Virus record (IMG/VR): IMGVR_UViG_3300005264_000010 | Coordinates: 1-64,000 of that record | Direction: 5' to 3' (one strand) | DNA from: a virus | DNA: 64,000 nt | Shown: positions 1-64,000 of the stretch, piece after piece | How the letters are laid out: each line of letters opens with the position of its first letter | How positions within the stretch are numbered: position 1 is the stretch's first letter | Notes under the pieces: model-generated | The model's database searches: none | What the model was told of the DNA's origin: nothing | What the model saw: only the letters and a program-made list of their open reading frames with translations | Translations under genes and position numbers: made by a program

Positions 1-216
1 GGCAGGTATCCACATAAATGCCCAAATTGCAAATATGATATTAGGAAAGAACAACCAGAAGTTAACGAATCAGAAGATAAAGAAACTTATGAACAATTCT
101 TTAAAAAAGCATTAAAGAAATTTGGTGTTAAAGAACCAGATGAATTACATGGCGAAGATAAGAAAAATTTTTATTCTGATCTGGAGAAATGGGATGCAGA
201 AAATGAGAATGGTTAA
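1..216 (+). CDS. 5'-truncated ORF, probable T4-like head/prohead-associated protein
   Basis: Frame 1 is open to TAA at 214-216: GRYPHKCPNCK...YEQFFKKALKKFGVKEPDEL...KKNFY. This resembles a small motif I recall from T4-like head-region proteins. Not in the ORF track. Confidence 0.5.
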   Translation, partial: GRYPHKCPNCKYDIRKEQPEVNESEDKETYEQFFKKALKKFGVKEPDELHGEDKKNFYSDLEKWDAENENG

Positions 217-226
217 TCTATAAATA

Positions 227-307
227 TATTAAAGGGAATATGGTTCGCTACCTTTCAACTACCTTATTTAGTTGATAATTCCCTTTAATAATCTAATAAG
301 GAGATTA
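227..307 (+). ncRNA. Structured leader RNA A (three-way junction with anti-SD loop) upstream of endonuclease 310..1365
   Basis: P1 TATTAAAGGGAAT 227-239 pairs with ATTCCCTTTAATA 278-290. P2 is GGT-TCGCT-ACC. P3 TCAACTA/TAGTTGA has loop CCTTATT (262-268), complementary to AATAAGG (295-301), which overlaps the SD. Confidence 0.7.
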
Positions 308-309
308 GT

Positions 310-1365
310 ATGGAAAGAAAATTTAAGTGTGAATATTGTAATAAAGAATATAATAGCTCGACATATATAAGAACACATATATTACAAAAACACAAAGAAG
401 AGATAATATTTGACATAGCTAATAAATTACAATGTCAAGTTTGTGGATTAAAATTTAATAATAGTGATAATGAAAGAGATAATAAAATAGCTTTATCTAC
501 ACATATTAATAATAAGCATTGCTCAACTGAAGATTATAATTTAAAATATTATAATATTGAAAAGGAAGTTAGGGAAATTGAATGTGAGTTGTGTGGATTT
601 CTATCAAAGAGTAGTAGAGGATTAGGAAACCACCTATCATGTACTCATAATATAAAATGTAATAATCTAAATGTATTTATTTCTATATTAAATGGATATA
701 GAGATCATTGCTCTCCTAGTTGTGCAATGATAGATCCAAAAGTTAAAGATGAATATTTAAGAGTTCACGGTGTAAGTAATCCATTTCAAAGACGAGATGT
801 TATTGATAAAATATCAGATAATAAAAATAAAGATATTGACATAAACGGTCTAAATGGACACCAAAGAATTGGGAAGAAAAATAAAGAATGGGCTAATAAA
901 CAAACAGATGAATATTGGGAAGAAAAGATTGAAAGGAGTAGGAATACTTGTGTAGAAAGATATGGAGTTACTAATGCAATGCAAGATCCAGAAATTTCAG
1001 AAAGATGTAAAAAGAACTCTTATAAATGGAAAGAATATAAATTTCCATCAGGTAAAATTATAAAAGTTCAAGGATATGAAGATAAGGAATTAGATATATT
1101 ATTAGAAAGCTATGATGAGAATGAGATATTAAATAAGAGGTCTGAAGTTCCAGAAATATGGTATTATATGAAAGATGGAATGAAGAGAAGATACTTTCCA
1201 GATATGTATATAGAGAAAGATAATTTAATAATAGAAGTAAAATCAACATGGACAATAACGTTAGATAAAGAAAAAATAGAAGCAAAGAGAATGGCTTGCA
1301 TAGAAGCAGGTTATAATTTTAAGTTTATGATATTAGATAAGAAAGGTAAGATAGTAGATTTATAA
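310..1365 (+). CDS. Free-standing homing-endonuclease-like protein (C2H2/Zn fingers plus C-terminal PD-(D/E)XK nuclease)
   Basis: N-terminal CxxC...H..H fingers; C-terminal RYFPDMYIEKDNLIIEVKS; C-terminal domain closely similar to 50267..51436. Confidence 0.75.
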   Translation: MERKFKCEYCNKEYNSSTYIRTHILQKHKEEIIFDIANKLQCQVCGLKFNNSDNERDNKIALSTHINNKHCSTEDYNLKYYNIEKEVREIECELCGFLSKSSRGLGNHLSCTHNIKCNNLNVFISILNGYRDHCSPSCAMIDPKVKDEYLRVHGVSNPFQRRDVIDKISDNKNKDIDINGLNGHQRIGKKNKEWANKQTDEYWEEKIERSRNTCVERYGVTNAMQDPEISERCKKNSYKWKEYKFPSGKIIKVQGYEDKELDILLESYDENEILNKRSEVPEIWYYMKDGMKRRYFPDMYIEKDNLIIEVKSTWTITLDKEKIEAKRMACIEAGYNFKFMILDKKGKIVDL

Positions 1366-1396
1366 ATACAAATAAAATATAAATAGAGGTAATAAA

Positions 1397-1933
1397 ATGA
1401 TTGATATGAGTTTAAATACAATATCTCAAAAAATTGGGAACCCACTTAGGACAAATAGATTTTACGCAGACTTCCCCGCTTTCGATGGAAGTGGAATAGA
1501 GGAAGATGTAACATTTTTCTTGAACTCGATTTCGACACCCACAAAGACTATTGGGGAAATTAAGATCTTCTGGCAAGGTTTATCATTAAATGTGCCTGGA
1601 GATTGTACTTATTCGCCAATAACACTAACATTTATGACTGATGAGGCACTTTCAGCTTATAATTACTTTCAATTATGGCAATCTTTAGTAATTGATGACT
1701 TGACAAATTCAAGAGGTAAATTATCAGATGTTAAAAAAGGTATTGATTTACACCAATTAGCAGATAATGGAGCAGTTAAAGCAACTTGGTTTATGAATGG
1801 TATGTTTCCAACCGAAGTTGGTGAAGTTTCATTTGATAGAGAAGGTGCTGACACAGTAGGAACATTTACAGTAAATATGGCTTTTGATAATTTTACATTT
1901 AGTCAATCTAATGCTAGTAATATAATAGCTTAA
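1397..1933 (+). CDS. T4 gp19-like tail tube protein
   Basis: RTNRFY, TKTIGEIKI..G..L.VPGD.TYSPITLTF, FPTEVGEVSFD motifs; late promoter TATAAATA at 1361-1368. Confidence 0.85.
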   Translation: MIDMSLNTISQKIGNPLRTNRFYADFPAFDGSGIEEDVTFFLNSISTPTKTIGEIKIFWQGLSLNVPGDCTYSPITLTFMTDEALSAYNYFQLWQSLVIDDLTNSRGKLSDVKKGIDLHQLADNGAVKATWFMNGMFPTEVGEVSFDREGADTVGTFTVNMAFDNFTFSQSNASNIIA

Positions 1934-1944
1934 AGGAGATTATA

Positions 1945-2586
1945 ATGAGTTTACTTATAGAAGTAGCAAGTCCAGAATTTATCACATCTAGTAATTTGAT
2001 AAATGAATCGACTAAAGAAAAAGAATGGTTTATTGAAGGGATATATACTACTGCTGAAGAACAAAATAGAAATGGTAGAAAATATCCAAAACATATATTA
2101 GAAAGAGAAATTGCAAACTATAATAAAATGTTTGTTGAAACAAAAACTGCTTATGGGGAATTGTTACACCCACAAAGTTCAGAAATAAATACTGATAGAG
2201 TTTCACACTTGATTAAAGAATTGCATTGGGATGGAAATCATGTAATGGGAAAAGCAATTATATTAGATACTCCATCTGGACAAATAATTCAAGGAATGTT
2301 GAAAGGTGGTGGTGTTGTTGGTGTTAGTTCAAGAGCCCAAGGTTCAGTTAAAGGTGGTTATGTTCAAGAAGATTTATCTCTTAAATGCTGGGACATAGTT
2401 CTTAATCCTTCTAATTTAGGATCTATGATGAATATTATTAGAGAAGAAGAAGACCTACTATTAAAAGCTGGTGGAAATGAGCAATTGATAGATGTACTTA
2501 GGAAAGATATAAATACTAATAAGATAATGAGAAAACAATTCAACGAAGAAGTAATAAATAGATTTAAACAATTATTTACTAAATAA
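1945..2586 (+). CDS. Prohead protease (T4 gp21-like)
   Basis: IEGIY..AE..NRNGRKYP, GELLHP, VSHLI, DTPSG, GVSSRAQGS, WDIVLNPS motifs. Confidence 0.95.
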   Translation: MSLLIEVASPEFITSSNLINESTKEKEWFIEGIYTTAEEQNRNGRKYPKHILEREIANYNKMFVETKTAYGELLHPQSSEINTDRVSHLIKELHWDGNHVMGKAIILDTPSGQIIQGMLKGGGVVGVSSRAQGSVKGGYVQEDLSLKCWDIVLNPSNLGSMMNIIREEEDLLLKAGGNEQLIDVLRKDINTNKIMRKQFNEEVINRFKQLFTK

Positions 2587-2600
2587 AAGGATAAATAAAA

Positions 2601-2873
2601 ATAAAAACGATTAGAGAATTTGTAAATGAAGCACAGTATATAGATATTAATTACGCTTTAAAGGATATAAAAGATTACAATAGAAGTAGAAAAAGCGATA
2701 GTGATTGGAATGAATTAGCTCAAAGTGTAGTTAAAAACTTAGGATATAAACCTACAAAGAATAATATTGAGAATACTCAAGATCATCTAAGGTTTAGTAG
2801 CGATGATAATGGTGATGATAGAATAATTGTTGATAAAGATGTAGTTAGAGAATTGTATAGTATATTAAAATAA
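2601..2873 (+). CDS. Unannotated 90-aa ORF with ATA start and a capsid-targeting-like leader
   Basis: AAGGA SD followed by ATA AAA ACG ATT AGA GAA TTT GTA AAT GAA = (I/M)KTIREFVNEA; open to TAA at 2871-2873. Confidence 0.6.
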   Translation: MKTIREFVNEAQYIDINYALKDIKDYNRSRKSDSDWNELAQSVVKNLGYKPTKNNIENTQDHLRFSSDDNGDDRIIVDKDVVRELYSILK

Positions 2874-2893
2874 TGAAAATAAGGAAATTAGAA

Positions 2894-3157
2894 ATGAAAA
2901 CAATTAGAGAATTTATAAATGAAAGCGATTCTGTTGTATTAGTAGGAATTAATTCAATGAATCCATCTCATAGTAAGCAAGTTAAACAAATACAATCAGT
3001 ATTAAAATCATTTCCTGATACTGTATATGATAATGTGATTAAGAAGAGTAGTGGATCTTTTGTAAGTATAACTGTTAAAGATGAAATTAAAGCTAATCTT
3101 ATACAATATCTAAGAAATGTTAAAAATAAAGTAGATGGATGGGATATTTTATCATAA
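2894..3157 (+). CDS. Small putative internal head protein (MKTIREFINES...)
   Basis: True start is probably ATG 2894 after AAGGA; the leader resembles the T4 IP capsid-targeting sequence. Confidence 0.6.
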   Translation: MKTIREFINESDSVVLVGINSMNPSHSKQVKQIQSVLKSFPDTVYDNVIKKSSGSFVSITVKDEIKANLIQYLRNVKNKVDGWDILS

Positions 3158-3216
3158 ATATAAAAGGGTAGTAAATTAATCAATAAACAATAAAAAATAA
3201 ATAGGAGATCATTAAA

Positions 3217-3993
3217 ATGATTAAAACAGAATTGAAGGAATTACTTCAAAAACATGACTCTGAAATATTTACAGATGAACTTGTAGAAAGTGTAACAGAT
3301 GTGTTGCAAACTACAATTGACACTGAAGTAAATGAAAGAGTTAGAGTAATTCAAGATGAAAAAGAACAAGAAGTATCTGATTTAAAAGAATCAATAGAAG
3401 AAAAATCAATACAATTTGAGGATGTGAATGAAGAAAAGATGGAAAAAATAGTAAGCGCCCTTTCAAAAATGATGGATGAAACTATTGAAGAATTATTTGA
3501 ATCAAACAAAGTGGATTATGAAAATGTAGCTATTGTGAATGAAGCTATTGAAATTCATAAAACAAATAAACAATTAGCTGAAAAGTATCATATCTCAGTT
3601 GATGGTCTTGAAGAAGATATGTCATCTAAGAAAAAATTATCAGAAGCTAAAGAAATGTATAATGAGTTATATCAAGCACACGAAGAATTGAATGATAAAA
3701 TTGATACTTACTCACAAATACAGATTGTTAATAAAGTTACTGAAGGAATGACATCTATTCAAAAAGATGACTTACTATCTTTAACTAGTTCTTTAAATGA
3801 AAGTGATATTACATCTTTCGAAGAGAAAGTTGAAAATATTAAGAAAGTAATTTTAAAGGAAAGTAACGAAAGACCAGTTAGAAGATTAAATGAAACAGAA
3901 GTAGATGATATCAATACATTAAATGAAGATGTAGATGAAGAAACTGATGTAAGTAAGAAAGTAAAAACATATAATATGTTTGGACCTAAATAA
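3217..3993 (+). CDS. Prohead core scaffold protein (gp22-like)
   Basis: Acidic coiled-coil between gp21 and gp23; many L/I-x-E sites; VTEGMTSIQKD motif. Confidence 0.8.
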   Translation: MIKTELKELLQKHDSEIFTDELVESVTDVLQTTIDTEVNERVRVIQDEKEQEVSDLKESIEEKSIQFEDVNEEKMEKIVSALSKMMDETIEELFESNKVDYENVAIVNEAIEIHKTNKQLAEKYHISVDGLEEDMSSKKKLSEAKEMYNELYQAHEELNDKIDTYSQIQIVNKVTEGMTSIQKDDLLSLTSSLNESDITSFEEKVENIKKVILKESNERPVRRLNETEVDDINTLNEDVDEETDVSKKVKTYNMFGPK

Positions 3994-4040
3994 TTTATAA
4001 ATAATAAATAACAACAAAAATAATATGGAGAATCATAAAA

Positions 4041-5245
4041 ATGATTACAAATGCAAACACAAACACAGATAAAGTTTTAGAGTATAAAACTGAATCTATG
4101 AGATTGTTAGAGGCTCATACAGAAATAATTGAATCTCAACATTACTCAAAATTAGATGAAAAAATGAAAGCACCTACTGCTTTTTTAATTGAAAATACTG
4201 AAACTTGGTTAAATGAAGATGCTAACTTACATGGTGATTTACAGTATTACAAAGAAATGTTAGTACCTATAGTTATATTAAAGTTGCTGCCGGTGGTGGT
4301 AATGATCTTGCAAAGATTGTTTTTAAAGAGCAAACTACAGGTGGAATGAAACTATTAGTTAAGATTGAAGATGGTGAAGCTTTACCTGCAACTGGAACTG
4401 TATGGGTTACTGGACCAAATGCTGATTTAGAAATGACTAATATTTGGAATAACGAATTAGGTAGAAGTGTTATTTTATCTACTTATGGTGGTCCGATGTC
4501 GACATCTGAAGGTGAATTACTAAATGACTGGCAAACAGTTAAATTATCACTTGAAGCTGTTAATATTACTGCTATTTCTCACAAGTTAGCTTTTGAACTT
4601 TCACAAGAAACAATTACTGATCTTGCAAGAAGAACTGGCGATGATGCAAAGAAGAGATTAGTTGGTGCAATTAACTGGCAATTAGCAATGACTGTTAATA
4701 GAAAGTTATTTAATTTGATTTCAAGCTCAGCTGAAACTGGAAGTGAGTGGTTATATTCTGGAGCTGATGGTAGAATGGAATCTGAGAAGCTATTAGGTCT
4801 TAGAAGAAAGATTAAATGGGAACAAAATAGAATTGGTGTTAAGACACAAAAAGGTAGAGCAAATTATGGTATCGTTACACCTGCTGTTGGTACTGTATTA
4901 GAAATGCAGCCTGGATTCGCTAAAAATATTGCTGATGAAGGTGGAGATCAAGCTGGTATTATTAAGATTGGATCTTTAGATGGAATTACTTATTACCAAA
5001 CTACTATGGATGGTGAAGCTGGTGATTTTGTTATACTTGGTTATAAAGGTGCTGAAGAGCATGAGAGTGGAGTTTTTTATTGTCCTATGGTACCATTGTT
5101 AGTTAGTAAAGCTAATGACTTTGATAATCCAGAAAGACAGAAAGTTGCTTTCTCTCAAAGAGCTGGTTATACTCCAAATCCTTATGGAGCGGAAAGATAC
5201 ATCACTTACTTCGATGTGACTCTCACTGGATCAAGTATTAAGTAG
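4041..5245 (+). CDS. Major capsid protein (gp23-like), interrupted by an apparent deletion/frameshift near 4271-4274
   Basis: ORFs 4041..4349 and 4346..5245 are gp23 halves (TAFLIENTE; SQETITDL; GRANYGIVTP; GYKG..E.ESGVFYCPMVP). The conserved RR..P.LIA.D..GVQP..GPTG block is missing. Confidence 0.85.
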
Positions 5246-5278
5246 TAAATAACTTATAATATTAAGTTATAGTATATT

Positions 5279-5315
5279 AAAAAGACTTCAATTAGAAATG
5301 ATTGAAGTCTTTTTT
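5279..5315 (+). terminator. Rho-independent terminator after the capsid gene
   Basis: AAAAAGACTTCAATT-AGAAAT-GATTGAAGTCTTTTTT. Confidence 0.85.
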
Positions 5316-5460
5316 ATTATGGTTTATAATAGAGTGTTAAATAACTTAATAATATATATTATGTTTTAATAAAAAAGAAATTAGAGAGTAATAAAATAAT
5401 TTATTGACATAACAGAATTTTATAGTTATATTACTTTTAAATTTTAAAAGGAGTAATAAA

Positions 5461-6330
5461 ATGAAAGTAAAACATAATGTAGATTATTTGACTGAAGAAA
5501 AATTAGGATTATTTCTAACTAAACTATATCCAAATAATAATTTTATTCATAATAAGAAAGTTCCTAATAGTAATATATTAAATAGACCAGACTTTAGATG
5601 TGATGAGTTAATGATAATAGTAGAATTTGATGGATATCAGCATTTTACTATAGCTAAAAATATAACTATTGATAGAATGAAGGATGAAGTATATTCTAAA
5701 ATGGGTTATAAAATAATAAGAATACCTTATTTTATACAACTATCAACTACTAACATTAAATATTTCTTTAACTTAGATTATGAATATAATCAAACTTATT
5801 TAAATGGATTTATAGATAGTAAAGCTATACTTCCTGCTGATTTTTGTGAATTAGGAGAAATTCTATTTGAAGATATTTTAGTATATTTACCAACAGATAC
5901 TTTATATGAGATAATGTATTCTTTAACAAATAAATATGAATTTATAATGAATAAGCTTAAAGTAAATAATCATCTCTATATATTTGATTGTATATATAAT
6001 AAGAGATTAGCTAGCTTTCTTTATATAATAAATGAAGATTTCTTATCCTATGTAAGTAAATATTTAATTGATAAAGAAGAATTATTAGTACATATAAATT
6101 TAGAGTTTGGGTATTCATTATTTGTTACTATAAGTATAGAAGATAGTGAAAATGTAGAAGATGTTATTGATGAACTCTATGATATAGAAATAGACGATAT
6201 AAATACTTACGAAATATTTAATCCTATAGAAGATAAAGAAATAGATAAATTCACATTATTTGGTTTATACTCATTTGGTGATATAATTAATATAACCGAT
6301 GATGATATAAAATATTTATTCGATAAGTAA
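5461..6330 (+). CDS. Vsr/DUF559-like PD-(D/E)XK endonuclease with C-terminal extension
   Basis: RPDFRCDELMIIVEFDGYQHF...KDEVYSKMGYKIIRIPY; early promoter at 5404-5432. Confidence 0.7.
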   Translation: MKVKHNVDYLTEEKLGLFLTKLYPNNNFIHNKKVPNSNILNRPDFRCDELMIIVEFDGYQHFTIAKNITIDRMKDEVYSKMGYKIIRIPYFIQLSTTNIKYFFNLDYEYNQTYLNGFIDSKAILPADFCELGEILFEDILVYLPTDTLYEIMYSLTNKYEFIMNKLKVNNHLYIFDCIYNKRLASFLYIINEDFLSYVSKYLIDKEELLVHINLEFGYSLFVTISIEDSENVEDVIDELYDIEIDDINTYEIFNPIEDKEIDKFTLFGLYSFGDIINITDDDIKYLFDK

Positions 6331-6384
6331 TATATAAATATAAATACAAATACAAATACAAATAAAAACTAAACAAGGATTTAT

Positions 6385-9300
6385 ATGTCTACATTAAAAG
6401 ATTTTCTAAGAGTTAATATCAATGAACATTCATTATTTGATGATAATGATAGTAAAGAAGTAACAGAGTTCCTAAATGATAAAAAACTAATACTAGATAC
6501 TTTCTATATTAATTTTATTGGTTTTTTATCTTTACTTCAAATGGATCATCACGAGAAAGTAACTCAATATTTCAAAAAAGATAAAAAATTACAAATTAGG
6601 AGTATAACATCTGAAAATAATGATATTAGTTATATACTAAAAATTATTAGTGATAAAGGATATTTTACTACTAGATCAATTACTCAAATAACTAAATTAT
6701 TATTTATGATTAAGAGTGGTAAGATAAAAGATGTTGATGAGAATAAGATAAGAGATATACTACAATTTTTAAAAATTGATCAACATAAACCTAATGCTAA
6801 AATTAAAACTATTGTATCTAAATTTATATCTAGTGAGGAAACAATACTACTAACTTCTCTTAATTTATATAAATATGCTAGGAAGAATAAGATTTCTATT
6901 GAGTTCACAGATATATTTAGAAAAACTGCTAAATTTAAAAATGTAGATCTTGATGCTATAGATCTTGATGATAAGAAAAGTAAGGATGTTGATACTACTA
7001 TAAATATTCCTGATAAAGCTGATGATAGTATTGTTGATGTAGGAGTTACTAAACCAAAAAAGAAACTTAGTAAAAAAGCCCAAATACAAGCAGAAATAGA
7101 TGATGAAGATTTACCTACACTTAATGGTAGTATGACTTATGATACTAAAGAAAGATATCAAATACTTAAAAGTATATTAGGTAAGAGCGATAATTATAGA
7201 AAATCTATAATGAAGTTATATGCACTAAAGAAAGAAGATTTTACTACTGAATATTTTGAAGAGTTCTATAGAGATAGAATTAAATTAACAAAAAGTGATT
7301 TAGATATACTTAATAAAATATATGCTAAGAAGAATTCATATTGGTATATTAAGTATTATATTATTTTCACCAGTAATTCATTTGCTCAAGATAAAGAAGC
7401 CCATGATAAACTATCAACTAAACAATTAGATGTATATAATATGAGTATTAGTTATGAGACAGGTAAATATTATAGAAAAGGATACCAATTTTCTTCAGAT
7501 ATTAGTGTTAATAATGATATTAGAGAAAGAATATATGAGAAACTAAAAAATGAAAATTCTTCAGATTATTATAAGTTTATGACAGATTGGGGTTTATTAC
7601 AGAAATATATAGTTGATAAAATTAATAGTAATTCATCTTGGGATGATGCTATCTTATTTATTAGTATGGGTATGCTGTTGAGTAATTATATTCAATCATA
7701 TGGGTATGCCACTTTAAGTAATGAAGAAGAAAATCTAATAAACTATATATCTGATCATGCACCTCAGTTATTAATAAAAACTTCATATAAAAATAAAATA
7801 AAAGATATCTCAATTTTCACAATAGATGAATTTGTAGATTTCTTATTTGGTAAGGACTATGATCAAAATCAATTGCCTGTGGATATGATTGAAGTAAATA
7901 AAACTAACTATACATGGGATATTATATTTGAAATATATAACGGTAGAGATATAGTTGTTAATAAAATAGTAAAAAAGTATGTGCAAACTTACTATAATAG
8001 TCTTAAAATTAATTCTTTTTTGGAAAAATTTGATTGGAAATTTGATAATGAGTTTTTAAAGGATGGTAATAAAGGAGTAAATCTAGAAAATATAGATATA
8101 ATCTTATCATCTGAAAAATATACTAATGTACTTGACTGTGAGTTATGGATAGATAGATTAAGTGAATCTAATTCTAGAAATAAAATAAATATTTTAAAAG
8201 AATATATTATACAAAAGAAACTTCATCTAATAGTAGATAAATTTAGTAGGGATATGTACTTGAGTAGTTTTATTTATGAATTAGGAGAGATAGAAGTAAA
8301 TAAATACTATAGTAATATTGAGCTATTAGAATTATTTCAAAAATTTGAAGATTTTGGATTATATGAATTAGAAAAATTACTTACACTCCTATTATATACT
8401 GATGATGACGTTATTGATGATAAAGAATGTAATATAATATATAACTGGGATATGGTAAAAGACTCCTACAATAGTAATAATATATTTAATTATGCTGGCT
8501 ATATTACAAACAAAAGTCTAATTTATTATATTAATAAAAAATTAGAAGATAAGATAGATGATGTTGAAAATAATGATTATATTAAGAATCTTTTCTTTCT
8601 TCGATATTTAGTAGATGAAGGTAAATCTGAAAAGGCTTTAGAAATTTTTCACAAATATATAATTACTATTGAAGCTATGTATTATTTGCATGAATTTAAA
8701 TTAGAATTTATTTTTAGTGTTGATATAATAAAAAATGATAAAAAAGTGAGTGATTGGATAGAAAAAGGTATTCGTGATTGGATATCAAGTGGGAGTATAT
8801 ACTCAATAAATCATGATGTATTAATTAAAGAAAAATTTGATATTATTAAAGAAGAATTCCTAAAAATTATTAATCCTGATTCTAGTGAACTAACTATAAG
8901 TATGGATAAATCCGATCTAGATATATTTATTAGTGTAGTAGAAAATAATAAAGAGAAATTCTCTGATGATGAGCTTAATTTATTATTTTCTAATCCTAGA
9001 ATATTTAAAGAAATTCGCAATAATGCAACTTTTGAAAATTTACTGAAAGAAGGTATATCAATAAGGGAAGATATTAAAATCCAGAAAAAAGATTTTGATG
9101 CTATGTTAAAATTTAATAATATTGATATTAATACTAGATTATTAAGAAAAAAGAAGAATGAAAAACCGCTAGATTATCTTGCTAGAAGTTCAAAGGTTAC
9201 TGATATTAAATTACCAGATGTACAAATTGATGAGGTTGAAGAAACTGAAGCTGAAAGGATGACACAATCATATAAACTATATGATAAATATCATTCTCAT

Positions 9301-10080
9301 GGTAGACATGGTAATACAACATTTAAAATATTAAAAACATATAATGTCAATTTACCCACTGAAGAGTTTGACCAATTTAGATTAGATAATCCAGATAGTG
9401 TAATGAAACCGGGATTTCATGGAACTGGAGATATTGGAGCCGCTTTCATATTAAGAACTGGATTTGCTGTATTACCATCAAGTGATAGATCAGTAACTGG
9501 TAGAATGTTAGGTGACGGTATTTATTTCTCAGATGTAATTGATAAAGTACAACAATATGTTGGTGATAACGGAATGACTAGGAATTGGGGTTCTAAAGGA
9601 TATGTATTTGAAATGGATGTTAATTTAGGTGTTGAGGGAGAAGATTATGAACAACAGAGTCAGGGTTTAGTATCCGCAGAGTGGGTTGTGAAAAATGCAA
9701 ATAAACAACTAAAAATATTAAAAGCATATAGAGTTGAATTAGTTTCACCAAGCTATATAGAACAATTTAAACCTAATATAAATGAATCATTAGAAACAGC
9801 TAAACAATTATTGGAGAAGAAAATGAAAACCTCATACTACAAATATACATTTATTGATGGTAAAATACCAATTAGTAAAAATAAAAGTATAGATTTTGAA
9901 GATGTAAAATTATTAGATAAAAGAGTTAGGATTGACTATAGTCAAAATGGTCCTGTATTAGTTATACCTATAGAGTTTGATATGGATAAGTTTTTTAATA
10001 TTAAATATACTTCAGAGTTTATGAAAATGAAGAGTGAATTTCAGCAATATTTAAGACTAATAGATGGAAAAATAAAATAA
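6385..10080 (+). CDS. Large protein with a C-terminal PARP-type (H-Y-E) ADP-ribosyltransferase domain
   Basis: GFHGT (H at 9418), GRMLGDGIYFSDVIDKVQQY and SAEWVV align with PARP1 HGS, [20 protein letters not shown] and NEYIV; late promoter at 6333-6340. Confidence 0.8.
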   Translation: MSTLKDFLRVNINEHSLFDDNDSKEVTEFLNDKKLILDTFYINFIGFLSLLQMDHHEKVTQYFKKDKKLQIRSITSENNDISYILKIISDKGYFTTRSITQITKLLFMIKSGKIKDVDENKIRDILQFLKIDQHKPNAKIKTIVSKFISSEETILLTSLNLYKYARKNKISIEFTDIFRKTAKFKNVDLDAIDLDDKKSKDVDTTINIPDKADDSIVDVGVTKPKKKLSKKAQIQAEIDDEDLPTLNGSMTYDTKERYQILKSILGKSDNYRKSIMKLYALKKEDFTTEYFEEFYRDRIKLTKSDLDILNKIYAKKNSYWYIKYYIIFTSNSFAQDKEAHDKLSTKQLDVYNMSISYETGKYYRKGYQFSSDISVNNDIRERIYEKLKNENSSDYYKFMTDWGLLQKYIVDKINSNSSWDDAILFISMGMLLSNYIQSYGYATLSNEEENLINYISDHAPQLLIKTSYKNKIKDISIFTIDEFVDFLFGKDYDQNQLPVDMIEVNKTNYTWDIIFEIYNGRDIVVNKIVKKYVQTYYNSLKINSFLEKFDWKFDNEFLKDGNKGVNLENIDIILSSEKYTNVLDCELWIDRLSESNSRNKINILKEYIIQKKLHLIVDKFSRDMYLSSFIYELGEIEVNKYYSNIELLELFQKFEDFGLYELEKLLTLLLYTDDDVIDDKECNIIYNWDMVKDSYNSNNIFNYAGYITNKSLIYYINKKLEDKIDDVENNDYIKNLFFLRYLVDEGKSEKALEIFHKYIITIEAMYYLHEFKLEFIFSVDIIKNDKKVSDWIEKGIRDWISSGSIYSINHDVLIKEKFDIIKEEFLKIINPDSSELTISMDKSDLDIFISVVENNKEKFSDDELNLLFSNPRIFKEIRNNATFENLLKEGISIREDIKIQKKDFDAMLKFNNIDINTRLLRKKKNEKPLDYLARSSKVTDIKLPDVQIDEVEETEAERMTQSYKLYDKYHSHGRHGNTTFKILKTYNVNLPTEEFDQFRLDNPDSVMKPGFHGTGDIGAAFILRTGFAVLPSSDRSVTGRMLGDGIYFSDVIDKVQQYVGDNGMTRNWGSKGYVFEMDVNLGVEGEDYEQQSQGLVSAEWVVKNANKQLKILKAYRVELVSPSYIEQFKPNINESLETAKQLLEKKMKTSYYKYTFIDGKIPISKNKSIDFEDVKLLDKRVRIDYSQNGPVLVIPIEFDMDKFFNIKYTSEFMKMKSEFQQYLRLIDGKIK

Positions 10081-10096
10081 TATATTTTCCTATATT

Positions 10097-10132
10097 AAAA
10101 CCTCAATTAGAAATAATTGAGGTTTTTTTTTA
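10097..10132 (+). terminator. Rho-independent terminator
   Basis: AAAACCTCAATT-AGAAAT-AATTGAGGTTTTTTTT. Confidence 0.85.
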
Positions 10133-10150
10133 TTATATTTAAAATAAAGC

Positions 10151-10207
10151 TTGACATTATTAAGTTTTATACTTATATTGTAGTTGTAGGTTAATTTAAA
10201 AGGAGAA
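10151..10207 (+). promoter_or_regulatory. Representative early (sigma70-type) promoter/RBS cassette
   Basis: TTGACA-N17-TATATT then GTAGTTGTAGGTTAATTTAAAAGGAGAA. Equivalent promoters on + at 5404, 14876, 17711, 20781, 24890, 29047 and on - at 38642, 41082, 44477, 53201, 56569, 63015. Confidence 0.85.
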
Positions 10208-10212
10208 CAAAA

Positions 10213-10686
10213 ATGAAAAATATTAGAGAATTTATAACTGAAAGTGGAATGACTGAAAAGAAAATGATAGATACTATCATTAAAGAGATTAAACCAGTTT
10301 ATGATAAATGGAGAGATGAATATTTTGATTATCTAATAGCTAGAAAAGAATTAAAAAGAAATGATTATAAAGAGTATGAAAGAACTTGGGTAAGAAGTGA
10401 GCATAATATTTTATTATCAAATGATAAAGGTATGAAAGAAAAATTAGTAATAATTTTTGATAAAAAATTAGTTGATGTTAGTAAAGCAATTCATAAGAAG
10501 ATTGTGAATGCTAAGATAGGTAAAGTTTTTAAAATAGAAAGAGTTAAAGATAGTCATAATGATTTAGATTTTTATATAAATGATGCTTTTAAATTATCAA
10601 TTAGAACAATAGTTGCTAATGGATATGTTCAAGTAACTCATTATAGAGTTATAACTACAATCACAAAAATAAATATGGAGAAGTAA
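10213..10686 (+). CDS. Hypothetical protein with capsid-targeting-like leader (MKNIREFITES)
   Basis: Leader motif; strong SD; directly behind an early promoter. Confidence 0.55.
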   Translation: MKNIREFITESGMTEKKMIDTIIKEIKPVYDKWRDEYFDYLIARKELKRNDYKEYERTWVRSEHNILLSNDKGMKEKLVIIFDKKLVDVSKAIHKKIVNAKIGKVFKIERVKDSHNDLDFYINDAFKLSIRTIVANGYVQVTHYRVITTITKINMEK

Positions 10687-10687
10687 A

Positions 10688-11023
10688 ATGAGTAAAGAAA
10701 TAATTATAACAAGTAGAGACCTAATTATTGAAGGAATGTCTCTGATTAATAGACGGGGTCAACTAAATGAAAATCAATCAGATTCAAAAATGACATCATT
10801 GTTTATTTATGATTATGGTGATATATTTTGTTATGAAGATGAGTTTAAAATTGTTGGTGAGAATAGCTCAGAAACAGCGAATACTACACTTACAAGTGAA
10901 TGTAGTATAATTACTAAGAAAGGTAATCAATGTTCAAAGAAAGGTACTTATACTAATGAAGAAGGTAAATTATTTTGTGGTATTCACGCTAGAGGTAAAA
11001 ATTATTTAAAATTGGAGAAATAA
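10688..11023 (+). CDS. Hypothetical protein with C-terminal C-x8-C-x12-C-x2-H zinc finger
   Basis: CSIITKKGNQC...FCGIH. Confidence 0.55.
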   Translation: MSKEIIITSRDLIIEGMSLINRRGQLNENQSDSKMTSLFIYDYGDIFCYEDEFKIVGENSSETANTTLTSECSIITKKGNQCSKKGTYTNEEGKLFCGIHARGKNYLKLEK

Positions 11024-11024
11024 A

Positions 11025-12002
11025 ATGAGTAAAGAAGTAGAAATTTTAATAGATGGACTTGATGATGGTAGATTATTACTAAGTAGATATATAGGAGATG
11101 ATCCTTATTTTATTAATAATTCTAGTAATTGGTCTAAAAGTATGTTGAGTGTAGAAGATACTTTGGAGTTAGATGAAGTCTTAGATTATAATATCACTAA
11201 TAAACTATGGGAATATAAACTAGAGGAGAAAGAAGTAATGAAAAAAACTTGGACTGATGTATTTAAAATGTTAAGCGAGTTTGAAGAAGGTAAGCATATT
11301 ATTGTTTTTAAAGAAGATGATGATTTATCTATATTTGAAAGTATTGATGAAATGAATGAATGGGGCGTTATTGATTTATATGATTGTGAAATTGCCCCAA
11401 TTCATACTAAGTCATTTTTAGAACACTACGGAGATGAGTGGATAACTAACATGTCTCCTGATAAGAATATGATAAGAGGAGTTAAATATAAAGTAGATTG
11501 GGTCAATTTAGTTATCACTAAAGATGAAATAACTTTTAAAGATGAAAATAATCAATTATGTTTTGTTTATAGTGATAATTGGTTTGTATATGAGAGTTCA
11601 GATTATATATCTATATGCGGAAGAAGTGTTGAAGAGTTTCTTATTGATTGGGAAAGTATGAAGTATGACATTAAATATAAAGACAGTGAATCTGTCCTTA
11701 TTGGTAGTGATAAAGGAAACATTGCTAACATGACTAAAATAATTAATTATAACAATAAAGAAATAGTTGATCTTGAATTAGTAGAAATTAAGTTGAGATA
11801 TAATAGTGAAAATGTTGAAATTGGAAATACTTTTCTACATGAAAATAGTGATTATAAAATTTATAAAGTAGAAATGAAAAAAGATAGTATTATTCATTTA
11901 TCGCCTTCTCATAATATTGCCGATGGTTTCGATATTGGATATGAAGAGCTTTCAGCTAACTATCAAAAAATAGTAGTAGTTAGAATAAGTGATATATTAT
12001 GA
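11025..12002 (+). CDS. Hypothetical protein
   Basis: 325-aa ORF with GGAG SD. Confidence 0.6.
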   Translation: MSKEVEILIDGLDDGRLLLSRYIGDDPYFINNSSNWSKSMLSVEDTLELDEVLDYNITNKLWEYKLEEKEVMKKTWTDVFKMLSEFEEGKHIIVFKEDDDLSIFESIDEMNEWGVIDLYDCEIAPIHTKSFLEHYGDEWITNMSPDKNMIRGVKYKVDWVNLVITKDEITFKDENNQLCFVYSDNWFVYESSDYISICGRSVEEFLIDWESMKYDIKYKDSESVLIGSDKGNIANMTKIINYNNKEIVDLELVEIKLRYNSENVEIGNTFLHENSDYKIYKVEMKKDSIIHLSPSHNIADGFDIGYEELSANYQKIVVVRISDIL

Positions 12003-12204
12003 AATTATCAGATACTAAAAATATTACCGAAACATTATTATTTGAATGGGATAAATTTGATGTTGGTGAAACATTTGGTGGAGTTAAATTTTCAAGAAAA
12101 ATCAAGATGATGCTTAATATGATAGATAAATCTGATGATACTATTTTAAGAGTAATGAGAAAGCTAAAGAAAGATAGAAAATTAAATTATTCAGTATATA
12201 ATAA

Positions 12205-13194
12205 GAAAATTACATATTCGAATTAAATCTAAATAACCTTACACAACATTCAAGTGGTAATTTCAATGCTACTTGTAATGTTTGTGGTGATGGGGATGGA
12301 CATAAGCATAGATTGTGGTTTCTTAATGCTGATGATGGTGGAATAATAGTTAAATGCTTTAATGGAGGGTGCTTATTAGAGTCTTCTCCAACTTCGTTCT
12401 ATAATTTTTTAAAATTAGTTGAGCCAGCTTTAGCATCTAAATTTAATGAAGAACAAAGAAGAGATAGATTTCAAGATACTATTAGTTATGGTAAGCAAAG
12501 AACTAAAGCAAAGAAAGTAAAGTCATTTAAAATTGATAAAGATAACACTAAATTTTTCAAGAAATTATCTAGTAAGAAATATGATAAAATAAGTGAGCAT
12601 CCTAAAGCAATTGAATATTGTGAAAATAGAAAAATTCCTAAAGAGGTATATTCAAAATTTTATTATTGTGTTTATGATAAATCTAAATTCTATAATAAAA
12701 TGATAATGCCATTGTATAGAAATTCTGACAATCATATATATGGATTTGTTGCTAGGGATATTGTTAATAAGAAATTCTTGGTAAGTTTAGCATCGGATAA
12801 GAATATTAGACTATATAATATATTCAATATTGATAACACAATGAATGTTTATATATTAGAAAGTATGATAGATTTAATGTCAATGGGAAATGATTTTAAT
12901 GGGATTGCTATGCTTACATCTTCTATTCCTCAACATATATTAGATACTATAAAGAAACCAATATTTTCATTTGATAATGATCTAACTGGTATAAATAAGT
13001 CAATAGAATATACTGATAAAGGATATAAAGTAGTAATATTCCCAGATGACTTCAAATATAAAGATATAAATGAAGCTATTGTTGATGGATATGATAAAGA
13101 TAGAATTAAGAAAATAATGATTGCTAATACTTATGAGGGTATACAAGCAACTCTAAAATTAAAAATGATTAAGAAGAAGAGGAGATTAAGATGA
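12205..13194 (+). CDS. DNA primase (T4 gp61-like); canonical start codon missing
   Basis: Frame is open from 12205 and includes NATCNVCGDG...VKCFNGGC zinc ribbon; TOPRIM motifs YILESMIDLMS, FDND, KDINE. Confidence 0.85.
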   Translation, partial: ENYIFELNLNNLTQHSSGNFNATCNVCGDGDGHKHRLWFLNADDGGIIVKCFNGGCLLESSPTSFYNFLKLVEPALASKFNEEQRRDRFQDTISYGKQRTKAKKVKSFKIDKDNTKFFKKLSSKKYDKISEHPKAIEYCENRKIPKEVYSKFYYCVYDKSKFYNKMIMPLYRNSDNHIYGFVARDIVNKKFLVSLASDKNIRLYNIFNIDNTMNVYILESMIDLMSMGNDFNGIAMLTSSIPQHILDTIKKPIFSFDNDLTGINKSIEYTDKGYKVVIFPDDFKYKDINEAIVDGYDKDRIKKIMIANTYEGIQATLKLKMIKKKRRLR

Positions 13195-13471
13195 GTAACC
13201 CGAAATGTTTAGTTTTTAACAAAGCAATTGTAGAGAGTAATGGTATATATAGAGTTAATGGCAAAACAACTAGAATTATAGATCAACTAATACAAGATTT
13301 ATTTAATTATGGTTCTATTCATGTAAAAAATGAATACAATAATACTTCTTCTAATGAATATACATTTGATAAATTAAAAAGAAGACTAGAATCAGAACAT
13401 ATGTTTACTTGTGAAGATTTAATATTTAGTAAAAAGGAGTTATTAATTAAATTTAAGGAGATTGATAATTA

Positions 13472-13969
13472 ATGAAAACATTTATATTTTATGATGAAAT
13501 AATTCATGCTACTGTTAATGAACTAATAGAGAAAATTGAATTAGTAGAAGATTCAAATGAACATATACAAATATTGTTCTCATCAATGGGTGGTGGTTAC
13601 AATACAATGAATATGCTAATTCATTATATTAAAAACTCAGAAAAGTATATTCAATTAGTAGGAAGTGGTGAAATATCTTCTGCTGGATTTATATTATTTT
13701 TCTCTTGCGGTAATAATAATAAAATTCTTGATGGTAGCTATTCAGTAATTCATTTAGGAACAAGATCAGTAGAAACTAGAGATTTAATGAATAATAAAAC
13801 ATTTGATAATTTTGCAAGTAAAATGTTATTAGCTGATAATAAGAGTATAATAGAATGGTATTCATCTCTTGGTGTTACTTATCAAGAATTGAATAGATTA
13901 AAGAAAGGCGAAGATATATATTTTGATACTAATAGATTAAATGAAATTTTGAAAGGAGTACAAAAGTGA
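13472..13969 (+). CDS. ClpP-like protease subunit
   Basis: FSSMGG, GEISSAGFILF, VIH motifs. Confidence 0.7.
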   Translation: MKTFIFYDEIIHATVNELIEKIELVEDSNEHIQILFSSMGGGYNTMNMLIHYIKNSEKYIQLVGSGEISSAGFILFFSCGNNNKILDGSYSVIHLGTRSVETRDLMNNKTFDNFASKMLLADNKSIIEWYSSLGVTYQELNRLKKGEDIYFDTNRLNEILKGVQK

Positions 13970-14649
13970 TTAAAATAGAACATTTAGAATCTGTTGGTTG
14001 GGAACATTCAATTAGAGGTATGAGAAATCCACTAGAAAGTTGGAATAAATCAGATAGTAAATTAATTGTGTCTGAGTATAATAGTAGAATTACTTTAAAT
14101 AATACTCAAACTAGTGTGTATATGTTAGGTAAAAATGATTTAAAGTTAGCAAAGAAATTAGTTAAGGCTGGAGCTAGTCATAGGAAGTTTTTAAGACACA
14201 TTAATATATATTGTGATATTACAGCTAATGAGAAATGGTTTGCTGAATTTGATACCTATTTACATACTGTACAGAACTCAACAAGTCAAATGCACAGTTT
14301 ATTAAAGAAACCATTTACTGAAAAAGATTTTAGTTATGAAATTAAAACATTAGATACTCAAAGATTATTTTTAGATATTATAAAACAATTAAACAAATTA
14401 AGACTTGTTTATTTAGAATCTAAAACACAAGAGAATAAGAAAATAATATGGAGGGATATTTTAGAAATTATGCCTCAGTCATATTTATACACGAGAACAG
14501 TAATGTTTAATTATGAAGTATTCTTATCAATGTATCCACAAAGAATAAATCATAAAATGACAGAGTGGCGAGAATTAATGAGTTTACTAAGAAATGATTT
14601 ACCATATATGGATGAATTTTTAACAACTATTGAGGAGAAAAAGAAATGA
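13966..14649 (+). CDS. ThyX-like (FAD-dependent thymidylate synthase fold) protein
   Basis: IRGMRNPLESWNKSDS, HRKFLRHI, NSTSQMH, PQSYLYTRT, HKMTEW. Confidence 0.6.
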   Translation: MIKIEHLESVGWEHSIRGMRNPLESWNKSDSKLIVSEYNSRITLNNTQTSVYMLGKNDLKLAKKLVKAGASHRKFLRHINIYCDITANEKWFAEFDTYLHTVQNSTSQMHSLLKKPFTEKDFSYEIKTLDTQRLFLDIIKQLNKLRLVYLESKTQENKKIIWRDILEIMPQSYLYTRTVMFNYEVFLSMYPQRINHKMTEWRELMSLLRNDLPYMDEFLTTIEEKKK

Positions 14650-14946
14650 CATTAGAAGAAAAATTAAGAAAATTGATTATTGAAGAAAGACAGCAACATC
14701 AAGGTAGTAATACAGATTTAGCATTTGGTAGAGAAACTATACTAAAAGAATTAGAAAGGTTGTTAGAACAAGAAAAATCTGAAAGTAAAGAAATTGATTT
14801 GTTATTAAGTTAAGTAATTCTTATATCTAAAACTAACAAAAAGTGCATTTAATTTATTTTAAATGCACTTTTTTCTTGACATTTTATTTTATTATATGTA
14901 TATTGTAATTATAACTTAATTTAAAAATAAATAAAGGAGAAACAAA

Positions 14947-15381
14947 ATGTGTGAATTAACTAGAAGCATCAATTATGTAAAGAACCTAAACAACTTGTCA
15001 GAAGATTCAATAACTACTTTTGGACTTGCTCAAAAGTATAGAGAAATTTCTCTATTAAAGAAAGAGTTAGAAGCTACTGAGGAATCATTAAAATCTCAAT
15101 TGATCGAAAGAGGTGAAACTATTATGCTTCCTGAAACTAAAGAGAAAGTAATGTGGAGTGAAGGTAAAGATAAATCAGCAATCAATGTAATGAGTGTTTT
15201 CAAAGAAATGAAGAAAGAAAAAAGAATTAATGAATTTATGTCAATAGTTTCATTAACAAAGAAAAACTTAGAATCTATTGAAGGTGGAAAAGTATTTTCA
15301 GCCAAATATAGTGAAGTTGTTGGAAAAACTAACCCATCAGTATCATTTAAGAAGATGTCAAAGAAAGATTTAGAATCATAG
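14947..15381 (+). CDS. Hypothetical early protein
   Basis: ORF behind early promoter 14876 with AAGGAG SD. Confidence 0.6.
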   Translation: MCELTRSINYVKNLNNLSEDSITTFGLAQKYREISLLKKELEATEESLKSQLIERGETIMLPETKEKVMWSEGKDKSAINVMSVFKEMKKEKRINEFMSIVSLTKKNLESIEGGKVFSAKYSEVVGKTNPSVSFKKMSKKDLES

Positions 15382-15398
15382 TCAAATAGACGATATAC

Positions 15399-15500
15399 TC
15401 GACTTTCATCTTTAGATACTAATTATATTAAGATAAAGATGAAAGTTGATTTAAACATATCAAATGATAGCTTAAATCAAAGGTTAATATAAATGAGTAA
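15399..15500 (+). repeat. Dispersed non-coding element, copy 1
   Basis: Hairpin GACTTTCATCTTTA...TAAAGATGAAAGTT around AGATACTAATTATAT; 15462-15500 is identical (39 bp) to 29860-29898. Confidence 0.8.
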
Positions 15501-15996
15501 AATATTAATAGAAGATATAACTTTTTATAATAATGTTAGAGTAATAGATACTAGACATTATCAAGATCAGTTTCTAAAAAGAAATATTGATTTAACAACT
15601 AATGATATTAAATTAATATTTGAGAGAGGTATTGATACCCTTAAAGGATATGCTGAGAATGGTATGTTCTATCTTATTTATTCTAAAGAATTTAATCAAG
15701 GTGTGGTTATTAAATATAAGAAAGGTAAAAAACATGATATAATAGTCATAGTTACATTCTTACCTAGAGGTAGAAAGCAACCTAAAGATGATACTGAAAG
15801 AATAATAGTTGAGAATAATATAATATGTATGGATAATGAATGTTTAGTATATCTAAATGAAATATTTAATGACGTTAAAGAAACTAATACAAGCACAATA
15901 ATAGAATCATATATAAATAATTTTAATTTTAATTTTTATTTCTTAGATGGTAAAATATATGATATTACTAATTTAGAAGTAATCGAGGTGGTGTAA
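15493..15996 (+). CDS. Hypothetical protein
   Basis: 167-aa ORF whose RBS and start lie inside the repeat. Confidence 0.6.
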   Translation: MSKILIEDITFYNNVRVIDTRHYQDQFLKRNIDLTTNDIKLIFERGIDTLKGYAENGMFYLIYSKEFNQGVVIKYKKGKKHDIIVIVTFLPRGRKQPKDDTERIIVENNIICMDNECLVYLNEIFNDVKETNTSTIIESYINNFNFNFYFLDGKIYDITNLEVIEVV

Positions 15997-15999
15997 TTT

Positions 16000-16785
16000 A
16001 TGAGTAATGAAATAGTAAAAGGAATGACAATAGTAGATTTTCTGAGCATATATAAGAATGAGTTTGAGAGAAAATTTAATGAAAGAAAAAAGAAGATGAA
16101 AGAGGATTATAAGAAAGAAAATGGATATTATTATGATATTGGACAGTTAAGAGAAAATCTTTTTATATTTCTTAAAATACTTGACGAATTAAGTTTTAAA
16201 GATAGTGATCAGTTATTATCAATGATAATTCATAATGTAAATATTAGTAATAGAAGGGATACTGCATATAAAGATATTAAAGATATTAAAGATAATGTAT
16301 TTTTTAGAAAGAGAAAGAAAATAATATTAAAAAATACTCCAAGAATTACTGATAAGAAAATTATTATTGATAAATCTAGTATGAATAAGATTGAAGTATT
16401 ACAAAAAGAGCATAATAATCTATTAAAACTACTGAAAGATAAATGGTATATTGGGAGAGAACATAATGTTTTTGATTATACTATAGAAAAAAGAAATATT
16501 TGGTTTGATGAAATATTTAGTAATCTATCTTCTGACACAAAAGAAATGATTAGTATGTTAACGGAGAAATATCATATAGTAAAGAATATAATTGATTTAT
16601 TTAAACATGTAAATATACATCCAATAGATATGGATGTATATGGTGATGATTATTATCAATTTACTAACTTTAAATTATTTTGGAAACAACTACAAGGTGA
16701 GTGTGTGGATATGTCTAAATCCAATGTATTATCACTATTTAAAACTAAATATAATATTGATGAAATTATAAATGAGGGATTCTAA
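16000..16785 (+). CDS. Hypothetical protein
   Basis: 261-aa ORF with GAGGTG SD. Confidence 0.6.
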   Translation: MSNEIVKGMTIVDFLSIYKNEFERKFNERKKKMKEDYKKENGYYYDIGQLRENLFIFLKILDELSFKDSDQLLSMIIHNVNISNRRDTAYKDIKDIKDNVFFRKRKKIILKNTPRITDKKIIIDKSSMNKIEVLQKEHNNLLKLLKDKWYIGREHNVFDYTIEKRNIWFDEIFSNLSSDTKEMISMLTEKYHIVKNIIDLFKHVNIHPIDMDVYGDDYYQFTNFKLFWKQLQGECVDMSKSNVLSLFKTKYNIDEIINEGF

Positions 16786-18083
16786 TAATGAGTAATCTAA
16801 GAGATAAATTTGTAAGAGATGTTGATTATAAGAGATATTTGAAAATTAAAGATATAGTCACTAGAATAAATGAACTTATAGATAGTGGATTTCTTATAAT
16901 TGATGATAGTCTTGTAGATAATGACAAATATGAAATAAATGAAGATGGTACTATTAATCAGTTAATAGGTAAATCATCTAAAGCAATAATAGTTGGTGGA
17001 GTTACTGAAATGAATGGTGATTTAATTTATGTTAATAAAGAAGATATAGACTATTTTGATAAGATACAAATAGTAAATCCATTAAATATCGAGAAACTTT
17101 AAGTAAGGAAATAAATTATGTTTGAATTTATGAGAATGAGTAATATTATTAGACATATATTTTATTATACACCTAAAATAAAGAAGATATATTTGTCATC
17201 AACAAAGTATAATTATCAGCAAAATATCAAATTTGGTGGATGTCAAATAATATTAACTCATTTGATAAGAGGTTCTTTAATAGAGATTAAGTTTAATAAT
17301 AGTGATATTTGTAGTTATGTTGATCAGAATATTCAATTGAATAATTTTCTAGGTATTAATGATATTGAAAATAATTTAACTAAAAATGATATGAAATATA
17401 TAATTAAAGAATTAAAAAGAATTAAAAAGGAGAAATGAAATGAAGAAATTTTTAACAGTAGCAATATTCAACTTTATAGTAATAAATATGATAATTTTCA
17501 TAATAGGTTCATTCGTAAATATGGAGTTTTTTAACTTCTATTCTTTTACTGAGGGAATGGGGGTTATTAGAGGTTCGATAATGATAATTTATTTGATTTC
17601 TTTAGTATTTATGATGTCTATGGAATATGGTGATGATCTATTAGTCATAAGTGAGGAGTATGATTTCATAATATTTATATTTAATTATTTTAAGAAGAAA
17701 TAAAAAAAGCTTGACATTATTAAAAATTATTATTATATTGTAGTTGTAGGTTAATTTAAAAGGAGAAATGAAAAAATGAGTATTAGTAATAAAGAAATGA
17801 GAATAGATGTTAATTTCGCTAAAGATTTGTCTGAGGGTAAAATTAGTATTGGAACTATTGGATCTACAATAACATTAACTCCAATGAAAAATAAAGCTAG
17901 TGTAGGAAGTGAACTTAAAGTCAAAGATGTTGACACAACAAAGAAAATTAACTTAAATTTCAATCATATTGAGAGTGTTGAAATGCTAATTGAACATCTG
18001 AGTTATGTGAAAGAAAATCTGAGAACTAGAGATTACCATAACCAACTAGCTTATTGCTGTTAATTAAAAAGGAGAAGTAAACT

Positions 18084-19985
18084 ATGAGTAAAGAAATATC
18101 AAACTTAGAATATCTAATAATGACACACAAAGAGATTTACTATAATGGGTTAGAAGGCAGAGATGATATTAAAGCTATTTCTGATAGTGAATTTGACAAG
18201 CTAGAAGATGAGCTTAGAGAACTTGACCCAAATAATATAGTATTACAAAAAGTTGGAACTAATGGTGGTAAAGTTAAACATTCAAATCCAATGCTAAGTA
18301 TCAAGAAAACTAAAGATGAAAATGATGTTTATGATTTACTGAAAAAAGGTAATTTGATAGCTAGTTATAAAATGGATGGATCAGCTTGTAGTTTAAAATA
18401 TGAATATGGTCAATGGATTAGTGCTTCAACTAGAGGTGATGGTGAATTTGGGAATGATGTATCTAAACAAATGAAATATGTAAATTTTCCTAAGAGTATT
18501 AGTAATATTACTGAAGTTAGAGGTGAAGTAGTAATAAGTAAAAGTAATTTTGAGCAGTTAAAGATGGATATGTTATCAAGATCATTAGATGAGCCAGAAT
18601 CAATTAGAAATTGTGTTGCTGGAATATTAAATCCTAATAGAAAGGATAATTTTGATCTTGCTAAACACTTGACTTTTATACCATATTTAAGTGATAATGA
18701 TTTATTCTATAACGATATATTTACATATCTAAGTACTTTTGGATTTGAATTACCTGTCTATGAAGAAATAATAAGTAATTCTGATGTTGATACTTTTATT
18801 ACTAAGTATGTTGAAAGTATTAAAGATTATGAGTATTTAACGGATGGGATTGTATTCAGAATAAACGATAATAGAGTAGCTAATAAGCAAGGTAAAACTT
18901 CTCATCATTATAAACATTCAATAGCATATAAACTTGAAGCAGAGACTGCTATAACTACTATTAAGAATATTATACCAGAAGTTAATAGAACTGGGAAAAT
19001 ATCTTATGTAGCTGAAATTAAAAAAGTTAAATTATCTGGTGCTACAATAGGTCGAGTAACATTACATAATGCTAGAAATATAATAGATAATAACTTAGGT
19101 GTTGATGCTAAAATTGAAATACAGCGTAGTAATGAAATAATTCCCAAGTATTTAAAAACTATTGAAGGAGTTAATCCATATACTAATCTATCAATGTTTT
19201 GTCCAAGTTGCGGTGAGTCATTGAGTTGGGGTATGAGTAAAGCTGATTTATTATGTACAAATAATAGTTGTGAAGGAATATTTTTCTATAAAGTGCTTCA
19301 CTTTATAAAAACCCTTGAGATTGACTCATTTAGCGATAAGACATTAAGAAAATTATTTAATCTAGGATATATTGAAGACTATTCAGATATTTTTAAATTG
19401 ACTTATAAAGCTTTTTTACAATTACCTAAGTTCCAAAAGAAGTCAGCAGAAAATCTATATAATAATATTCAATCTAAAAAGAATATTCCTTTAGCGACTT
19501 TCTTAGCATCGTTAGGGATTAGTGGTTTAGGTAAAACTGCAAGTAAATTGATTGTAAATAAATATAAGACTTGGTATGATATATTTATGACAGCATCTGT
19601 TTATGACTTAGAACAAATTGATGGTATAGGTGAGGTATTAGCTAATAATTTTTATAATGATATTCACAATATAGCTACACTAAAAGAACATTTAGAACAT
19701 GACTGTGGAGTTACTATAATAGATGCTAATACTACGGATGATGAATTAAGTGGTGGTAAATTAGAGAATATGAATATAGTAATAACTGGTAGTTTAGGAA
19801 TATCAAGAAAGCAATGGAAAAAAGACATTGAAGTAAATGGTGGGAGTTTAAAGAGTAGTGTTAGCAAAACAACTGATATATTAGTTTGTAATGATCAAGA
19901 TTCTAGTAGTAGTAAAATGAGAAAGGCTAAAGAATTGAATATTAAGATTGTAAGTGAAGATGAGCTAATAGAATTGTTTAAATAG
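18084..19985 (+). CDS. ligA: NAD+-dependent DNA ligase
   Basis: SDSEFDKL, HSNPMLSI, KMDG, TRGDG..G.DV, EVRGE, DGIV, Zn finger, HhH repeats, C-terminal BRCT (VITGSL...SSVSKTTD). Confidence 0.95.
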   Translation: MSKEISNLEYLIMTHKEIYYNGLEGRDDIKAISDSEFDKLEDELRELDPNNIVLQKVGTNGGKVKHSNPMLSIKKTKDENDVYDLLKKGNLIASYKMDGSACSLKYEYGQWISASTRGDGEFGNDVSKQMKYVNFPKSISNITEVRGEVVISKSNFEQLKMDMLSRSLDEPESIRNCVAGILNPNRKDNFDLAKHLTFIPYLSDNDLFYNDIFTYLSTFGFELPVYEEIISNSDVDTFITKYVESIKDYEYLTDGIVFRINDNRVANKQGKTSHHYKHSIAYKLEAETAITTIKNIIPEVNRTGKISYVAEIKKVKLSGATIGRVTLHNARNIIDNNLGVDAKIEIQRSNEIIPKYLKTIEGVNPYTNLSMFCPSCGESLSWGMSKADLLCTNNSCEGIFFYKVLHFIKTLEIDSFSDKTLRKLFNLGYIEDYSDIFKLTYKAFLQLPKFQKKSAENLYNNIQSKKNIPLATFLASLGISGLGKTASKLIVNKYKTWYDIFMTASVYDLEQIDGIGEVLANNFYNDIHNIATLKEHLEHDCGVTIIDANTTDDELSGGKLENMNIVITGSLGISRKQWKKDIEVNGGSLKSSVSKTTDILVCNDQDSSSSKMRKAKELNIKIVSEDELIELFK

Positions 19986-19995
19986 AGGATTATAA

Positions 19996-20313
19996 ATGTA
20001 TGATATAATTGGATGGATAATGGTTTTTATCTCAATAATAGCTTCAATATTATCATCAAAATATCAAAATAGATACTCAATGATTCTTTATATAATTACT
20101 GCAATGTGGTGGTCATATTATAATATATTAGTTATACAGGAGTATCATCAAGGATGTTTAAGATTGTTTTATTTTGGGATGGGAATAATTGGATGGTTCT
20201 CTTGGAGTGAAAAAGATAAAATAAGAAGAGCTAAAGATGAAGAAATAACTGAACTTAAATTAAAATTAAAGGAATATGAGAATGAGAACAATAATCTGCG
20301 GAAAAAGTGCTAG
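19996..20313 (+). CDS. Small membrane protein, PnuC/SemiSWEET-like half transporter
   Basis: Three hydrophobic helices ending YHQGCLRLFYFGMGIIGWFSW, like the PnuC repeat end. Confidence 0.5.
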   Translation: MYDIIGWIMVFISIIASILSSKYQNRYSMILYIITAMWWSYYNILVIQEYHQGCLRLFYFGMGIIGWFSWSEKDKIRRAKDEEITELKLKLKEYENENNNLRKKC

Positions 20314-20794
20314 TGGAAAAGATTTATTAAGAGAACTATTAGTTAGTAAAGGATTAAAACCTTCAATATCTTATACTACTAGACCATTAAGAGATGGAGA
20401 AATACAAGGAATTGATTATTTCTTCATTACTGAAGATGAAGCAGAACAGTATATAGATTCTAATATTTTTCATGGTAGTGTTAAATTTAATGGGTGGTTT
20501 TATGGGACTAGTTTTGATTCATTTGAAAATGATGATATATTTATTATGACGCCTAAAGCAATATCTAAATTAACCATGAAAGAAAGGAGAGATTCATACA
20601 TTATGTTTTTAGATTTAGACGATAATACATTAAGAGAAAGGATAAATATTAGAGGTGATATGAAAGGTGACAATATAGATAGAAGATTTTTAGCAGACAA
20701 AAAAGATTTTGAAAACTTCACTGATTATGATATTAGAATATCTAATAATGACTTTAATCAAAAATATTATGAAAAAAAACTTGACACACTATAA
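20276..20794 (+). CDS. Guanylate kinase-like protein
   Basis: GKSASGKD P-loop, SYTTRPLRDGEIQGIDYFF, WFYGT. Confidence 0.85.
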   Translation: MRMRTIICGKSASGKDLLRELLVSKGLKPSISYTTRPLRDGEIQGIDYFFITEDEAEQYIDSNIFHGSVKFNGWFYGTSFDSFENDDIFIMTPKAISKLTMKERRDSYIMFLDLDDNTLRERINIRGDMKGDNIDRRFLADKKDFENFTDYDIRISNNDFNQKYYEKKLDTL

Positions 20795-20975
20795 ATTATT
20801 TCGTATATTACTATTAGATGATAATTTAATAGGAGTTAAAGATGAGTTGGATATTGAAGGTTGAAAAGTATTTTGATTTGTATGAGATATTTGCATTTAT
20901 GAGCGAAGAAGAAGCAATAGCATTCCAAGATGATTGGAATTTAAAAGGTGAAATTTATTATAAGGAAGAAGAATA

Positions 20976-21431
20976 ATGAAAACTATTAGAGAATTTCTAT
21001 CAGATCAACTATCTAAAACAGATTTATTTGAAATGGCTTTTGATAAGAAAACTATTGAGAGGAAAATTGATGGACTAGCTAGACCAATATTATTACATCT
21101 AATAAAGATATTAAAATGGGACGATAAGCAAAACTATAATAAACATATTAAAGATATAAACTCATGGTTAAGAGAAATAGATAGATTAGAATTAAAACCA
21201 AAAAAGAAAAAACTAAAATCAGATATTTATTATTTTTGGCTATATGATGGACCTATTGGTAATAGCATAAGAATTATTAATAGTTATATTGATGGTGATT
21301 TAGAAGATTATCATAAATTAAATATAAAGAGAAGTAATAAAGAAGTTATGATTAGTATAGAAAAAATTATTAAGCAAATATCTATTGATATATCAAATAA
21401 TAGATTAGAGAAAATACAAAACTATCTATAA
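20976..21431 (+). CDS. Hypothetical protein with capsid-targeting-like leader (MKTIREF...LFE)
   Basis: Leader motif; LLHLIKILKW helix reminiscent of DUF29. Confidence 0.5.
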   Translation: MKTIREFLSDQLSKTDLFEMAFDKKTIERKIDGLARPILLHLIKILKWDDKQNYNKHIKDINSWLREIDRLELKPKKKKLKSDIYYFWLYDGPIGNSIRIINSYIDGDLEDYHKLNIKRSNKEVMISIEKIIKQISIDISNNRLEKIQNYL

Positions 21432-21443
21432 GGAAGATGAGAA

Positions 21444-22214
21444 ATGAAGATGAGAAATGAAACAACTGAAAAAGTACTTACTAGGAAAGTTGAAAGGTTA
21501 AGTTTCAAACAGAAACTGAAAAAGAATTTTCAATATTATATTGATGTTGATAAAGCGTCAAAGAAAAATAACGATTTATCAGCATTAAAATATGAGTTAT
21601 GTAAACTAAAAGAAGACTTAAAATTAGCAAAGAGTCAATTAAATAAAATTGAAACAATAGATAATATTAGTAATGATGATTTGATTATCACTACTTATAA
21701 TCTTACTAGATCAAAAGTGAAAAGTTTATTAACTGAATATGATAATGAGAGTGGTAAGTATAAATCTTTAATTGAAATTAAGAAAAAAGAAATTACTTTT
21801 ATCGATGATCAGATTAGTTATGCTGATAATATTATATTAGATAATTTTTATTGTGATGGTAATCTAAAAGGATGTGTTGTTGCTATTAGACAAACTGATA
21901 TGGTAGTTACTTCAATAATACTTAATTCTAAAGATAATATACTGACACAACATACTGCACTATTACATGGTAAAGATAAATTTGATCTAAGAATTGCATT
22001 AGGGTTAGTAATTGAAGAGTATAGAAATAAATATATAAAGAATAGAAATTTTATTAAAATAATTTCTGAAAATTTTAGAAATATCAGTAATGTAGAAAAA
22101 AGTAGACTACTATCTAATGTTAGTGCCTATAATGGTAGTTGTAATGGTAGCTCTATTGTAAAAGATACGTATGATACATTTATGGAAAGGCTAAAACAAA
22201 AAAAGGAGAAATAA
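21444..22214 (+). CDS. Hypothetical coiled-coil protein
   Basis: 256-aa ORF. Confidence 0.55.
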   Translation: MKMRNETTEKVLTRKVERLSFKQKLKKNFQYYIDVDKASKKNNDLSALKYELCKLKEDLKLAKSQLNKIETIDNISNDDLIITTYNLTRSKVKSLLTEYDNESGKYKSLIEIKKKEITFIDDQISYADNIILDNFYCDGNLKGCVVAIRQTDMVVTSIILNSKDNILTQHTALLHGKDKFDLRIALGLVIEEYRNKYIKNRNFIKIISENFRNISNVEKSRLLSNVSAYNGSCNGSSIVKDTYDTFMERLKQKKEK

Positions 22215-22216
22215 AA

Positions 22217-22681
22217 ATGTTAGACCAAGAATTTATTGGAAAGTTAGTATCAATTTCCACAAAGCTAAAGAAAGTTAAGAATGAAGAAGATGAGAAAATG
22301 ACAATTCCATTTAAGAAAGTTACTTTAGTTTCTTCATCAATTGAATATGATGAGTTTGCTAAAACATTCCCAGAGATTTATAATGTAATTACAGTTATTG
22401 AGCCAAGCCCAATAAAAAATGCGTCATTTGGAGAGCAGAATTTAGGAAGACTTCAATTAAGTATTAAATTTTTAGAAAATGATGAAGTAGAGTTTACTAC
22501 AGGAAATGAATTTGTAAGTTTTAATGATGTAGAAATTAAACAATTAAGTATTAAGAATGATGATGGAATAATCTATTATAAGTTTGTATTAGAATTTTTA
22601 ACAAGTAATAATGACAAATATCTTGATGAATTTATTGGTGATTCAGTTGAGATTAAATTTAGTAAATTAGAAGTGGAATAA
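22217..22681 (+). CDS. Hypothetical protein
   Basis: 154-aa ORF with AAGGAG SD. Confidence 0.55.
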   Translation: MLDQEFIGKLVSISTKLKKVKNEEDEKMTIPFKKVTLVSSSIEYDEFAKTFPEIYNVITVIEPSPIKNASFGEQNLGRLQLSIKFLENDEVEFTTGNEFVSFNDVEIKQLSIKNDDGIIYYKFVLEFLTSNNDKYLDEFIGDSVEIKFSKLEVE

Positions 22682-22711
22682 TCCACAAAAACAAAACAAA
22701 GGAGAAATACT

Positions 22712-22885
22712 ATGTTACAAGAAAACATTAACACGATCAAAACAGTAATTGAGTTGCTAACTGATGAACTTGATAAAACAACTAATAATGCAAGTATGGG
22801 TAGGTGCCGTAAGCGAACGCTCGAATTAACTAAGCTTTTTAAGGATTATAGAAAGTTATCTGTTGCTGAGAGTAAGAAGAAATAA
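22712..22885 (+). CDS. Histone H1-like (Hc1 family) small DNA-binding protein, 57 aa
   Basis: Not in track. AAGGAG SD; MLQENINTIK...NNASMGRCRKRTLELTKLFKDYRKLSV matches the Hc1 N.AA..RARK..LEL.K..K.YRK.S pattern. Confidence 0.7.
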   Translation: MLQENINTIKTVIELLTDELDKTTNNASMGRCRKRTLELTKLFKDYRKLSVAESKKK

Positions 22886-23202
22886 TAATAGTAATTTTTA
22901 CTAACAAAATGAATGAACATCTATAAATAATATAGATGTTCATTTGTTATATAAAAAGTTTGTTTTACATATTATAGAAAACAACAAATTTATAGCTAAA
23001 ACAGAGGAATTATGAAATCAAGAAAACAATGTAAAAAATGCTTATATATCAATGATTGTGAGACAATAAATGAGTGGAGAGATTTAGTTAAGAAGAAAAA
23101 ACTTAAAAGAGTTATATATAATCATAGAGTAACAAGTTGGGAAACAAATAAGAAAGAACATATAAATTGTCCTGACTATAAATTTGAGGAGAAATAAAAA
23201 AT

Positions 23203-24201
23203 ATGGTGCTTTTAGATACTAGTGTGATAAAGATGACAACTATAACTTCACCACATATCAAACCAGAACTAATAAGAAATCCAGAATACTTCAAACACTA
23301 TTTCTTGCAGAGCATACTTGGGATAAAGAAGCAATTTAGTTGTAATCAAGATAATCCTTTAGTGCTTTGTATTGATAAAAAAAAGATATTTGATGTTGAT
23401 GGAGAGAAAGTATATGGATACTGGAGAAGTAAAATATATCATCAAAATTTAGATAAGTTTTCACCACACAACAAATTCTCAAAATATAAGGATGGAAGAC
23501 AGAAATCTAAAGATGATGGATTAGATTGGGAATTACTTGAAAAATATTATTGGGAATGTATAAACTTATTTAAAGACTATTCTGATATAAAGATAGTAAT
23601 GATTCCAGGTATTGAAGCAGATGATATATTAGCTATACTATCTCAAAGATTGAAGAATAAGACCACTATAGTAACAATTGATAAAGATTTAAGACAATGT
23701 ATAAGTAATAAAACACAATTTTATAATTGGAGAAATAGGAAATATGAAACTCAATCACCAACTGATCATGAGAATTTACTATTTTATTTGAAAGGGGATA
23801 GTGGAGATGGTATTTGTTCTGTTAAAAATAGATATAGATGGAAGTCTAATTTAGAAAAGAAATCACTACAAGAAATATTTAAAGAATTTCCTGATGAAAA
23901 CTTAGAAGAAAGATTGTCTATAAATAAAAAGTTAATGGATTTATCTACTAAGAATATTCCTAAGTCAATTCAAAAAGCTATAATTAATGAGTATAAAAAG
24001 GAACAGGGAAAATATAATCAATTGAAACTACAAATAACTTTAAAGAAAATGGGAGTTGGTTCAATGACATCTGGTGTTGCTTCAATAATAGATAGATCAG
24101 ATGAATTTAAGTTAGCTAAATATTCTGTTGATTCATATACTACCAAAAAAAATAATAGAGATATGCAAAAAACAACTTCTATTAGAAATAAGTTTTTATA
24201 A
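23203..24201 (+). CDS. rnh: T4 RNase H-like 5'-3' exonuclease (FEN family)
   Basis: YWR, YKDGR, IEADDILA, TIDKDL.Q, KGDSGDGI. Confidence 0.9.
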   Translation: MVLLDTSVIKMTTITSPHIKPELIRNPEYFKHYFLQSILGIKKQFSCNQDNPLVLCIDKKKIFDVDGEKVYGYWRSKIYHQNLDKFSPHNKFSKYKDGRQKSKDDGLDWELLEKYYWECINLFKDYSDIKIVMIPGIEADDILAILSQRLKNKTTIVTIDKDLRQCISNKTQFYNWRNRKYETQSPTDHENLLFYLKGDSGDGICSVKNRYRWKSNLEKKSLQEIFKEFPDENLEERLSINKKLMDLSTKNIPKSIQKAIINEYKKEQGKYNQLKLQITLKKMGVGSMTSGVASIIDRSDEFKLAKYSVDSYTTKKNNRDMQKTTSIRNKFL

Positions 24202-24394
24202 TGAGTTTATAAATATAAATAAATAATATAAAGGAAAAGTGTAATGAATAATGAACCAAAGAATATTTTAAATGGATCTGTATTTGACAAGCTATATAAG
24301 AAACCAGATACAAATCCTAAGAAAAAGAAGAAAAGAAAAATAACTACTATAGGTAGTCATAGGAAATGGAAATTTAATTATTAAAAAAAGGAAG

Positions 24395-24805
24395 GTGATT
24401 ATGAAAAGATTCAAATTTTTAGGTGTTTGGATGAGAAGTAATACGTTAAGTACTAAAGGAAGTACTTATACATTCAAGCCAGAGCAAATTTATGATGAGA
24501 ATGATATGATAAATTTGTTTGTAGAGTTACATCCTAATAGATGGGAAGAAGTTAGTAATGAAGTTGTTGAAGATGTAGTTTTTATTGATGAAAAAGCAAA
24601 AGAAGATTTTACTGAGGCATTAGAAGATGAAAAATTAGATAGCGATATTGTAGCATTTAATAATTTCATTGAGACTGATGGAGATGTAGAAGGATATTTA
24701 AATGATGGGGTTCATTGGACAAAAATTAAACAAATCGCTGAATATTTAGATATTGAGTGGACAAAAAAGGATGAAACAATTAGAGCAATAGTTGATTCAT
24801 TATAA
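24395..24805 (+). CDS. Hypothetical late protein
   Basis: Downstream of TATAAATA at 24208; followed by a terminator at about 24838-24870. Confidence 0.55.
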   Translation: MIMKRFKFLGVWMRSNTLSTKGSTYTFKPEQIYDENDMINLFVELHPNRWEEVSNEVVEDVVFIDEKAKEDFTEALEDEKLDSDIVAFNNFIETDGDVEGYLNDGVHWTKIKQIAEYLDIEWTKKDETIRAIVDSL

Positions 24806-25100
24806 ATTAAAATAGCTTTAATTATAGTTTGTATTATAAAGAGTTAGGTGTGATTCCCTAACTCTTTTTTATTTATATAAACTTTTTTCTTGACATTATT
24901 AAATTTTATACTTATATTACTATTGTTAATTTAAAGGAGAAATAAATTATGAATGAAAATATTATTAAGTATGAATTGAAAAGTTATAGAATAGCTACTG
25001 TTGTTGGCGGTTTAATAGAACAGCCAGAAATACGATATGAAGATTATGATACTATAGAAGCCACAAATGAGAAAGAAGCACTAGAAATATATAATAAAAA

Positions 25101-25517
25101 ATGGAAATGCAATTATTTTTATGGGAAAATTTTAAAATGAAAGAAGAAACTATTATAACAGCAGATTATTTAAGAGCTAATCCAAATCATATATTTGTGT
25201 TTGGTGATAATCTATTAAGATATGGTACTGGTGGTGCGGCAAAATTAAGACATCATAAAAATACTTATGGTTTTATTACTAAGAAAGCGCCAACATATAG
25301 AGATGAGGACTTCTATACACCAGAAGAATATCTACCAGTGTTTAAAAAAGAGTATGATAAACTATGTGATGAAATAGAAGCTAATCCAGATAAGCTATAT
25401 TTAATTTCAAGGATTGGCGGTAGGATTGCTAATAAACATCTAATTTTTGAGTGTATAATAGAGCCATATATCTTTGATTTAGAAGATAGATATGATAATA
25501 TTAAAATGTTATTTTAA
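25101..25517 (+). CDS. Conserved phage protein, possibly macrodomain-like fold
   Basis: IFVFGDNL...G.GGAA motif; directly upstream of the NAD genes; likely start at 25137. Confidence 0.45.
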   Translation: MEMQLFLWENFKMKEETIITADYLRANPNHIFVFGDNLLRYGTGGAAKLRHHKNTYGFITKKAPTYRDEDFYTPEEYLPVFKKEYDKLCDEIEANPDKLYLISRIGGRIANKHLIFECIIEPYIFDLEDRYDNIKMLF

Positions 25518-25531
25518 AAGGAGAAATAAAA

Positions 25532-26362
25532 ATGAAGTATATTTACTTAGACCAAGTCAACTCACACATTTTCAGTGGTGGGGAAGTTCATGTTAATATT
25601 AGTAATTATCTACCATTAGAAAAAGATGAGTATAAAATAGTAGCTACTATTAAGAGTTCAAATGATTTAATGAAATTACTATTACTAAATGATGCTGTGA
25701 GGAGAGAATTAGATAGTGATTATAGAATACATTTAGATATGAATTATGTTCCTTATGCTAGACAGGATAGAGTTTGCAGTAAAGGTGATGCTTATTCATT
25801 ATCAGTATTTAGTAAAATGATTAATACTTGTAATTTTAAGACTGTTTCTGTATTAGATCCACATAGTGAAGCTGTTGAATTAAATATTGATAGATTAGAA
25901 GTATATGATAATTTTGCTCATGTTAAACATATGTTAAGAAAATATAAAATTAAAGAATTTAATTTGGTTGCACCAGACAAAGGAGCTACTAATAAAATTA
26001 ATAAATTGGCATATTTTTTAGAAGAACTTAGTGATTTTAGAGTTAACAATATTATTCAATTTGACAAAAAAAGAGATATGCAAACAGGTAAAATAATAAG
26101 TTATGATATTCGGGAACAAGATAAATTAAAACCTGATGGAATGATAAATGTAATAGTTGACGATATATGTGATGGTGGAAGAACATTTATGGAAGCAGGA
26201 GTGAAATTAAATTATTTTGGTAGTAAACAAAATATATTATTTGTGACTCATGGAATATTTTCAAAAGGAACTAAAGACTTAATAATATACTTTAATAAAA
26301 TAGCAACAACAAGTTCATTGGGTAGTGATAGAAATATTAAAAATGTAGATATATTATATTAA
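25532..26362 (+). CDS. Ribose-phosphate pyrophosphokinase-like protein (Adps-like)
   Basis: FSGGEVHV, YVPYARQDR, LDPHS, APDKGA, VDDICDGGRTF, VTHGIFS. Confidence 0.9.
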   Translation: MKYIYLDQVNSHIFSGGEVHVNISNYLPLEKDEYKIVATIKSSNDLMKLLLLNDAVRRELDSDYRIHLDMNYVPYARQDRVCSKGDAYSLSVFSKMINTCNFKTVSVLDPHSEAVELNIDRLEVYDNFAHVKHMLRKYKIKEFNLVAPDKGATNKINKLAYFLEELSDFRVNNIIQFDKKRDMQTGKIISYDIREQDKLKPDGMINVIVDDICDGGRTFMEAGVKLNYFGSKQNILFVTHGIFSKGTKDLIIYFNKIATTSSLGSDRNIKNVDILY

Positions 26363-26647
26363 ATATGGAGGAAGTATGAAAAAATATTTATTGACTTTTT
26401 TAATAAGTTTAATTATATTGTCGTGTAATCAACCAAAAGAAGTAAGAAAAGTAAGAGAATATATACTATCTATTGAAAAAGGTTATGAATTAATAAGCGT
26501 TTCTGAGAGTAAATATTTTACAAGTGTGTTGATAAGAAATATTGAAACTAAAGAATATAAGTATAATTCATATTACCTTGTTTGGGGCAAAGATGTTAGA
26601 GAAATAGAATTAAGACAAATAATAAAATTTAAAATGGAGGAAATAAA

Positions 26648-28192
26648 ATGAGACCAGAAAATAACATTATGGAGTTTATTGATTTTTACAAAGCAGATCA
26701 TAAAAACCAATATCCAAAAGGAACTAATAAGGTTTATTCAAATCTTACACCAAGAAGTAATAGGTATGGAATATCTGATAAAATGGTATTCTTTGGTTTG
26801 CAATATTTTATAATGAAGCACCTCGTTCATAATTGGAATGTTGGTTTTTTTGATAGAAATTTAGAAGATGTCCTTTCGGACTATAAAAGAAGGATGGATA
26901 CTTCACTAGGTAAAGATGCTATAGATGTAAGTCATATTAGAGAATTACATGAACTTGGATATTTACCATTAGAGATTAAAGCATTAAAAGAAGGAACAAG
27001 AGTGCCAATGAGAGTTCCTGCTTTAACAATAAGCAATACTGTCGATAAGTTTTTTTGGTTAACAAATTATCTTGAAAGTTTAATGTCTGCTGAGTTATGG
27101 GGGCCAAGTACCTCTGCTTCAACTGCATTTGAATATAGAAAAGAATTTGAAAGACATGCTAAATTAACTGGATATTCTGATTGGGATTTTACACAATTTC
27201 AAGGTCATGATTTTAGTTTTAGAGGAATGATGGGAGTAGAAGCCGCAATGATGAGTGGTGCTGGTCATTTATTATCATTTACTGGAACTGATACAGTTTC
27301 TAGTTTGAAGTGGTTAGAATATTATTATAAAGCAGATGCTGAGAAAGAGTTAATTGGCACAAGTGTTCCAGCAACTGAACATTCAATTATGTGTATGGGA
27401 ACAATTGATGGAGAAATTGATACATTTAAGAAATTGATCACTGAAACTTATCCAAGTGGTATCGTTTCAATTGTTTCAGATACTTGGGATTATTGGAAAG
27501 TTATAACAGAATTTTTACCTAAACTTAAAGATGAGATCATGAATAGGAAAGGTGGTTTTCCAATAGATAGAGTTGTTATTAGACCAGATAGTGGTAATCC
27601 TGTTGATATTATATGTGGTGATGTTGGACCTTGGAATGTTACTGATTATGAATTTAAACAAAAAAATAATAATTGGGATTGTCATCAGAGAGGAACTTAT
27701 GAAATGTTATGGGAAACTTTTGGTGGAACTATAAATGAGCAAGGATATAAAGTATTAGACTCTCATATAGGATTAATTTATGGAGATAGTATTACTTTTG
27801 AAAGACAAAAAGAAATACTTAAAAGATTAGAAGCTAAAGGTTTTAGTGCAAGTAATTTAGTGTTAGGTATAGGAAGTTATACATACCAATATGTTACAAG
27901 AGATTCTTATGGAACTGCTGTTAAAGCTACTTATGGTGAAGTTGATGGGGTTGGTAGAAATATCTTTAAAGATCCAAAAACTGATGATGGGATGAAGAAA
28001 TCAGCTAAAGGATTATTAGCTGTAATAAAACCTGAAGGTGGTACTGAATTACAACTTGAAGATGAATTATCAATAGAAGAATATCATAATGAGTTTCCTG
28101 ATAACTTATTAGAGTTAGTATGGAAAGATGGTAAATTTTATAGAGAACAAACACTACAAGAAATTAGAGATATTGTTAAAGAAGAATTTTAA
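26648..28192 (+). CDS. Nicotinamide phosphoribosyltransferase-like protein (Namat-like)
   Basis: DFYKADH..QYP, HDFSFRG, GTD, SVPATEHS, SIVSDTWD, IRPDSG, GDSI, KKSAKG. Confidence 0.95.
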   Translation: MRPENNIMEFIDFYKADHKNQYPKGTNKVYSNLTPRSNRYGISDKMVFFGLQYFIMKHLVHNWNVGFFDRNLEDVLSDYKRRMDTSLGKDAIDVSHIRELHELGYLPLEIKALKEGTRVPMRVPALTISNTVDKFFWLTNYLESLMSAELWGPSTSASTAFEYRKEFERHAKLTGYSDWDFTQFQGHDFSFRGMMGVEAAMMSGAGHLLSFTGTDTVSSLKWLEYYYKADAEKELIGTSVPATEHSIMCMGTIDGEIDTFKKLITETYPSGIVSIVSDTWDYWKVITEFLPKLKDEIMNRKGGFPIDRVVIRPDSGNPVDIICGDVGPWNVTDYEFKQKNNNWDCHQRGTYEMLWETFGGTINEQGYKVLDSHIGLIYGDSITFERQKEILKRLEAKGFSASNLVLGIGSYTYQYVTRDSYGTAVKATYGEVDGVGRNIFKDPKTDDGMKKSAKGLLAVIKPEGGTELQLEDELSIEEYHNEFPDNLLELVWKDGKFYREQTLQEIRDIVKEEF

Positions 28193-28290
28193 ACCAGCAG
28201 TATTTCAAACTAAAGGTGATTAAGAGAAATTTTAATCACCTTTTTATATTTTTATAAATATAAATAAAATATATTTATGGAGATATAAAA

Positions 28291-29040
28291 ATGAAGTTTA
28301 AATCAATTAATAATAGAGTAGAATTAACATCTTATATAAGACGTCAACTTGGTGGAGAGAGTCACGATTTAGAACTAAGTGATGATAATATTTCGGATGC
28401 AATTGATGATAGTATCGAAGTGTTTCTTGAAAAAGCTTATGATGGAAGTGATGAAGGATTTATAGAATTAGATTTAGTTGAAGGACAAACACTATATAAC
28501 ATTGGAACAATAAATAATAATATAATGGCAGTTTTAGATATATTATCATCTGGATATGGATTAAATAGTTCTAATCAAGTAGCTACCCAACAATATTTTG
28601 GTGAAGCATTTTCTGGATTATATTCAGGTAATGGTGGCGGTATGTTAGATTATGCTTTAACTCAAAATTTTATCAATTCAATGGAAGATATAATCAAAAA
28701 TGAAATATTATATAATTTTAATACAACAACTATGATGTTACAATTATATTCTAAACCTAAAACTAGTAAAAAAGTATTATTAAATGTTATTACTAGTGCT
28801 GGTGAAGATGTAACTAATTTTGATACTTTATATGGACATAGATTTATTAAGGAATATGCAGTTGCTAAGACATTTATTACTTGGGGTATTAATATTTCGA
28901 AATATTCTGGATCACTATTTGATGGAAACTTAGAGTTGAATGGTGAATTATTATTGAATGAAGGTAAAGAAAGATTAGAGAAAGCTGAAAATATGCTTCG
29001 TGAAGAATATCAAGATTCATTCGGATTAATTTATAAATAA
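28291..29040 (+). CDS. Neck protein (T4 gp13-like)
   Basis: ELTSYIRRQLGG...EL, IKEYAVA..WG.NISKYSG..DG..ELNG; late promoter at 28253. Confidence 0.85.
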   Translation: MKFKSINNRVELTSYIRRQLGGESHDLELSDDNISDAIDDSIEVFLEKAYDGSDEGFIELDLVEGQTLYNIGTINNNIMAVLDILSSGYGLNSSNQVATQQYFGEAFSGLYSGNGGGMLDYALTQNFINSMEDIIKNEILYNFNTTTMMLQLYSKPKTSKKVLLNVITSAGEDVTNFDTLYGHRFIKEYAVAKTFITWGINISKYSGSLFDGNLELNGELLLNEGKERLEKAENMLREEYQDSFGLIYK

Positions 29041-29095
29041 TTTCTCTTGACATTATTATGATTTGTTATTATATTACTATTAAAGGAGAAATAAA

Positions 29096-29677
29096 ATGAA
29101 AACTATAAGAGATTTTATAGATAAACCAATAAATGAATCGCCTGCTAATGCTCACCCAGATGTTGATATTATAGTTAATGATAATTTAACTAAAGTTATA
29201 ATAAAAGCATTTAAAAATGATAATGTTTATGAAACTAATAATCCTAATATATATAAATGTGCTGGACATAGTGTGGGATATATGATATATATGATAATTA
29301 AAGACGATAGTGTTATTGGTGCTACATCAATATTTAGTAGTAATCTTAAACATAGCTATAGAGGTAAAACTAAATATATATGTTATCCTAAAATATCTAA
29401 AAAATATAATGATAAAGAAAAAGGTATATTATTCCAATTATATAGACATATTCAATTTAATGAAAATTTATATATTATGGGAGATGGTAAGCAAACTGAT
29501 GATAGTAAACAAGTTTGGTTGCATTGGCTTACTAATGATGTTGATTATATTAAAGATTGGTTTATATATGATACTAAGACTAAAGAAGCTAAAGCATTCA
29601 CTCTTAAAAAATTACATAAATACTGGAGTAATAATCTGAATTTTAGTAGATATAGACCATTAGTAATATTTGAATAG
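29096..29677 (+). CDS. Hypothetical protein with capsid-targeting-like leader (MKTIRDF...INES), possible GNAT-like fold
   Basis: Leader motif; KGILFQLY and GD.KQTDDSKQVW motifs. Confidence 0.5.
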   Translation: MKTIRDFIDKPINESPANAHPDVDIIVNDNLTKVIIKAFKNDNVYETNNPNIYKCAGHSVGYMIYMIIKDDSVIGATSIFSSNLKHSYRGKTKYICYPKISKKYNDKEKGILFQLYRHIQFNENLYIMGDGKQTDDSKQVWLHWLTNDVDYIKDWFIYDTKTKEAKAFTLKKLHKYWSNNLNFSRYRPLVIFE

Positions 29678-29777
29678 AAAATCATAACATATAAAATTAT
29701 CGTTTAGGTCCTTATAGAAAATATAAGGACTTTTTTTATTGTATTTATAAATATAAATATATGATAATATAAGAATA

Positions 29778-29898
29778 TTCATAAGTAGTGTTTAAATGAA
29801 TTTCAATGTTAAGATACATAATTATATAGAATATAATTTAAAGTTGAAGTAAACATAGTAAATGATAGCTTAAATCAAAGGTTAATATAAATGAGTAA
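29778..29898 (+). repeat. Dispersed non-coding element, copy 2
   Basis: 29778-29852 is colinear with 46616-46690; 29860-29898 is identical to 15462-15500. Confidence 0.8.
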
Positions 29899-31729
29899 TG
29901 AAAATAACATAATGAGTAATGAAATACAAAAATTACTAAATGAAAATTCTAATAAATCTAGTATAGAAAATATTTTTAATTTACATGCTGACAGTGGTTC
30001 CGTAGATGTATCAAAAGGTTTAGTTAAAATGGAAACTACATTAGGTTCTGTTGATAAATATCTTGATAGTCTTACGAAATCACAGCTTGAACAAGTAATG
30101 AATAATAAAAAAACTAATTCATTATATATTAAATTGAGTGAAAATATGAGCAATCTCAATGATATTAAAGAAAGTGATTTTAAGAACTATTCTGATTATG
30201 AAGACGCTCTAATGAAAAGTATTAATAAATTAAATAGTGGAGTAGATGAATTATCTAATGATATGACTGCTCAACTCAGTTTTGATAAAGAGAAATTAAG
30301 TACTGCTTTACCAGTTATTGCTAAATTTACTGGGGTTGTTGGTGCTGTTGCTTTAGCTGGTTGGAAATTATATGAGTTAGGTGATGTAATTTATGATAGT
30401 TTTGATAAAAATAGTGAATGGTTGGATTCTTTAGCTAAAAGGGAAAGGGAATTTTCTAGTAATAGAGCTATTGATGAAGAATTATGGTTATCTGTCAATA
30501 AACAAAAAGCACAAAGTATAGTAACTGGGTATAAAGTAGAAAAGGACATATTAGAAAATAAGAAAATTCTATTAGATGAGAAGGCTGAATTAATAGCTAA
30601 AGAAAATGGAATTACTAAAGAAGAAGTTCTTGCGAATAAAGAAAAATATATATCATTAACTAAAATAATTACAGAAATAGATAACGTAAATGTAAGTTTA
30701 GATGGTTGGAGGAAAAAACTTAGAGATGTAGATGATGACTTACATGGTGGTGTTTTAGAAATGGCTTATATAGAAGAGAAAATATCCAAAATTGAAAGTA
30801 AGATGAAAAATAGTAAGGTTGGGTCAGATGAATATGTTGAGTTAGAATCAGAAAGAAAGAAATTACATACTAGGAAAAATGTAATAGATGTTACTAGCAA
30901 AATTGCTCAAGGAGAAGATACCAACATAGATGTGATTCAATTAGATAAGGACATTCAAGATTATATTAAACAAGAAAAATTAGTTTCTAAATTTAAGGAA
31001 GGAGAAGGTGAATCTTCTAGGAAGAAACTTAATGGAATGAGAGAACACTTTAAAAGTTTAGATTTTGATGAAGGATCAATTGAAGAAATGATAATTTCTG
31101 TTAAGAAAGCAATGTTTCCTGAAGATGTTGATATTGACTCTAAATTCAAAAAAATGCTAAGTGAAAGTAGTAATAGTATGTTCGGGCAATTTTCAACTAT
31201 ATTAGATGCAGTTGGTTCTGATGATTTGGCTGGTAATATGGTAGAAATGTCAGATAAAAGAATAGATAAATTAACAACAAAACTATTTAGCTACAAAAAA
31301 TTAGAAACAGATGCTGATAGAGATCATCAAAGTAAAATTGATAAGTATAGAAAAGATAATAATCTCCACCCAACTAGTTATGAATATACTCATTTAGAAA
31401 ATATGAACAATAAAGCAATGGGAGGTAAATTATCACGTGAACCTACGATTGTGGGTGAAAATGGTGCTGAAATAATTCAAGGTGGAAAAGTACTATCTCC
31501 ATTAAACACTCAACATAATGATAAATTAACAGATATAATTAAAAATGCAATGAGTGATATAAATGTAAATTCTAATAATGGAAGTCTTGAAGAACTAATG
31601 AAACAACAAAATACTTTATTAGGTCAAATATTACAAAAGAATCAAGGTGGAAGCATAAATAATAATACAAATGTTAATAATACTAATGTTCAAATTAAAC
31701 CTAAATCTGGAAATAGATTTGCTCAATAA
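29891..31729 (+). CDS. Tape-measure/baseplate-hub-like virion protein
   Basis: Coiled-coil body, central hydrophobic GVVGAVALAGW, C-terminal AMGG...TIVGENGAE motif; late promoter at 29746. Confidence 0.6.
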   Translation: MSNENNIMSNEIQKLLNENSNKSSIENIFNLHADSGSVDVSKGLVKMETTLGSVDKYLDSLTKSQLEQVMNNKKTNSLYIKLSENMSNLNDIKESDFKNYSDYEDALMKSINKLNSGVDELSNDMTAQLSFDKEKLSTALPVIAKFTGVVGAVALAGWKLYELGDVIYDSFDKNSEWLDSLAKREREFSSNRAIDEELWLSVNKQKAQSIVTGYKVEKDILENKKILLDEKAELIAKENGITKEEVLANKEKYISLTKIITEIDNVNVSLDGWRKKLRDVDDDLHGGVLEMAYIEEKISKIESKMKNSKVGSDEYVELESERKKLHTRKNVIDVTSKIAQGEDTNIDVIQLDKDIQDYIKQEKLVSKFKEGEGESSRKKLNGMREHFKSLDFDEGSIEEMIISVKKAMFPEDVDIDSKFKKMLSESSNSMFGQFSTILDAVGSDDLAGNMVEMSDKRIDKLTTKLFSYKKLETDADRDHQSKIDKYRKDNNLHPTSYEYTHLENMNNKAMGGKLSREPTIVGENGAEIIQGGKVLSPLNTQHNDKLTDIIKNAMSDINVNSNNGSLEELMKQQNTLLGQILQKNQGGSINNNTNVNNTNVQIKPKSGNRFAQ

Positions 31730-31765
31730 TATTTTTATAAATATAAATAAAATAGGATAATAAAA

Positions 31766-33304
31766 ATGGCTTCAGCATTAAAAAATATACAATCAAATTC
31801 TAATAGCTACAATCTAGTTAATAGTTATAACAATCTAGTTGAGGGTTTAGGAAAACATAAATATAAAAACTTCATTAAGAATAACAAAACTGATTTTATT
31901 GTTAAGAATGATTTGAATTATGATTTAGGAAGTCTTGATCTAGTAGATGAGATCGATAAAACTAAATTTAGCTTATCTTATTGGTATCATTCAGTCTCTG
32001 AAAATAATTCGGATGATGTTGGTATGCTATTAAGTGAAGCTACATTAGCTGAAATTACTAAAGATGAATTAAATAAATTACATGATATTCCTGTTATATT
32101 AGATACTACCAATAAAATATCACAAGAAATTAGTGTTGAATTGAGAAAGCAAACTGATTATGTGATTGCTGTTGAATATCAAATTAAAAATATTGAGTTA
32201 GATGCAGATCCAATAATAAATAGGATTGAAACTGTAGCCACTAAGAATTTAACTATTAGTTTAGAAGTAGATGATGGGAGTTCATATATACCTTTAAATT
32301 CAAGCCATTTTACTACTAATGATATTGATTATAAAATTGCTAATAGTTCAAATTACACCTATCAAAAGCTATTTATAATTAAGAATTTGAACGAGTATAA
32401 TGGAGATACTAATTTTAAATTAACATTGGGTGGATCTATAGATGATGATAATTTAAATATAATAATTAAGTCTACATCTTTTTATGAAGGAAATATTTTA
32501 ATTCCAAGCCTTGCTAATAATGATAGTATTGAAGATTTTATTAACTTTGAAGATAAAGTTTGGAGACTATCTAATGATGGATATAATTTTACACCAATTA
32601 ACAATACTAATTTAATAACAGTTGGTTTGACTGGTAAATACTCAACATTAAATGAAGCATTATCTAGTGAAATTAGTGGTTCTTTATTTTTCTTGGTATC
32701 AGATGTCAATCTTAACAACTCTTCTGTTTTAGGTGCTGGGTGTTCAATATATGGTAATGGATTTAGTATAAATACAGATACTTCAATATTAACAGTATTT
32801 CCATCAGAAAAACCAAACTCAATTAAAGATGTTCAAATAAATGGAGGTACTAATAATCTTAGACTCTATAATACAGATAACGTAACTTTAGAAAATATAG
32901 TATTTAATGAAATTGTCGGAGATGGTAGCTCTCAGTTATATATACTTAATTCGAATAAGATTGTTGGTAGGGGTTTAAAATTTATTAATAATAATTTAAA
33001 AGCTAGTAAATGTGTAGAGTTGTCCAGTTCAAGTAATTGTGATTTATCAATTAATAGTATAACTAATTATGGATATGAGAATGGGCTTGATATGTCTGGA
33101 AGTGGTGTTTATCTAATAAATTCAGATAATAATAGAATATATATAAATTCAGTTGAAACAGAAATTAGTTCAAGTATAACTACTTCTGAATTAAATGCTG
33201 TTGAAGAAGTTAGTTCTAATAATAATAATATAACTATACTTAATCATAATGTAGTTGATAATAATTTAATTATTGATGATGATGAACCTGGGGTAGTAGA
33301 ATAA
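31766..33304 (+). CDS. Virion structural protein with a probable C-terminal beta-helix
   Basis: Late promoter at 31736; G.YSTLNEAL then N/S-rich repeats. Confidence 0.55.
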   Translation: MASALKNIQSNSNSYNLVNSYNNLVEGLGKHKYKNFIKNNKTDFIVKNDLNYDLGSLDLVDEIDKTKFSLSYWYHSVSENNSDDVGMLLSEATLAEITKDELNKLHDIPVILDTTNKISQEISVELRKQTDYVIAVEYQIKNIELDADPIINRIETVATKNLTISLEVDDGSSYIPLNSSHFTTNDIDYKIANSSNYTYQKLFIIKNLNEYNGDTNFKLTLGGSIDDDNLNIIIKSTSFYEGNILIPSLANNDSIEDFINFEDKVWRLSNDGYNFTPINNTNLITVGLTGKYSTLNEALSSEISGSLFFLVSDVNLNNSSVLGAGCSIYGNGFSINTDTSILTVFPSEKPNSIKDVQINGGTNNLRLYNTDNVTLENIVFNEIVGDGSSQLYILNSNKIVGRGLKFINNNLKASKCVELSSSSNCDLSINSITNYGYENGLDMSGSGVYLINSDNNRIYINSVETEISSSITTSELNAVEEVSSNNNNITILNHNVVDNNLIIDDDEPGVVE

Positions 33305-33319
33305 AAATTGGAGAAATAA

Positions 33320-34702
33320 ATGAGTATTAAAGATATAAAATGTGATGGTAATTCAAGTAATAATATTATAGATATACCTAATGGAAGTTTTGGGATAGAA
33401 ACAAATAACTCAAATGAAATTAGAAATAATCAAAGTATATCTAATGATGGTAAAATTGTTTTATATAATGATGTTATAACATCTAATGCAAATGCTACAT
33501 CAAATAATTTAGTAACTAGTTCTGGCTCTTTGAATGACAGATTTAATGAGATTGAAAGTGATATTATTAATTTAGGATCTGTGACTAATGATAATACTAT
33601 TTTTAGCGTAGTTGATGACGATGCTAATAATAGGAAGTTAATATCAACTGTAAAATCTGGAGAGAAATGTGCTGGGACAAATACAGTTACTACGAGTACA
33701 ATTGTCATTCAATGTACTGATACAAGTTTATTTGAGGGTAGCAATACATCAATTAGAATAGTTAATAAAGAGAATACAGCAAAATTTCATATAGCAGAAG
33801 TTACTTCAGTTTCATCTAATACGAGTATTACAATTTCACCTGCATTAGATTTAAATGACTTTCCAAATCCAACTGATGTTGATCTTTATACAATGAATTA
33901 TAATACTTGTATGCAAGTAGGAGATGTGATTGGTACATCTTATGATGATATGATGCAAAGTTTATTAATGTGGAATACACCCACAAAAAGTTATTTACAA
34001 GTAGTACCTCAAGGTGATAAAGATACAAGTAAAGTATTACAAATAGCTTCAAGGAGTGGTAATAATTTACAAACATTAGAGCTTAAATCAGCTGAAACTA
34101 AATTGTATGGAAATGTGGAAGTAGATGGCTCTTTGGATGTTGGTGGGAATGTTTGGCTTGGAGATACTGGAGTTCTAAGAACTAACACTATAGAGCCAGG
34201 ACTTGGAAGTGGTGTTAAAGTAAATTCGTTACTAACGAATAAAAGTTGTTTTATTGATGGGTATGTTTCAGCCACTACAGGAATTACTTTAACTACAACT
34301 TTTATTTCTATTGCTGCTTTTGTTGCTAATGGAACTATAATGGAATCAAACCCACTTAATATTGAATTTAATAATAGTGGAGCAGCCACTAATATTTACT
34401 TTAAAAGTTCATATCTTTTTGGATATTATAGAGTTTCCATCAATATTTCATTGTATGGTGCAGTAACAGCAGATAGTATGGAAATAGGATTATTCTCTTA
34501 CGATACAGATCCAGTGAGTTATTATAATTATGCTGAAGTAGGATCTAGTGGTTCTGGTGGAGGCTCTTTCACTAAAATTATTAAAGTTGATGCCGATCAC
34601 CGTAATTGGAAAGTACAACTTTCTGGGATACATTCAAGTAATTTAAACCATATTAAGATAAAATATGCGAGTATTTCAGCAGAATATATAAGTGATCTAT
34701 AA
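33320..34702 (+). CDS. Tail fibre/receptor-binding-like protein
   Basis: G/N/S/T-rich; GNVEVDGSLDVGGNV fibre-like motif; co-transcribed with the upstream late gene. Confidence 0.55.
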   Translation: MSIKDIKCDGNSSNNIIDIPNGSFGIETNNSNEIRNNQSISNDGKIVLYNDVITSNANATSNNLVTSSGSLNDRFNEIESDIINLGSVTNDNTIFSVVDDDANNRKLISTVKSGEKCAGTNTVTTSTIVIQCTDTSLFEGSNTSIRIVNKENTAKFHIAEVTSVSSNTSITISPALDLNDFPNPTDVDLYTMNYNTCMQVGDVIGTSYDDMMQSLLMWNTPTKSYLQVVPQGDKDTSKVLQIASRSGNNLQTLELKSAETKLYGNVEVDGSLDVGGNVWLGDTGVLRTNTIEPGLGSGVKVNSLLTNKSCFIDGYVSATTGITLTTTFISIAAFVANGTIMESNPLNIEFNNSGAATNIYFKSSYLFGYYRVSINISLYGAVTADSMEIGLFSYDTDPVSYYNYAEVGSSGSGGGSFTKIIKVDADHRNWKVQLSGIHSSNLNHIKIKYASISAEYISDL

Positions 34703-35000
34703 TATCTTACTTCGTTCCTCTTCAATATCTCTCTCAAGTAATGCTCGTTCTTTTAGTTCGAGCATTTCATTTCTAAAATTAGCAAAACATCCACATTTAG
34801 CTAAATTCTCCATTTCACATATTTTATTATCATTACATTCATGATATTCTTTAGTTTGTATAAAAGTCATTTTGTCTAATAAGTATTGATTAAAAATTGA
34901 TATTGCTTCTTCTTCACTTACTTTAATATCTACTTCTTCCATTAAAAAATTCCTTATGTTTTTATTGTATTTATAAATATAAATAAAATAGGATTTACTT

Positions 35001-35678
35001 ATGATACAATACTCTCATTTATCACAGCAAGAGAAATATAAACTTTCATTTGCTTCTGCATTTAAAAATACTATATTACCTAGATATGATGTTGATGGTA
35101 ATATTTCTAAGTATATATTAGTACCACTCACTTTTGCTCAAAACTCAAAACTCTTTGATATTGCCAATGGAACTCATATAAGAAACGCTATGAATCCTGT
35201 GAATGAAATTGATGTGTCTTTTCCCATTCCATCTATGTCTTTAACTTTTGGTGATTTAACTCCAAATCCAGAAGGTAATCTTAATCAAAACTATTTAGTT
35301 GATAAAGAAAATAGTATATTCACTCCTAGTAGTTTTATGACTTCAATAACACTAAATATAATTACTAAATCTACATCTGATACAGATATGATAATTGAAC
35401 AGATAATCCCATTATTCAAAGATGCTTATGCCGTTACTTGTAATTTGGGCGGAGATATTAAACATGAGATGGTAGTTGAAATGGAAAGTGTTGACTTAGC
35501 TTACCCAGAAGAATGGCAACTTGATGATGTTGGTTTAATTGAAAGTTCTATTTCATTCTCAACTGATATTAGTATATTTAGATTCCCTAGAGAATTACCT
35601 ACTGATATGGGATTAGAGATGGGTGTCATTGCTAAAAATGGTTTAGATACAATGACACTTATTGATGACTTAATATAG
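35001..35678 (+). CDS. Tail sheath stabilizer/completion protein (gp15-like)
   Basis: ILVPLTFAQ..K, IPSMS, IIEQIIPLF; late promoter at 34972. Confidence 0.8.
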   Translation: MIQYSHLSQQEKYKLSFASAFKNTILPRYDVDGNISKYILVPLTFAQNSKLFDIANGTHIRNAMNPVNEIDVSFPIPSMSLTFGDLTPNPEGNLNQNYLVDKENSIFTPSSFMTSITLNIITKSTSDTDMIIEQIIPLFKDAYAVTCNLGGDIKHEMVVEMESVDLAYPEEWQLDDVGLIESSISFSTDISIFRFPRELPTDMGLEMGVIAKNGLDTMTLIDDLI

Positions 35679-36845
35679 TATGTCAAGTATTCTTTTACAG
35701 TAATTTTTCAATCCAAATCTTTCGATTTGATTAGTTTCATATTCACTAATACCAATAACTGAAGAGTTGAATATTTGAAATATATAATTTCTATATTCTT
35801 TAGGAACTACTTCATTGACTTTAATTGCAAATTCTTTCTTATCAGTTATAAATAAATTACTCATTTCTAATTGATAATTCATAGCTCTAATTTTATAATC
35901 TATATATCTTTTCTTAATTTCTTCAACTTCATCTTTATAATGTGGAAAATATCCTAATACTTCATCAACTTCATTATTAATAATTAACATCAATATACTA
36001 ACATTATTATTCACTCTACCTAACATTCTATGCAATTCAATATATCTTGGACTTTTAACTTTTACTCTAGTATAACTTCTAGTTTCATCATTAAATTTAG
36101 AATAATCAACAGCAACATAGCCTTCAAATGTTGCTTCATTCTCAGTATGTAATTTTTCAATATCCTTTATACTATAAACATCATAAATATCTTTAGCATA
36201 AGGAATACCGATTTCATGAGATATTGCTTGTAACATTTTATAACTTACTTCATCAAAATTATCACATCTATCCCTAGCAGTGATTAACGTAAGAGTAGTC
36301 TCAGAATATGGAGTTACTATTCTATTATTTGGTGATGTCAATTCAAATATATATATTAGTTGATCATCAAAATAATTTATAACTAATTTATCATGAAGTG
36401 TATGTGTATCTAACTTCTTATTAGGTAAAGCATCTAATACTAAATCAGTAAATGTCTTATCACTATTTTCACTTGGTTTAGCTACATTATCAATTGAACC
36501 AGATGTTGCAATTCTCCATTGACATTTATACTGAAAAATAGTGATTAAACTACCATCCATTTTCTCAAATATATTAGCATTATAGAAATCAAAATCATTG
36601 TCTTCTTCAATTTCCCCAAAATTAAAGAATCTATTAAATCCCATAGAAACTATATCAAAAGTACCCATCTCTAATATAAGTGATCTACATTCTCTAACAA
36701 TTGGATGTGATTTATGTTTATGTGAATCTATTTGTGAATATTTTAATAATACTAAATCATCTTTAATTTTATAATTAATACCAAATTCATTTTTTAAATC
36801 ATCTAATGTATTATTTTGAAGATATTCCTGGGTTTTTAATAGCAT
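35670..36845 (-). CDS. RNA ligase 1 (T4 RnlA-like)
   Basis: ECRSLIL, FNRFFN.GE, EKMDGS, FELTSPNNRIV, EGYV, RVKVKS. Confidence 0.9.
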   Translation of the reverse strand: MLLKTQEYLQNNTLDDLKNEFGINYKIKDDLVLLKYSQIDSHKHKSHPIVRECRSLILEMGTFDIVSMGFNRFFNFGEIEEDNDFDFYNANIFEKMDGSLITIFQYKCQWRIATSGSIDNVAKPSENSDKTFTDLVLDALPNKKLDTHTLHDKLVINYFDDQLIYIFELTSPNNRIVTPYSETTLTLITARDRCDNFDEVSYKMLQAISHEIGIPYAKDIYDVYSIKDIEKLHTENEATFEGYVAVDYSKFNDETRSYTRVKVKSPRYIELHRMLGRVNNNVSILMLIINNEVDEVLGYFPHYKDEVEEIKKRYIDYKIRAMNYQLEMSNLFITDKKEFAIKVNEVVPKEYRNYIFQIFNSSVIGISEYETNQIERFGLKNYCKRILDILY

Positions 36846-37779
36846 TTAGTTTCTCCTCTAATATTCCCTCTATATTATCAAATTCTATATAAGGTATTCT
36901 AATTAGTTTGATATTATTGTTTTTACAATATTCATTTTTTGTTTTATCATTAATCTGAGTTTGTTTAAAATTATTTTCTGCTTTCCCTTCAGATATATTA
37001 TTAAACTGCACTGGATAGAAATGCTGTTGTCCATCATATTCTATAATAATATTATATTTAGATAAATAGAAATCAAATAGTAGTGATCTTTTTGACTCAA
37101 CATTTCTACAACCATCAAATACTTTTTCTCGAACAAAATTTATATTGTTCTCTTCTAACCAAATTCTAACTGTATATTCACCTTTTGACTCTTTAGATGA
37201 ACAAACTTTACATCTAGTTTGTCCAGCTTTAAATCTGCTAAAACTGGCACTGAAAATTCTTTTACATTTACACTCAATGTCTAAAAATTTTTTAATTCCA
37301 GTGTATTCTAAAGATATTAATTTACACCCCATATTACATATTGTTTCTTTAACATATTTATATGAATATGTTTGAGCTGTGTTCTTTTCTCCTACACTAC
37401 ACTTATTACACTTATATTTTTTCCTACCTTTGAATTTAGCCCAAGTAGTTTCAAATATATTATTACATTCAATAGTTTCACAAGTGAAAATTAAATTTGT
37501 TGAATTATTAATATATTCTGTTGATAGACATTTACAATTTGAATGTGTCTCTGTATATTCTATTATTTTCTCAATAGTTAATCTGCCTAAACCAGAACAT
37601 TCATTACATTGATGTTTGCTTCCTTTAAATTCCATAAAACTTTTATTAAAAAATTCACCACAATGGCACTTAAATATTAGTTTTTCTTTGATACCATTAT
37701 ATTCTGTTGATATTAAGGTGCATTTAGTGTGAGCTTCTACAAAATCATTTACATCTTGGATTGTTATTAGCTTTGGCAT
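36811..37779 (-). CDS. Free-standing homing-endonuclease-like protein (three Zn-binding repeats plus Vsr-like nuclease)
   Basis: Three repeats of the type LISTEY....KL.FKC.C..F...F.....C..C; LFDFYLSKYNIIIEYDGQQHF...KNEYC...IKLIRIPY. Confidence 0.8.
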   Translation of the reverse strand: MPKLITIQDVNDFVEAHTKCTLISTEYNGIKEKLIFKCHCGEFFNKSFMEFKGSKHQCNECSGLGRLTIEKIIEYTETHSNCKCLSTEYINNSTNLIFTCETIECNNIFETTWAKFKGRKKYKCNKCSVGEKNTAQTYSYKYVKETICNMGCKLISLEYTGIKKFLDIECKCKRIFSASFSRFKAGQTRCKVCSSKESKGEYTVRIWLEENNINFVREKVFDGCRNVESKRSLLFDFYLSKYNIIIEYDGQQHFYPVQFNNISEGKAENNFKQTQINDKTKNEYCKNNNIKLIRIPYIEFDNIEGILEEKLNAIKNPGISSK

Positions 37780-37788
37780 ATTAAATTT

Positions 37789-37900
37789 CCTGTTTAGTTT
37801 ATAGTTTTAGTTATATGTATTTATAAAACTATTATAGGGTGTAAGTATATTTAAACAGGAAATATACTTTACAAGGGTAACTAGTCCTTTACACCCTATA
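37789..37900 (-). ncRNA. Structured leader RNA C upstream of endonuclease 36811..37779
   Basis: Minus strand: P1 TATAGGGTGT/ACACCCTATA; P2 AAGG-ACTAGTTAC-CCTT; P3 AAGTATATTT/AAATATACTT with loop CCTGTTT complementary to AAACAGG at the SD (37789-37795). Confidence 0.7.
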
Positions 37901-37979
37901 TAATTGATATTATACCATAATCTTCTTCAAGTTCAATTAAAGTATGATTCTGTAAGTATTCTTGCACTTTTAATAACAT
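37896..37979 (-). pseudogene. Orphaned duplicate 5' end of RNA ligase 1
   Basis: Encodes MLLKVQEYLQNHTLIELEEDYGI(ISII*), versus the intact gene start MLLKTQEYLQNNTLDDLKNEFGI. Confidence 0.85.
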
Positions 37980-38645
37980 TTAATTTCCCCCACAATAAAA
38001 TCTCTCAGTGTAAAAATTATTATCTTTTGTTATAGGCTGAATGTCAACTATATCCATAATATTTATTGAATCTCCTATTTTTCTAAATATTGGCATGAAA
38101 GTAGGATCTAATCGACCTTTATAAACATAGTAATTAAATTTAGTTAGTATTCTCCATCCTAATTTATTATAATTGCTTCTATAATTAGATTTTTTAAGTG
38201 GTGAAGGTTTATCTAGTAATGAAAAGAAATAAGTTGCTTTCTTTAATCTGAATTTACTCTTTCTGCCTCTAGGATATTTAGCTTTCATTATAAGCTCCTT
38301 TAGATAAATCAGCACTCATCCATTCATTTTCGTCGTCATCCTCATAAAATGGAAATTCTATTTCTTCTTTAGTATAATACTTTTCTTGAAAATTTCTATC
38401 TATTTCTTCTTCACTAGCTAATAATTTACCTTCTTCAGGAATAACTCTTTGTTCTTTTCTAGTTTGTTCTTTTCTAGCTTCTTTTAACTTATTCAGAATT
38501 TCTAAATTGATATAGTATATATGATTAGGACAATGCTCTAACATACTCTCTACCATTTCAATATCTTTCATTGTTACATACATTTTTTATTTCTCCTTTT
38601 TAATCATACTTATAATATAATCAAACTATTGAATAATGTCAAGAA

Positions 38646-39674
38646 CTAAAAATTATTATCAATTATATTTAAGAAATTATCTTTAACTATTTTTCTACAT
38701 TCATTTCCCATAATCTTACTAATTGCATTAAAATTGTCATCAAGGATATTATCTTTTTTCCAATCATCAATGACATCCTTAACAAACAGACCAGCAATTT
38801 TTGAAAAATCTTTATCACTCACCTCACCAATTTTAGACAATACATTCCTTAGTCTATTTGAATTTACTAACTCTAATATTTCACCAAGTAATAAATCTTG
38901 TTCTGGATTTAGTAGTATAACTTGTTTAACTTTCTTTGGTTTAGTTCTAGTCTCTTTCTCTTTAAACTTATCATTCTTATTTTTGATAATAACTCTAGTA
39001 TCACCCATGTAATCAACTCTATCCCAAGACTTTATCACATTACCCTCACAAATATTATTCTCTAGTTTAGGCAGTCCAAAACCAGCATATATTTTACTTT
39101 CATATTCATTTGGGAAATATAAGCATTCATCAAAAGTTCCTTTAAATAATGGTTTACTCCAAGTAATATTTGGTGTATATGTTTTAGATATAAACCCAGC
39201 AATAGCATTCATCATATCTGAATATGATATATAATGACCATCTATTTTAACATCAAAAATATAAAAGATATTAGCCGGATGGTAACTTACTCCTTTTTGT
39301 ACTTTCTTACTATGAACATTTCTTAGTTCTCTAACTAATTCATCTTTACTTTCATACAAACCACCGGCAATTTCACCAAAGACTGTTATCTCAGTAACAT
39401 TTTTTCTATCTTGTAAGTATTCAAATAAATCTTTAGTGAATTTTTCTATTTGTGTCTTGATTGTATTTAATCCCATAAAACTATCTTCAATACCTAAAAA
39501 TTGTGTTCTTTTAGCAAACTTCATTTCTTTACCATCATACCAAACAGATAGATTTGAACCATGGACTTTTTCAGTTACAACAAATTCTCCTCTATTCTTA
39601 CCTTGTTCAATTATTTTATTAATAAACTTAGTGCGATAACTGTTTTCGATGCTACTAAATTTTTTGAATTCCAT
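38646..39674 (-). CDS. RNA ligase 2 (Rnl2 family)
   Basis: FKKFSSIENSY, EKVHGSN, FGEIAGG, FDV, EGNVIK, IKNKNDKFKE, NRLRNVLSKIG. Confidence 0.9.
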   Translation of the reverse strand: MEFKKFSSIENSYRTKFINKIIEQGKNRGEFVVTEKVHGSNLSVWYDGKEMKFAKRTQFLGIEDSFMGLNTIKTQIEKFTKDLFEYLQDRKNVTEITVFGEIAGGLYESKDELVRELRNVHSKKVQKGVSYHPANIFYIFDVKIDGHYISYSDMMNAIAGFISKTYTPNITWSKPLFKGTFDECLYFPNEYESKIYAGFGLPKLENNICEGNVIKSWDRVDYMGDTRVIIKNKNDKFKEKETRTKPKKVKQVILLNPEQDLLLGEILELVNSNRLRNVLSKIGEVSDKDFSKIAGLFVKDVIDDWKKDNILDDNFNAISKIMGNECRKIVKDNFLNIIDNNF

Positions 39675-40204
39675 TTTATTCTCCTTTAATTATTTTTATA
39701 ACCACCAATTCCAATTAAATAATCTAATGCTTCATCTTGTCCATCACTAATCCACTTTTCGTGATTTAAAGCTTGTCCATATTTATTAAATTCTACAACT
39801 TCTCCATTTTTTCTAGCAGTCACATTTTCAAGACCATATAATTTAATTTGACACTTTATATCATAGTAAGCAATTGTATTTTCTACACTACCAACCAATT
39901 CATCACCCTCATAAATATCAAAATTGATATTTTCTAAATTATTATCTATTTTTAGTTTCATTTTATTACCTCTTATATAATATTAGTTTTATATCTCTTA
40001 TAACACGATTCATTGTTGATATTTCATCATATAGTGAATCTGTTTTTATATAATAATCATTAGTTTCTCCTGATGGAGCTGGTTCATATTCGTTTTCTTC
40101 AGCATACTCTATCTCCTCCCACAATTCAGATACCTCTTCTTCATATTCTTTTATTAGGTTATATAAGTTTTTTCTCTTTTGCTTCTTCTTACTTATATTC
40201 TTCA

Positions 40205-40639
40205 TTATGAAAACTCCCTCCCAATTAAATTAGTAAATCTAATTGGACAGTTATAATATAACATATCCATAAATTCTACACCAGTATATAAATCATTATT
40301 AATTTCATCTCTAATACACTTTACATTTCTATTTATATTACAAAATTCATATAATTCATCTCTTGTTATTGCATAAGTGAAAGTTGATATAGAAGTGACA
40401 CCTTCAATAGATTCATTTCTTGGTGGTTCAAATCCTAATTCTATCATTACTGCTCTATTATCTTCTTTTGGTTTTTGACCACAGTCAGGACATCCATCAT
40501 TCCATTCAGATTTACTATCATGTATTTTAAATATTCCACTCATACATAATGATATTTCACAATCCCAACAATAATTTCCACCTGCTGATCTTTTACCCAG
40601 ATGTTGATTATCTTCTATTTTATAAAAATTCATTCCCAT
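40205..40639 (-). CDS. Hypothetical Zn-binding protein
   Basis: HLGKRSAG, CWDC, CPDCG. Confidence 0.55.
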   Translation of the reverse strand: MGMNFYKIEDNQHLGKRSAGGNYCWDCEISLCMSGIFKIHDSKSEWNDGCPDCGQKPKEDNRAVMIELGFEPPRNESIEGVTSISTFTYAITRDELYEFCNINRNVKCIRDEINNDLYTGVEFMDMLYYNCPIRFTNLIGREFS

Positions 40640-41053
40640 TTTTACTTCCCCTTCTATTTAATAAACATACATATAATTATGATCTTCTTCATAAATAGTT
40701 AAATATTCCAATATACTTTTCATTACATCATATCCATTTACGGTTTTGATAGTAAAAGAACCATATCCATAATTTGATGGGATCTTATATTCAACATCAT
40801 TTATATCAATTTCTAGTCTATCTAAAATATACAAAATCTTTTGATGAACTTCACTTTCTCCTTGATTAGAATTAGTGCTATCATCTACAGAAGTAGGTAA
40901 ATGGTAGTTGCTATTATTAAAAAAATTCTTAATAGTAATAACATCTTTTATATTCTTAACTCTTTTTCTAAAGCTAGAATTTAATTTATCATAAGTAACA
41001 TATTTACAAAAATTATTCATTTCATTTCTCCTTTTAAATAGTTTAACAATTCA

Positions 41054-41115
41054 AATATAATAATAATTTTTAATAATGTCAAGCTTTATTTTTAATACTT
41101 TTATAAATATAAATA
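41054..41115. promoter_or_regulatory. Back-to-back early(-)/late(+) promoter cassette
   Basis: Minus-strand TTGACA-N17-TATATT abuts plus-strand TATAAATA; the same layout occurs at 44449-44503 and 62987-63039. Confidence 0.8.
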
Positions 41116-41131
41116 AAATATAGGTAAATTA

Positions 41132-41677
41132 GTGAGTAAAAAATCAATCAAATATTTGAAGTCTATAGAAAATGAAAGGGAATTTAATGATATATTTATT
41201 ATTTCATTTCTTGGTTTATTAGGATTATCTGTAATAAATGCAAATAATAATCTTCTATTACTTAAAATGAAGAAGTATAGAGTTATATTAAATCAACTAA
41301 ATGATGACTCTATGGATATTTATTATATTATACAATCATTATATGATCAAAAGAAAATTAAAATATCATTTGCTTTAGATTTAATAGATGTCCTTCAGAA
41401 GTTTAGACAACCAAATTTTACATTTTCTTTAGTAGAGCAGGAAATTAAAGAATTATTAGAAGATTTACCTCCAATTATTTATACTAAATTATCTGGAGAT
41501 GTTAAGTTATTTTTTAAGGCATATTTACATAGTGAATTGATTGATTGGAATATAACTAAATTAGTGAATAAGTTTTATAGTTTTGCTAATAGAAAGAAAT
41601 ATACTGAAATTGATTTCGTACAACTAGCAAAAAATATGAAACGAATGGAGGTAGAAAGTGAAGATATTCGATCTTAA
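41132..41677 (+). CDS. Late protein homologous to the N-terminal domain of the PARP-like protein
   Basis: FIISFLGLLGL vs FYINFIGFLSL; NDDSMDIYYII vs SENNDISYIL; FYSFANRKK..EIDF vs LYKYARKNK.SIEF. Confidence 0.55.
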   Translation: MSKKSIKYLKSIENEREFNDIFIISFLGLLGLSVINANNNLLLLKMKKYRVILNQLNDDSMDIYYIIQSLYDQKKIKISFALDLIDVLQKFRQPNFTFSLVEQEIKELLEDLPPIIYTKLSGDVKLFFKAYLHSELIDWNITKLVNKFYSFANRKKYTEIDFVQLAKNMKRMEVESEDIRS

Positions 41678-42023
41678 TAAAAAGTTTTATATTAAGAATA
41701 AAGATATTGTTATATTAGAAAGGCAAAATGCTATAAAAGAAGCTATAAACAATGTTTTAGGGCTTAACGAACTAGATATACCAATGTCAAAAGATATTGG
41801 AGCTAACATCAACTATGCACAGTTAAAATCAATATCTCATTCAACAGCAAGTGATATGGTAAAGAAAATAGATATTGCAATTAATGGTATTGAATATGTT
41901 TCTGATGTAGATATAAAATTTTACTATGAAACAAGTACACAGAATATGACAATTAAAGTTAAAACTAAAGATTTAACTGAAAATATTGATATAGATATAA
42001 ATTTAGCTGAAGTGAGTATATAA
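41658..42023 (+). CDS. Baseplate wedge protein (gp25-like)
   Basis: NAIKEAINNVLG.....PM..DIGANI pattern; 121 aa. Confidence 0.65.
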   Translation: MKIFDLNKKFYIKNKDIVILERQNAIKEAINNVLGLNELDIPMSKDIGANINYAQLKSISHSTASDMVKKIDIAINGIEYVSDVDIKFYYETSTQNMTIKVKTKDLTENIDIDINLAEVSI

Positions 42024-42893
42024 ATGAAATTTGAATATGGCGATATAAAAACGACTGATGATTTTATACAAAGAGAAAAAGAATTATCAAAAACTGAAGG
42101 TGGTAGAACTCTATTAAAAAATATTAATAGAGCTTATTTATCAAGACTAATTGATACAACACAAATTGCTTATAACCCAAAATCAGTTATTGGTAATTTT
42201 GCTAGTCACTTTACAGATATAGTAAGACCAAATAAATTTATTATTAGATTTACTTATGAAGATATGGAATGGTCAGATGATTTTGCATTAGAAATTTTAA
42301 CTAAAACAGTTACTGCTCCATCTATTACTACTAATAAAATGACATTTAAAAGGGCAGGGAAGACAGTTAAAATTCCTCTTAATCAAGATGTTGCTGATAA
42401 TATTGAATTAGCTTTTTATCAAGATGTTGATAATAAAGTTTTAAATGATATTGTATATTTAATTAACAATCAAAATGAAGCTGGTTATCATGACAAATCA
42501 AAAATTATTAATTTATCCATTTATTATATGATTAGTATTAATAAAAGTGAAGGATTTACTAGTTCATTAACCGATCTTGCTCTTGATTTCTTTGATATAA
42601 ATTTAGGTTATAGAAATAGTGGTAATAATGAACCTCAAATACTGAATGGTTCTTTGAATACTACAGATAAAATAGTTGAATTAAAATATAAGAATATATT
42701 CATTGATAATATTTCAGGTATTGGTGATATGGATAATGAGAGAGTTGATACTTATAGTGAAGCTAAAATGTCATTAGGGTTTAATGGAGTTAGTATGTCT
42801 ATGTGGGATTGGAATAAAACCATGCCATCTAATAATGATAATGGCATGAAATTAAATGATAATGCTGAAGATGAACAAATAGTAGAATTTTAA
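42024..42893 (+). CDS. Tail-tube-fold baseplate protein (gp54/gp48-like)
   Basis: RPNKFIIRF, KTVTAPS, ELAFYQD motifs of the gp19 fold. Confidence 0.6.
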   Translation: MKFEYGDIKTTDDFIQREKELSKTEGGRTLLKNINRAYLSRLIDTTQIAYNPKSVIGNFASHFTDIVRPNKFIIRFTYEDMEWSDDFALEILTKTVTAPSITTNKMTFKRAGKTVKIPLNQDVADNIELAFYQDVDNKVLNDIVYLINNQNEAGYHDKSKIINLSIYYMISINKSEGFTSSLTDLALDFFDINLGYRNSGNNEPQILNGSLNTTDKIVELKYKNIFIDNISGIGDMDNERVDTYSEAKMSLGFNGVSMSMWDWNKTMPSNNDNGMKLNDNAEDEQIVEF

Positions 42894-42913
42894 TTATCTC
42901 CCACATCTATTTT

Positions 42914-43414
42914 CTAGCTAAGTCCAGCTACTCCACTTTCTAATTTACCATTATGAGCAACCATAGAAACAGCAAAACCACTACCCTCAATCATATTTAA
43001 CCATTGCTCATAAGTCGCTTTCGTCTGCCCAAAACTAGAAGCATCATTATCAAATAACCATGTTGCTAATTCTTTGGGAGTTCTAAAAGCAGGACTAATT
43101 GGAGTTCCTTCTGATGTAGTTTCATACATCATGAAATGTGTTTTTTCTTCTTCTTTCCAAGTAGGCATATAATCCCTTGAATCTGGAGCAGTATCATAAT
43201 AATCTTCAAAATGCATATTTTTATACTTTGTGTCGATAGATTTTAATTTTTTTGTTTCCCAATCTTCTTCATAACCATTATCAAAATTCTTCTTCAATTC
43301 TAACCACTTGTTAAATTCTTTTTCATAATTCATTTCATACATTGCATGATAATTACCGTTTTCTTGTTTTGGATGTTCCCAATTTTCAGGAACCATTCTA
43401 ACTTCTCTACCCAT
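42914..43414 (-). CDS. Conserved phage hypothetical protein
   Basis: MGREVRMVP.NWEHPK, MYETTSEGTPISP. Confidence 0.6.
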   Translation of the reverse strand: MGREVRMVPENWEHPKQENGNYHAMYEMNYEKEFNKWLELKKNFDNGYEEDWETKKLKSIDTKYKNMHFEDYYDTAPDSRDYMPTWKEEEKTHFMMYETTSEGTPISPAFRTPKELATWLFDNDASSFGQTKATYEQWLNMIEGSGFAVSMVAHNGKLESGVAGLS

Positions 43415-44528
43415 CCTAATTCTCCTTTTTATTTTAAATACCCCAATATTCTAATTCATCATCTTCATTATCAAGAAATGATTGTAAATGATAAACAGTG
43501 CCACCTCCAACATCTTCAGAAATACAAAATCCATCTCCTGGTAAGTATGAAATAGTATATTTCCCTCTTTCTGATTTTGTCATACTGTCAAAGAGTTGCT
43601 CAAAATCACTCTCAATACTTACTAATTCATCATATTTCTTATTTACACCATCTAATTTTTTTGATAATATTTCTTTTTGTTTTCTAGTAAGGTTCATTTA
43701 TTTCTCCCTATTTATTATTTTCAACCACTCTCTAAATAATTCAAGTTCCTTATAGCCTAAACTATTATTTAATACTTCTAGCATTTCTCTAGTAATAAGA
43801 CTATTATTACTTATTTTTACTATTTCATGTAATTGTAATTTCATCTACATTAACTCCCTTAATTTATTTGCTAGTGATTTAATATTATTTTCAGTAGTAT
43901 TATCTATATTTTGATCATAGTTAGTTAGGTATTTATTGGAAATTTTAATAAATCTATTAAAAAATAATTTAATATACTTATCTAAATCTATATCTTTCGT
44001 TAGTTTATCTAATGGGAATTTAATAACTTCATCTAAGTATCCAGTTAATTGTTGAGTTTTAGTATGTATCAATTCATACTCATCATCAACTAAATATAGA
44101 GTATCCTCAGTTATATCTCTTAAATAATGATATGATAAATAAGTAGTGCATAATATTTTATGCTGATGAGCTTTCATAGAGCCATTACATAAATCTGTGG
44201 TGTTAGAAATTAAATATTTTCTAATATCCATTTCCATTAACTTAAATAATAAATATTTTTCTCTTTTAGTCATTTTTTATCTCTGCTGGGAACACCTCTC
44301 CAATTAGTTGGACCTGATAATCTATAATATACTCAATATTTACTAACATAGATTTCATTTCCTCTTCAGTATATTCTTTAACATAACAGCTATCTGTATT
44401 TTCACTCATCTTCATTCTCCTTTTAGTTTTAAATTAACCTACAACTACAATATAACAATAAAAATCTAAAAGGTCAAGCTTTATTTTAATACTTTTATAA
44501 ATATAATTAAACAATAGGAGAAATAATT

Positions 44529-45248
44529 ATGAATGACTTTGCTTGGAGTAAATTAAAACTACCTGTATATGGTAAAGAAGTAAATATTAAAAATTGGAAC
44601 TATCTTGAAGATGTTGAATTAAATAAGAAAATATCTCAAACAGAAAATTCAGAAGATAAAATTAAAATAATTCTTGAATTTCTAAAAGATCATGTTAAAG
44701 AGAAAAAAGTATTTGATGAACTAACAGATGTGGATATATATAAAATTTTGTTTGTACTTCGCAACAACTCAAAAGGGAATGAGATTAAGTATATGTGGAA
44801 ATGTTTCAATGAAGATTTTAATGGTAAGCAATGTCCAGCTCATAATCAATATCAACACACAGCTTTAGATATTATAAAAGAAGTACAATATAAAGTAAGT
44901 AAAGTTGAAGATAAAAAATTAGATGATAGATATACTATTAAATTCAAAAATATTAGCTTCCTTAATAAATTGAAAATTATAAATAATATAAGCACAACAG
45001 AAGAACTTAAATATCAATTAGTATTAGGTAGTATTGAATCTATTATTAGAGATGATGAATTAATTAATTTTAGTAGTAATAAAGAATTAGATAAGTTCTT
45101 GAAAAATATAGAGCCAAAATATGTTTATAAAATAATTGAAAGTTATAAAGATAATGTTAGTAGTGTTGATATATTAAAGAAAAATGTTTGTAGTAAATGT
45201 GGATCTATAAATGATTTAGTTATAGGTGATTTTAGTTTTTTTTTATAG
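44529..45248 (+). CDS. Baseplate hub/tail assembly chaperone (gp26-like)
   Basis: LKLPV.GKEV, LR..SKG.EI, CxxC pair near the end, SFF at the C-terminus; late promoter at 44496. Confidence 0.75.
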   Translation: MNDFAWSKLKLPVYGKEVNIKNWNYLEDVELNKKISQTENSEDKIKIILEFLKDHVKEKKVFDELTDVDIYKILFVLRNNSKGNEIKYMWKCFNEDFNGKQCPAHNQYQHTALDIIKEVQYKVSKVEDKKLDDRYTIKFKNISFLNKLKIINNISTTEELKYQLVLGSIESIIRDDELINFSSNKELDKFLKNIEPKYVYKIIESYKDNVSSVDILKKNVCSKCGSINDLVIGDFSFFL

Positions 45249-45394
45249 CCAGCACCATATCACCAATTGAATATTTTAATGATTTAATATTCTTAAAAAG
45301 TAATGGTAATAGCTGGCAGAAATCAGAAATTGATATAATGAGACCAATAGAGGTTGAAATAATTAAAAATTTGATATTAGGTAACAACAAATGA
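45236..45394 (+). CDS. -1 frame extension of the gp26-like gene (gp51-like small domain)
   Basis: T9 run, then an open -1 frame IASTISPIEYFNDLIFL...WQKSEIDIMRPIEVEII..L with no start codon or SD at its 5' end. Confidence 0.65.
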   Translation, partial: FFFIASTISPIEYFNDLIFLKSNGNSWQKSEIDIMRPIEVEIIKNLILGNNK

Positions 45395-45753
45395 AAAGTA
45401 ACTTAGATAGCTTAATAAGTGATAGTAATAAATCTATACTTAAAGAAAATGATTTTAATATTGATGACTATGGTAATATTATAATTAAATCAATCCCTAA
45501 AAATAATATAATAGTTATTGATGGTGATAATATTGAAATTATAAATAAGAATAGTAAGATAATTATTAAAGAAGATTTGACCATTGAAGCAAAAGATATA
45601 AATATAGTATGTGAGAATTTAACTGCTGATATTTCTGGAAATATTGATTTAGGTGAAAATGGTGGTAGTGTAATAACAACTTTAACTCATCCAATGTGTT
45701 ATGCAACAGGTGCTAAAATATTAGGAAGTCAAACTGTGAGGTGTAAGTCGTGA
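45391..45753 (+). CDS. Baseplate spike-like beta-rich protein
   Basis: Repeating IIIK.D..IEAK strands; terminal V.T..HP.C..TGA..LGS.TV. Confidence 0.5.
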   Translation: MKSNLDSLISDSNKSILKENDFNIDDYGNIIIKSIPKNNIIVIDGDNIEIINKNSKIIIKEDLTIEAKDINIVCENLTADISGNIDLGENGGSVITTLTHPMCYATGAKILGSQTVRCKS

Positions 45754-46016
45754 TAACTAAAGAGCTAATAAAAACAAAGCTAGATTATATTAAAAATTTA
45801 GAGATTTCAGATCCAGATGAATATAGTGATAAGATGGCAGATATGATATTTGAGATATTTCAAGAATTAGTAATAACAATACCAATTGGGAATGTAGTAA
45901 TTGGTGCAACTGGTGGAGTAAATAATCCAGTTCCAATGATATTATCAACAAATGTGGAACAAATATAGTAAATTTATAAATAAAAGTATAATAATTAAAA
46001 TAGAAAGGAATAAAAT

Positions 46017-46487
46017 ATGAATTTTAAAGATTTAATAAACAAAGTAAATAACAATATAACAGAAGATATTGATGCTGAAGAAATGGAAGCTGGTTTGGAA
46101 ATGACGGAGTTATTTGACACTTTGGCGGAAGAATTAGACAATAATCAAGTTGGATTAGCTCTTATTGATGTATTAGAGCAAGTATATAATAATTCTGATG
46201 AGAATGTTAAAGATGTTATAACTGAAAGTATTTTTGATGTGTTTGAGGATGATAGCTTAGATGGAGTTGTTCATGAAGATGAGCTTGATGAGAAAAAGAA
46301 AATTAAAATCTCAAAAATAGATAAACTCACAAGAAAAAAAGATTATAGAAGAAATAAGCAGAAAATTAAGAAAGCCTCCAGATTAATGAGAAAGACTTCT
46401 AAATTTAAAAAGTCACAAAAGAAAAAGAAAAGAATGAATAAGCGCGGATTGACTGGATCAGGAAAAAGAATTGTGAGCTATATATAG
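46017..46487 (+). CDS. Prohead core-like protein (acidic N-terminus, basic C-terminus; gp68-like)
   Basis: Late promoter at 45975; NITE, VITE, LDE cleavage-like sites; K/R-rich tail ending RGL. Confidence 0.5.
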   Translation: MNFKDLINKVNNNITEDIDAEEMEAGLEMTELFDTLAEELDNNQVGLALIDVLEQVYNNSDENVKDVITESIFDVFEDDSLDGVVHEDELDEKKKIKISKIDKLTRKKDYRRNKQKIKKASRLMRKTSKFKKSQKKKKRMNKRGLTGSGKRIVSYI

Positions 46488-46567
46488 AATTTAAGTAAAT
46501 ACGAATATGATGTGGAGTGGTTACCCATCATAAGAAAAGGGCAACTCGTCCTATTTCTCCTCCAAAG

Positions 46568-46606
46568 GAAATGGCTAATAACAAATTTAATGTTATTAGC
46601 CATTTC
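46568..46606. terminator. Long hairpin/terminator between convergent units
   Basis: GAAATGGCTAATAACA...TGTTATTAGCCATTTC inverted repeat. Confidence 0.7.
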
Positions 46607-46615
46607 TGATTTAGC

Positions 46616-46690
46616 TTCATAAGTAGTGTTTAATTCGATTTCTTATCAAAGATACATAATTATATAGAAAACAATTTAAAGTTGAAGTAA
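46616..46690 (+). repeat. Dispersed non-coding element, copy 3
   Basis: TTCATAAGTAGTGTTTAA...AGATACATAATTATATAGAA...AATTTAAAGTTGAAGTAA, shared with 29778-29852. Confidence 0.8.
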
Positions 46691-47154
46691 GCTAACTGTT
46701 TGACACTTTAAAATGAATATTACTTATTATGCTTCTTCTTATTCAAATGATAAACTATAAATCCTCCAAAAAATACTACACATGATACTATAAATCCTAT
46801 TGTACTTGGTTCCATTACATCTCCTTTAATTTATATTTTTCTATAAAATATTCTAAATAACTAATATCTAAATTTATGAACAAGAAATAATCTATTCTTT
46901 TACTCATTGTAGAAAATCCAGTTTCAATATAATCCCTATTACCATACTCTGGAGTAAATGGCATCACCCTATGAATAAAAACAGTATGACAACTTTTATA
47001 TTCATACATATCTAGTATTTCTTCATATGATATACTAGCAGATTCTCTACTAAATGATTTTGAACAATCTAATTTATCAATTTTAACTTCATAAGATTTA
47101 TCTTTAGCATCATTGAATAATTTAATCATATCAGCATTTTTTATATCGTAGAAT

Positions 47155-47577
47155 TTATGAGACATTGTTATCTTCTATGTTAGTTATGTACTCTTCAATT
47201 TCTTCTTCTTCAAAACCTGTCCAAGTCATTTCCCAAAGACAGTGAGTAATTATATCCAATTCAGAATAATCAATAAGCGAATTTTCTGTTAGCTCCATAC
47301 CTAACCATTCATTCCATTTTGTATATTCAATAGCATAACCAATTTCTTCACCTTCAATTAAACCACTAACTGATGTATATTCTTCTTCATTCCATTTACT
47401 AATTGAGACTAGAAATATATCTAAAAGCATACTTGAATTGACTGGTTCCATAACTTTCAGTTTATTAAATACATGTTCATAACCATCAATATTAATATCT
47501 TGATCTGGATATAATACTAACATTCTAGTTTTTATCTCTTGAAAATTATATTTTAGTATTAGTTCTTTAAATTTCAT
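47155..47577 (-). CDS. Conserved hypothetical protein (DUF6557-like)
   Basis: W.EWLGME...II.HCLWEMTW.GF.E motif. Confidence 0.55.
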   Translation of the reverse strand: MKFKELILKYNFQEIKTRMLVLYPDQDINIDGYEHVFNKLKVMEPVNSSMLLDIFLVSISKWNEEEYTSVSGLIEGEEIGYAIEYTKWNEWLGMELTENSLIDYSELDIITHCLWEMTWTGFEEEEIEEYITNIEDNNVS

Positions 47578-47622
47578 TTGTTACTCCAGAAATTTTATTA
47601 AATAAATCTTTAGCTTACTTTG

Positions 47623-48864
47623 TTATATTACAATTTCAAAAATTGTTTTTCCTACGTGACATTTATCTTCACTTTTAGCATTATATGCTTCTAAATGTTC
47701 ATCTATATCATAACCAACAATATCACCAGTTTCTTGTAAATCAATTTTATATGAATCAATCCCATCTTTACTTACAATATGTATATTCTGTGAAGCTCTT
47801 GAAGTTAATTGTAAACTATTTTCAGAATAAGCATTTGCACCAACTAAACTACCCGATCTCGCATAAGTTTCTGAGATGAGTGCCTGGTGGATATGCCCAA
47901 AAATTACAAAATCTATTCTTATTCCTCTACTTGAATACTTTCTAATTGATTTAGTGACTCCATTTTCAGGATTAGCACTATATCCTTTTTGGTGACCATG
48001 TAATAATAGTATATTTTTACCTCCAATATTAATAACATCTTCTAATGGAGTATCTGGTTCTTTAAATGTTACACTATCACTTTCTTTGAATATGAATTTT
48101 AGGAAATTAAAGATTGTCCAATCAAAATTATCTGTAGTAATGACATCAACCCATCCAATATCATCATCCATACGGCTTTCGTTTCCAGTTACAGCAGTTA
48201 CAACTATATTATAATCTTCATTTAACTCTGATATTACTTGTTGTAAAAGTTGAACAGCTAAGAAAGTTGCTTTTGATCTATTAGTTGCTTGTGATAATAA
48301 TTCGTCAAGACGACGCGACGAGTTCATCAAATCTCCACCCAAAGTTACCAGCACAGTTGAAATATTTCTCAATGAAAATTGTTCTTTTGATTTAATAACC
48401 ATTTTCTTTAATCTCTTCGATGCGACACTAAATGAATATTTATTGCTTGGAAGGTCAACCAATTCATTAAAATGGGAATCAAAAATTGAAAATATCGCCA
48501 CTGAATCATCATTTATACTTTCATGTCTAATGGTATTCTTTACTATATTATTCTCTTTAAGTATATTAATTAGTTCTTTGCTATACTCCTCAACTGCATT
48601 CTCGATCCTCGCTTGCTCTCTGAAACTTTTTCTTTCTACCCGATTTTTATCCTGAAACTTCTGCTTCTGTTTAGCTAACCTAACATTCTCAGCAACTATT
48701 TCTTCATCTGGATCTACTTCAACGACAACCTCGTTTTCTTCATCTAAAAATACACTAAACTTTCTTTCACAATCTTTACATTTATATACTTGGTTAGTTC
48801 CTTTTGAATTATAACTGAAACCGTATTTGTTTACTTCTAATGATTCACATCTTGGACAATTCAA
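47623..48864 (-). CDS. Calcineurin-like metallophosphoesterase with an N-terminal Zn ribbon
   Basis: DSHFNE, GGDL, GNE, HGH, GHIH motifs; CPRC...YKCKDC ribbon; late promoter at 48891-48898 (-). Confidence 0.75.
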   Translation of the reverse strand: MNCPRCESLEVNKYGFSYNSKGTNQVYKCKDCERKFSVFLDEENEVVVEVDPDEEIVAENVRLAKQKQKFQDKNRVERKSFREQARIENAVEEYSKELINILKENNIVKNTIRHESINDDSVAIFSIFDSHFNELVDLPSNKYSFSVASKRLKKMVIKSKEQFSLRNISTVLVTLGGDLMNSSRRLDELLSQATNRSKATFLAVQLLQQVISELNEDYNIVVTAVTGNESRMDDDIGWVDVITTDNFDWTIFNFLKFIFKESDSVTFKEPDTPLEDVINIGGKNILLLHGHQKGYSANPENGVTKSIRKYSSRGIRIDFVIFGHIHQALISETYARSGSLVGANAYSENSLQLTSRASQNIHIVSKDGIDSYKIDLQETGDIVGYDIDEHLEAYNAKSEDKCHVGKTIFEIVI

Positions 48865-50266
48865 TATGTTCTCCTTATATTAATTAAAAATATTTATAAA
48901 CTATTTAATTTTAATATCCACACTCAAAACATCGAGTAAAAGAAAACTAACTATCTCGTTTTTATCTTCAACTGTCACGCTATCATTACTTATAATCATA
49001 GTGCAATTTTCATAAATAAAGAACTCTACACAACTATTTATTTTAACTTCTACAATTACTGATTTAATCATTATAAATTTCTCCTATAATTTTTAATATT
49101 GAATTATCAACATTGTTCCACTCTCTACCATAATTTTCTGGTGGGTATAATTTCATACTACATTCATTTCCATTGGTGTCTGTAATAATAAATAAAGGAG
49201 ATTTCTCAATACCATATATCTTATCTAATACTAAATTACCAATATTAACTTCTTGTGTATACTCTTCATAAATATCAGTATCAGTAGTAAAAGTACACAT
49301 ACCATCTATTTCACCACTTGGGAATAATTTAACACTACAATAACTACCCCAAATTTCTAATACCTCATATTCATAACTAGTATTATTTTTACTATGCACT
49401 ATATCACCTACTTTAAATGACATCATTATCCTCCATTATGTAAATTATAATTATAAACAATAGTGAAACAAATATTAATTCTAAACTCATATCTACATCC
49501 CATTATCTTCTATTTGCTGTTTTCTTAATTTATCCATATCAAGTGAATATTTCTTTTCATTAGTAGAATTATTTTCACTATACTCATGAATTGCTATTAG
49601 TTCTTGCCTACAATATGAACACTTAAATCTTACAACCCTATCATTAATATCTTCTTGAACTTGAGTATGGCAAGTAGGACAAACATAAGATGTTTTAATA
49701 ACTGTTATTAATTTCTCTATTATATAGACTTCTTTGGCTCGCTTAGTTACTTTCATTTTATTAACTCCATTGAAATATCCTTTAAATATTTACTATTCTT
49801 AATAAATTCTTCACAAAATCTTCTATATTTACATTGCCCACATCCCATATGCTTTAAATCGCTCATATATTCACTACAATGATTTATCATATTTATTAAT
49901 TTATCATTTGATGATCTGTCTACTTTATGAACTTCACTAATCATTTACTTCTCCATTATATTCTTTTCCATCAATTTTAAAATCTTTTTTATTTAACGCT
50001 TTTGAACAATAACTTTCACAATCTTCACAAACTAAATTTTGCTCTATTAAATCTTTAATCATTTGGAATCTTAAATACTGATAATATTTATCACAAAATG
50101 AACATTGCTCAACTTGATCAAATCTCAAGTGTTTACAATCTTCTGAGCAATATAACATTATGTATTTAGAAAATTCTGGACTATCAACTATTATTGCTTT
50201 AATATCTTCTGTTTCAAAAGTTTTAGTTTTCATTTAATTCACCTTTAATATAATATAACTATTTGA

Positions 50267-51436
50267 TTACAAATCTACTACACTACTCTTTCCATCTAGT
50301 ATCATAAACTTAAAATTATATCCTGCTTCTATACAAGCTTTTTGTTTAAGTAAATTAATTTCGTTATATTTGTTATAAGTCCATAAACTCTTTACTTCTA
50401 TTATCAGATTATCTTTTTCTATATAAATATCAGGATAATATCTATGCTTCTTTTCATCTTCTGTATAATACCATATACTAGGTATTTTCTTTCTCGATAC
50501 TTCTATTTCATCTTCATGATAGCTTTCTAATAATATATCTAATGCTTGCGGTTCATATCCTTGAACTTTAACTATTTTATTAGATGGAAATTTATATTCT
50601 TTCCACTTAAATCCAGATTTTTGATTTTTCTCATGAAACTCAGGAACTTGCATTGAATTATCAACTCCATACTTTAAATTCATAGTTTCTATATATGATA
50701 CTTTCCATCTGTCATAACTATTTAATCCATTTTCATCTATATTATTAAGTTTTGTTTCTCTATTCTTTTCTGGATTATTATAATTTTTGTCTTCATATAA
50801 ATCTTCTTTGGTTTTCATTGATTTAATGACAATTCTATCATAACTATTTAATCCATTTTCATCAATATCTTCTAATTTAGTTTTAACTATTTGCGATGGA
50901 TTATTATAATTTTTATCTCCATATAAATCTAGTTTAGTTTCAATGGCTTGCTCTCTATTCACAAAGAACTCATCTCCATATAAATCTAGTTTAGTTGATT
51001 TACATTTTATTAATGCTTTATCATGAGAGTTCATTCCCATTTCATCTACTTCTAGCTTAGTTTTATTTGCTTGTTTTGAATTATTATAATTTTCATCATT
51101 ATATCTATCCTTTTTAGTTTTATTAGATTTCTCTCTGTTATTATAATTTTGATCTCCATATTTTTCTAATAAATTCTTTTTAGTTTTATCTATTTTTTCT
51201 TTATTTGAATTCGAGCATTTTGAATCACAATATGTTCTATATCCTTTACTGAATCCCCTAAAATTAGTTTCTTTACTACAGCTTTTACAAGTACCCTCTC
51301 CAGCTTTCTTAAAATTTTCATCATAATATTCTTGAGATGTCATTTTATGAAATTTTTTAAGGTGTATTGCTAAAATATTGAGTTTATGACAATTTTCATT
51401 GCATATAATACAAGTAGTATCTGTAGGTGTGCTCAT
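50267..51436 (-). CDS. Free-standing homing-endonuclease-like protein, paralog of 310..1365
   Basis: Zn finger, repeated YGD.NYNN and IDENGLNSYDR modules, RYYPDIYIEKDNLIIEVKS nuclease. Confidence 0.75.
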   Translation of the reverse strand: MSTPTDTTCIICNENCHKLNILAIHLKKFHKMTSQEYYDENFKKAGEGTCKSCSKETNFRGFSKGYRTYCDSKCSNSNKEKIDKTKKNLLEKYGDQNYNNREKSNKTKKDRYNDENYNNSKQANKTKLEVDEMGMNSHDKALIKCKSTKLDLYGDEFFVNREQAIETKLDLYGDKNYNNPSQIVKTKLEDIDENGLNSYDRIVIKSMKTKEDLYEDKNYNNPEKNRETKLNNIDENGLNSYDRWKVSYIETMNLKYGVDNSMQVPEFHEKNQKSGFKWKEYKFPSNKIVKVQGYEPQALDILLESYHEDEIEVSRKKIPSIWYYTEDEKKHRYYPDIYIEKDNLIIEVKSLWTYNKYNEINLLKQKACIEAGYNFKFMILDGKSSVVDL

Positions 51437-51439
51437 AAT

Positions 51440-51533
51440 AATCTCCTTACGATTTATGAATATAATATTGAAGAGAAGGTAATCTAACCTTGTAAGGAAA
51501 GATTAGAAGGTTAATTAGACCTGTCCCTTCTCT
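51440..51533 (-). ncRNA. Structured leader RNA B upstream of endonuclease 50267..51436
   Basis: Minus strand: P1 AGAGAAGG/CCTTCTCT; P2 AGGT-CTAATTA-ACCT; P3 TCTAATCTT/AAGGTTAGA with loop TCCTTAC complementary to GTAAGGA at the SD (51444-51450); TATAAATA just upstream. Confidence 0.7.
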
Positions 51534-51569
51534 ATTTTATTTATATTTATAAAACTACTATTTCAAAGA

Positions 51570-52757
51570 TTAAATCACCATTATAAGAGATTTCTCACTT
51601 CTTGTAATTCCTGTATATAATAATTTCTTTTTCATTGAATCACTGCCCCATAAATTATTAGCATAAAACAACACTTTACTTGCTGATGATCCTTGAAAAC
51701 TGTGAATTGTTACAGCATAACCATAATTTATCATCTCAACTTTGTTATTGAATATCTGCTTATAAGTAGTATCTCCCGTCATTATATGATCATAACTACA
51801 TTTAATATCTTTAAATACAGCTTCACCAAATCCATTTACTTTAAAATCAAATTTGAATACTGAATCAAATTTAGTCCTATTTACACTATGATCAAAATAA
51901 GTAATATCTTCTTCTCGTGGTTCAGATGAAACAGTACCTATAAGTCCATTTAATAAATATATATCATTTTTCTTATTATATAATTCCCAATTATTTTTCT
52001 TACAAATTATTTTATCACCAATAACTGGATATGGAGAAGTGATACCTTTTAATTGTCTAATTTTTTGATTTAGAAAATTTCTTGCTTTATTTGTAGATAC
52101 TAATATTTGGTCAGCTTTTAGTAATATATCATCATTGTTTAAATTGTTCAATACCCGAACATCCTTACTATATTTACCTGCTCTAAGTTCTTGATTGTTT
52201 AACACCATTTGTGATAATGTAATTATTGCACTTTCTTTACTTTGTCTAGTAATTTCAGACATTCTAAAATTTGGTGTATCAAACATAGATTTATCAGCTC
52301 CGATTGGTGGAAGCTGATTACTATCACCCACAAATAATATTTTAACTTTAAATGATAATAAATCTTCAATTATCTCTTTTGACGCCATTGAGCTTTCATC
52401 TATTATAATTAGTTTGATACTTGCTAATTCACCTCTATCTTTCAATCTAAAATCAACACTTCCGTCATTCTTTGGGATCGCCATATAAATAAGTTTATGT
52501 ATGGTACTCGTATTAGTAATTCCTTTAGATTTCATTACTAAACTAGCTTTTCCTGTAAATGAAGCAAACATTGTATTATCTTCAATTCCTAAATCTTCAC
52601 TAATTATTTTAAGTATAGTAGTTTTTCCACTACCAGCAACACCATCCAAAATGAAAATTTGTCTATCTGATTTTTTATACCAAGTTACAATATTTTTCAT
52701 TGCACCTTTTTGATCTTCAGTTAGTTCAAATTCTTTAATCATTAATACCACCACCAA
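51570..52757 (-). CDS. SF1B helicase (Dda/RecD-like)
   Basis: GVAGSGKTT, TIHKLIY, IIDESSM, GDSNQLPP, TRQ, YAVTIHSFQGS, YTGITR. Confidence 0.9.
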   Translation of the reverse strand: MVVVLMIKEFELTEDQKGAMKNIVTWYKKSDRQIFILDGVAGSGKTTILKIISEDLGIEDNTMFASFTGKASLVMKSKGITNTSTIHKLIYMAIPKNDGSVDFRLKDRGELASIKLIIIDESSMASKEIIEDLLSFKVKILFVGDSNQLPPIGADKSMFDTPNFRMSEITRQSKESAIITLSQMVLNNQELRAGKYSKDVRVLNNLNNDDILLKADQILVSTNKARNFLNQKIRQLKGITSPYPVIGDKIICKKNNWELYNKKNDIYLLNGLIGTVSSEPREEDITYFDHSVNRTKFDSVFKFDFKVNGFGEAVFKDIKCSYDHIMTGDTTYKQIFNNKVEMINYGYAVTIHSFQGSSASKVLFYANNLWGSDSMKKKLLYTGITRSEKSLIMVI

Positions 52758-53946
52758 ATATTATTTCATCTCTACATTCTATTTTATTAACATACTCAAT
52801 TAGTTCATTAATCTTATCAACTATAATTGTCATGTTATCATCATTAGATTCTATTAATAATCTACTATTCATTGATATTTTATCATCATTCCCATAAAAT
52901 AAATCATCATTCAATTTATCTACCATTTTGTCTTTCCTCATATTGTTCTATTTCATATTCAGCTGCTTTCCAATACTTATCACAAGCACCATCTTCATTT
53001 GTTGGATTTCCTCCAAACATACTTTGCCACTCAGGTGTTGGTGGTGCTATGAATCTGTAGCAAGTTTCTTTTTTAGTACATTCTTTATTACCACACATTG
53101 TTATATCAGCCATTTTTATTTCCTCACTATTTCTTTACAAAATTCTTTATTAAATTTCTTTATATTATAATCAATATAAGTTATATTTATGTATTTGTCA
53201 AGTTCTTTTATTTCTTTTATATCAGCATCTTTAATACTAAATGCTAATGAACTATATTTAAAGCTTATTATGACCATTCTGATTCCTTATAAGTTTTAAG
53301 TATTCTAACCACATATTTCTTATTAATGTCTATAACATCAATATCTCCATTAGATTTAGTTTCAAAAACAATTTGCACTTTATGAGTATCTTCAATAATA
53401 TCAGTAATACCATTAATATTTATTTCATAATAATCAAACTCATTAGATTCTCCCCTAACAGCAATTTCTACAATAGTCTCATCATAACTAATTTTCTTAT
53501 AAAAGTTAGTACTTGATGTATAGAATATTTCTTTAAATTCTTCTAAAGTTTGATATGCTGTTACCTTATTTAACTTTGATGTATAGCTACTATAATATAA
53601 ACTATCTAAACTACAATTACCATATAACTCATCTATATTCTCTGGTGTGACTTTAATATTAGTGTTCATCCTTTACCTCTACTATTTTAATTAAATTTTG
53701 TTTAATACTCTTATTCTATATCTTTTCATAATAATTTACCTCTTCTACCATAATTAAATACTTGATCTACTATCTCTTGACTTGCTACTTCATTAAGAAT
53801 AATCCCCAATACATCAATTATATCATCAATTTTTTCTTCTATTCCCTTTTCATTATCACTCATAGTATCATAATTTAACTGATTGTAAATATTGTCTATT
53901 ATTGTTGTTGTTGTTCCATTTTCTAATAATATTATTTTATCACTCA

Positions 53947-54507
53947 TTACATACTCCCTATAACTTTATTTGAATAAATACTTGCGTACGAACTAACTCC
54001 AAAGTATCGCTGTAATGCTACTTCAATATCGTCATATTTTTCTATATAATATTTAAGAACAAAACATCCAGCATCAATACCTTCAACTTCATTAAATAAA
54101 TCATCTTCAACTTCACAAATACCATTTTCAATTAACTTATCTCCCCACACAGAAAACATTACTTGCATCATTCCTTTAGCACCCATAAAACTTTCAGCTT
54201 CTTTATTAAATGAACTCTCATGCTTAATTACAGATAATATTAACATTGGATCAAGTTGATATTTATTACTAATAACATAAACAATTATTGTCCATCTATC
54301 AACTACACTTTTAACATATCTATAATCTAAAAACTCTTCAATGTAAGTATTTATATTAGATAATGTTTTAAATTGAGTTAAACTAGCTGTTTGATAGCTT
54401 AAATCTAAATTGATTTGATTATTACTATTACTTTCAACGTCAATAGTATTTGAACAACTTGATATTGCAAAATAACTTATAGTAATAATTAAAAATAATA
54501 TTTTCAT
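53947..54507 (-). CDS. Lytic transglycosylase (SLT domain) with N-terminal signal/lipoprotein-like segment
   Basis: LDPMLILSVIKHESSFN..AES..GAKGMMQVM; ALQRY. Confidence 0.85.
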   Translation of the reverse strand: MKILFLIITISYFAISSCSNTIDVESNSNNQINLDLSYQTASLTQFKTLSNINTYIEEFLDYRYVKSVVDRWTIIVYVISNKYQLDPMLILSVIKHESSFNKEAESFMGAKGMMQVMFSVWGDKLIENGICEVEDDLFNEVEGIDAGCFVLKYYIEKYDDIEVALQRYFGVSSYASIYSNKVIGSM

Positions 54508-54787
54508 TTATTTACCTTATTAAATTCTAAAATTAGTGTATCACCAACTGAGTAGTTCTTATAAGTAATATATTCAGTATCTCCATCAACATCAGTTACT
54601 ATATACTTATAATTATTGCCATCTTTAGTTTTGCTAGTAATTGTTCTATAATTTTTCTCTTTAGTTTCTGTAAAAGAAGTCTGTATATCACTTTCAATCA
54701 GAGGAATTATAACAAACCACCAAAATATACTAAAGCCAACTGATAATATTATAAATTCAACATCTATAAATCCTTTTTTATTTCTCA

Positions 54788-55300
54788 TTACCTAACCCCA
54801 CAGCATTTCTTATACTTCTTACCAGAGTCACAAGCACATTTATCATTTCTACCTTGCTCTTTAATAAACTCAAATCTTATTTTTTCTCCAGAAAGGTGTG
54901 AAATCTCATGTTGGATTATCTGTGCTTCATACCCATCCATATCAGTTGTTAATCTTTGACCATCTATATCAGTAAAAACTAATCTAATTGCTTGATGCCT
55001 TGTAGCAACTAATTGTTTATCACCCCAAGTCATACATTTTTCAATAGTTTGTCTTTTAGTTCCATTATATCTAATTATTTTTGGATTAATGAATACTTTT
55101 GGTTCTTCATAAGCAAGACTAACAAAGAAATTCTTATTAACTCTCTCACCATCTTTTTCAAGTTGATTACAAGCAATAGCTACTGCTTTTCCTTTCAAAG
55201 TTTTAGCATACTCAATTACTTCTTTAATTAGAGGTAAATCATTTTCATAATTTACATCTTCTGCTTTTGGTGTTTGTTCGTTAGCAATAATTTTAAACAT
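54788..55300 (-). CDS. Peptide deformylase-like protein with C-terminal SEC-C motif
   Basis: AIACNQ, FINP, EKCMT, QHEISHL; GRNDKCACDSGKKYKKCC. Confidence 0.8.
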   Translation of the reverse strand: MFKIIANEQTPKAEDVNYENDLPLIKEVIEYAKTLKGKAVAIACNQLEKDGERVNKNFFVSLAYEEPKVFINPKIIRYNGTKRQTIEKCMTWGDKQLVATRHQAIRLVFTDIDGQRLTTDMDGYEAQIIQHEISHLSGEKIRFEFIKEQGRNDKCACDSGKKYKKCCGVR

Positions 55301-56279
55301 TTTTATTTCTCCTTTAAATTAACTTACTTGTAATATACATAATATATTTAATTAAGTCATGTCTTTTATTATCTCTTTTTAATCTCGCCATTTCTAGTAT
55401 ATTTTATTTTCTCTTGCTTAATTGGTTGCTTTGTTTGGTCAATTTTAGTATATATTGCAACATATTCAGCTTTACTTAAACCACATCTATCACAACACCT
55501 ATCATCATATAAATGACAATAACAAGCTGGTTTAAAATCTTCTGGATTATTCACCATCTATCCCCACCCAAGATTTAGTTTTATCATCATTTATTATAAG
55601 CTCATATTGAGCCTCTTGACCAGATAATATTCTAACTTGACCATTCTTATCACCAATTCCATATATTATAATGAATGATAGAGTCATCAATAACATAGAT
55701 ACTAATAAACTCATTATTGGTGTTGATACATCTGATGATCGCTCCCAATTTTCTTCTTTTGTGCCTATATAAAAAAGTATCATTGACATAAATACCATAG
55801 CCACTACTACTATTATTCCTATTAACATTTTTATTTCTCCTGTTTAAATTTTGTATAATTCCATTTTAGTAATTCATCAACTGCGTCTTGATAGTTATCA
55901 AATCCTTTGAGATTTATTTTATGTAATTCAGACTCTTGAATTGGACCAACTAAATGATACATACTATCTGACATAAATACTACTGATAATTCTCTATTAT
56001 AAAACATCTCTTGTTTCTCCCTTTTTAGTTTAGCAATAAAGTTATGTGAACGTCCAATTATTCCTGTTGTTATCATTTCAAAGCAAGGGTAGTAAATATC
56101 TCCTACAAAACTACCATTATATTTATTAGTACAATCTTTAACAATACATTCTTTATTATCCATTTAACCACCCCAACGATACTAGTAGAACAAGTAGTAG
56201 TCCTAATATAAAAATTAAAAAATTATGTATTCTTGGGTCAGTTGAGTTTAATAATTTATCTAACATTTTATTTCTCCTT

Positions 56280-56501
56280 TTATTTCATTTGTTTTTCATA
56301 ATTTAATATTTCTTCAAATGTTAGCCATTGAGGTTTCTTATGAGCGGGGAAGAAATTATGTAATTTTTTCATTTCTTCAATTTGCTCTTCTTTAGTATCT
56401 GCCCATAAACATCTCTCACTTTTATTTCCATAATTAAGATAGTAATCACAATCCATTTTAAGTCTTGACAACATCATGTATTTGAATTTTAAGTCTTCCA
56501 T
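56280..56501 (-). CDS. LPD11-domain protein
   Basis: YMMLSRLKMDCDYYL..G....LWA...P.WLT.EEI..YEKQM. Confidence 0.7.
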   Translation of the reverse strand: MEDLKFKYMMLSRLKMDCDYYLNYGNKSERCLWADTKEEQIEEMKKLHNFFPAHKKPQWLTFEEILNYEKQMK

Positions 56502-56608
56502 TTTGTTTCTCCTTTGTCTATTTAATTAACTCACAAAAGTAATATACGAAACTATTTAATAAAAGTCAAGAGAAATATTCATTTAAACTACTTTAAATGT
56601 ACTTTTAC

Positions 56609-57391
56609 TTAAAAATCCTCAAATTTTATTCTATCACTAAGTATATAATTTGATATGAAGTTTATGTTATCAACATCAATTTCAGTAGCGATCCACTTAA
56701 CATAATTTTCTTTACAAGCTAATAACTCCATACCACTTCCAGCAAATGGAATATAAACAGATGAGCCTTGTTTTAAGAATAATTTAATCATTCTATCTGC
56801 AAGTTTTGGATGCTTAGGAGTTAAATGAGCAATATCTTTTTTGACTTCTTTTAACATCTTAGGTGATTTACCAAATCCTAATTCTGGAATATCCCAAACA
56901 GTAGTAAATCTTTTATATTCAGATTTATTAACCATTTGTCCACCTTTCTTAACAACATTAAATGGTCTTTTTTCTTCTGAATATTGATTTTCAGTATTCC
57001 AATTATGTCTATGTCCCTTCTTAGTAAACCATAATATATGCTCTGAAATTTGAAGTGGACCCCTTCTCATTCCAATACCTCTAGTTTTAGCCCAAGTAAT
57101 TGTATCTTGAAATTGAAATTGATCTTTTTTAGTAGTTTTATTATATTGTTCAAAAGCATTAAACCATTCAATTAAACTATTCGATCTACTTCCCATTCCA
57201 CAATGCAATAGTAAGTTACCATCATCTTCTAAAATATTATATAAATCTGAAATAACAACATTATTTAATTCAAAAGTTTCAGCATCCCAATTAGCATTTA
57301 CTACTTTACCAAATGGAGGATCCATAATAATTAGTCCAAATTTTTCTGTTGTTTTTTTAATATAAGTTCTCATATCTTCATTAAATAACAT
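56609..57391 (-). CDS. DNA N6-adenine/N4-cytosine methyltransferase (beta class)
   Basis: DPPF before HLTPKHP and PFAGSG. Confidence 0.85.
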   Translation of the reverse strand: MLFNEDMRTYIKKTTEKFGLIIMDPPFGKVVNANWDAETFELNNVVISDLYNILEDDGNLLLHCGMGSRSNSLIEWFNAFEQYNKTTKKDQFQFQDTITWAKTRGIGMRRGPLQISEHILWFTKKGHRHNWNTENQYSEEKRPFNVVKKGGQMVNKSEYKRFTTVWDIPELGFGKSPKMLKEVKKDIAHLTPKHPKLADRMIKLFLKQGSSVYIPFAGSGMELLACKENYVKWIATEIDVDNINFISNYILSDRIKFEDF

Positions 57392-57395
57392 TTAT

Positions 57396-58119
57396 TCACC
57401 CTTTTGATATTTCATAATAATCTTTATCTAGCTCTATTCCTATAAATTTTCTATTTGCATTAACACAAGCAACACCGGTTGTTCCAGAACCCATTGTGAA
57501 ATCCATTACTGTTTCATTTTCATTTGTAAAAGTCTTTACTAAATTTTCCATTAACTTCACCGGCTTTTGTGTTGGGTGAAATTTCTTAACTCCTTTTTGC
57601 TATCTCTATTATACTTCAAAATTGAAATAGGGTAAACTAATGTTGGATCATAATCTTTTGAATGTTTATATACTCCAGAGATAATATTAGTTTCATCTAT
57701 GTTTAAATCGCCTTTCATAGACTTTGGATTTGTAACATTTTTTCTTTTTTTCATTTGCGGATTGTATGTAGGAGTTTTCTTATAAAAAATTGATATATTT
57801 TCATGTACTCTACCAAATTGTTTTTAACTGTAAATGCATTTGTTGGTTTTTCCTTTTGCCAAATAATATCATACCTATAATCTTTAATATTTGAAGTTCT
57901 AAGTAAACTACTAAATGACTCTCCACCAAATAAAACAATCACCCCATTTGGTTTTATTAATTTATTTAATCGTAGCCATATTTTCACCATTATTTAATAT
58001 TTCCATTTACAAGAAGTCGTGCCGTAAGGTGGATCACATATTATCACATCAACTTTAATTCCTTTCTTAATTAGCTTATCCATCTCTGCTAATGTTTCAC
58101 CATGTATTAAATTAAACAC
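57396..58119 (-). pseudogene. Disrupted second DNA methyltransferase
   Basis: DPPYGTTSCKW then an in-frame TAA; two frameshifts in A-runs; HPTQKP and DFTMGSGTTGVAC lie in a further frame. Confidence 0.85.
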
Positions 58120-59645
58120 TATATATGTCTCCTCTTTTTCTTATAAGTCTCAACTTCAGCACCATGTTCTTTTCTAAATTCCTTTCTTTCCCCATCAGCT
58201 TTTTCACTAATTTTATCTTTAACTTCTTCAAGCTTTTTTAGTGATTTCTTAATCTTCTTTTTAACTTCTGAATTTAGATCAACTAATGATGAATATTTTT
58301 CATTACTACCAATTAGAATATAAGTACCAACAACAGTTCCAAACCTAGTTTTGATAATATTCATTTTAACTATATTATAATAGTCAACACCCATACCAGA
58401 CAAATCAATTTCATTATTCATTGTTTCATCAAGAGGTTTATTCAGATTATAATCATTAAATAACATATCGTCATCACGATATAATTTCTTTAAACCTATG
58501 ATTGCATCTGCAAAACCCCCTAACATAAAAAATTCACCAATATTTTCCATACTAGGATCTTCACCATCTTTTAGTGCTTTCATTCCTTCTCTATTCAACT
58601 GAGCAGAAGTTAATAAAGAAACATTTTCATCATCAATCATTTCTCTAAAATCAATAGTTAATGATTCCATCCAAATATGTTTCTGTAACTTAGTAATTTT
58701 TCTATCAATTGGTCTCATTAAATTTATACTATCAATTATCAATAAATCTGTTTTATAACTATATTTATTTTCTAAATCTTGTAAGTGTTTAGCAACTCTA
58801 TTGGCATCACAACTTGAAGATGGAAAATATTTGATATTAATATTACCAGTTACTGTCTTTCTAGCTTCTTTCCATAAAGCAATATAATCAACATATTCCA
58901 TTTCTTTTGGTGTTAATCTAGTAGTAGCAATTCTTAAAGCAATAGAATCAATTCTTTGTCTAGTCATATTTGTTCTCATTTCACCAGAAACATAAGTTAC
59001 TTTTTTACCTAACATTGCTGATTGAACAGCCAAGAACATTTTAGTCAGTGATTTACCAACATGAGGACCAGATAATATTACAGTCATTGTAGCTTCTGGT
59101 AATCCACCACCTAATAATTTATCAATTGGTTCAAACCCTAATGGTGTTACATTCATTCCATAATCTTTAAATTGATAAGTATCATCTAAAAATAATCCAA
59201 TATCATCATCAAAATCTAAGTCAACTATTTTTCTCATATCAGACTGTAAGTTTTCTAAACTATCTTTCTTATTAACACCATTCAATACATCTGCCGCTTT
59301 CTCAAATAAAACCATTGATAAGTTGTCTTTAATGAACTTTAAAGTCTGTTCCTTTAGATTATTCATAGTAAACTCAAACTTTGCTTTAACTATGTCTTTG
59401 AGTGTACTCTTAAAAGCTTTATAATCCTTTTCATTAAGACTTGTTTCATTTTCTAAATATAATAACAAATCATCTTTTGTTGGAGCAATCTTCTTTTCTT
59501 CATAAAACATTTTCATGAACTTAATTATGTTATTGTAATTATGATCTTTGAATATAAATGGAACTTCCAAAATTGTTGATATTGCTGTTGATCTATACTC
59601 TTTATTTTTTAGTAATTGATTTATAACTACTTTTTCTATATTCAA
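58119..59645 (-). CDS. Replicative helicase (T4 gp41/DnaB-like)
   Basis: SGPHVGKS, YVSGEM, IIDSINLM, TSAQLNR, IIKTRFG. Confidence 0.9.
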   Translation of the reverse strand: MNIEKVVINQLLKNKEYRSTAISTILEVPFIFKDHNYNNIIKFMKMFYEEKKIAPTKDDLLLYLENETSLNEKDYKAFKSTLKDIVKAKFEFTMNNLKEQTLKFIKDNLSMVLFEKAADVLNGVNKKDSLENLQSDMRKIVDLDFDDDIGLFLDDTYQFKDYGMNVTPLGFEPIDKLLGGGLPEATMTVILSGPHVGKSLTKMFLAVQSAMLGKKVTYVSGEMRTNMTRQRIDSIALRIATTRLTPKEMEYVDYIALWKEARKTVTGNINIKYFPSSSCDANRVAKHLQDLENKYSYKTDLLIIDSINLMRPIDRKITKLQKHIWMESLTIDFREMIDDENVSLLTSAQLNREGMKALKDGEDPSMENIGEFFMLGGFADAIIGLKKLYRDDDMLFNDYNLNKPLDETMNNEIDLSGMGVDYYNIVKMNIIKTRFGTVVGTYILIGSNEKYSSLVDLNSEVKKKIKKSLKKLEEVKDKISEKADGERKEFRKEHGAEVETYKKKRRHI

Positions 59646-59920
59646 ATTTATTTCTCCTCTTTAATCTTATCAAATAATAATTCTAAATATCTCCAACTAT
59701 CTAAAATCATAATATCTTTTTCATTAAATTTAACTATAACATTACCAATTTGTAATATTCTCAATTCCAAATAGTGTATTTGATGTTTATATAGTAGTCA
59801 TTTCAGTTGTATCACCAAAAAGATATTTAGGTGTAACTTCTTTAATATATTCATAACAACTATATCCGTCCATGAAATCAATTATCTCTTGATTATTGCA
59901 TCCGTCAAACAATAGTGTTT

Positions 59921-60370
59921 CTATTTTGATTTCTTTAGTTTTATAATTTTCCACCAGTTACTCCATGTTATGCCATATATATTCACTATCTTTTTACTTT
60001 CATCCATAAATATACTAAAACCTACAAACAATATAATATATAAAATGAATATTGTCAACCCAATTAAAATTTTCCATCCTTGATCTCCTCCACCATCATA
60101 ATATGGTCTATTAACTATATCTCCAGCTTCACATATTGGTGATACTTTAAACACCTCTCCATATTCATTTACACCATAGAATACAGGCATATTGCTTATT
60201 CCATTATCACCGTACTCAAATGATTCAATTACTTTCACCAATTCTTCTTGTACAAAATATTCACCTCTTCCATCATCCAATGTTGAATATAAGTAATGAG
60301 TTGAGATTATAGTTAGTATAATTATTAGTAAAGCTGTTATTATTCCTTTCACAATCACCTCCAATGCCAT
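59921..60370 (-). CDS. Two-TM membrane protein
   Basis: Hydrophobic segments at both ends. Confidence 0.5.
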   Translation of the reverse strand: MALEVIVKGIITALLIIILTIISTHYLYSTLDDGRGEYFVQEELVKVIESFEYGDNGISNMPVFYGVNEYGEVFKVSPICEAGDIVNRPYYDGGGDQGWKILIGLTIFILYIILFVGFSIFMDESKKIVNIYGITWSNWWKIIKLKKSK

Positions 60371-61416
60371 AAAATATTATCAAATTCACCATAGGTTGGT
60401 ATCATAAATCCAGACATCATATTATGTATAATATCAATATTTAATTTCTTATTCTCTCTATTTTCATTTCTTTCAATTATTTCTTCATAACTAGTAGTAA
60501 ATATAACTGCTTCTTTCTTATAGTGTTTAGGTACTGAAGCTAACCATCTATTCCTGGCTTTTCTACTAATATTAGTCATATCTATTACAATATCTTTATT
60601 CTCTTTAATTGCTTTACTAAATCTTCTTTGTAGCTCTTTATCAATAGCTTTATGCTTATTAGTTATTGTAGCATAGTCCCAAGCTTCATTATAATTATCC
60701 ATTGGTGCTGTTTCCATTAAAATATCATCTCTTGAAATAATAGTTTCATCATTACTCCACATATAGTTATTAAGATAGCTACTTTTACCTGCGTTAGGCA
60801 CTCCAACTAGTAATTTAATAGTTCTAGTTTTCTTCATTTCAATTTTATCTTCAGCATTAATAATATCATTTTTAAATTTAATTATGTTACCCATAAATTC
60901 ATCACCATCATCAATATCTGTTATCCTACCATTATGATCACATTCAATATGTTGTATCAACTTTTCTAGTAGTGGTATATCTTTTTTACTCCAATAATTT
61001 CTAGTTTTCTTACCATGTTGATAAAAACTACCATGTAATGAGATAATAGATAATATATATGTTTTTTCTTCATTTGTCAAGTTAATTTTATTTAATATTC
61101 TATTTGCTAAGTGAAATGAATATCCTTCATGACCATTAAATCTTACTTTTTTCTTTTCTTCATCAACTTGTCTAGCTAAGGGTTTACCTATATCATGAAG
61201 TAGTGTAGATATTTGCACCAGCTTATCTACATTTCTATTCATTGCTTCTTTATATACCATTAGAGTGTGTGATAGTGTAGAATTTTCTATATGGAATGGA
61301 TTAATCGATTGATCATCATAGTAATGGTCAGTTTCTTTCATTTGATTTACTATATATGGTTCTTCTAAAATAAACCACTTTAAAAACTCTATTGGTGTTG
61401 TATATTCATATAACAT
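60355..61416 (-). CDS. HD phosphohydrolase fused to a P-loop polynucleotide kinase (RNA end-healing-like)
   Basis: H.E...SHT.MV, LLHDIGKP, F.GHE, DH.GR; GVPNAGKSS, ISRDD, DMTN.SRK.R. Confidence 0.8.
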   Translation of the reverse strand: MLYEYTTPIEFLKWFILEEPYIVNQMKETDHYYDDQSINPFHIENSTLSHTLMVYKEAMNRNVDKLVQISTLLHDIGKPLARQVDEEKKKVRFNGHEGYSFHLANRILNKINLTNEEKTYILSIISLHGSFYQHGKKTRNYWSKKDIPLLEKLIQHIECDHNGRITDIDDGDEFMGNIIKFKNDIINAEDKIEMKKTRTIKLLVGVPNAGKSSYLNNYMWSNDETIISRDDILMETAPMDNYNEAWDYATITNKHKAIDKELQRRFSKAIKENKDIVIDMTNISRKARNRWLASVPKHYKKEAVIFTTSYEEIIERNENRENKKLNIDIIHNMMSGFMIPTYGEFDNILWHWR

Positions 61417-61427
61417 TATTTTCTCCT

Positions 61428-62087
61428 TTAAAATAATATTGCTTTACCTGATTTCATTCTAATTATATTTTCATCTGAGCAAGCATCATTTGCTATTGTA
61501 GATCCAAAATCATAAATATTAGTTGTAGTACCATCTGCATATATTCTTTTTAGTACATTATCAATAATACCATACACTCCACCACCTATCCAATCCACAA
61601 AACTATCGTCAATTAACTTACCATTCTCTAACCATAATTGATAATTATCAACACATTCAATATTATTTAAAATTTCACACCTACCAGAAAGAGAAATATA
61701 TCCTATTAATTCATTAGCAACCAATATTTCTAGCCCACCATTCATATCTATATCTAATGACAGTACATATTTGGGTTTCTCTTTACCCATACTATATCCA
61801 TCATCTGATAAATTAGGTTTTTCTTTTAGTTCTTCTAATATTTCATTTATAATACTTTTTCTTTCTTCTTGACTTAGCATTTTCATTTCTCCTCTCATTA
61901 ATTTTAAAAAATCATCCACTAAACTATCTTGATAAAATGGATCGTATCTACTCTCTGATATTTGTTTATGAACTATTGGATTTATAAAATATAATTTATT
62001 CATATATTTTTGACCAATCCTTAAATGGTCATTTTCTTTATGATATACTGCTTGTAATAATAATTCATATTCTGCTTCGTTTAGCAT
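61428..62087 (-). CDS. Hypothetical protein
   Basis: 219-aa ORF; N-terminal LRIGQ.YMN.L...DPFY.D motif. Confidence 0.5.
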   Translation of the reverse strand: MLNEAEYELLLQAVYHKENDHLRIGQKYMNKLYFINPIVHKQISESRYDPFYQDSLVDDFLKLMRGEMKMLSQEERKSIINEILEELKEKPNLSDDGYSMGKEKPKYVLSLDIDMNGGLEILVANELIGYISLSGRCEILNNIECVDNYQLWLENGKLIDDSFVDWIGGGVYGIIDNVLKRIYADGTTTNIYDFGSTIANDACSDENIIRMKSGKAILF

Positions 62088-63076
62088 AATTATTTTCCTA
62101 TATTTACTTTTCTTTTATCGATATTGCTAATTATAACATTTGGTTTCATTATATAACACCTCCTAGGTAATATTGCTAAAAGTTGCAGTGATAACACATT
62201 TTCTTATCTAAAATGCTCTAACTTGTTTTTAGATAAGATATCGTCCATTTCTCCCAAATCATTTTGAATATTAGAAACCATCAATATTATTCTATCAATT
62301 TCTTCTTCAGTGAATTTGTCGTAATCAATGAAATCAAAGGGAGTTATTTCTGCTAACTCAATAAACTTTTTTAAATATGTCTTAACTCTTTTCACACTTA
62401 ACCTCATTATTACATTTGCTCGCTTCAACAAGTAGGTTTTTCAACTCCGAAGCTAGCTTATATTCTTTTGTATTTTCAAGATTATTTCTTGATAATTTTT
62501 GTTGTAGATTCCATAATGTCTCGGAAAAATAATCAAAATTTAATTGTGTTCCTGAATTTAATAACCTTTCTTTTATTTTTTTCATAATTATTCTCCTACC
62601 CATAATAATTTTTCAATTACTCTTTGACTAGTTGCTACTTTCTGATCACCAAAATCAAATAGCTGTTCCATATAATCATTAAGTAGAGTAACTAAATCCC
62701 CGTCAAAACTAAATTCATCATATTCTGATTCTTCAATAGTTCCATCAGCAAAATCTCTAACAAAATTGAAGTGGTCAATTATTTCTGTTAATTCTTCAGT
62801 CAAATCTACTCTATCAACTAAATTAGATTTAATTAACATTTTATTTACTTTATAAAGTTGCCTTACTAAACTAATACAGATATTATTTATATGTTCAAAT
62901 GACTCATCATTATTAAACATATCTTTAATTCCAATTTTATACTTCCATTCCATTTTATTTCTCCTTTTAAATTAACTTACAAATGTAATATAATAATAAT
63001 TTTTAATAATGTCAAGCTTTATTATTGAATTTATAAATATAAATAAAACTAATATAAAAATTATGAGGTAAATCAG

Positions 63077-63670
63077 ATGGCAGTAATTAGTGTAGCACAA
63101 TATAATAATATTCATGTAGAAACAATTGGAGATCCAGATCCAATTACACTTGGATATACAATAAATGATTCAGTAGTTGGAAGTAATATAGTTGAGAATG
63201 AATATGAAATAACTCCTATAGTGGGAAATAATGATTTTGGTGCACTAACTTTTAGTAGTGCATACTATAAAGAATTATTCTATCTATATTTAGAAGTTGA
63301 TGGAGTAGATAAAGATCCAGCTCTTCAGGGTAGAAAAGCAATTAAGTTATCAATTCTATCTACCGATACAGTAAATGAAAAAGCAGTAAAACTAAATGAA
63401 TTGATTAATATGAGATTTAATAAATATTTTTCTTCAACAATTAGTGGGAATATTGTTACTATTAAATGTAATGAAAGAGGACCTGCTGAAGCTATTAAAG
63501 ATGGAAGTGGAACTACTTATAATTTTACTACATTAGCAAGACCTGCTTTAAAAAGAGTGAGTGGATATATATACGTAAAAAGAGACTCTGGTGAGACAAT
63601 TATTAGGGATAAGAAATATGTTTCTGTGATTGCTAACTTAGAAGATAATGCAATGTTGATGGGCTACTAG
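63077..63670 (+). CDS. Late (probable virion) protein
   Basis: Behind tandem TATAAATA at 63032; followed by hairpin AAAAATGTCTTACTTA...TAAGTAAGACATTTTT. Confidence 0.6.
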   Translation: MAVISVAQYNNIHVETIGDPDPITLGYTINDSVVGSNIVENEYEITPIVGNNDFGALTFSSAYYKELFYLYLEVDGVDKDPALQGRKAIKLSILSTDTVNEKAVKLNELINMRFNKYFSSTISGNIVTIKCNERGPAEAIKDGSGTTYNFTTLARPALKRVSGYIYVKRDSGETIIRDKKYVSVIANLEDNAMLMGY

Positions 63671-64000
63671 AAATATTAAATCAAAAATGTCTTACTTAAA
63701 TTCTCAAATAAGTAAGACATTTTTAATATTACTAATAATTAGCTAATAGTAACAAAAATCCTATTACTGGTGGAACTACATAAAATACCCACCATCTATA
63801 CCAAATTAGCTTTCCATATATATTGAATGTTACATCATCAGTTTTAATATTCCATGTACCTTTATTCATCATTTCAAATAATACATTAGCTATTGCTGAG
63901 TGAGATAATACATCTATTAAACTTAATTCAGTAGTTAAATCCGACCTTCCTATCATATAAGATAAAAACATTAAACTCATTAAACCATGATAATCTAAAA

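Follow-up and report, generated by a model that had tools for sequence, protein, structure and literature searches.

Each of the three recognised nuclease genes of a 73.8-kb, 26% GC phage contig from marine sediment lies 3' of a compact three-way RNA junction, and a loop of that junction, L3, is complementary to the initiation region of the same gene. About 40 further distinct members of this RNA family were found in uncultured phages and one in the cultured Enterocloster phage CB457P1. From the sequence evidence set out below, the junction is probably a widespread structured leader of nuclease mRNAs, which would act as a portable repressor of translation in cis through a loop-loop kiss.

Three junctions in the marine-sediment contig

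The window (the whole stretch of 64,000 nt from this contig) carries copy A at ~227-290 on the plus strand, and copies B and C at ~37900-37833 and ~51533-51472 on the minus strand (Table 1). RNAfold confirmed the predicted positions, returning a closed three-way junction as the minimum free energy (MFE) fold for copy A (227-290; -20.3 kcal/mol, z -5.7), copy B (37900-37832; -21.5 kcal/mol, z -3.2) and copy C (51535-51470; -20.3 kcal/mol, z -2.6). When all 72-nt segments of the contig were folded (mean -6.3, sd 3.6), the copies fell in the top ~0.5% by fold energy and were the sole compact closed three-way junctions, at about -0.32 kcal/nt. The opposite strands fold about equally well, so that energy by itself does not argue against a role at the DNA level. 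The original prediction of a 7-10 bp P3 with a 7-nt loop needs qualifying for copy C, where an 8-bp P3 fits the family consensus but the MFE fold favours an alternative P3 (6 bp + 3 bp).

Nuclease A matched PF24308 (E 5.7e-40), PF13894 and PF08722 in Pfam, and nuclease C is its paralogue (50% identity across the C-terminal 208 aa). Nuclease B is unrelated to nuclease A; it gave no match in a Pfam search and was assigned through PHROGs (phrog_559, E 2.5e-56; phrog_9084, 'homing endonuclease').

Table 1. Positions of the junction copies, their initiation regions and the nuclease genes in the window
Copy	Feature	Position	Strand	Basis
A	T4-type late promoter box TATAAATA	219-226	+	sequence
A	Three-way junction	227-290	+	MFE fold; R3 match
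A	P1 (13 bp)	227-239/278-290	+	
A	P2	242-244/250-252	+	
A	P3	255-261/269-275	+	
A	L3, CCUUAUU	262-268	+	
A	Hairpin P4 (UAAUCU/AGAUUA), SD heptamer AAUAAGG (295-301) in loop, AUG 310-312	289-312	+	sequence, fold
A	Nuclease A, 351 aa: C2H2 zinc finger and DUF7487, TnsA-like PD-(D/E)XK end	310-1365	+	Pfam
B	Three-way junction, P1 10-11 bp	37833-37900	-	MFE fold; model R1
B	P2 AAGG/CCUU with palindromic loop ACUAGU	within 37833-37900	-	
B	P3, 9-10 bp		-	
B	L3, CCUGUUU	37859-37853	-	
B	12-nt anti-RBS	37863-37852	-	
B	Late promoter box TATAAATA, between junction and RBS	37818-37825	-	sequence
B	RBS region UAAACAGGAAAU (37796-37785), AUG 37779-37777	37777-37796	-	exact 12-nt complement
B	Nuclease B, 322 aa: repeated zinc-ribbon-like N-terminus, PD-(D/E)XK-like C-terminus (FDFYL..IEYDGQQH)	36811-37779	-	PHROGs
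C	Two overlapping late promoter boxes (TATAAATATAAATA), upstream of junction	51538-51551	-	
C	Three-way junction	51472-51533	-	fold; R3 match
C	P1 (8 bp)	51533-51526/51479-51472	-	
C	J12 GAC; P2 AGGU/ACCU with palindromic loop UAAUUA; J31 AUUA		-	
C	P3	51506-51499/51491-51484	-	
C	L3, UCCUUAC	51498-51492	-	
C	Hairpin P4 (AAUC/GAUU), SD heptamer GUAAGGA (51450-51444) in loop, AUG 51436-51434	51434-51454	-	
C	Nuclease C, 389 aa, DUF7487	50267-51436	-	

A covarying RNA family linked to nuclease genes

Some members of the family came from loci picked by nuclease homology, and others from searches blind to gene content, in which IMG/VR was scanned twice by sequence pattern and whole phage records were scanned with covariance models. 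The conservation of the structure proved to be real, with helices that covary in two alignments, both fitted to the model and hence biased toward the modelled structure: in A9, whose 8 sequences all come from outside the window, pairing holds in 94.1% of cells and both sides have changed in 14 of 22 pairs, a result reached by none of 500 shuffles and set against ~47% for slid controls, while A10 (28 distinct sequences) is 91.1% paired, with compensatory changes in 18 of 22 pairs and 99% pairing in P3. These homologues with their compensatory changes, together with the permutation tests described below, refute the reading that the three copies arose by chance, or by paralogy of the leaders of A and C, with every CCU loop resembling an anti-SD in so AT-rich a genome; its probability is negligible. 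The paralogy of genes A and C would favour it, as would the many spurious junctions that a descriptor scan with permissive settings found in this 26% GC contig. The three copies are energy outliers, however, and gene B is unrelated.

In the consensus, P1 is followed by J12, usually GAC; P2 starts with A-U and G.U pairs, P3 with G-C and A-U, and J31 is usually UAA. A model built solely from members in other phages (R3) scored copy A at 17.1 bits (E 0.076) and copy C at 16.2 bits (E 0.13), ranking them second and third in the 128 kb searched. Copy B was not recovered by R3 in the window search; it was the best non-self match (15.8 bits) of a model built from copy A alone (R1), which links it to the family besides its architecture. 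The view that the copies share little primary sequence was therefore only partly right: A and B lack the conserved junction and keep the architecture, but C has it (GAC ... UUA), and both models place window copies near the top of the ranking.

No known RNA family had been recognised in the original prediction, and none could be assigned when the window and member loci were searched against Rfam. Rfam 15 gave no matches in the window at gathering score, the member loci gave only chance-level matches to miRNA or CRISPR-repeat families, and no riboswitch family was matched in these scans. The int-alpA RNA (RF02996; gathering score 35.8 bits) was not found at E <= 10 in five records with 12 members, the window's contig included, and was also absent from the E-value scans of member loci and the gathering scan of the window. 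That the junction might be part of a group I intron core was considered and rejected; RF00028 (Intron_gpI) has no match in the window, and the complete intron core of CB457P1 (93.6 bits, L267:1423-1754) stops short of the junction, which lies at L267:1787-1857. The family therefore appears to be new to Rfam.

All 15 downstream genes of a first set of members (set 1) are nuclease-like, 11 by Pfam or PHROGs matches, that of CB457P1 by its GenBank annotation and three (L264, L265 and L266) by reading of the sequence. In set 2, nuclease or NUMOD domains were found in 13 of the 20 ORFs tested, and two more carry an N-terminal domain that we term B-type. The genes downstream of three copies found purely by the RNA model in whole records also read as nucleases; in one exceptional member the downstream gene is thyX rather than a nuclease. 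Because the element precedes nucleases with three unrelated catalytic folds (PD-(D/E)XK, GIY-YIG and HNH/His-Me), it does, as had been proposed, track gene function rather than one protein lineage.

The constant position of the element on the 5' edge of the nuclease cassette is also what would be seen if it belonged to the mobility machinery, either as a guide or cofactor RNA of the nuclease or as a DNA structure (a cruciform, or a mimic of a recombination or homing site) marking that border. The nearly equal folding of the two strands and the orphaned Rnl1 start that directly abuts P1 of copy B would fit this, but we consider it very improbable. Nucleases of three unrelated folds are served and have DNA-binding domains of their own (zinc fingers, NUMOD3/4), the sole variable 'address' is a loop of 5-8 nt that matches the gene's own initiation region on the same strand, and orientation to the gene is constant. 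The compensatory changes, moreover, include strand-specific G.U pairing, present in 26 of the 28 A10 sequences at the second P2 pair. The suggestion of an RNA cofactor of the nuclease is accordingly not supported.

Conservation is much stronger at the junction nucleotides than in the helices, both in the R3 consensus and in the per-pair tables, which suggests that the core is more than passive scaffolding. In 11 of 42 members, B and C among them, L2 contains a 6-nt palindrome (UGAUCA, UUGCAA, UGGCCA, UAAUUA or ACUAGU), against 3.7 +/- 1.5 expected and with none of 2000 shuffles as high. Both features would suit a regulated switch, in which the core (GAC / UU-GA / UAA) binds a protein or ligand, or L2 dimerises the RNA, to open or lock the kiss; the entry of the complementarity into the P3 stem in copies B and C would permit two exclusive states. 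This we regard as quite unlikely, because A and B keep the architecture without the conserved junction, the palindromic L2 is missing in most members, no riboswitch family is matched and no partner gene is linked. The very diverse hosts, which include phages with T4-type late promoters, a Firmicute phage and phages apparently reading TGA as Trp, also argue against a host-specific partner.

Loop L3, the initiation region and the 5' end

The predicted pairs of loop and RBS heptamers are exact (CCTTATT/AATAAGG, CCTGTTT/AAACAGG and TCCTTAC/GTAAGGA in A, B and C), and each RBS heptamer is present in only two of 120 RBS windows of the contig. An SD complement of at least 7 nt within 200 nt upstream was found for 8 of 119 contig genes, among them all three nuclease genes. 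The exact complements to the gene's own RBS extend over 7, 12 and 7 nt in A, B and C, with calculated duplex energies of -5.0 kcal/mol (7 bp), -13.0 kcal/mol and -7.6 kcal/mol; the kiss of copy A is thus weak, as is that of L208 (-4.1 kcal/mol). The complementarity enters the P3 stem in B and C, and in C an extended 6+6 complement can be read from the sequence (UAAUCU uu CCUUAC with GUAAGG AGAUUA). The RBS heptamer had been placed in a hairpin loop in A and B. This holds for A (TAATCT..AGATTA) but the second hairpin (AATC..GATT) belongs to C, and B has no clean P4. In copies A and C the RBS lies in the P4 loop, facing the P3 loop, and not within the stem of a simple local hairpin.

Across the 15 members of set 1, L3 matches its own initiation region over a mean of 5.9 nt, compared with 3.9 nt in cross pairings, and in the 27 new members of set 2 the means are 5.7 and 4.1 nt; in neither set did any of 20,000 permutations reach the observed value. 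Covariation in both of these separate sets shows that selection maintains the pairing of loop and RBS. Complementarity is shorter than 6 nt in ~10 of the 27 set-2 members, partly because of uncertain start codons. Of the 15 members of set 1, 13 have a matched site that ends where an SD would be expected, 4-10 nt ahead of the AUG; the outliers are L245, whose exact 7-nt register ends at 2 nt, and CB457P1, with a distance of 20 nt. In several members L3 would pair with the start codon instead of GGAG. Where there is no long spacer, the matched site was found by eye in the loop of a 3-6-bp hairpin.

In most inspected members P1 is preceded, at a distance of 5-8 nt, by TATAAATA or a TATAAT-like box. 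In the contig TATAAATA is enriched in intergenic DNA, with 29 of its 58 copies in the non-coding 7%. As this promoter-like -10 box lies just upstream, the fold is probably the 5' end of an mRNA. No RNA run that includes this DNA was found. T4 late promoter boxes are centred at -10, and when this rule is applied to the box of copy A a start at ~232 is predicted, inside the 5' strand of P1; with that start, P1 would retain 8 bp and begin at the very 5' end.

5' stem-loops are known to protect mRNA, and RegB cleaves at GGAG. The element might accordingly be one of mRNA stability or processing, in which the 5' stem blocks 5'-end-dependent RNases and L3/SD pairing shields a GGAG-type site from RegB-like endoribonucleases, so that expression is protected or favoured. 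A P1 flush with the 5' end, predicted for copy A, L236 and L078 from the box 5-8 nt before it, and the expected presence of the junction on all A and C transcripts would agree with such a role. As the main function we think this unlikely. Stability would not require L3 to covary with the initiation region of its own gene, in several members it is the start codon and not GGAG that L3 covers, and the family has a member in a Firmicute phage, to which arguments from RNase E and RegB do not extend. It is compatible with repression, as a second role of the same element.

Proposed function and comparison with known systems

Structure, covariation, complementarity of the loop to the initiation region and linkage to nucleases are directly supported, and from them we infer repression, the transcript 5' ends and mRNA stabilisation. 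The element would form the 5' leader of the nuclease mRNA and travel with homing-endonuclease genes, whether these are free-standing or intron-borne. P3 would be held by a rigid three-way junction in such a way that L3 pairs with its own initiation region, at the SD or in some members at the start codon, and this region would usually be displayed in the loop of the small hairpin P4. The resulting kiss of 6-8 bp between L3 and the P4 loop would mask the RBS and keep translation of a potentially harmful nuclease low, and the flush 5'-terminal P1 stem would probably also shield the poorly translated mRNA.

In T-even phages, structures that sequester the RBS silence the translation of homing-endonuclease genes in a way linked to where the promoter lies, the genes reviewed being I-TevI, I-TevII, I-TevIII, segB and Aeh1 mobE (PMC2988022). 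The family resembles these in that a structure of the mRNA, here predicted from sequence, would occlude the SD of a homing-endonuclease gene in cis and in a manner dependent on promoter position. Copy B has exactly the T-even layout, with the anti-RBS upstream and the late promoter between anti-RBS and RBS, so that late transcripts would lack the anti-RBS; read-through transcripts would be silenced and late transcripts free. In A (219-226) and C (51551-51538), unlike the T-even genes, the junction lies 3' of the late promoter, and late mRNA would retain the structure. Every transcript should then carry the fold, and these nucleases may be made by leaky translation or some relief of repression. 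The T-even structures are also simple local hairpins that contain the RBS, each specific to its gene, whereas here a covarying junction offers an anti-RBS loop to an RBS hairpin and is common to nucleases of three folds in many phage lineages. The job thus appears akin to that of the T4 RBS hairpins, with an architecture that is different and conserved.

In plasmids and phages, examples being the IncI-alpha/IncB repZ pseudoknot and CopA/CopT kissing, a 6-8-nt hairpin loop can control the translation rate by contacting the initiation region. Control of that type acts in trans (by antisense RNA) or is activating, whereas the contact proposed here is intramolecular, would be repressive and is built on a three-way junction. 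Three-way-junction aptamers such as the purine riboswitch, at ~65-70 nt, also enclose two hairpins with a P1 stem, meet in a conserved junction and form a tertiary contact between loops. The likeness is one of architecture only, as the purine riboswitch kiss is between L2 and L3 within the aptamer while L3 here would kiss an RBS hairpin outside the junction, A and B do not share the conserved junction, and Rfam gives no match.

No test run gave signs of autoregulation or of a ligand or protein partner. Unlikely, in our estimate, is a true switch in which the junction core and the self-complementary L2 respond to RNA concentration, a protein or a metabolite and release the kiss. If such a switch operates, the leader would be a portable, host-independent controller, which unrelated families of selfish nucleases carry or swap among phages; the kiss would be released only when DNA cutting benefits the element, and L2 dimerisation would be possible in about a quarter of members.

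Compact junctions ahead of the three nuclease genes

RNAfold placed a compact three-way junction, comprising a closing stem (P1) and two hairpins (P2 with loop L2, P3 with loop L3), ahead of each nuclease gene (copies A, B and C) as the minimum-energy fold, in agreement with the original prediction. At about -0.32 kcal/nt, all three fall within the top 0.5% of all 72-nt windows of the contig, and an energy-based scan of the contig found compact closed junctions at these positions only. The predicted exact complementarity between the P3 loops and the RBS heptamers of their own genes was likewise found in each copy. Each heptamer occurs in just 2 of 120 RBS windows, and an upstream complement of at least 7 nt spanning the SD core was found for 8 of 119 genes, all three nucleases included. 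In copy B, the complement is 12 nt long and extends into the P3 stem. It had also been proposed that the RBS heptamers of A and B are each displayed in the loop of a small hairpin (P4); this holds for A but not for B, and the second such copy is C. As the SD heptamer lies in the P4 loop in A and C, the contact with L3 would be a loop-loop kiss. Kiss energies of -4 to -9 kcal/mol were predicted, and -13 kcal/mol for the 12-mer of B.

Positions of the leaders, nuclease genes and associated features in the window
Feature	Position	Strand	Remarks
Leader A	227-290	+	
Leader B	37900-37833	-	
Leader C	51533-51472	-	
Nuclease A	310-1365	+	DUF7487, PD-(D/E)XK-type end
Nuclease B	36811-37779	-	PHROG families annotated homing or HNH endonuclease
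Nuclease C	50267-51436	-	DUF7487, PD-(D/E)XK-type end
Palindromic L2 of B	37881-37886	-	ACUAGU
Palindromic L2 of C	51512-51517	-	UAAUUA
Nuclease cassette B	36770-37979	-	lies within 5' end of RNA ligase 1 (Rnl1)
Orphan ORF	37979-37896	-	27 codons, MLLKVQEYLQNHTLIELEEDYGIISII then stop
Intact Rnl1	36845 (start)		begins MLLKTQEYLQNNTLDDLKNEFGI

Beyond these three, no nuclease gene was recognised on the contig, and neither a GIY-YIG nor an HNH_3 gene was found there. Nucleases A and C are 50% identical over their C-terminal halves. Nuclease B, with a repeated zinc-ribbon-like N-terminus and a PD-(D/E)XK-like C-terminus, is unrelated to them. Among the closest DUF7487 proteins (P0004-P0013), the paralogues P0006 and P0013 were reported from a single 172,769-bp contig. 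At cassette B, the orphan ORF repeats the first ~23 codons of intact Rnl1 and its stop codon lies within P1, while the nuclease B ORF overlaps intact Rnl1 by 35 nt. It seems that the cassette carried with it a new 5' end to replace that of the gene it targeted. A group I intron was considered for cassette B and rejected, as there was no intron match, no sensible splice sites could be read, and Rnl1 begins anew from an RBS of its own, its N-terminus being complete.

The phage record (73,784 bp, 25.8% GC, about 30% complete by CheckV), of which the window is the first 64 kb, has its best DNA match in a marine-sediment metagenome and carries T4-like parts, namely a gp19-type tail tube, RNA ligases 1 and 2 and a Dda-like helicase. 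The T4-type late promoter box TATAAATA is present in 58 copies on the contig, 29 of them in the 7% of non-coding DNA (a 7-fold enrichment in intergenic DNA), usually 15-40 nt before a start codon. This box is located immediately 5' of P1 in A and C, and between the junction and the RBS in B. An extended motif, TTTATAAATATAAATAAAAT, is repeated ahead of late genes (e.g. at 28253, 31736, 34972, 41102 and 51538).

Other structured elements were seen on the contig. Long hairpins or palindromes of high stability (-22 to -28 kcal/mol per 72 nt) were noted at window positions 46537-46608 and 63681-63752 and contig positions 73153-73224. They do not belong to the junction family, and some of them resemble bidirectional terminators. 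At window positions 29036-29100, 24880-24953 and 10085-10217 (+), a short anti-SD run (UUUCUCUU, UUUUCC) lies immediately 5' of the sigma-70-like promoter (TTGACA..TATATT) of several ordinary genes and, in the MFE fold, is paired with the AAAGGAGAAA RBS further downstream. Silencing would be confined to read-through transcripts of these genes, sparing those initiated at the promoter, in what looks like a genome-wide 'insulation' habit.

Relatives in other phages and covariation of the fold

No close relatives of the phage were found using Megablast and tblastn against cultured phages or Rnl1-based scans of IMG/VR and metagenome contigs, so the RNA was sought beside homologous nucleases. The leader sequences showed no usable variation in contigs of four DNA sequencing runs, and no RNA run was listed among those that contain this phage. 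MAFFT alignments of A, B and C were not structural, and covariance models were bootstrapped instead, trained on A alone (R1), on three foreign members (R2) or on eight (R3). With default filters, R2 matched nothing beyond its own training sequences. A permissive base-pair descriptor scan gave mainly AT-rich noise and was replaced by energy-based scans. When 235 loci with homologues of nuclease B (B-type) or of DUF7487 proteins were scanned in this way, four more junctions were found immediately 5' of nuclease ORFs, with complements between L3 and their own RBS of CCTCTC/GAGAGG, CTCCCA/TGGGAG, CCTATT/AATAGG and CCTGAA/TTCAGG. These four and copy C have a common core, P1-GAC-AG(P2)...UU-GA(P3)...UC-UAA-P1'. 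Two IMG/VR pattern scans, blind to gene content and followed by covariance-model filtering, yielded more members, and covariance-model scans of four whole phage records added three copies. A match in Escherichia phage A4 was rejected as a mere RBS look-alike within a 60-nt gap.

The family now includes 42 distinct elements, counting A, B, C and one member from a cultured phage. The latter is found at about 8649-8719 in Enterocloster phage CB457P1 (OP172753.1), 5' of an I-TevI-like GIY-YIG gene. Here (L267:1423-1857), the junction is directly 3' of a complete group I intron core (RF00028, 93.6 bits), which sits between CDS 00009 and the leader with its I-TevI-like gene. Neither intron nor RNA is annotated at this locus in OP172753.1, and a single gene may be split here into two exons, CDS 00009 and CDS 00011.

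The fold was assessed in two structural alignments that were fitted to the model and hence are biased toward it. In the first, made from eight members outside the window, 94% of cells were paired, with changes on both sides in 14 of the 22 pairs; none of 500 shuffles scored as high, and slid controls were ~47% paired. In the second, built from 28 distinct sequences that the second pattern scan had yielded, 91% were paired, 18 of 22 pairs were compensatory and P3 was 99% paired. The effect size and the slid controls make it unlikely that this pairing is an artefact. When 128 kb was searched with R3, which contains foreign members only, A ranked second (17.1 bits) and C third (16.2 bits), both weak scores, and B was not matched. 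The best window match (58817-58867, -) is within a DnaB-like gene, reaches only -4.4 kcal/mol and was judged to be due to chance. Copy B was the best non-self match of R1 and its architecture also ties it to the family; it is regarded as a divergent variant.

Loop complementarity and linkage to nuclease genes

The match between L3 and the member's own initiation region was examined in two separate member sets. In set 1 (15 members) it averaged 5.9 nt, against 3.9 nt for cross comparisons, and in set 2 (27 new members) 5.7 against 4.1 nt; in neither did any of 20,000 permutations reach the observed value. The matched site ends 4-10 nt ahead of the AUG in 13 of the 15 set 1 members. In L245, the exact 7-nt register ends 2 nt ahead of the AUG, and in CB457P1 the distance is 20 nt, the site being immediately 5' of the SD yet within the P4 loop. 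In several set 2 members, the site spans the start codon.

All 15 downstream genes in set 1 are nuclease-like (11 identified using Pfam or PHROGs, CB457P1 from the GenBank annotation, and L264, L265 and L266 by eye from the sequence). In set 2, Pfam searches of 20 ORFs found nuclease or nuclease-associated domains in 13 (DUF7487, DUF559, DUF723/DUF4379, GIY-YIG, HNH, HNH_3, His-Me finger and NUMOD3/4). Two had a CapR-homology N-terminal domain alone; as this N-terminal sequence pattern also opens nuclease B and its relatives, they were counted as B-type. One had a weak endonuclease I-like match below the cut-off, three had no informative Pfam match, and one was ThyX. The junction RNA therefore accompanies three unrelated catalytic folds. 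In the thyX case (L288:1865-1935, -, 28.8 bits), L3 (UGACA) is complementary to the start-codon region (AUGUCA), and either this leader has been co-opted or a nuclease cassette was lost here and left it behind.

The promoter-plus-P1 start of copy A (TATAAATATATTAAAG) reappears 5' of a B-type nuclease in another phage (L078), which suggests that the leader travels with, or between, nuclease cassettes. Two members (L292 and L272) were found within phage tRNA gene clusters (12 and 4 tRNA matches in the loci, respectively), and such clusters are a classic home for free-standing nucleases such as T4 segB. Reading TGA as Trp is needed for open nuclease ORFs at L236:1625-2911, L208:297-1511, L245:6351-7706, L264:1575-2840, L286:841-1812, L299:9261-11171 and L290:71-970, and in L236 a TGA is found at the position of the W in LKLWIKEN of L199. 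Judging from these reading frames, the phages probably use code 4.

Proposed translational control and its significance

A -10-like box or TATAAATA was found 5-8 nt 5' of P1 in most members inspected. In T4, a spacing rule relates the promoter box to the transcript start, and by this rule transcripts would start where P1 starts. Folding would begin with the junction, after which P4 would offer the SD to L3. From comparative evidence, we infer that the leader functions in translational control, as a constitutive brake. In copy B, T4-style temporal relief would be added to the brake, because its late transcripts would be without the anti-RBS. In a long-spacer subclass (L251, L254, L255, L265, L271 and L279; mostly GIY-YIG and HNH genes), the 50-75 nt between junction and RBS contain a box resembling TATAAT together with a conserved hairpin (AGACUU..AAGUCU or AGAGUU..GACUCU) and, after it, UAAAAG. 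This arrangement suggests a second promoter or processing site, as in copy B. RBS-sequestering structures are known for I-TevI, I-TevII, I-TevIII, segB and mobE (PMC2988022). The junction leader is functionally analogous to such translational control of phage homing endonucleases but its architecture is distinct.

Two features fit poorly with a purely passive brake. The junction core is strongly conserved across the family, and L2 is a 6-nt palindrome in 11 of 42 members (B, C and nine others) where 3.7 were expected. Another subclass has GNRA-unlike L2 tetraloops (UGCC, GACG). The conserved core and the palindrome excess hint at an extra regulatory layer, such as a partner or dimerisation, though we consider this unlikely; RNA dimerisation through palindromic L2 is possible.

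No Rfam 15 family matched the leader in the window or the member loci. The RF02996 (int-alpA) model had no matches at E <= 10 in five member-bearing records, and the family was therefore not placed in int-alpA. Full-text searches returned no published description of the junction leader, which may sit unnamed among the about 10,000 phage RNA candidates catalogued in 2023 (PMC10690425); apart from those candidates, the family appears to be undescribed in the literature.

The leader belongs to a real, widespread family of putative cis-regulatory RNAs. Homing-endonuclease genes need enough expression to spread without harm to the carrier phage and, to our knowledge, the only translational control previously known for them consisted of hairpins specific to individual genes of T-even phages. 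Here, one covarying RNA family is common to PD-(D/E)XK, GIY-YIG and HNH nucleases, and its hosts include phages with T4-type late promoters, a Firmicute phage and phages apparently reading TGA as Trp. These shared folds in diverse phages point to a common, transferable solution to nuclease control. The leader also provides a defined RNA of ~100 nt for testing, with obvious compensatory mutants and a cultured system in CB457P1. For annotation, it offers a practical marker of free-standing nuclease cassettes and of where their 5' borders lie.
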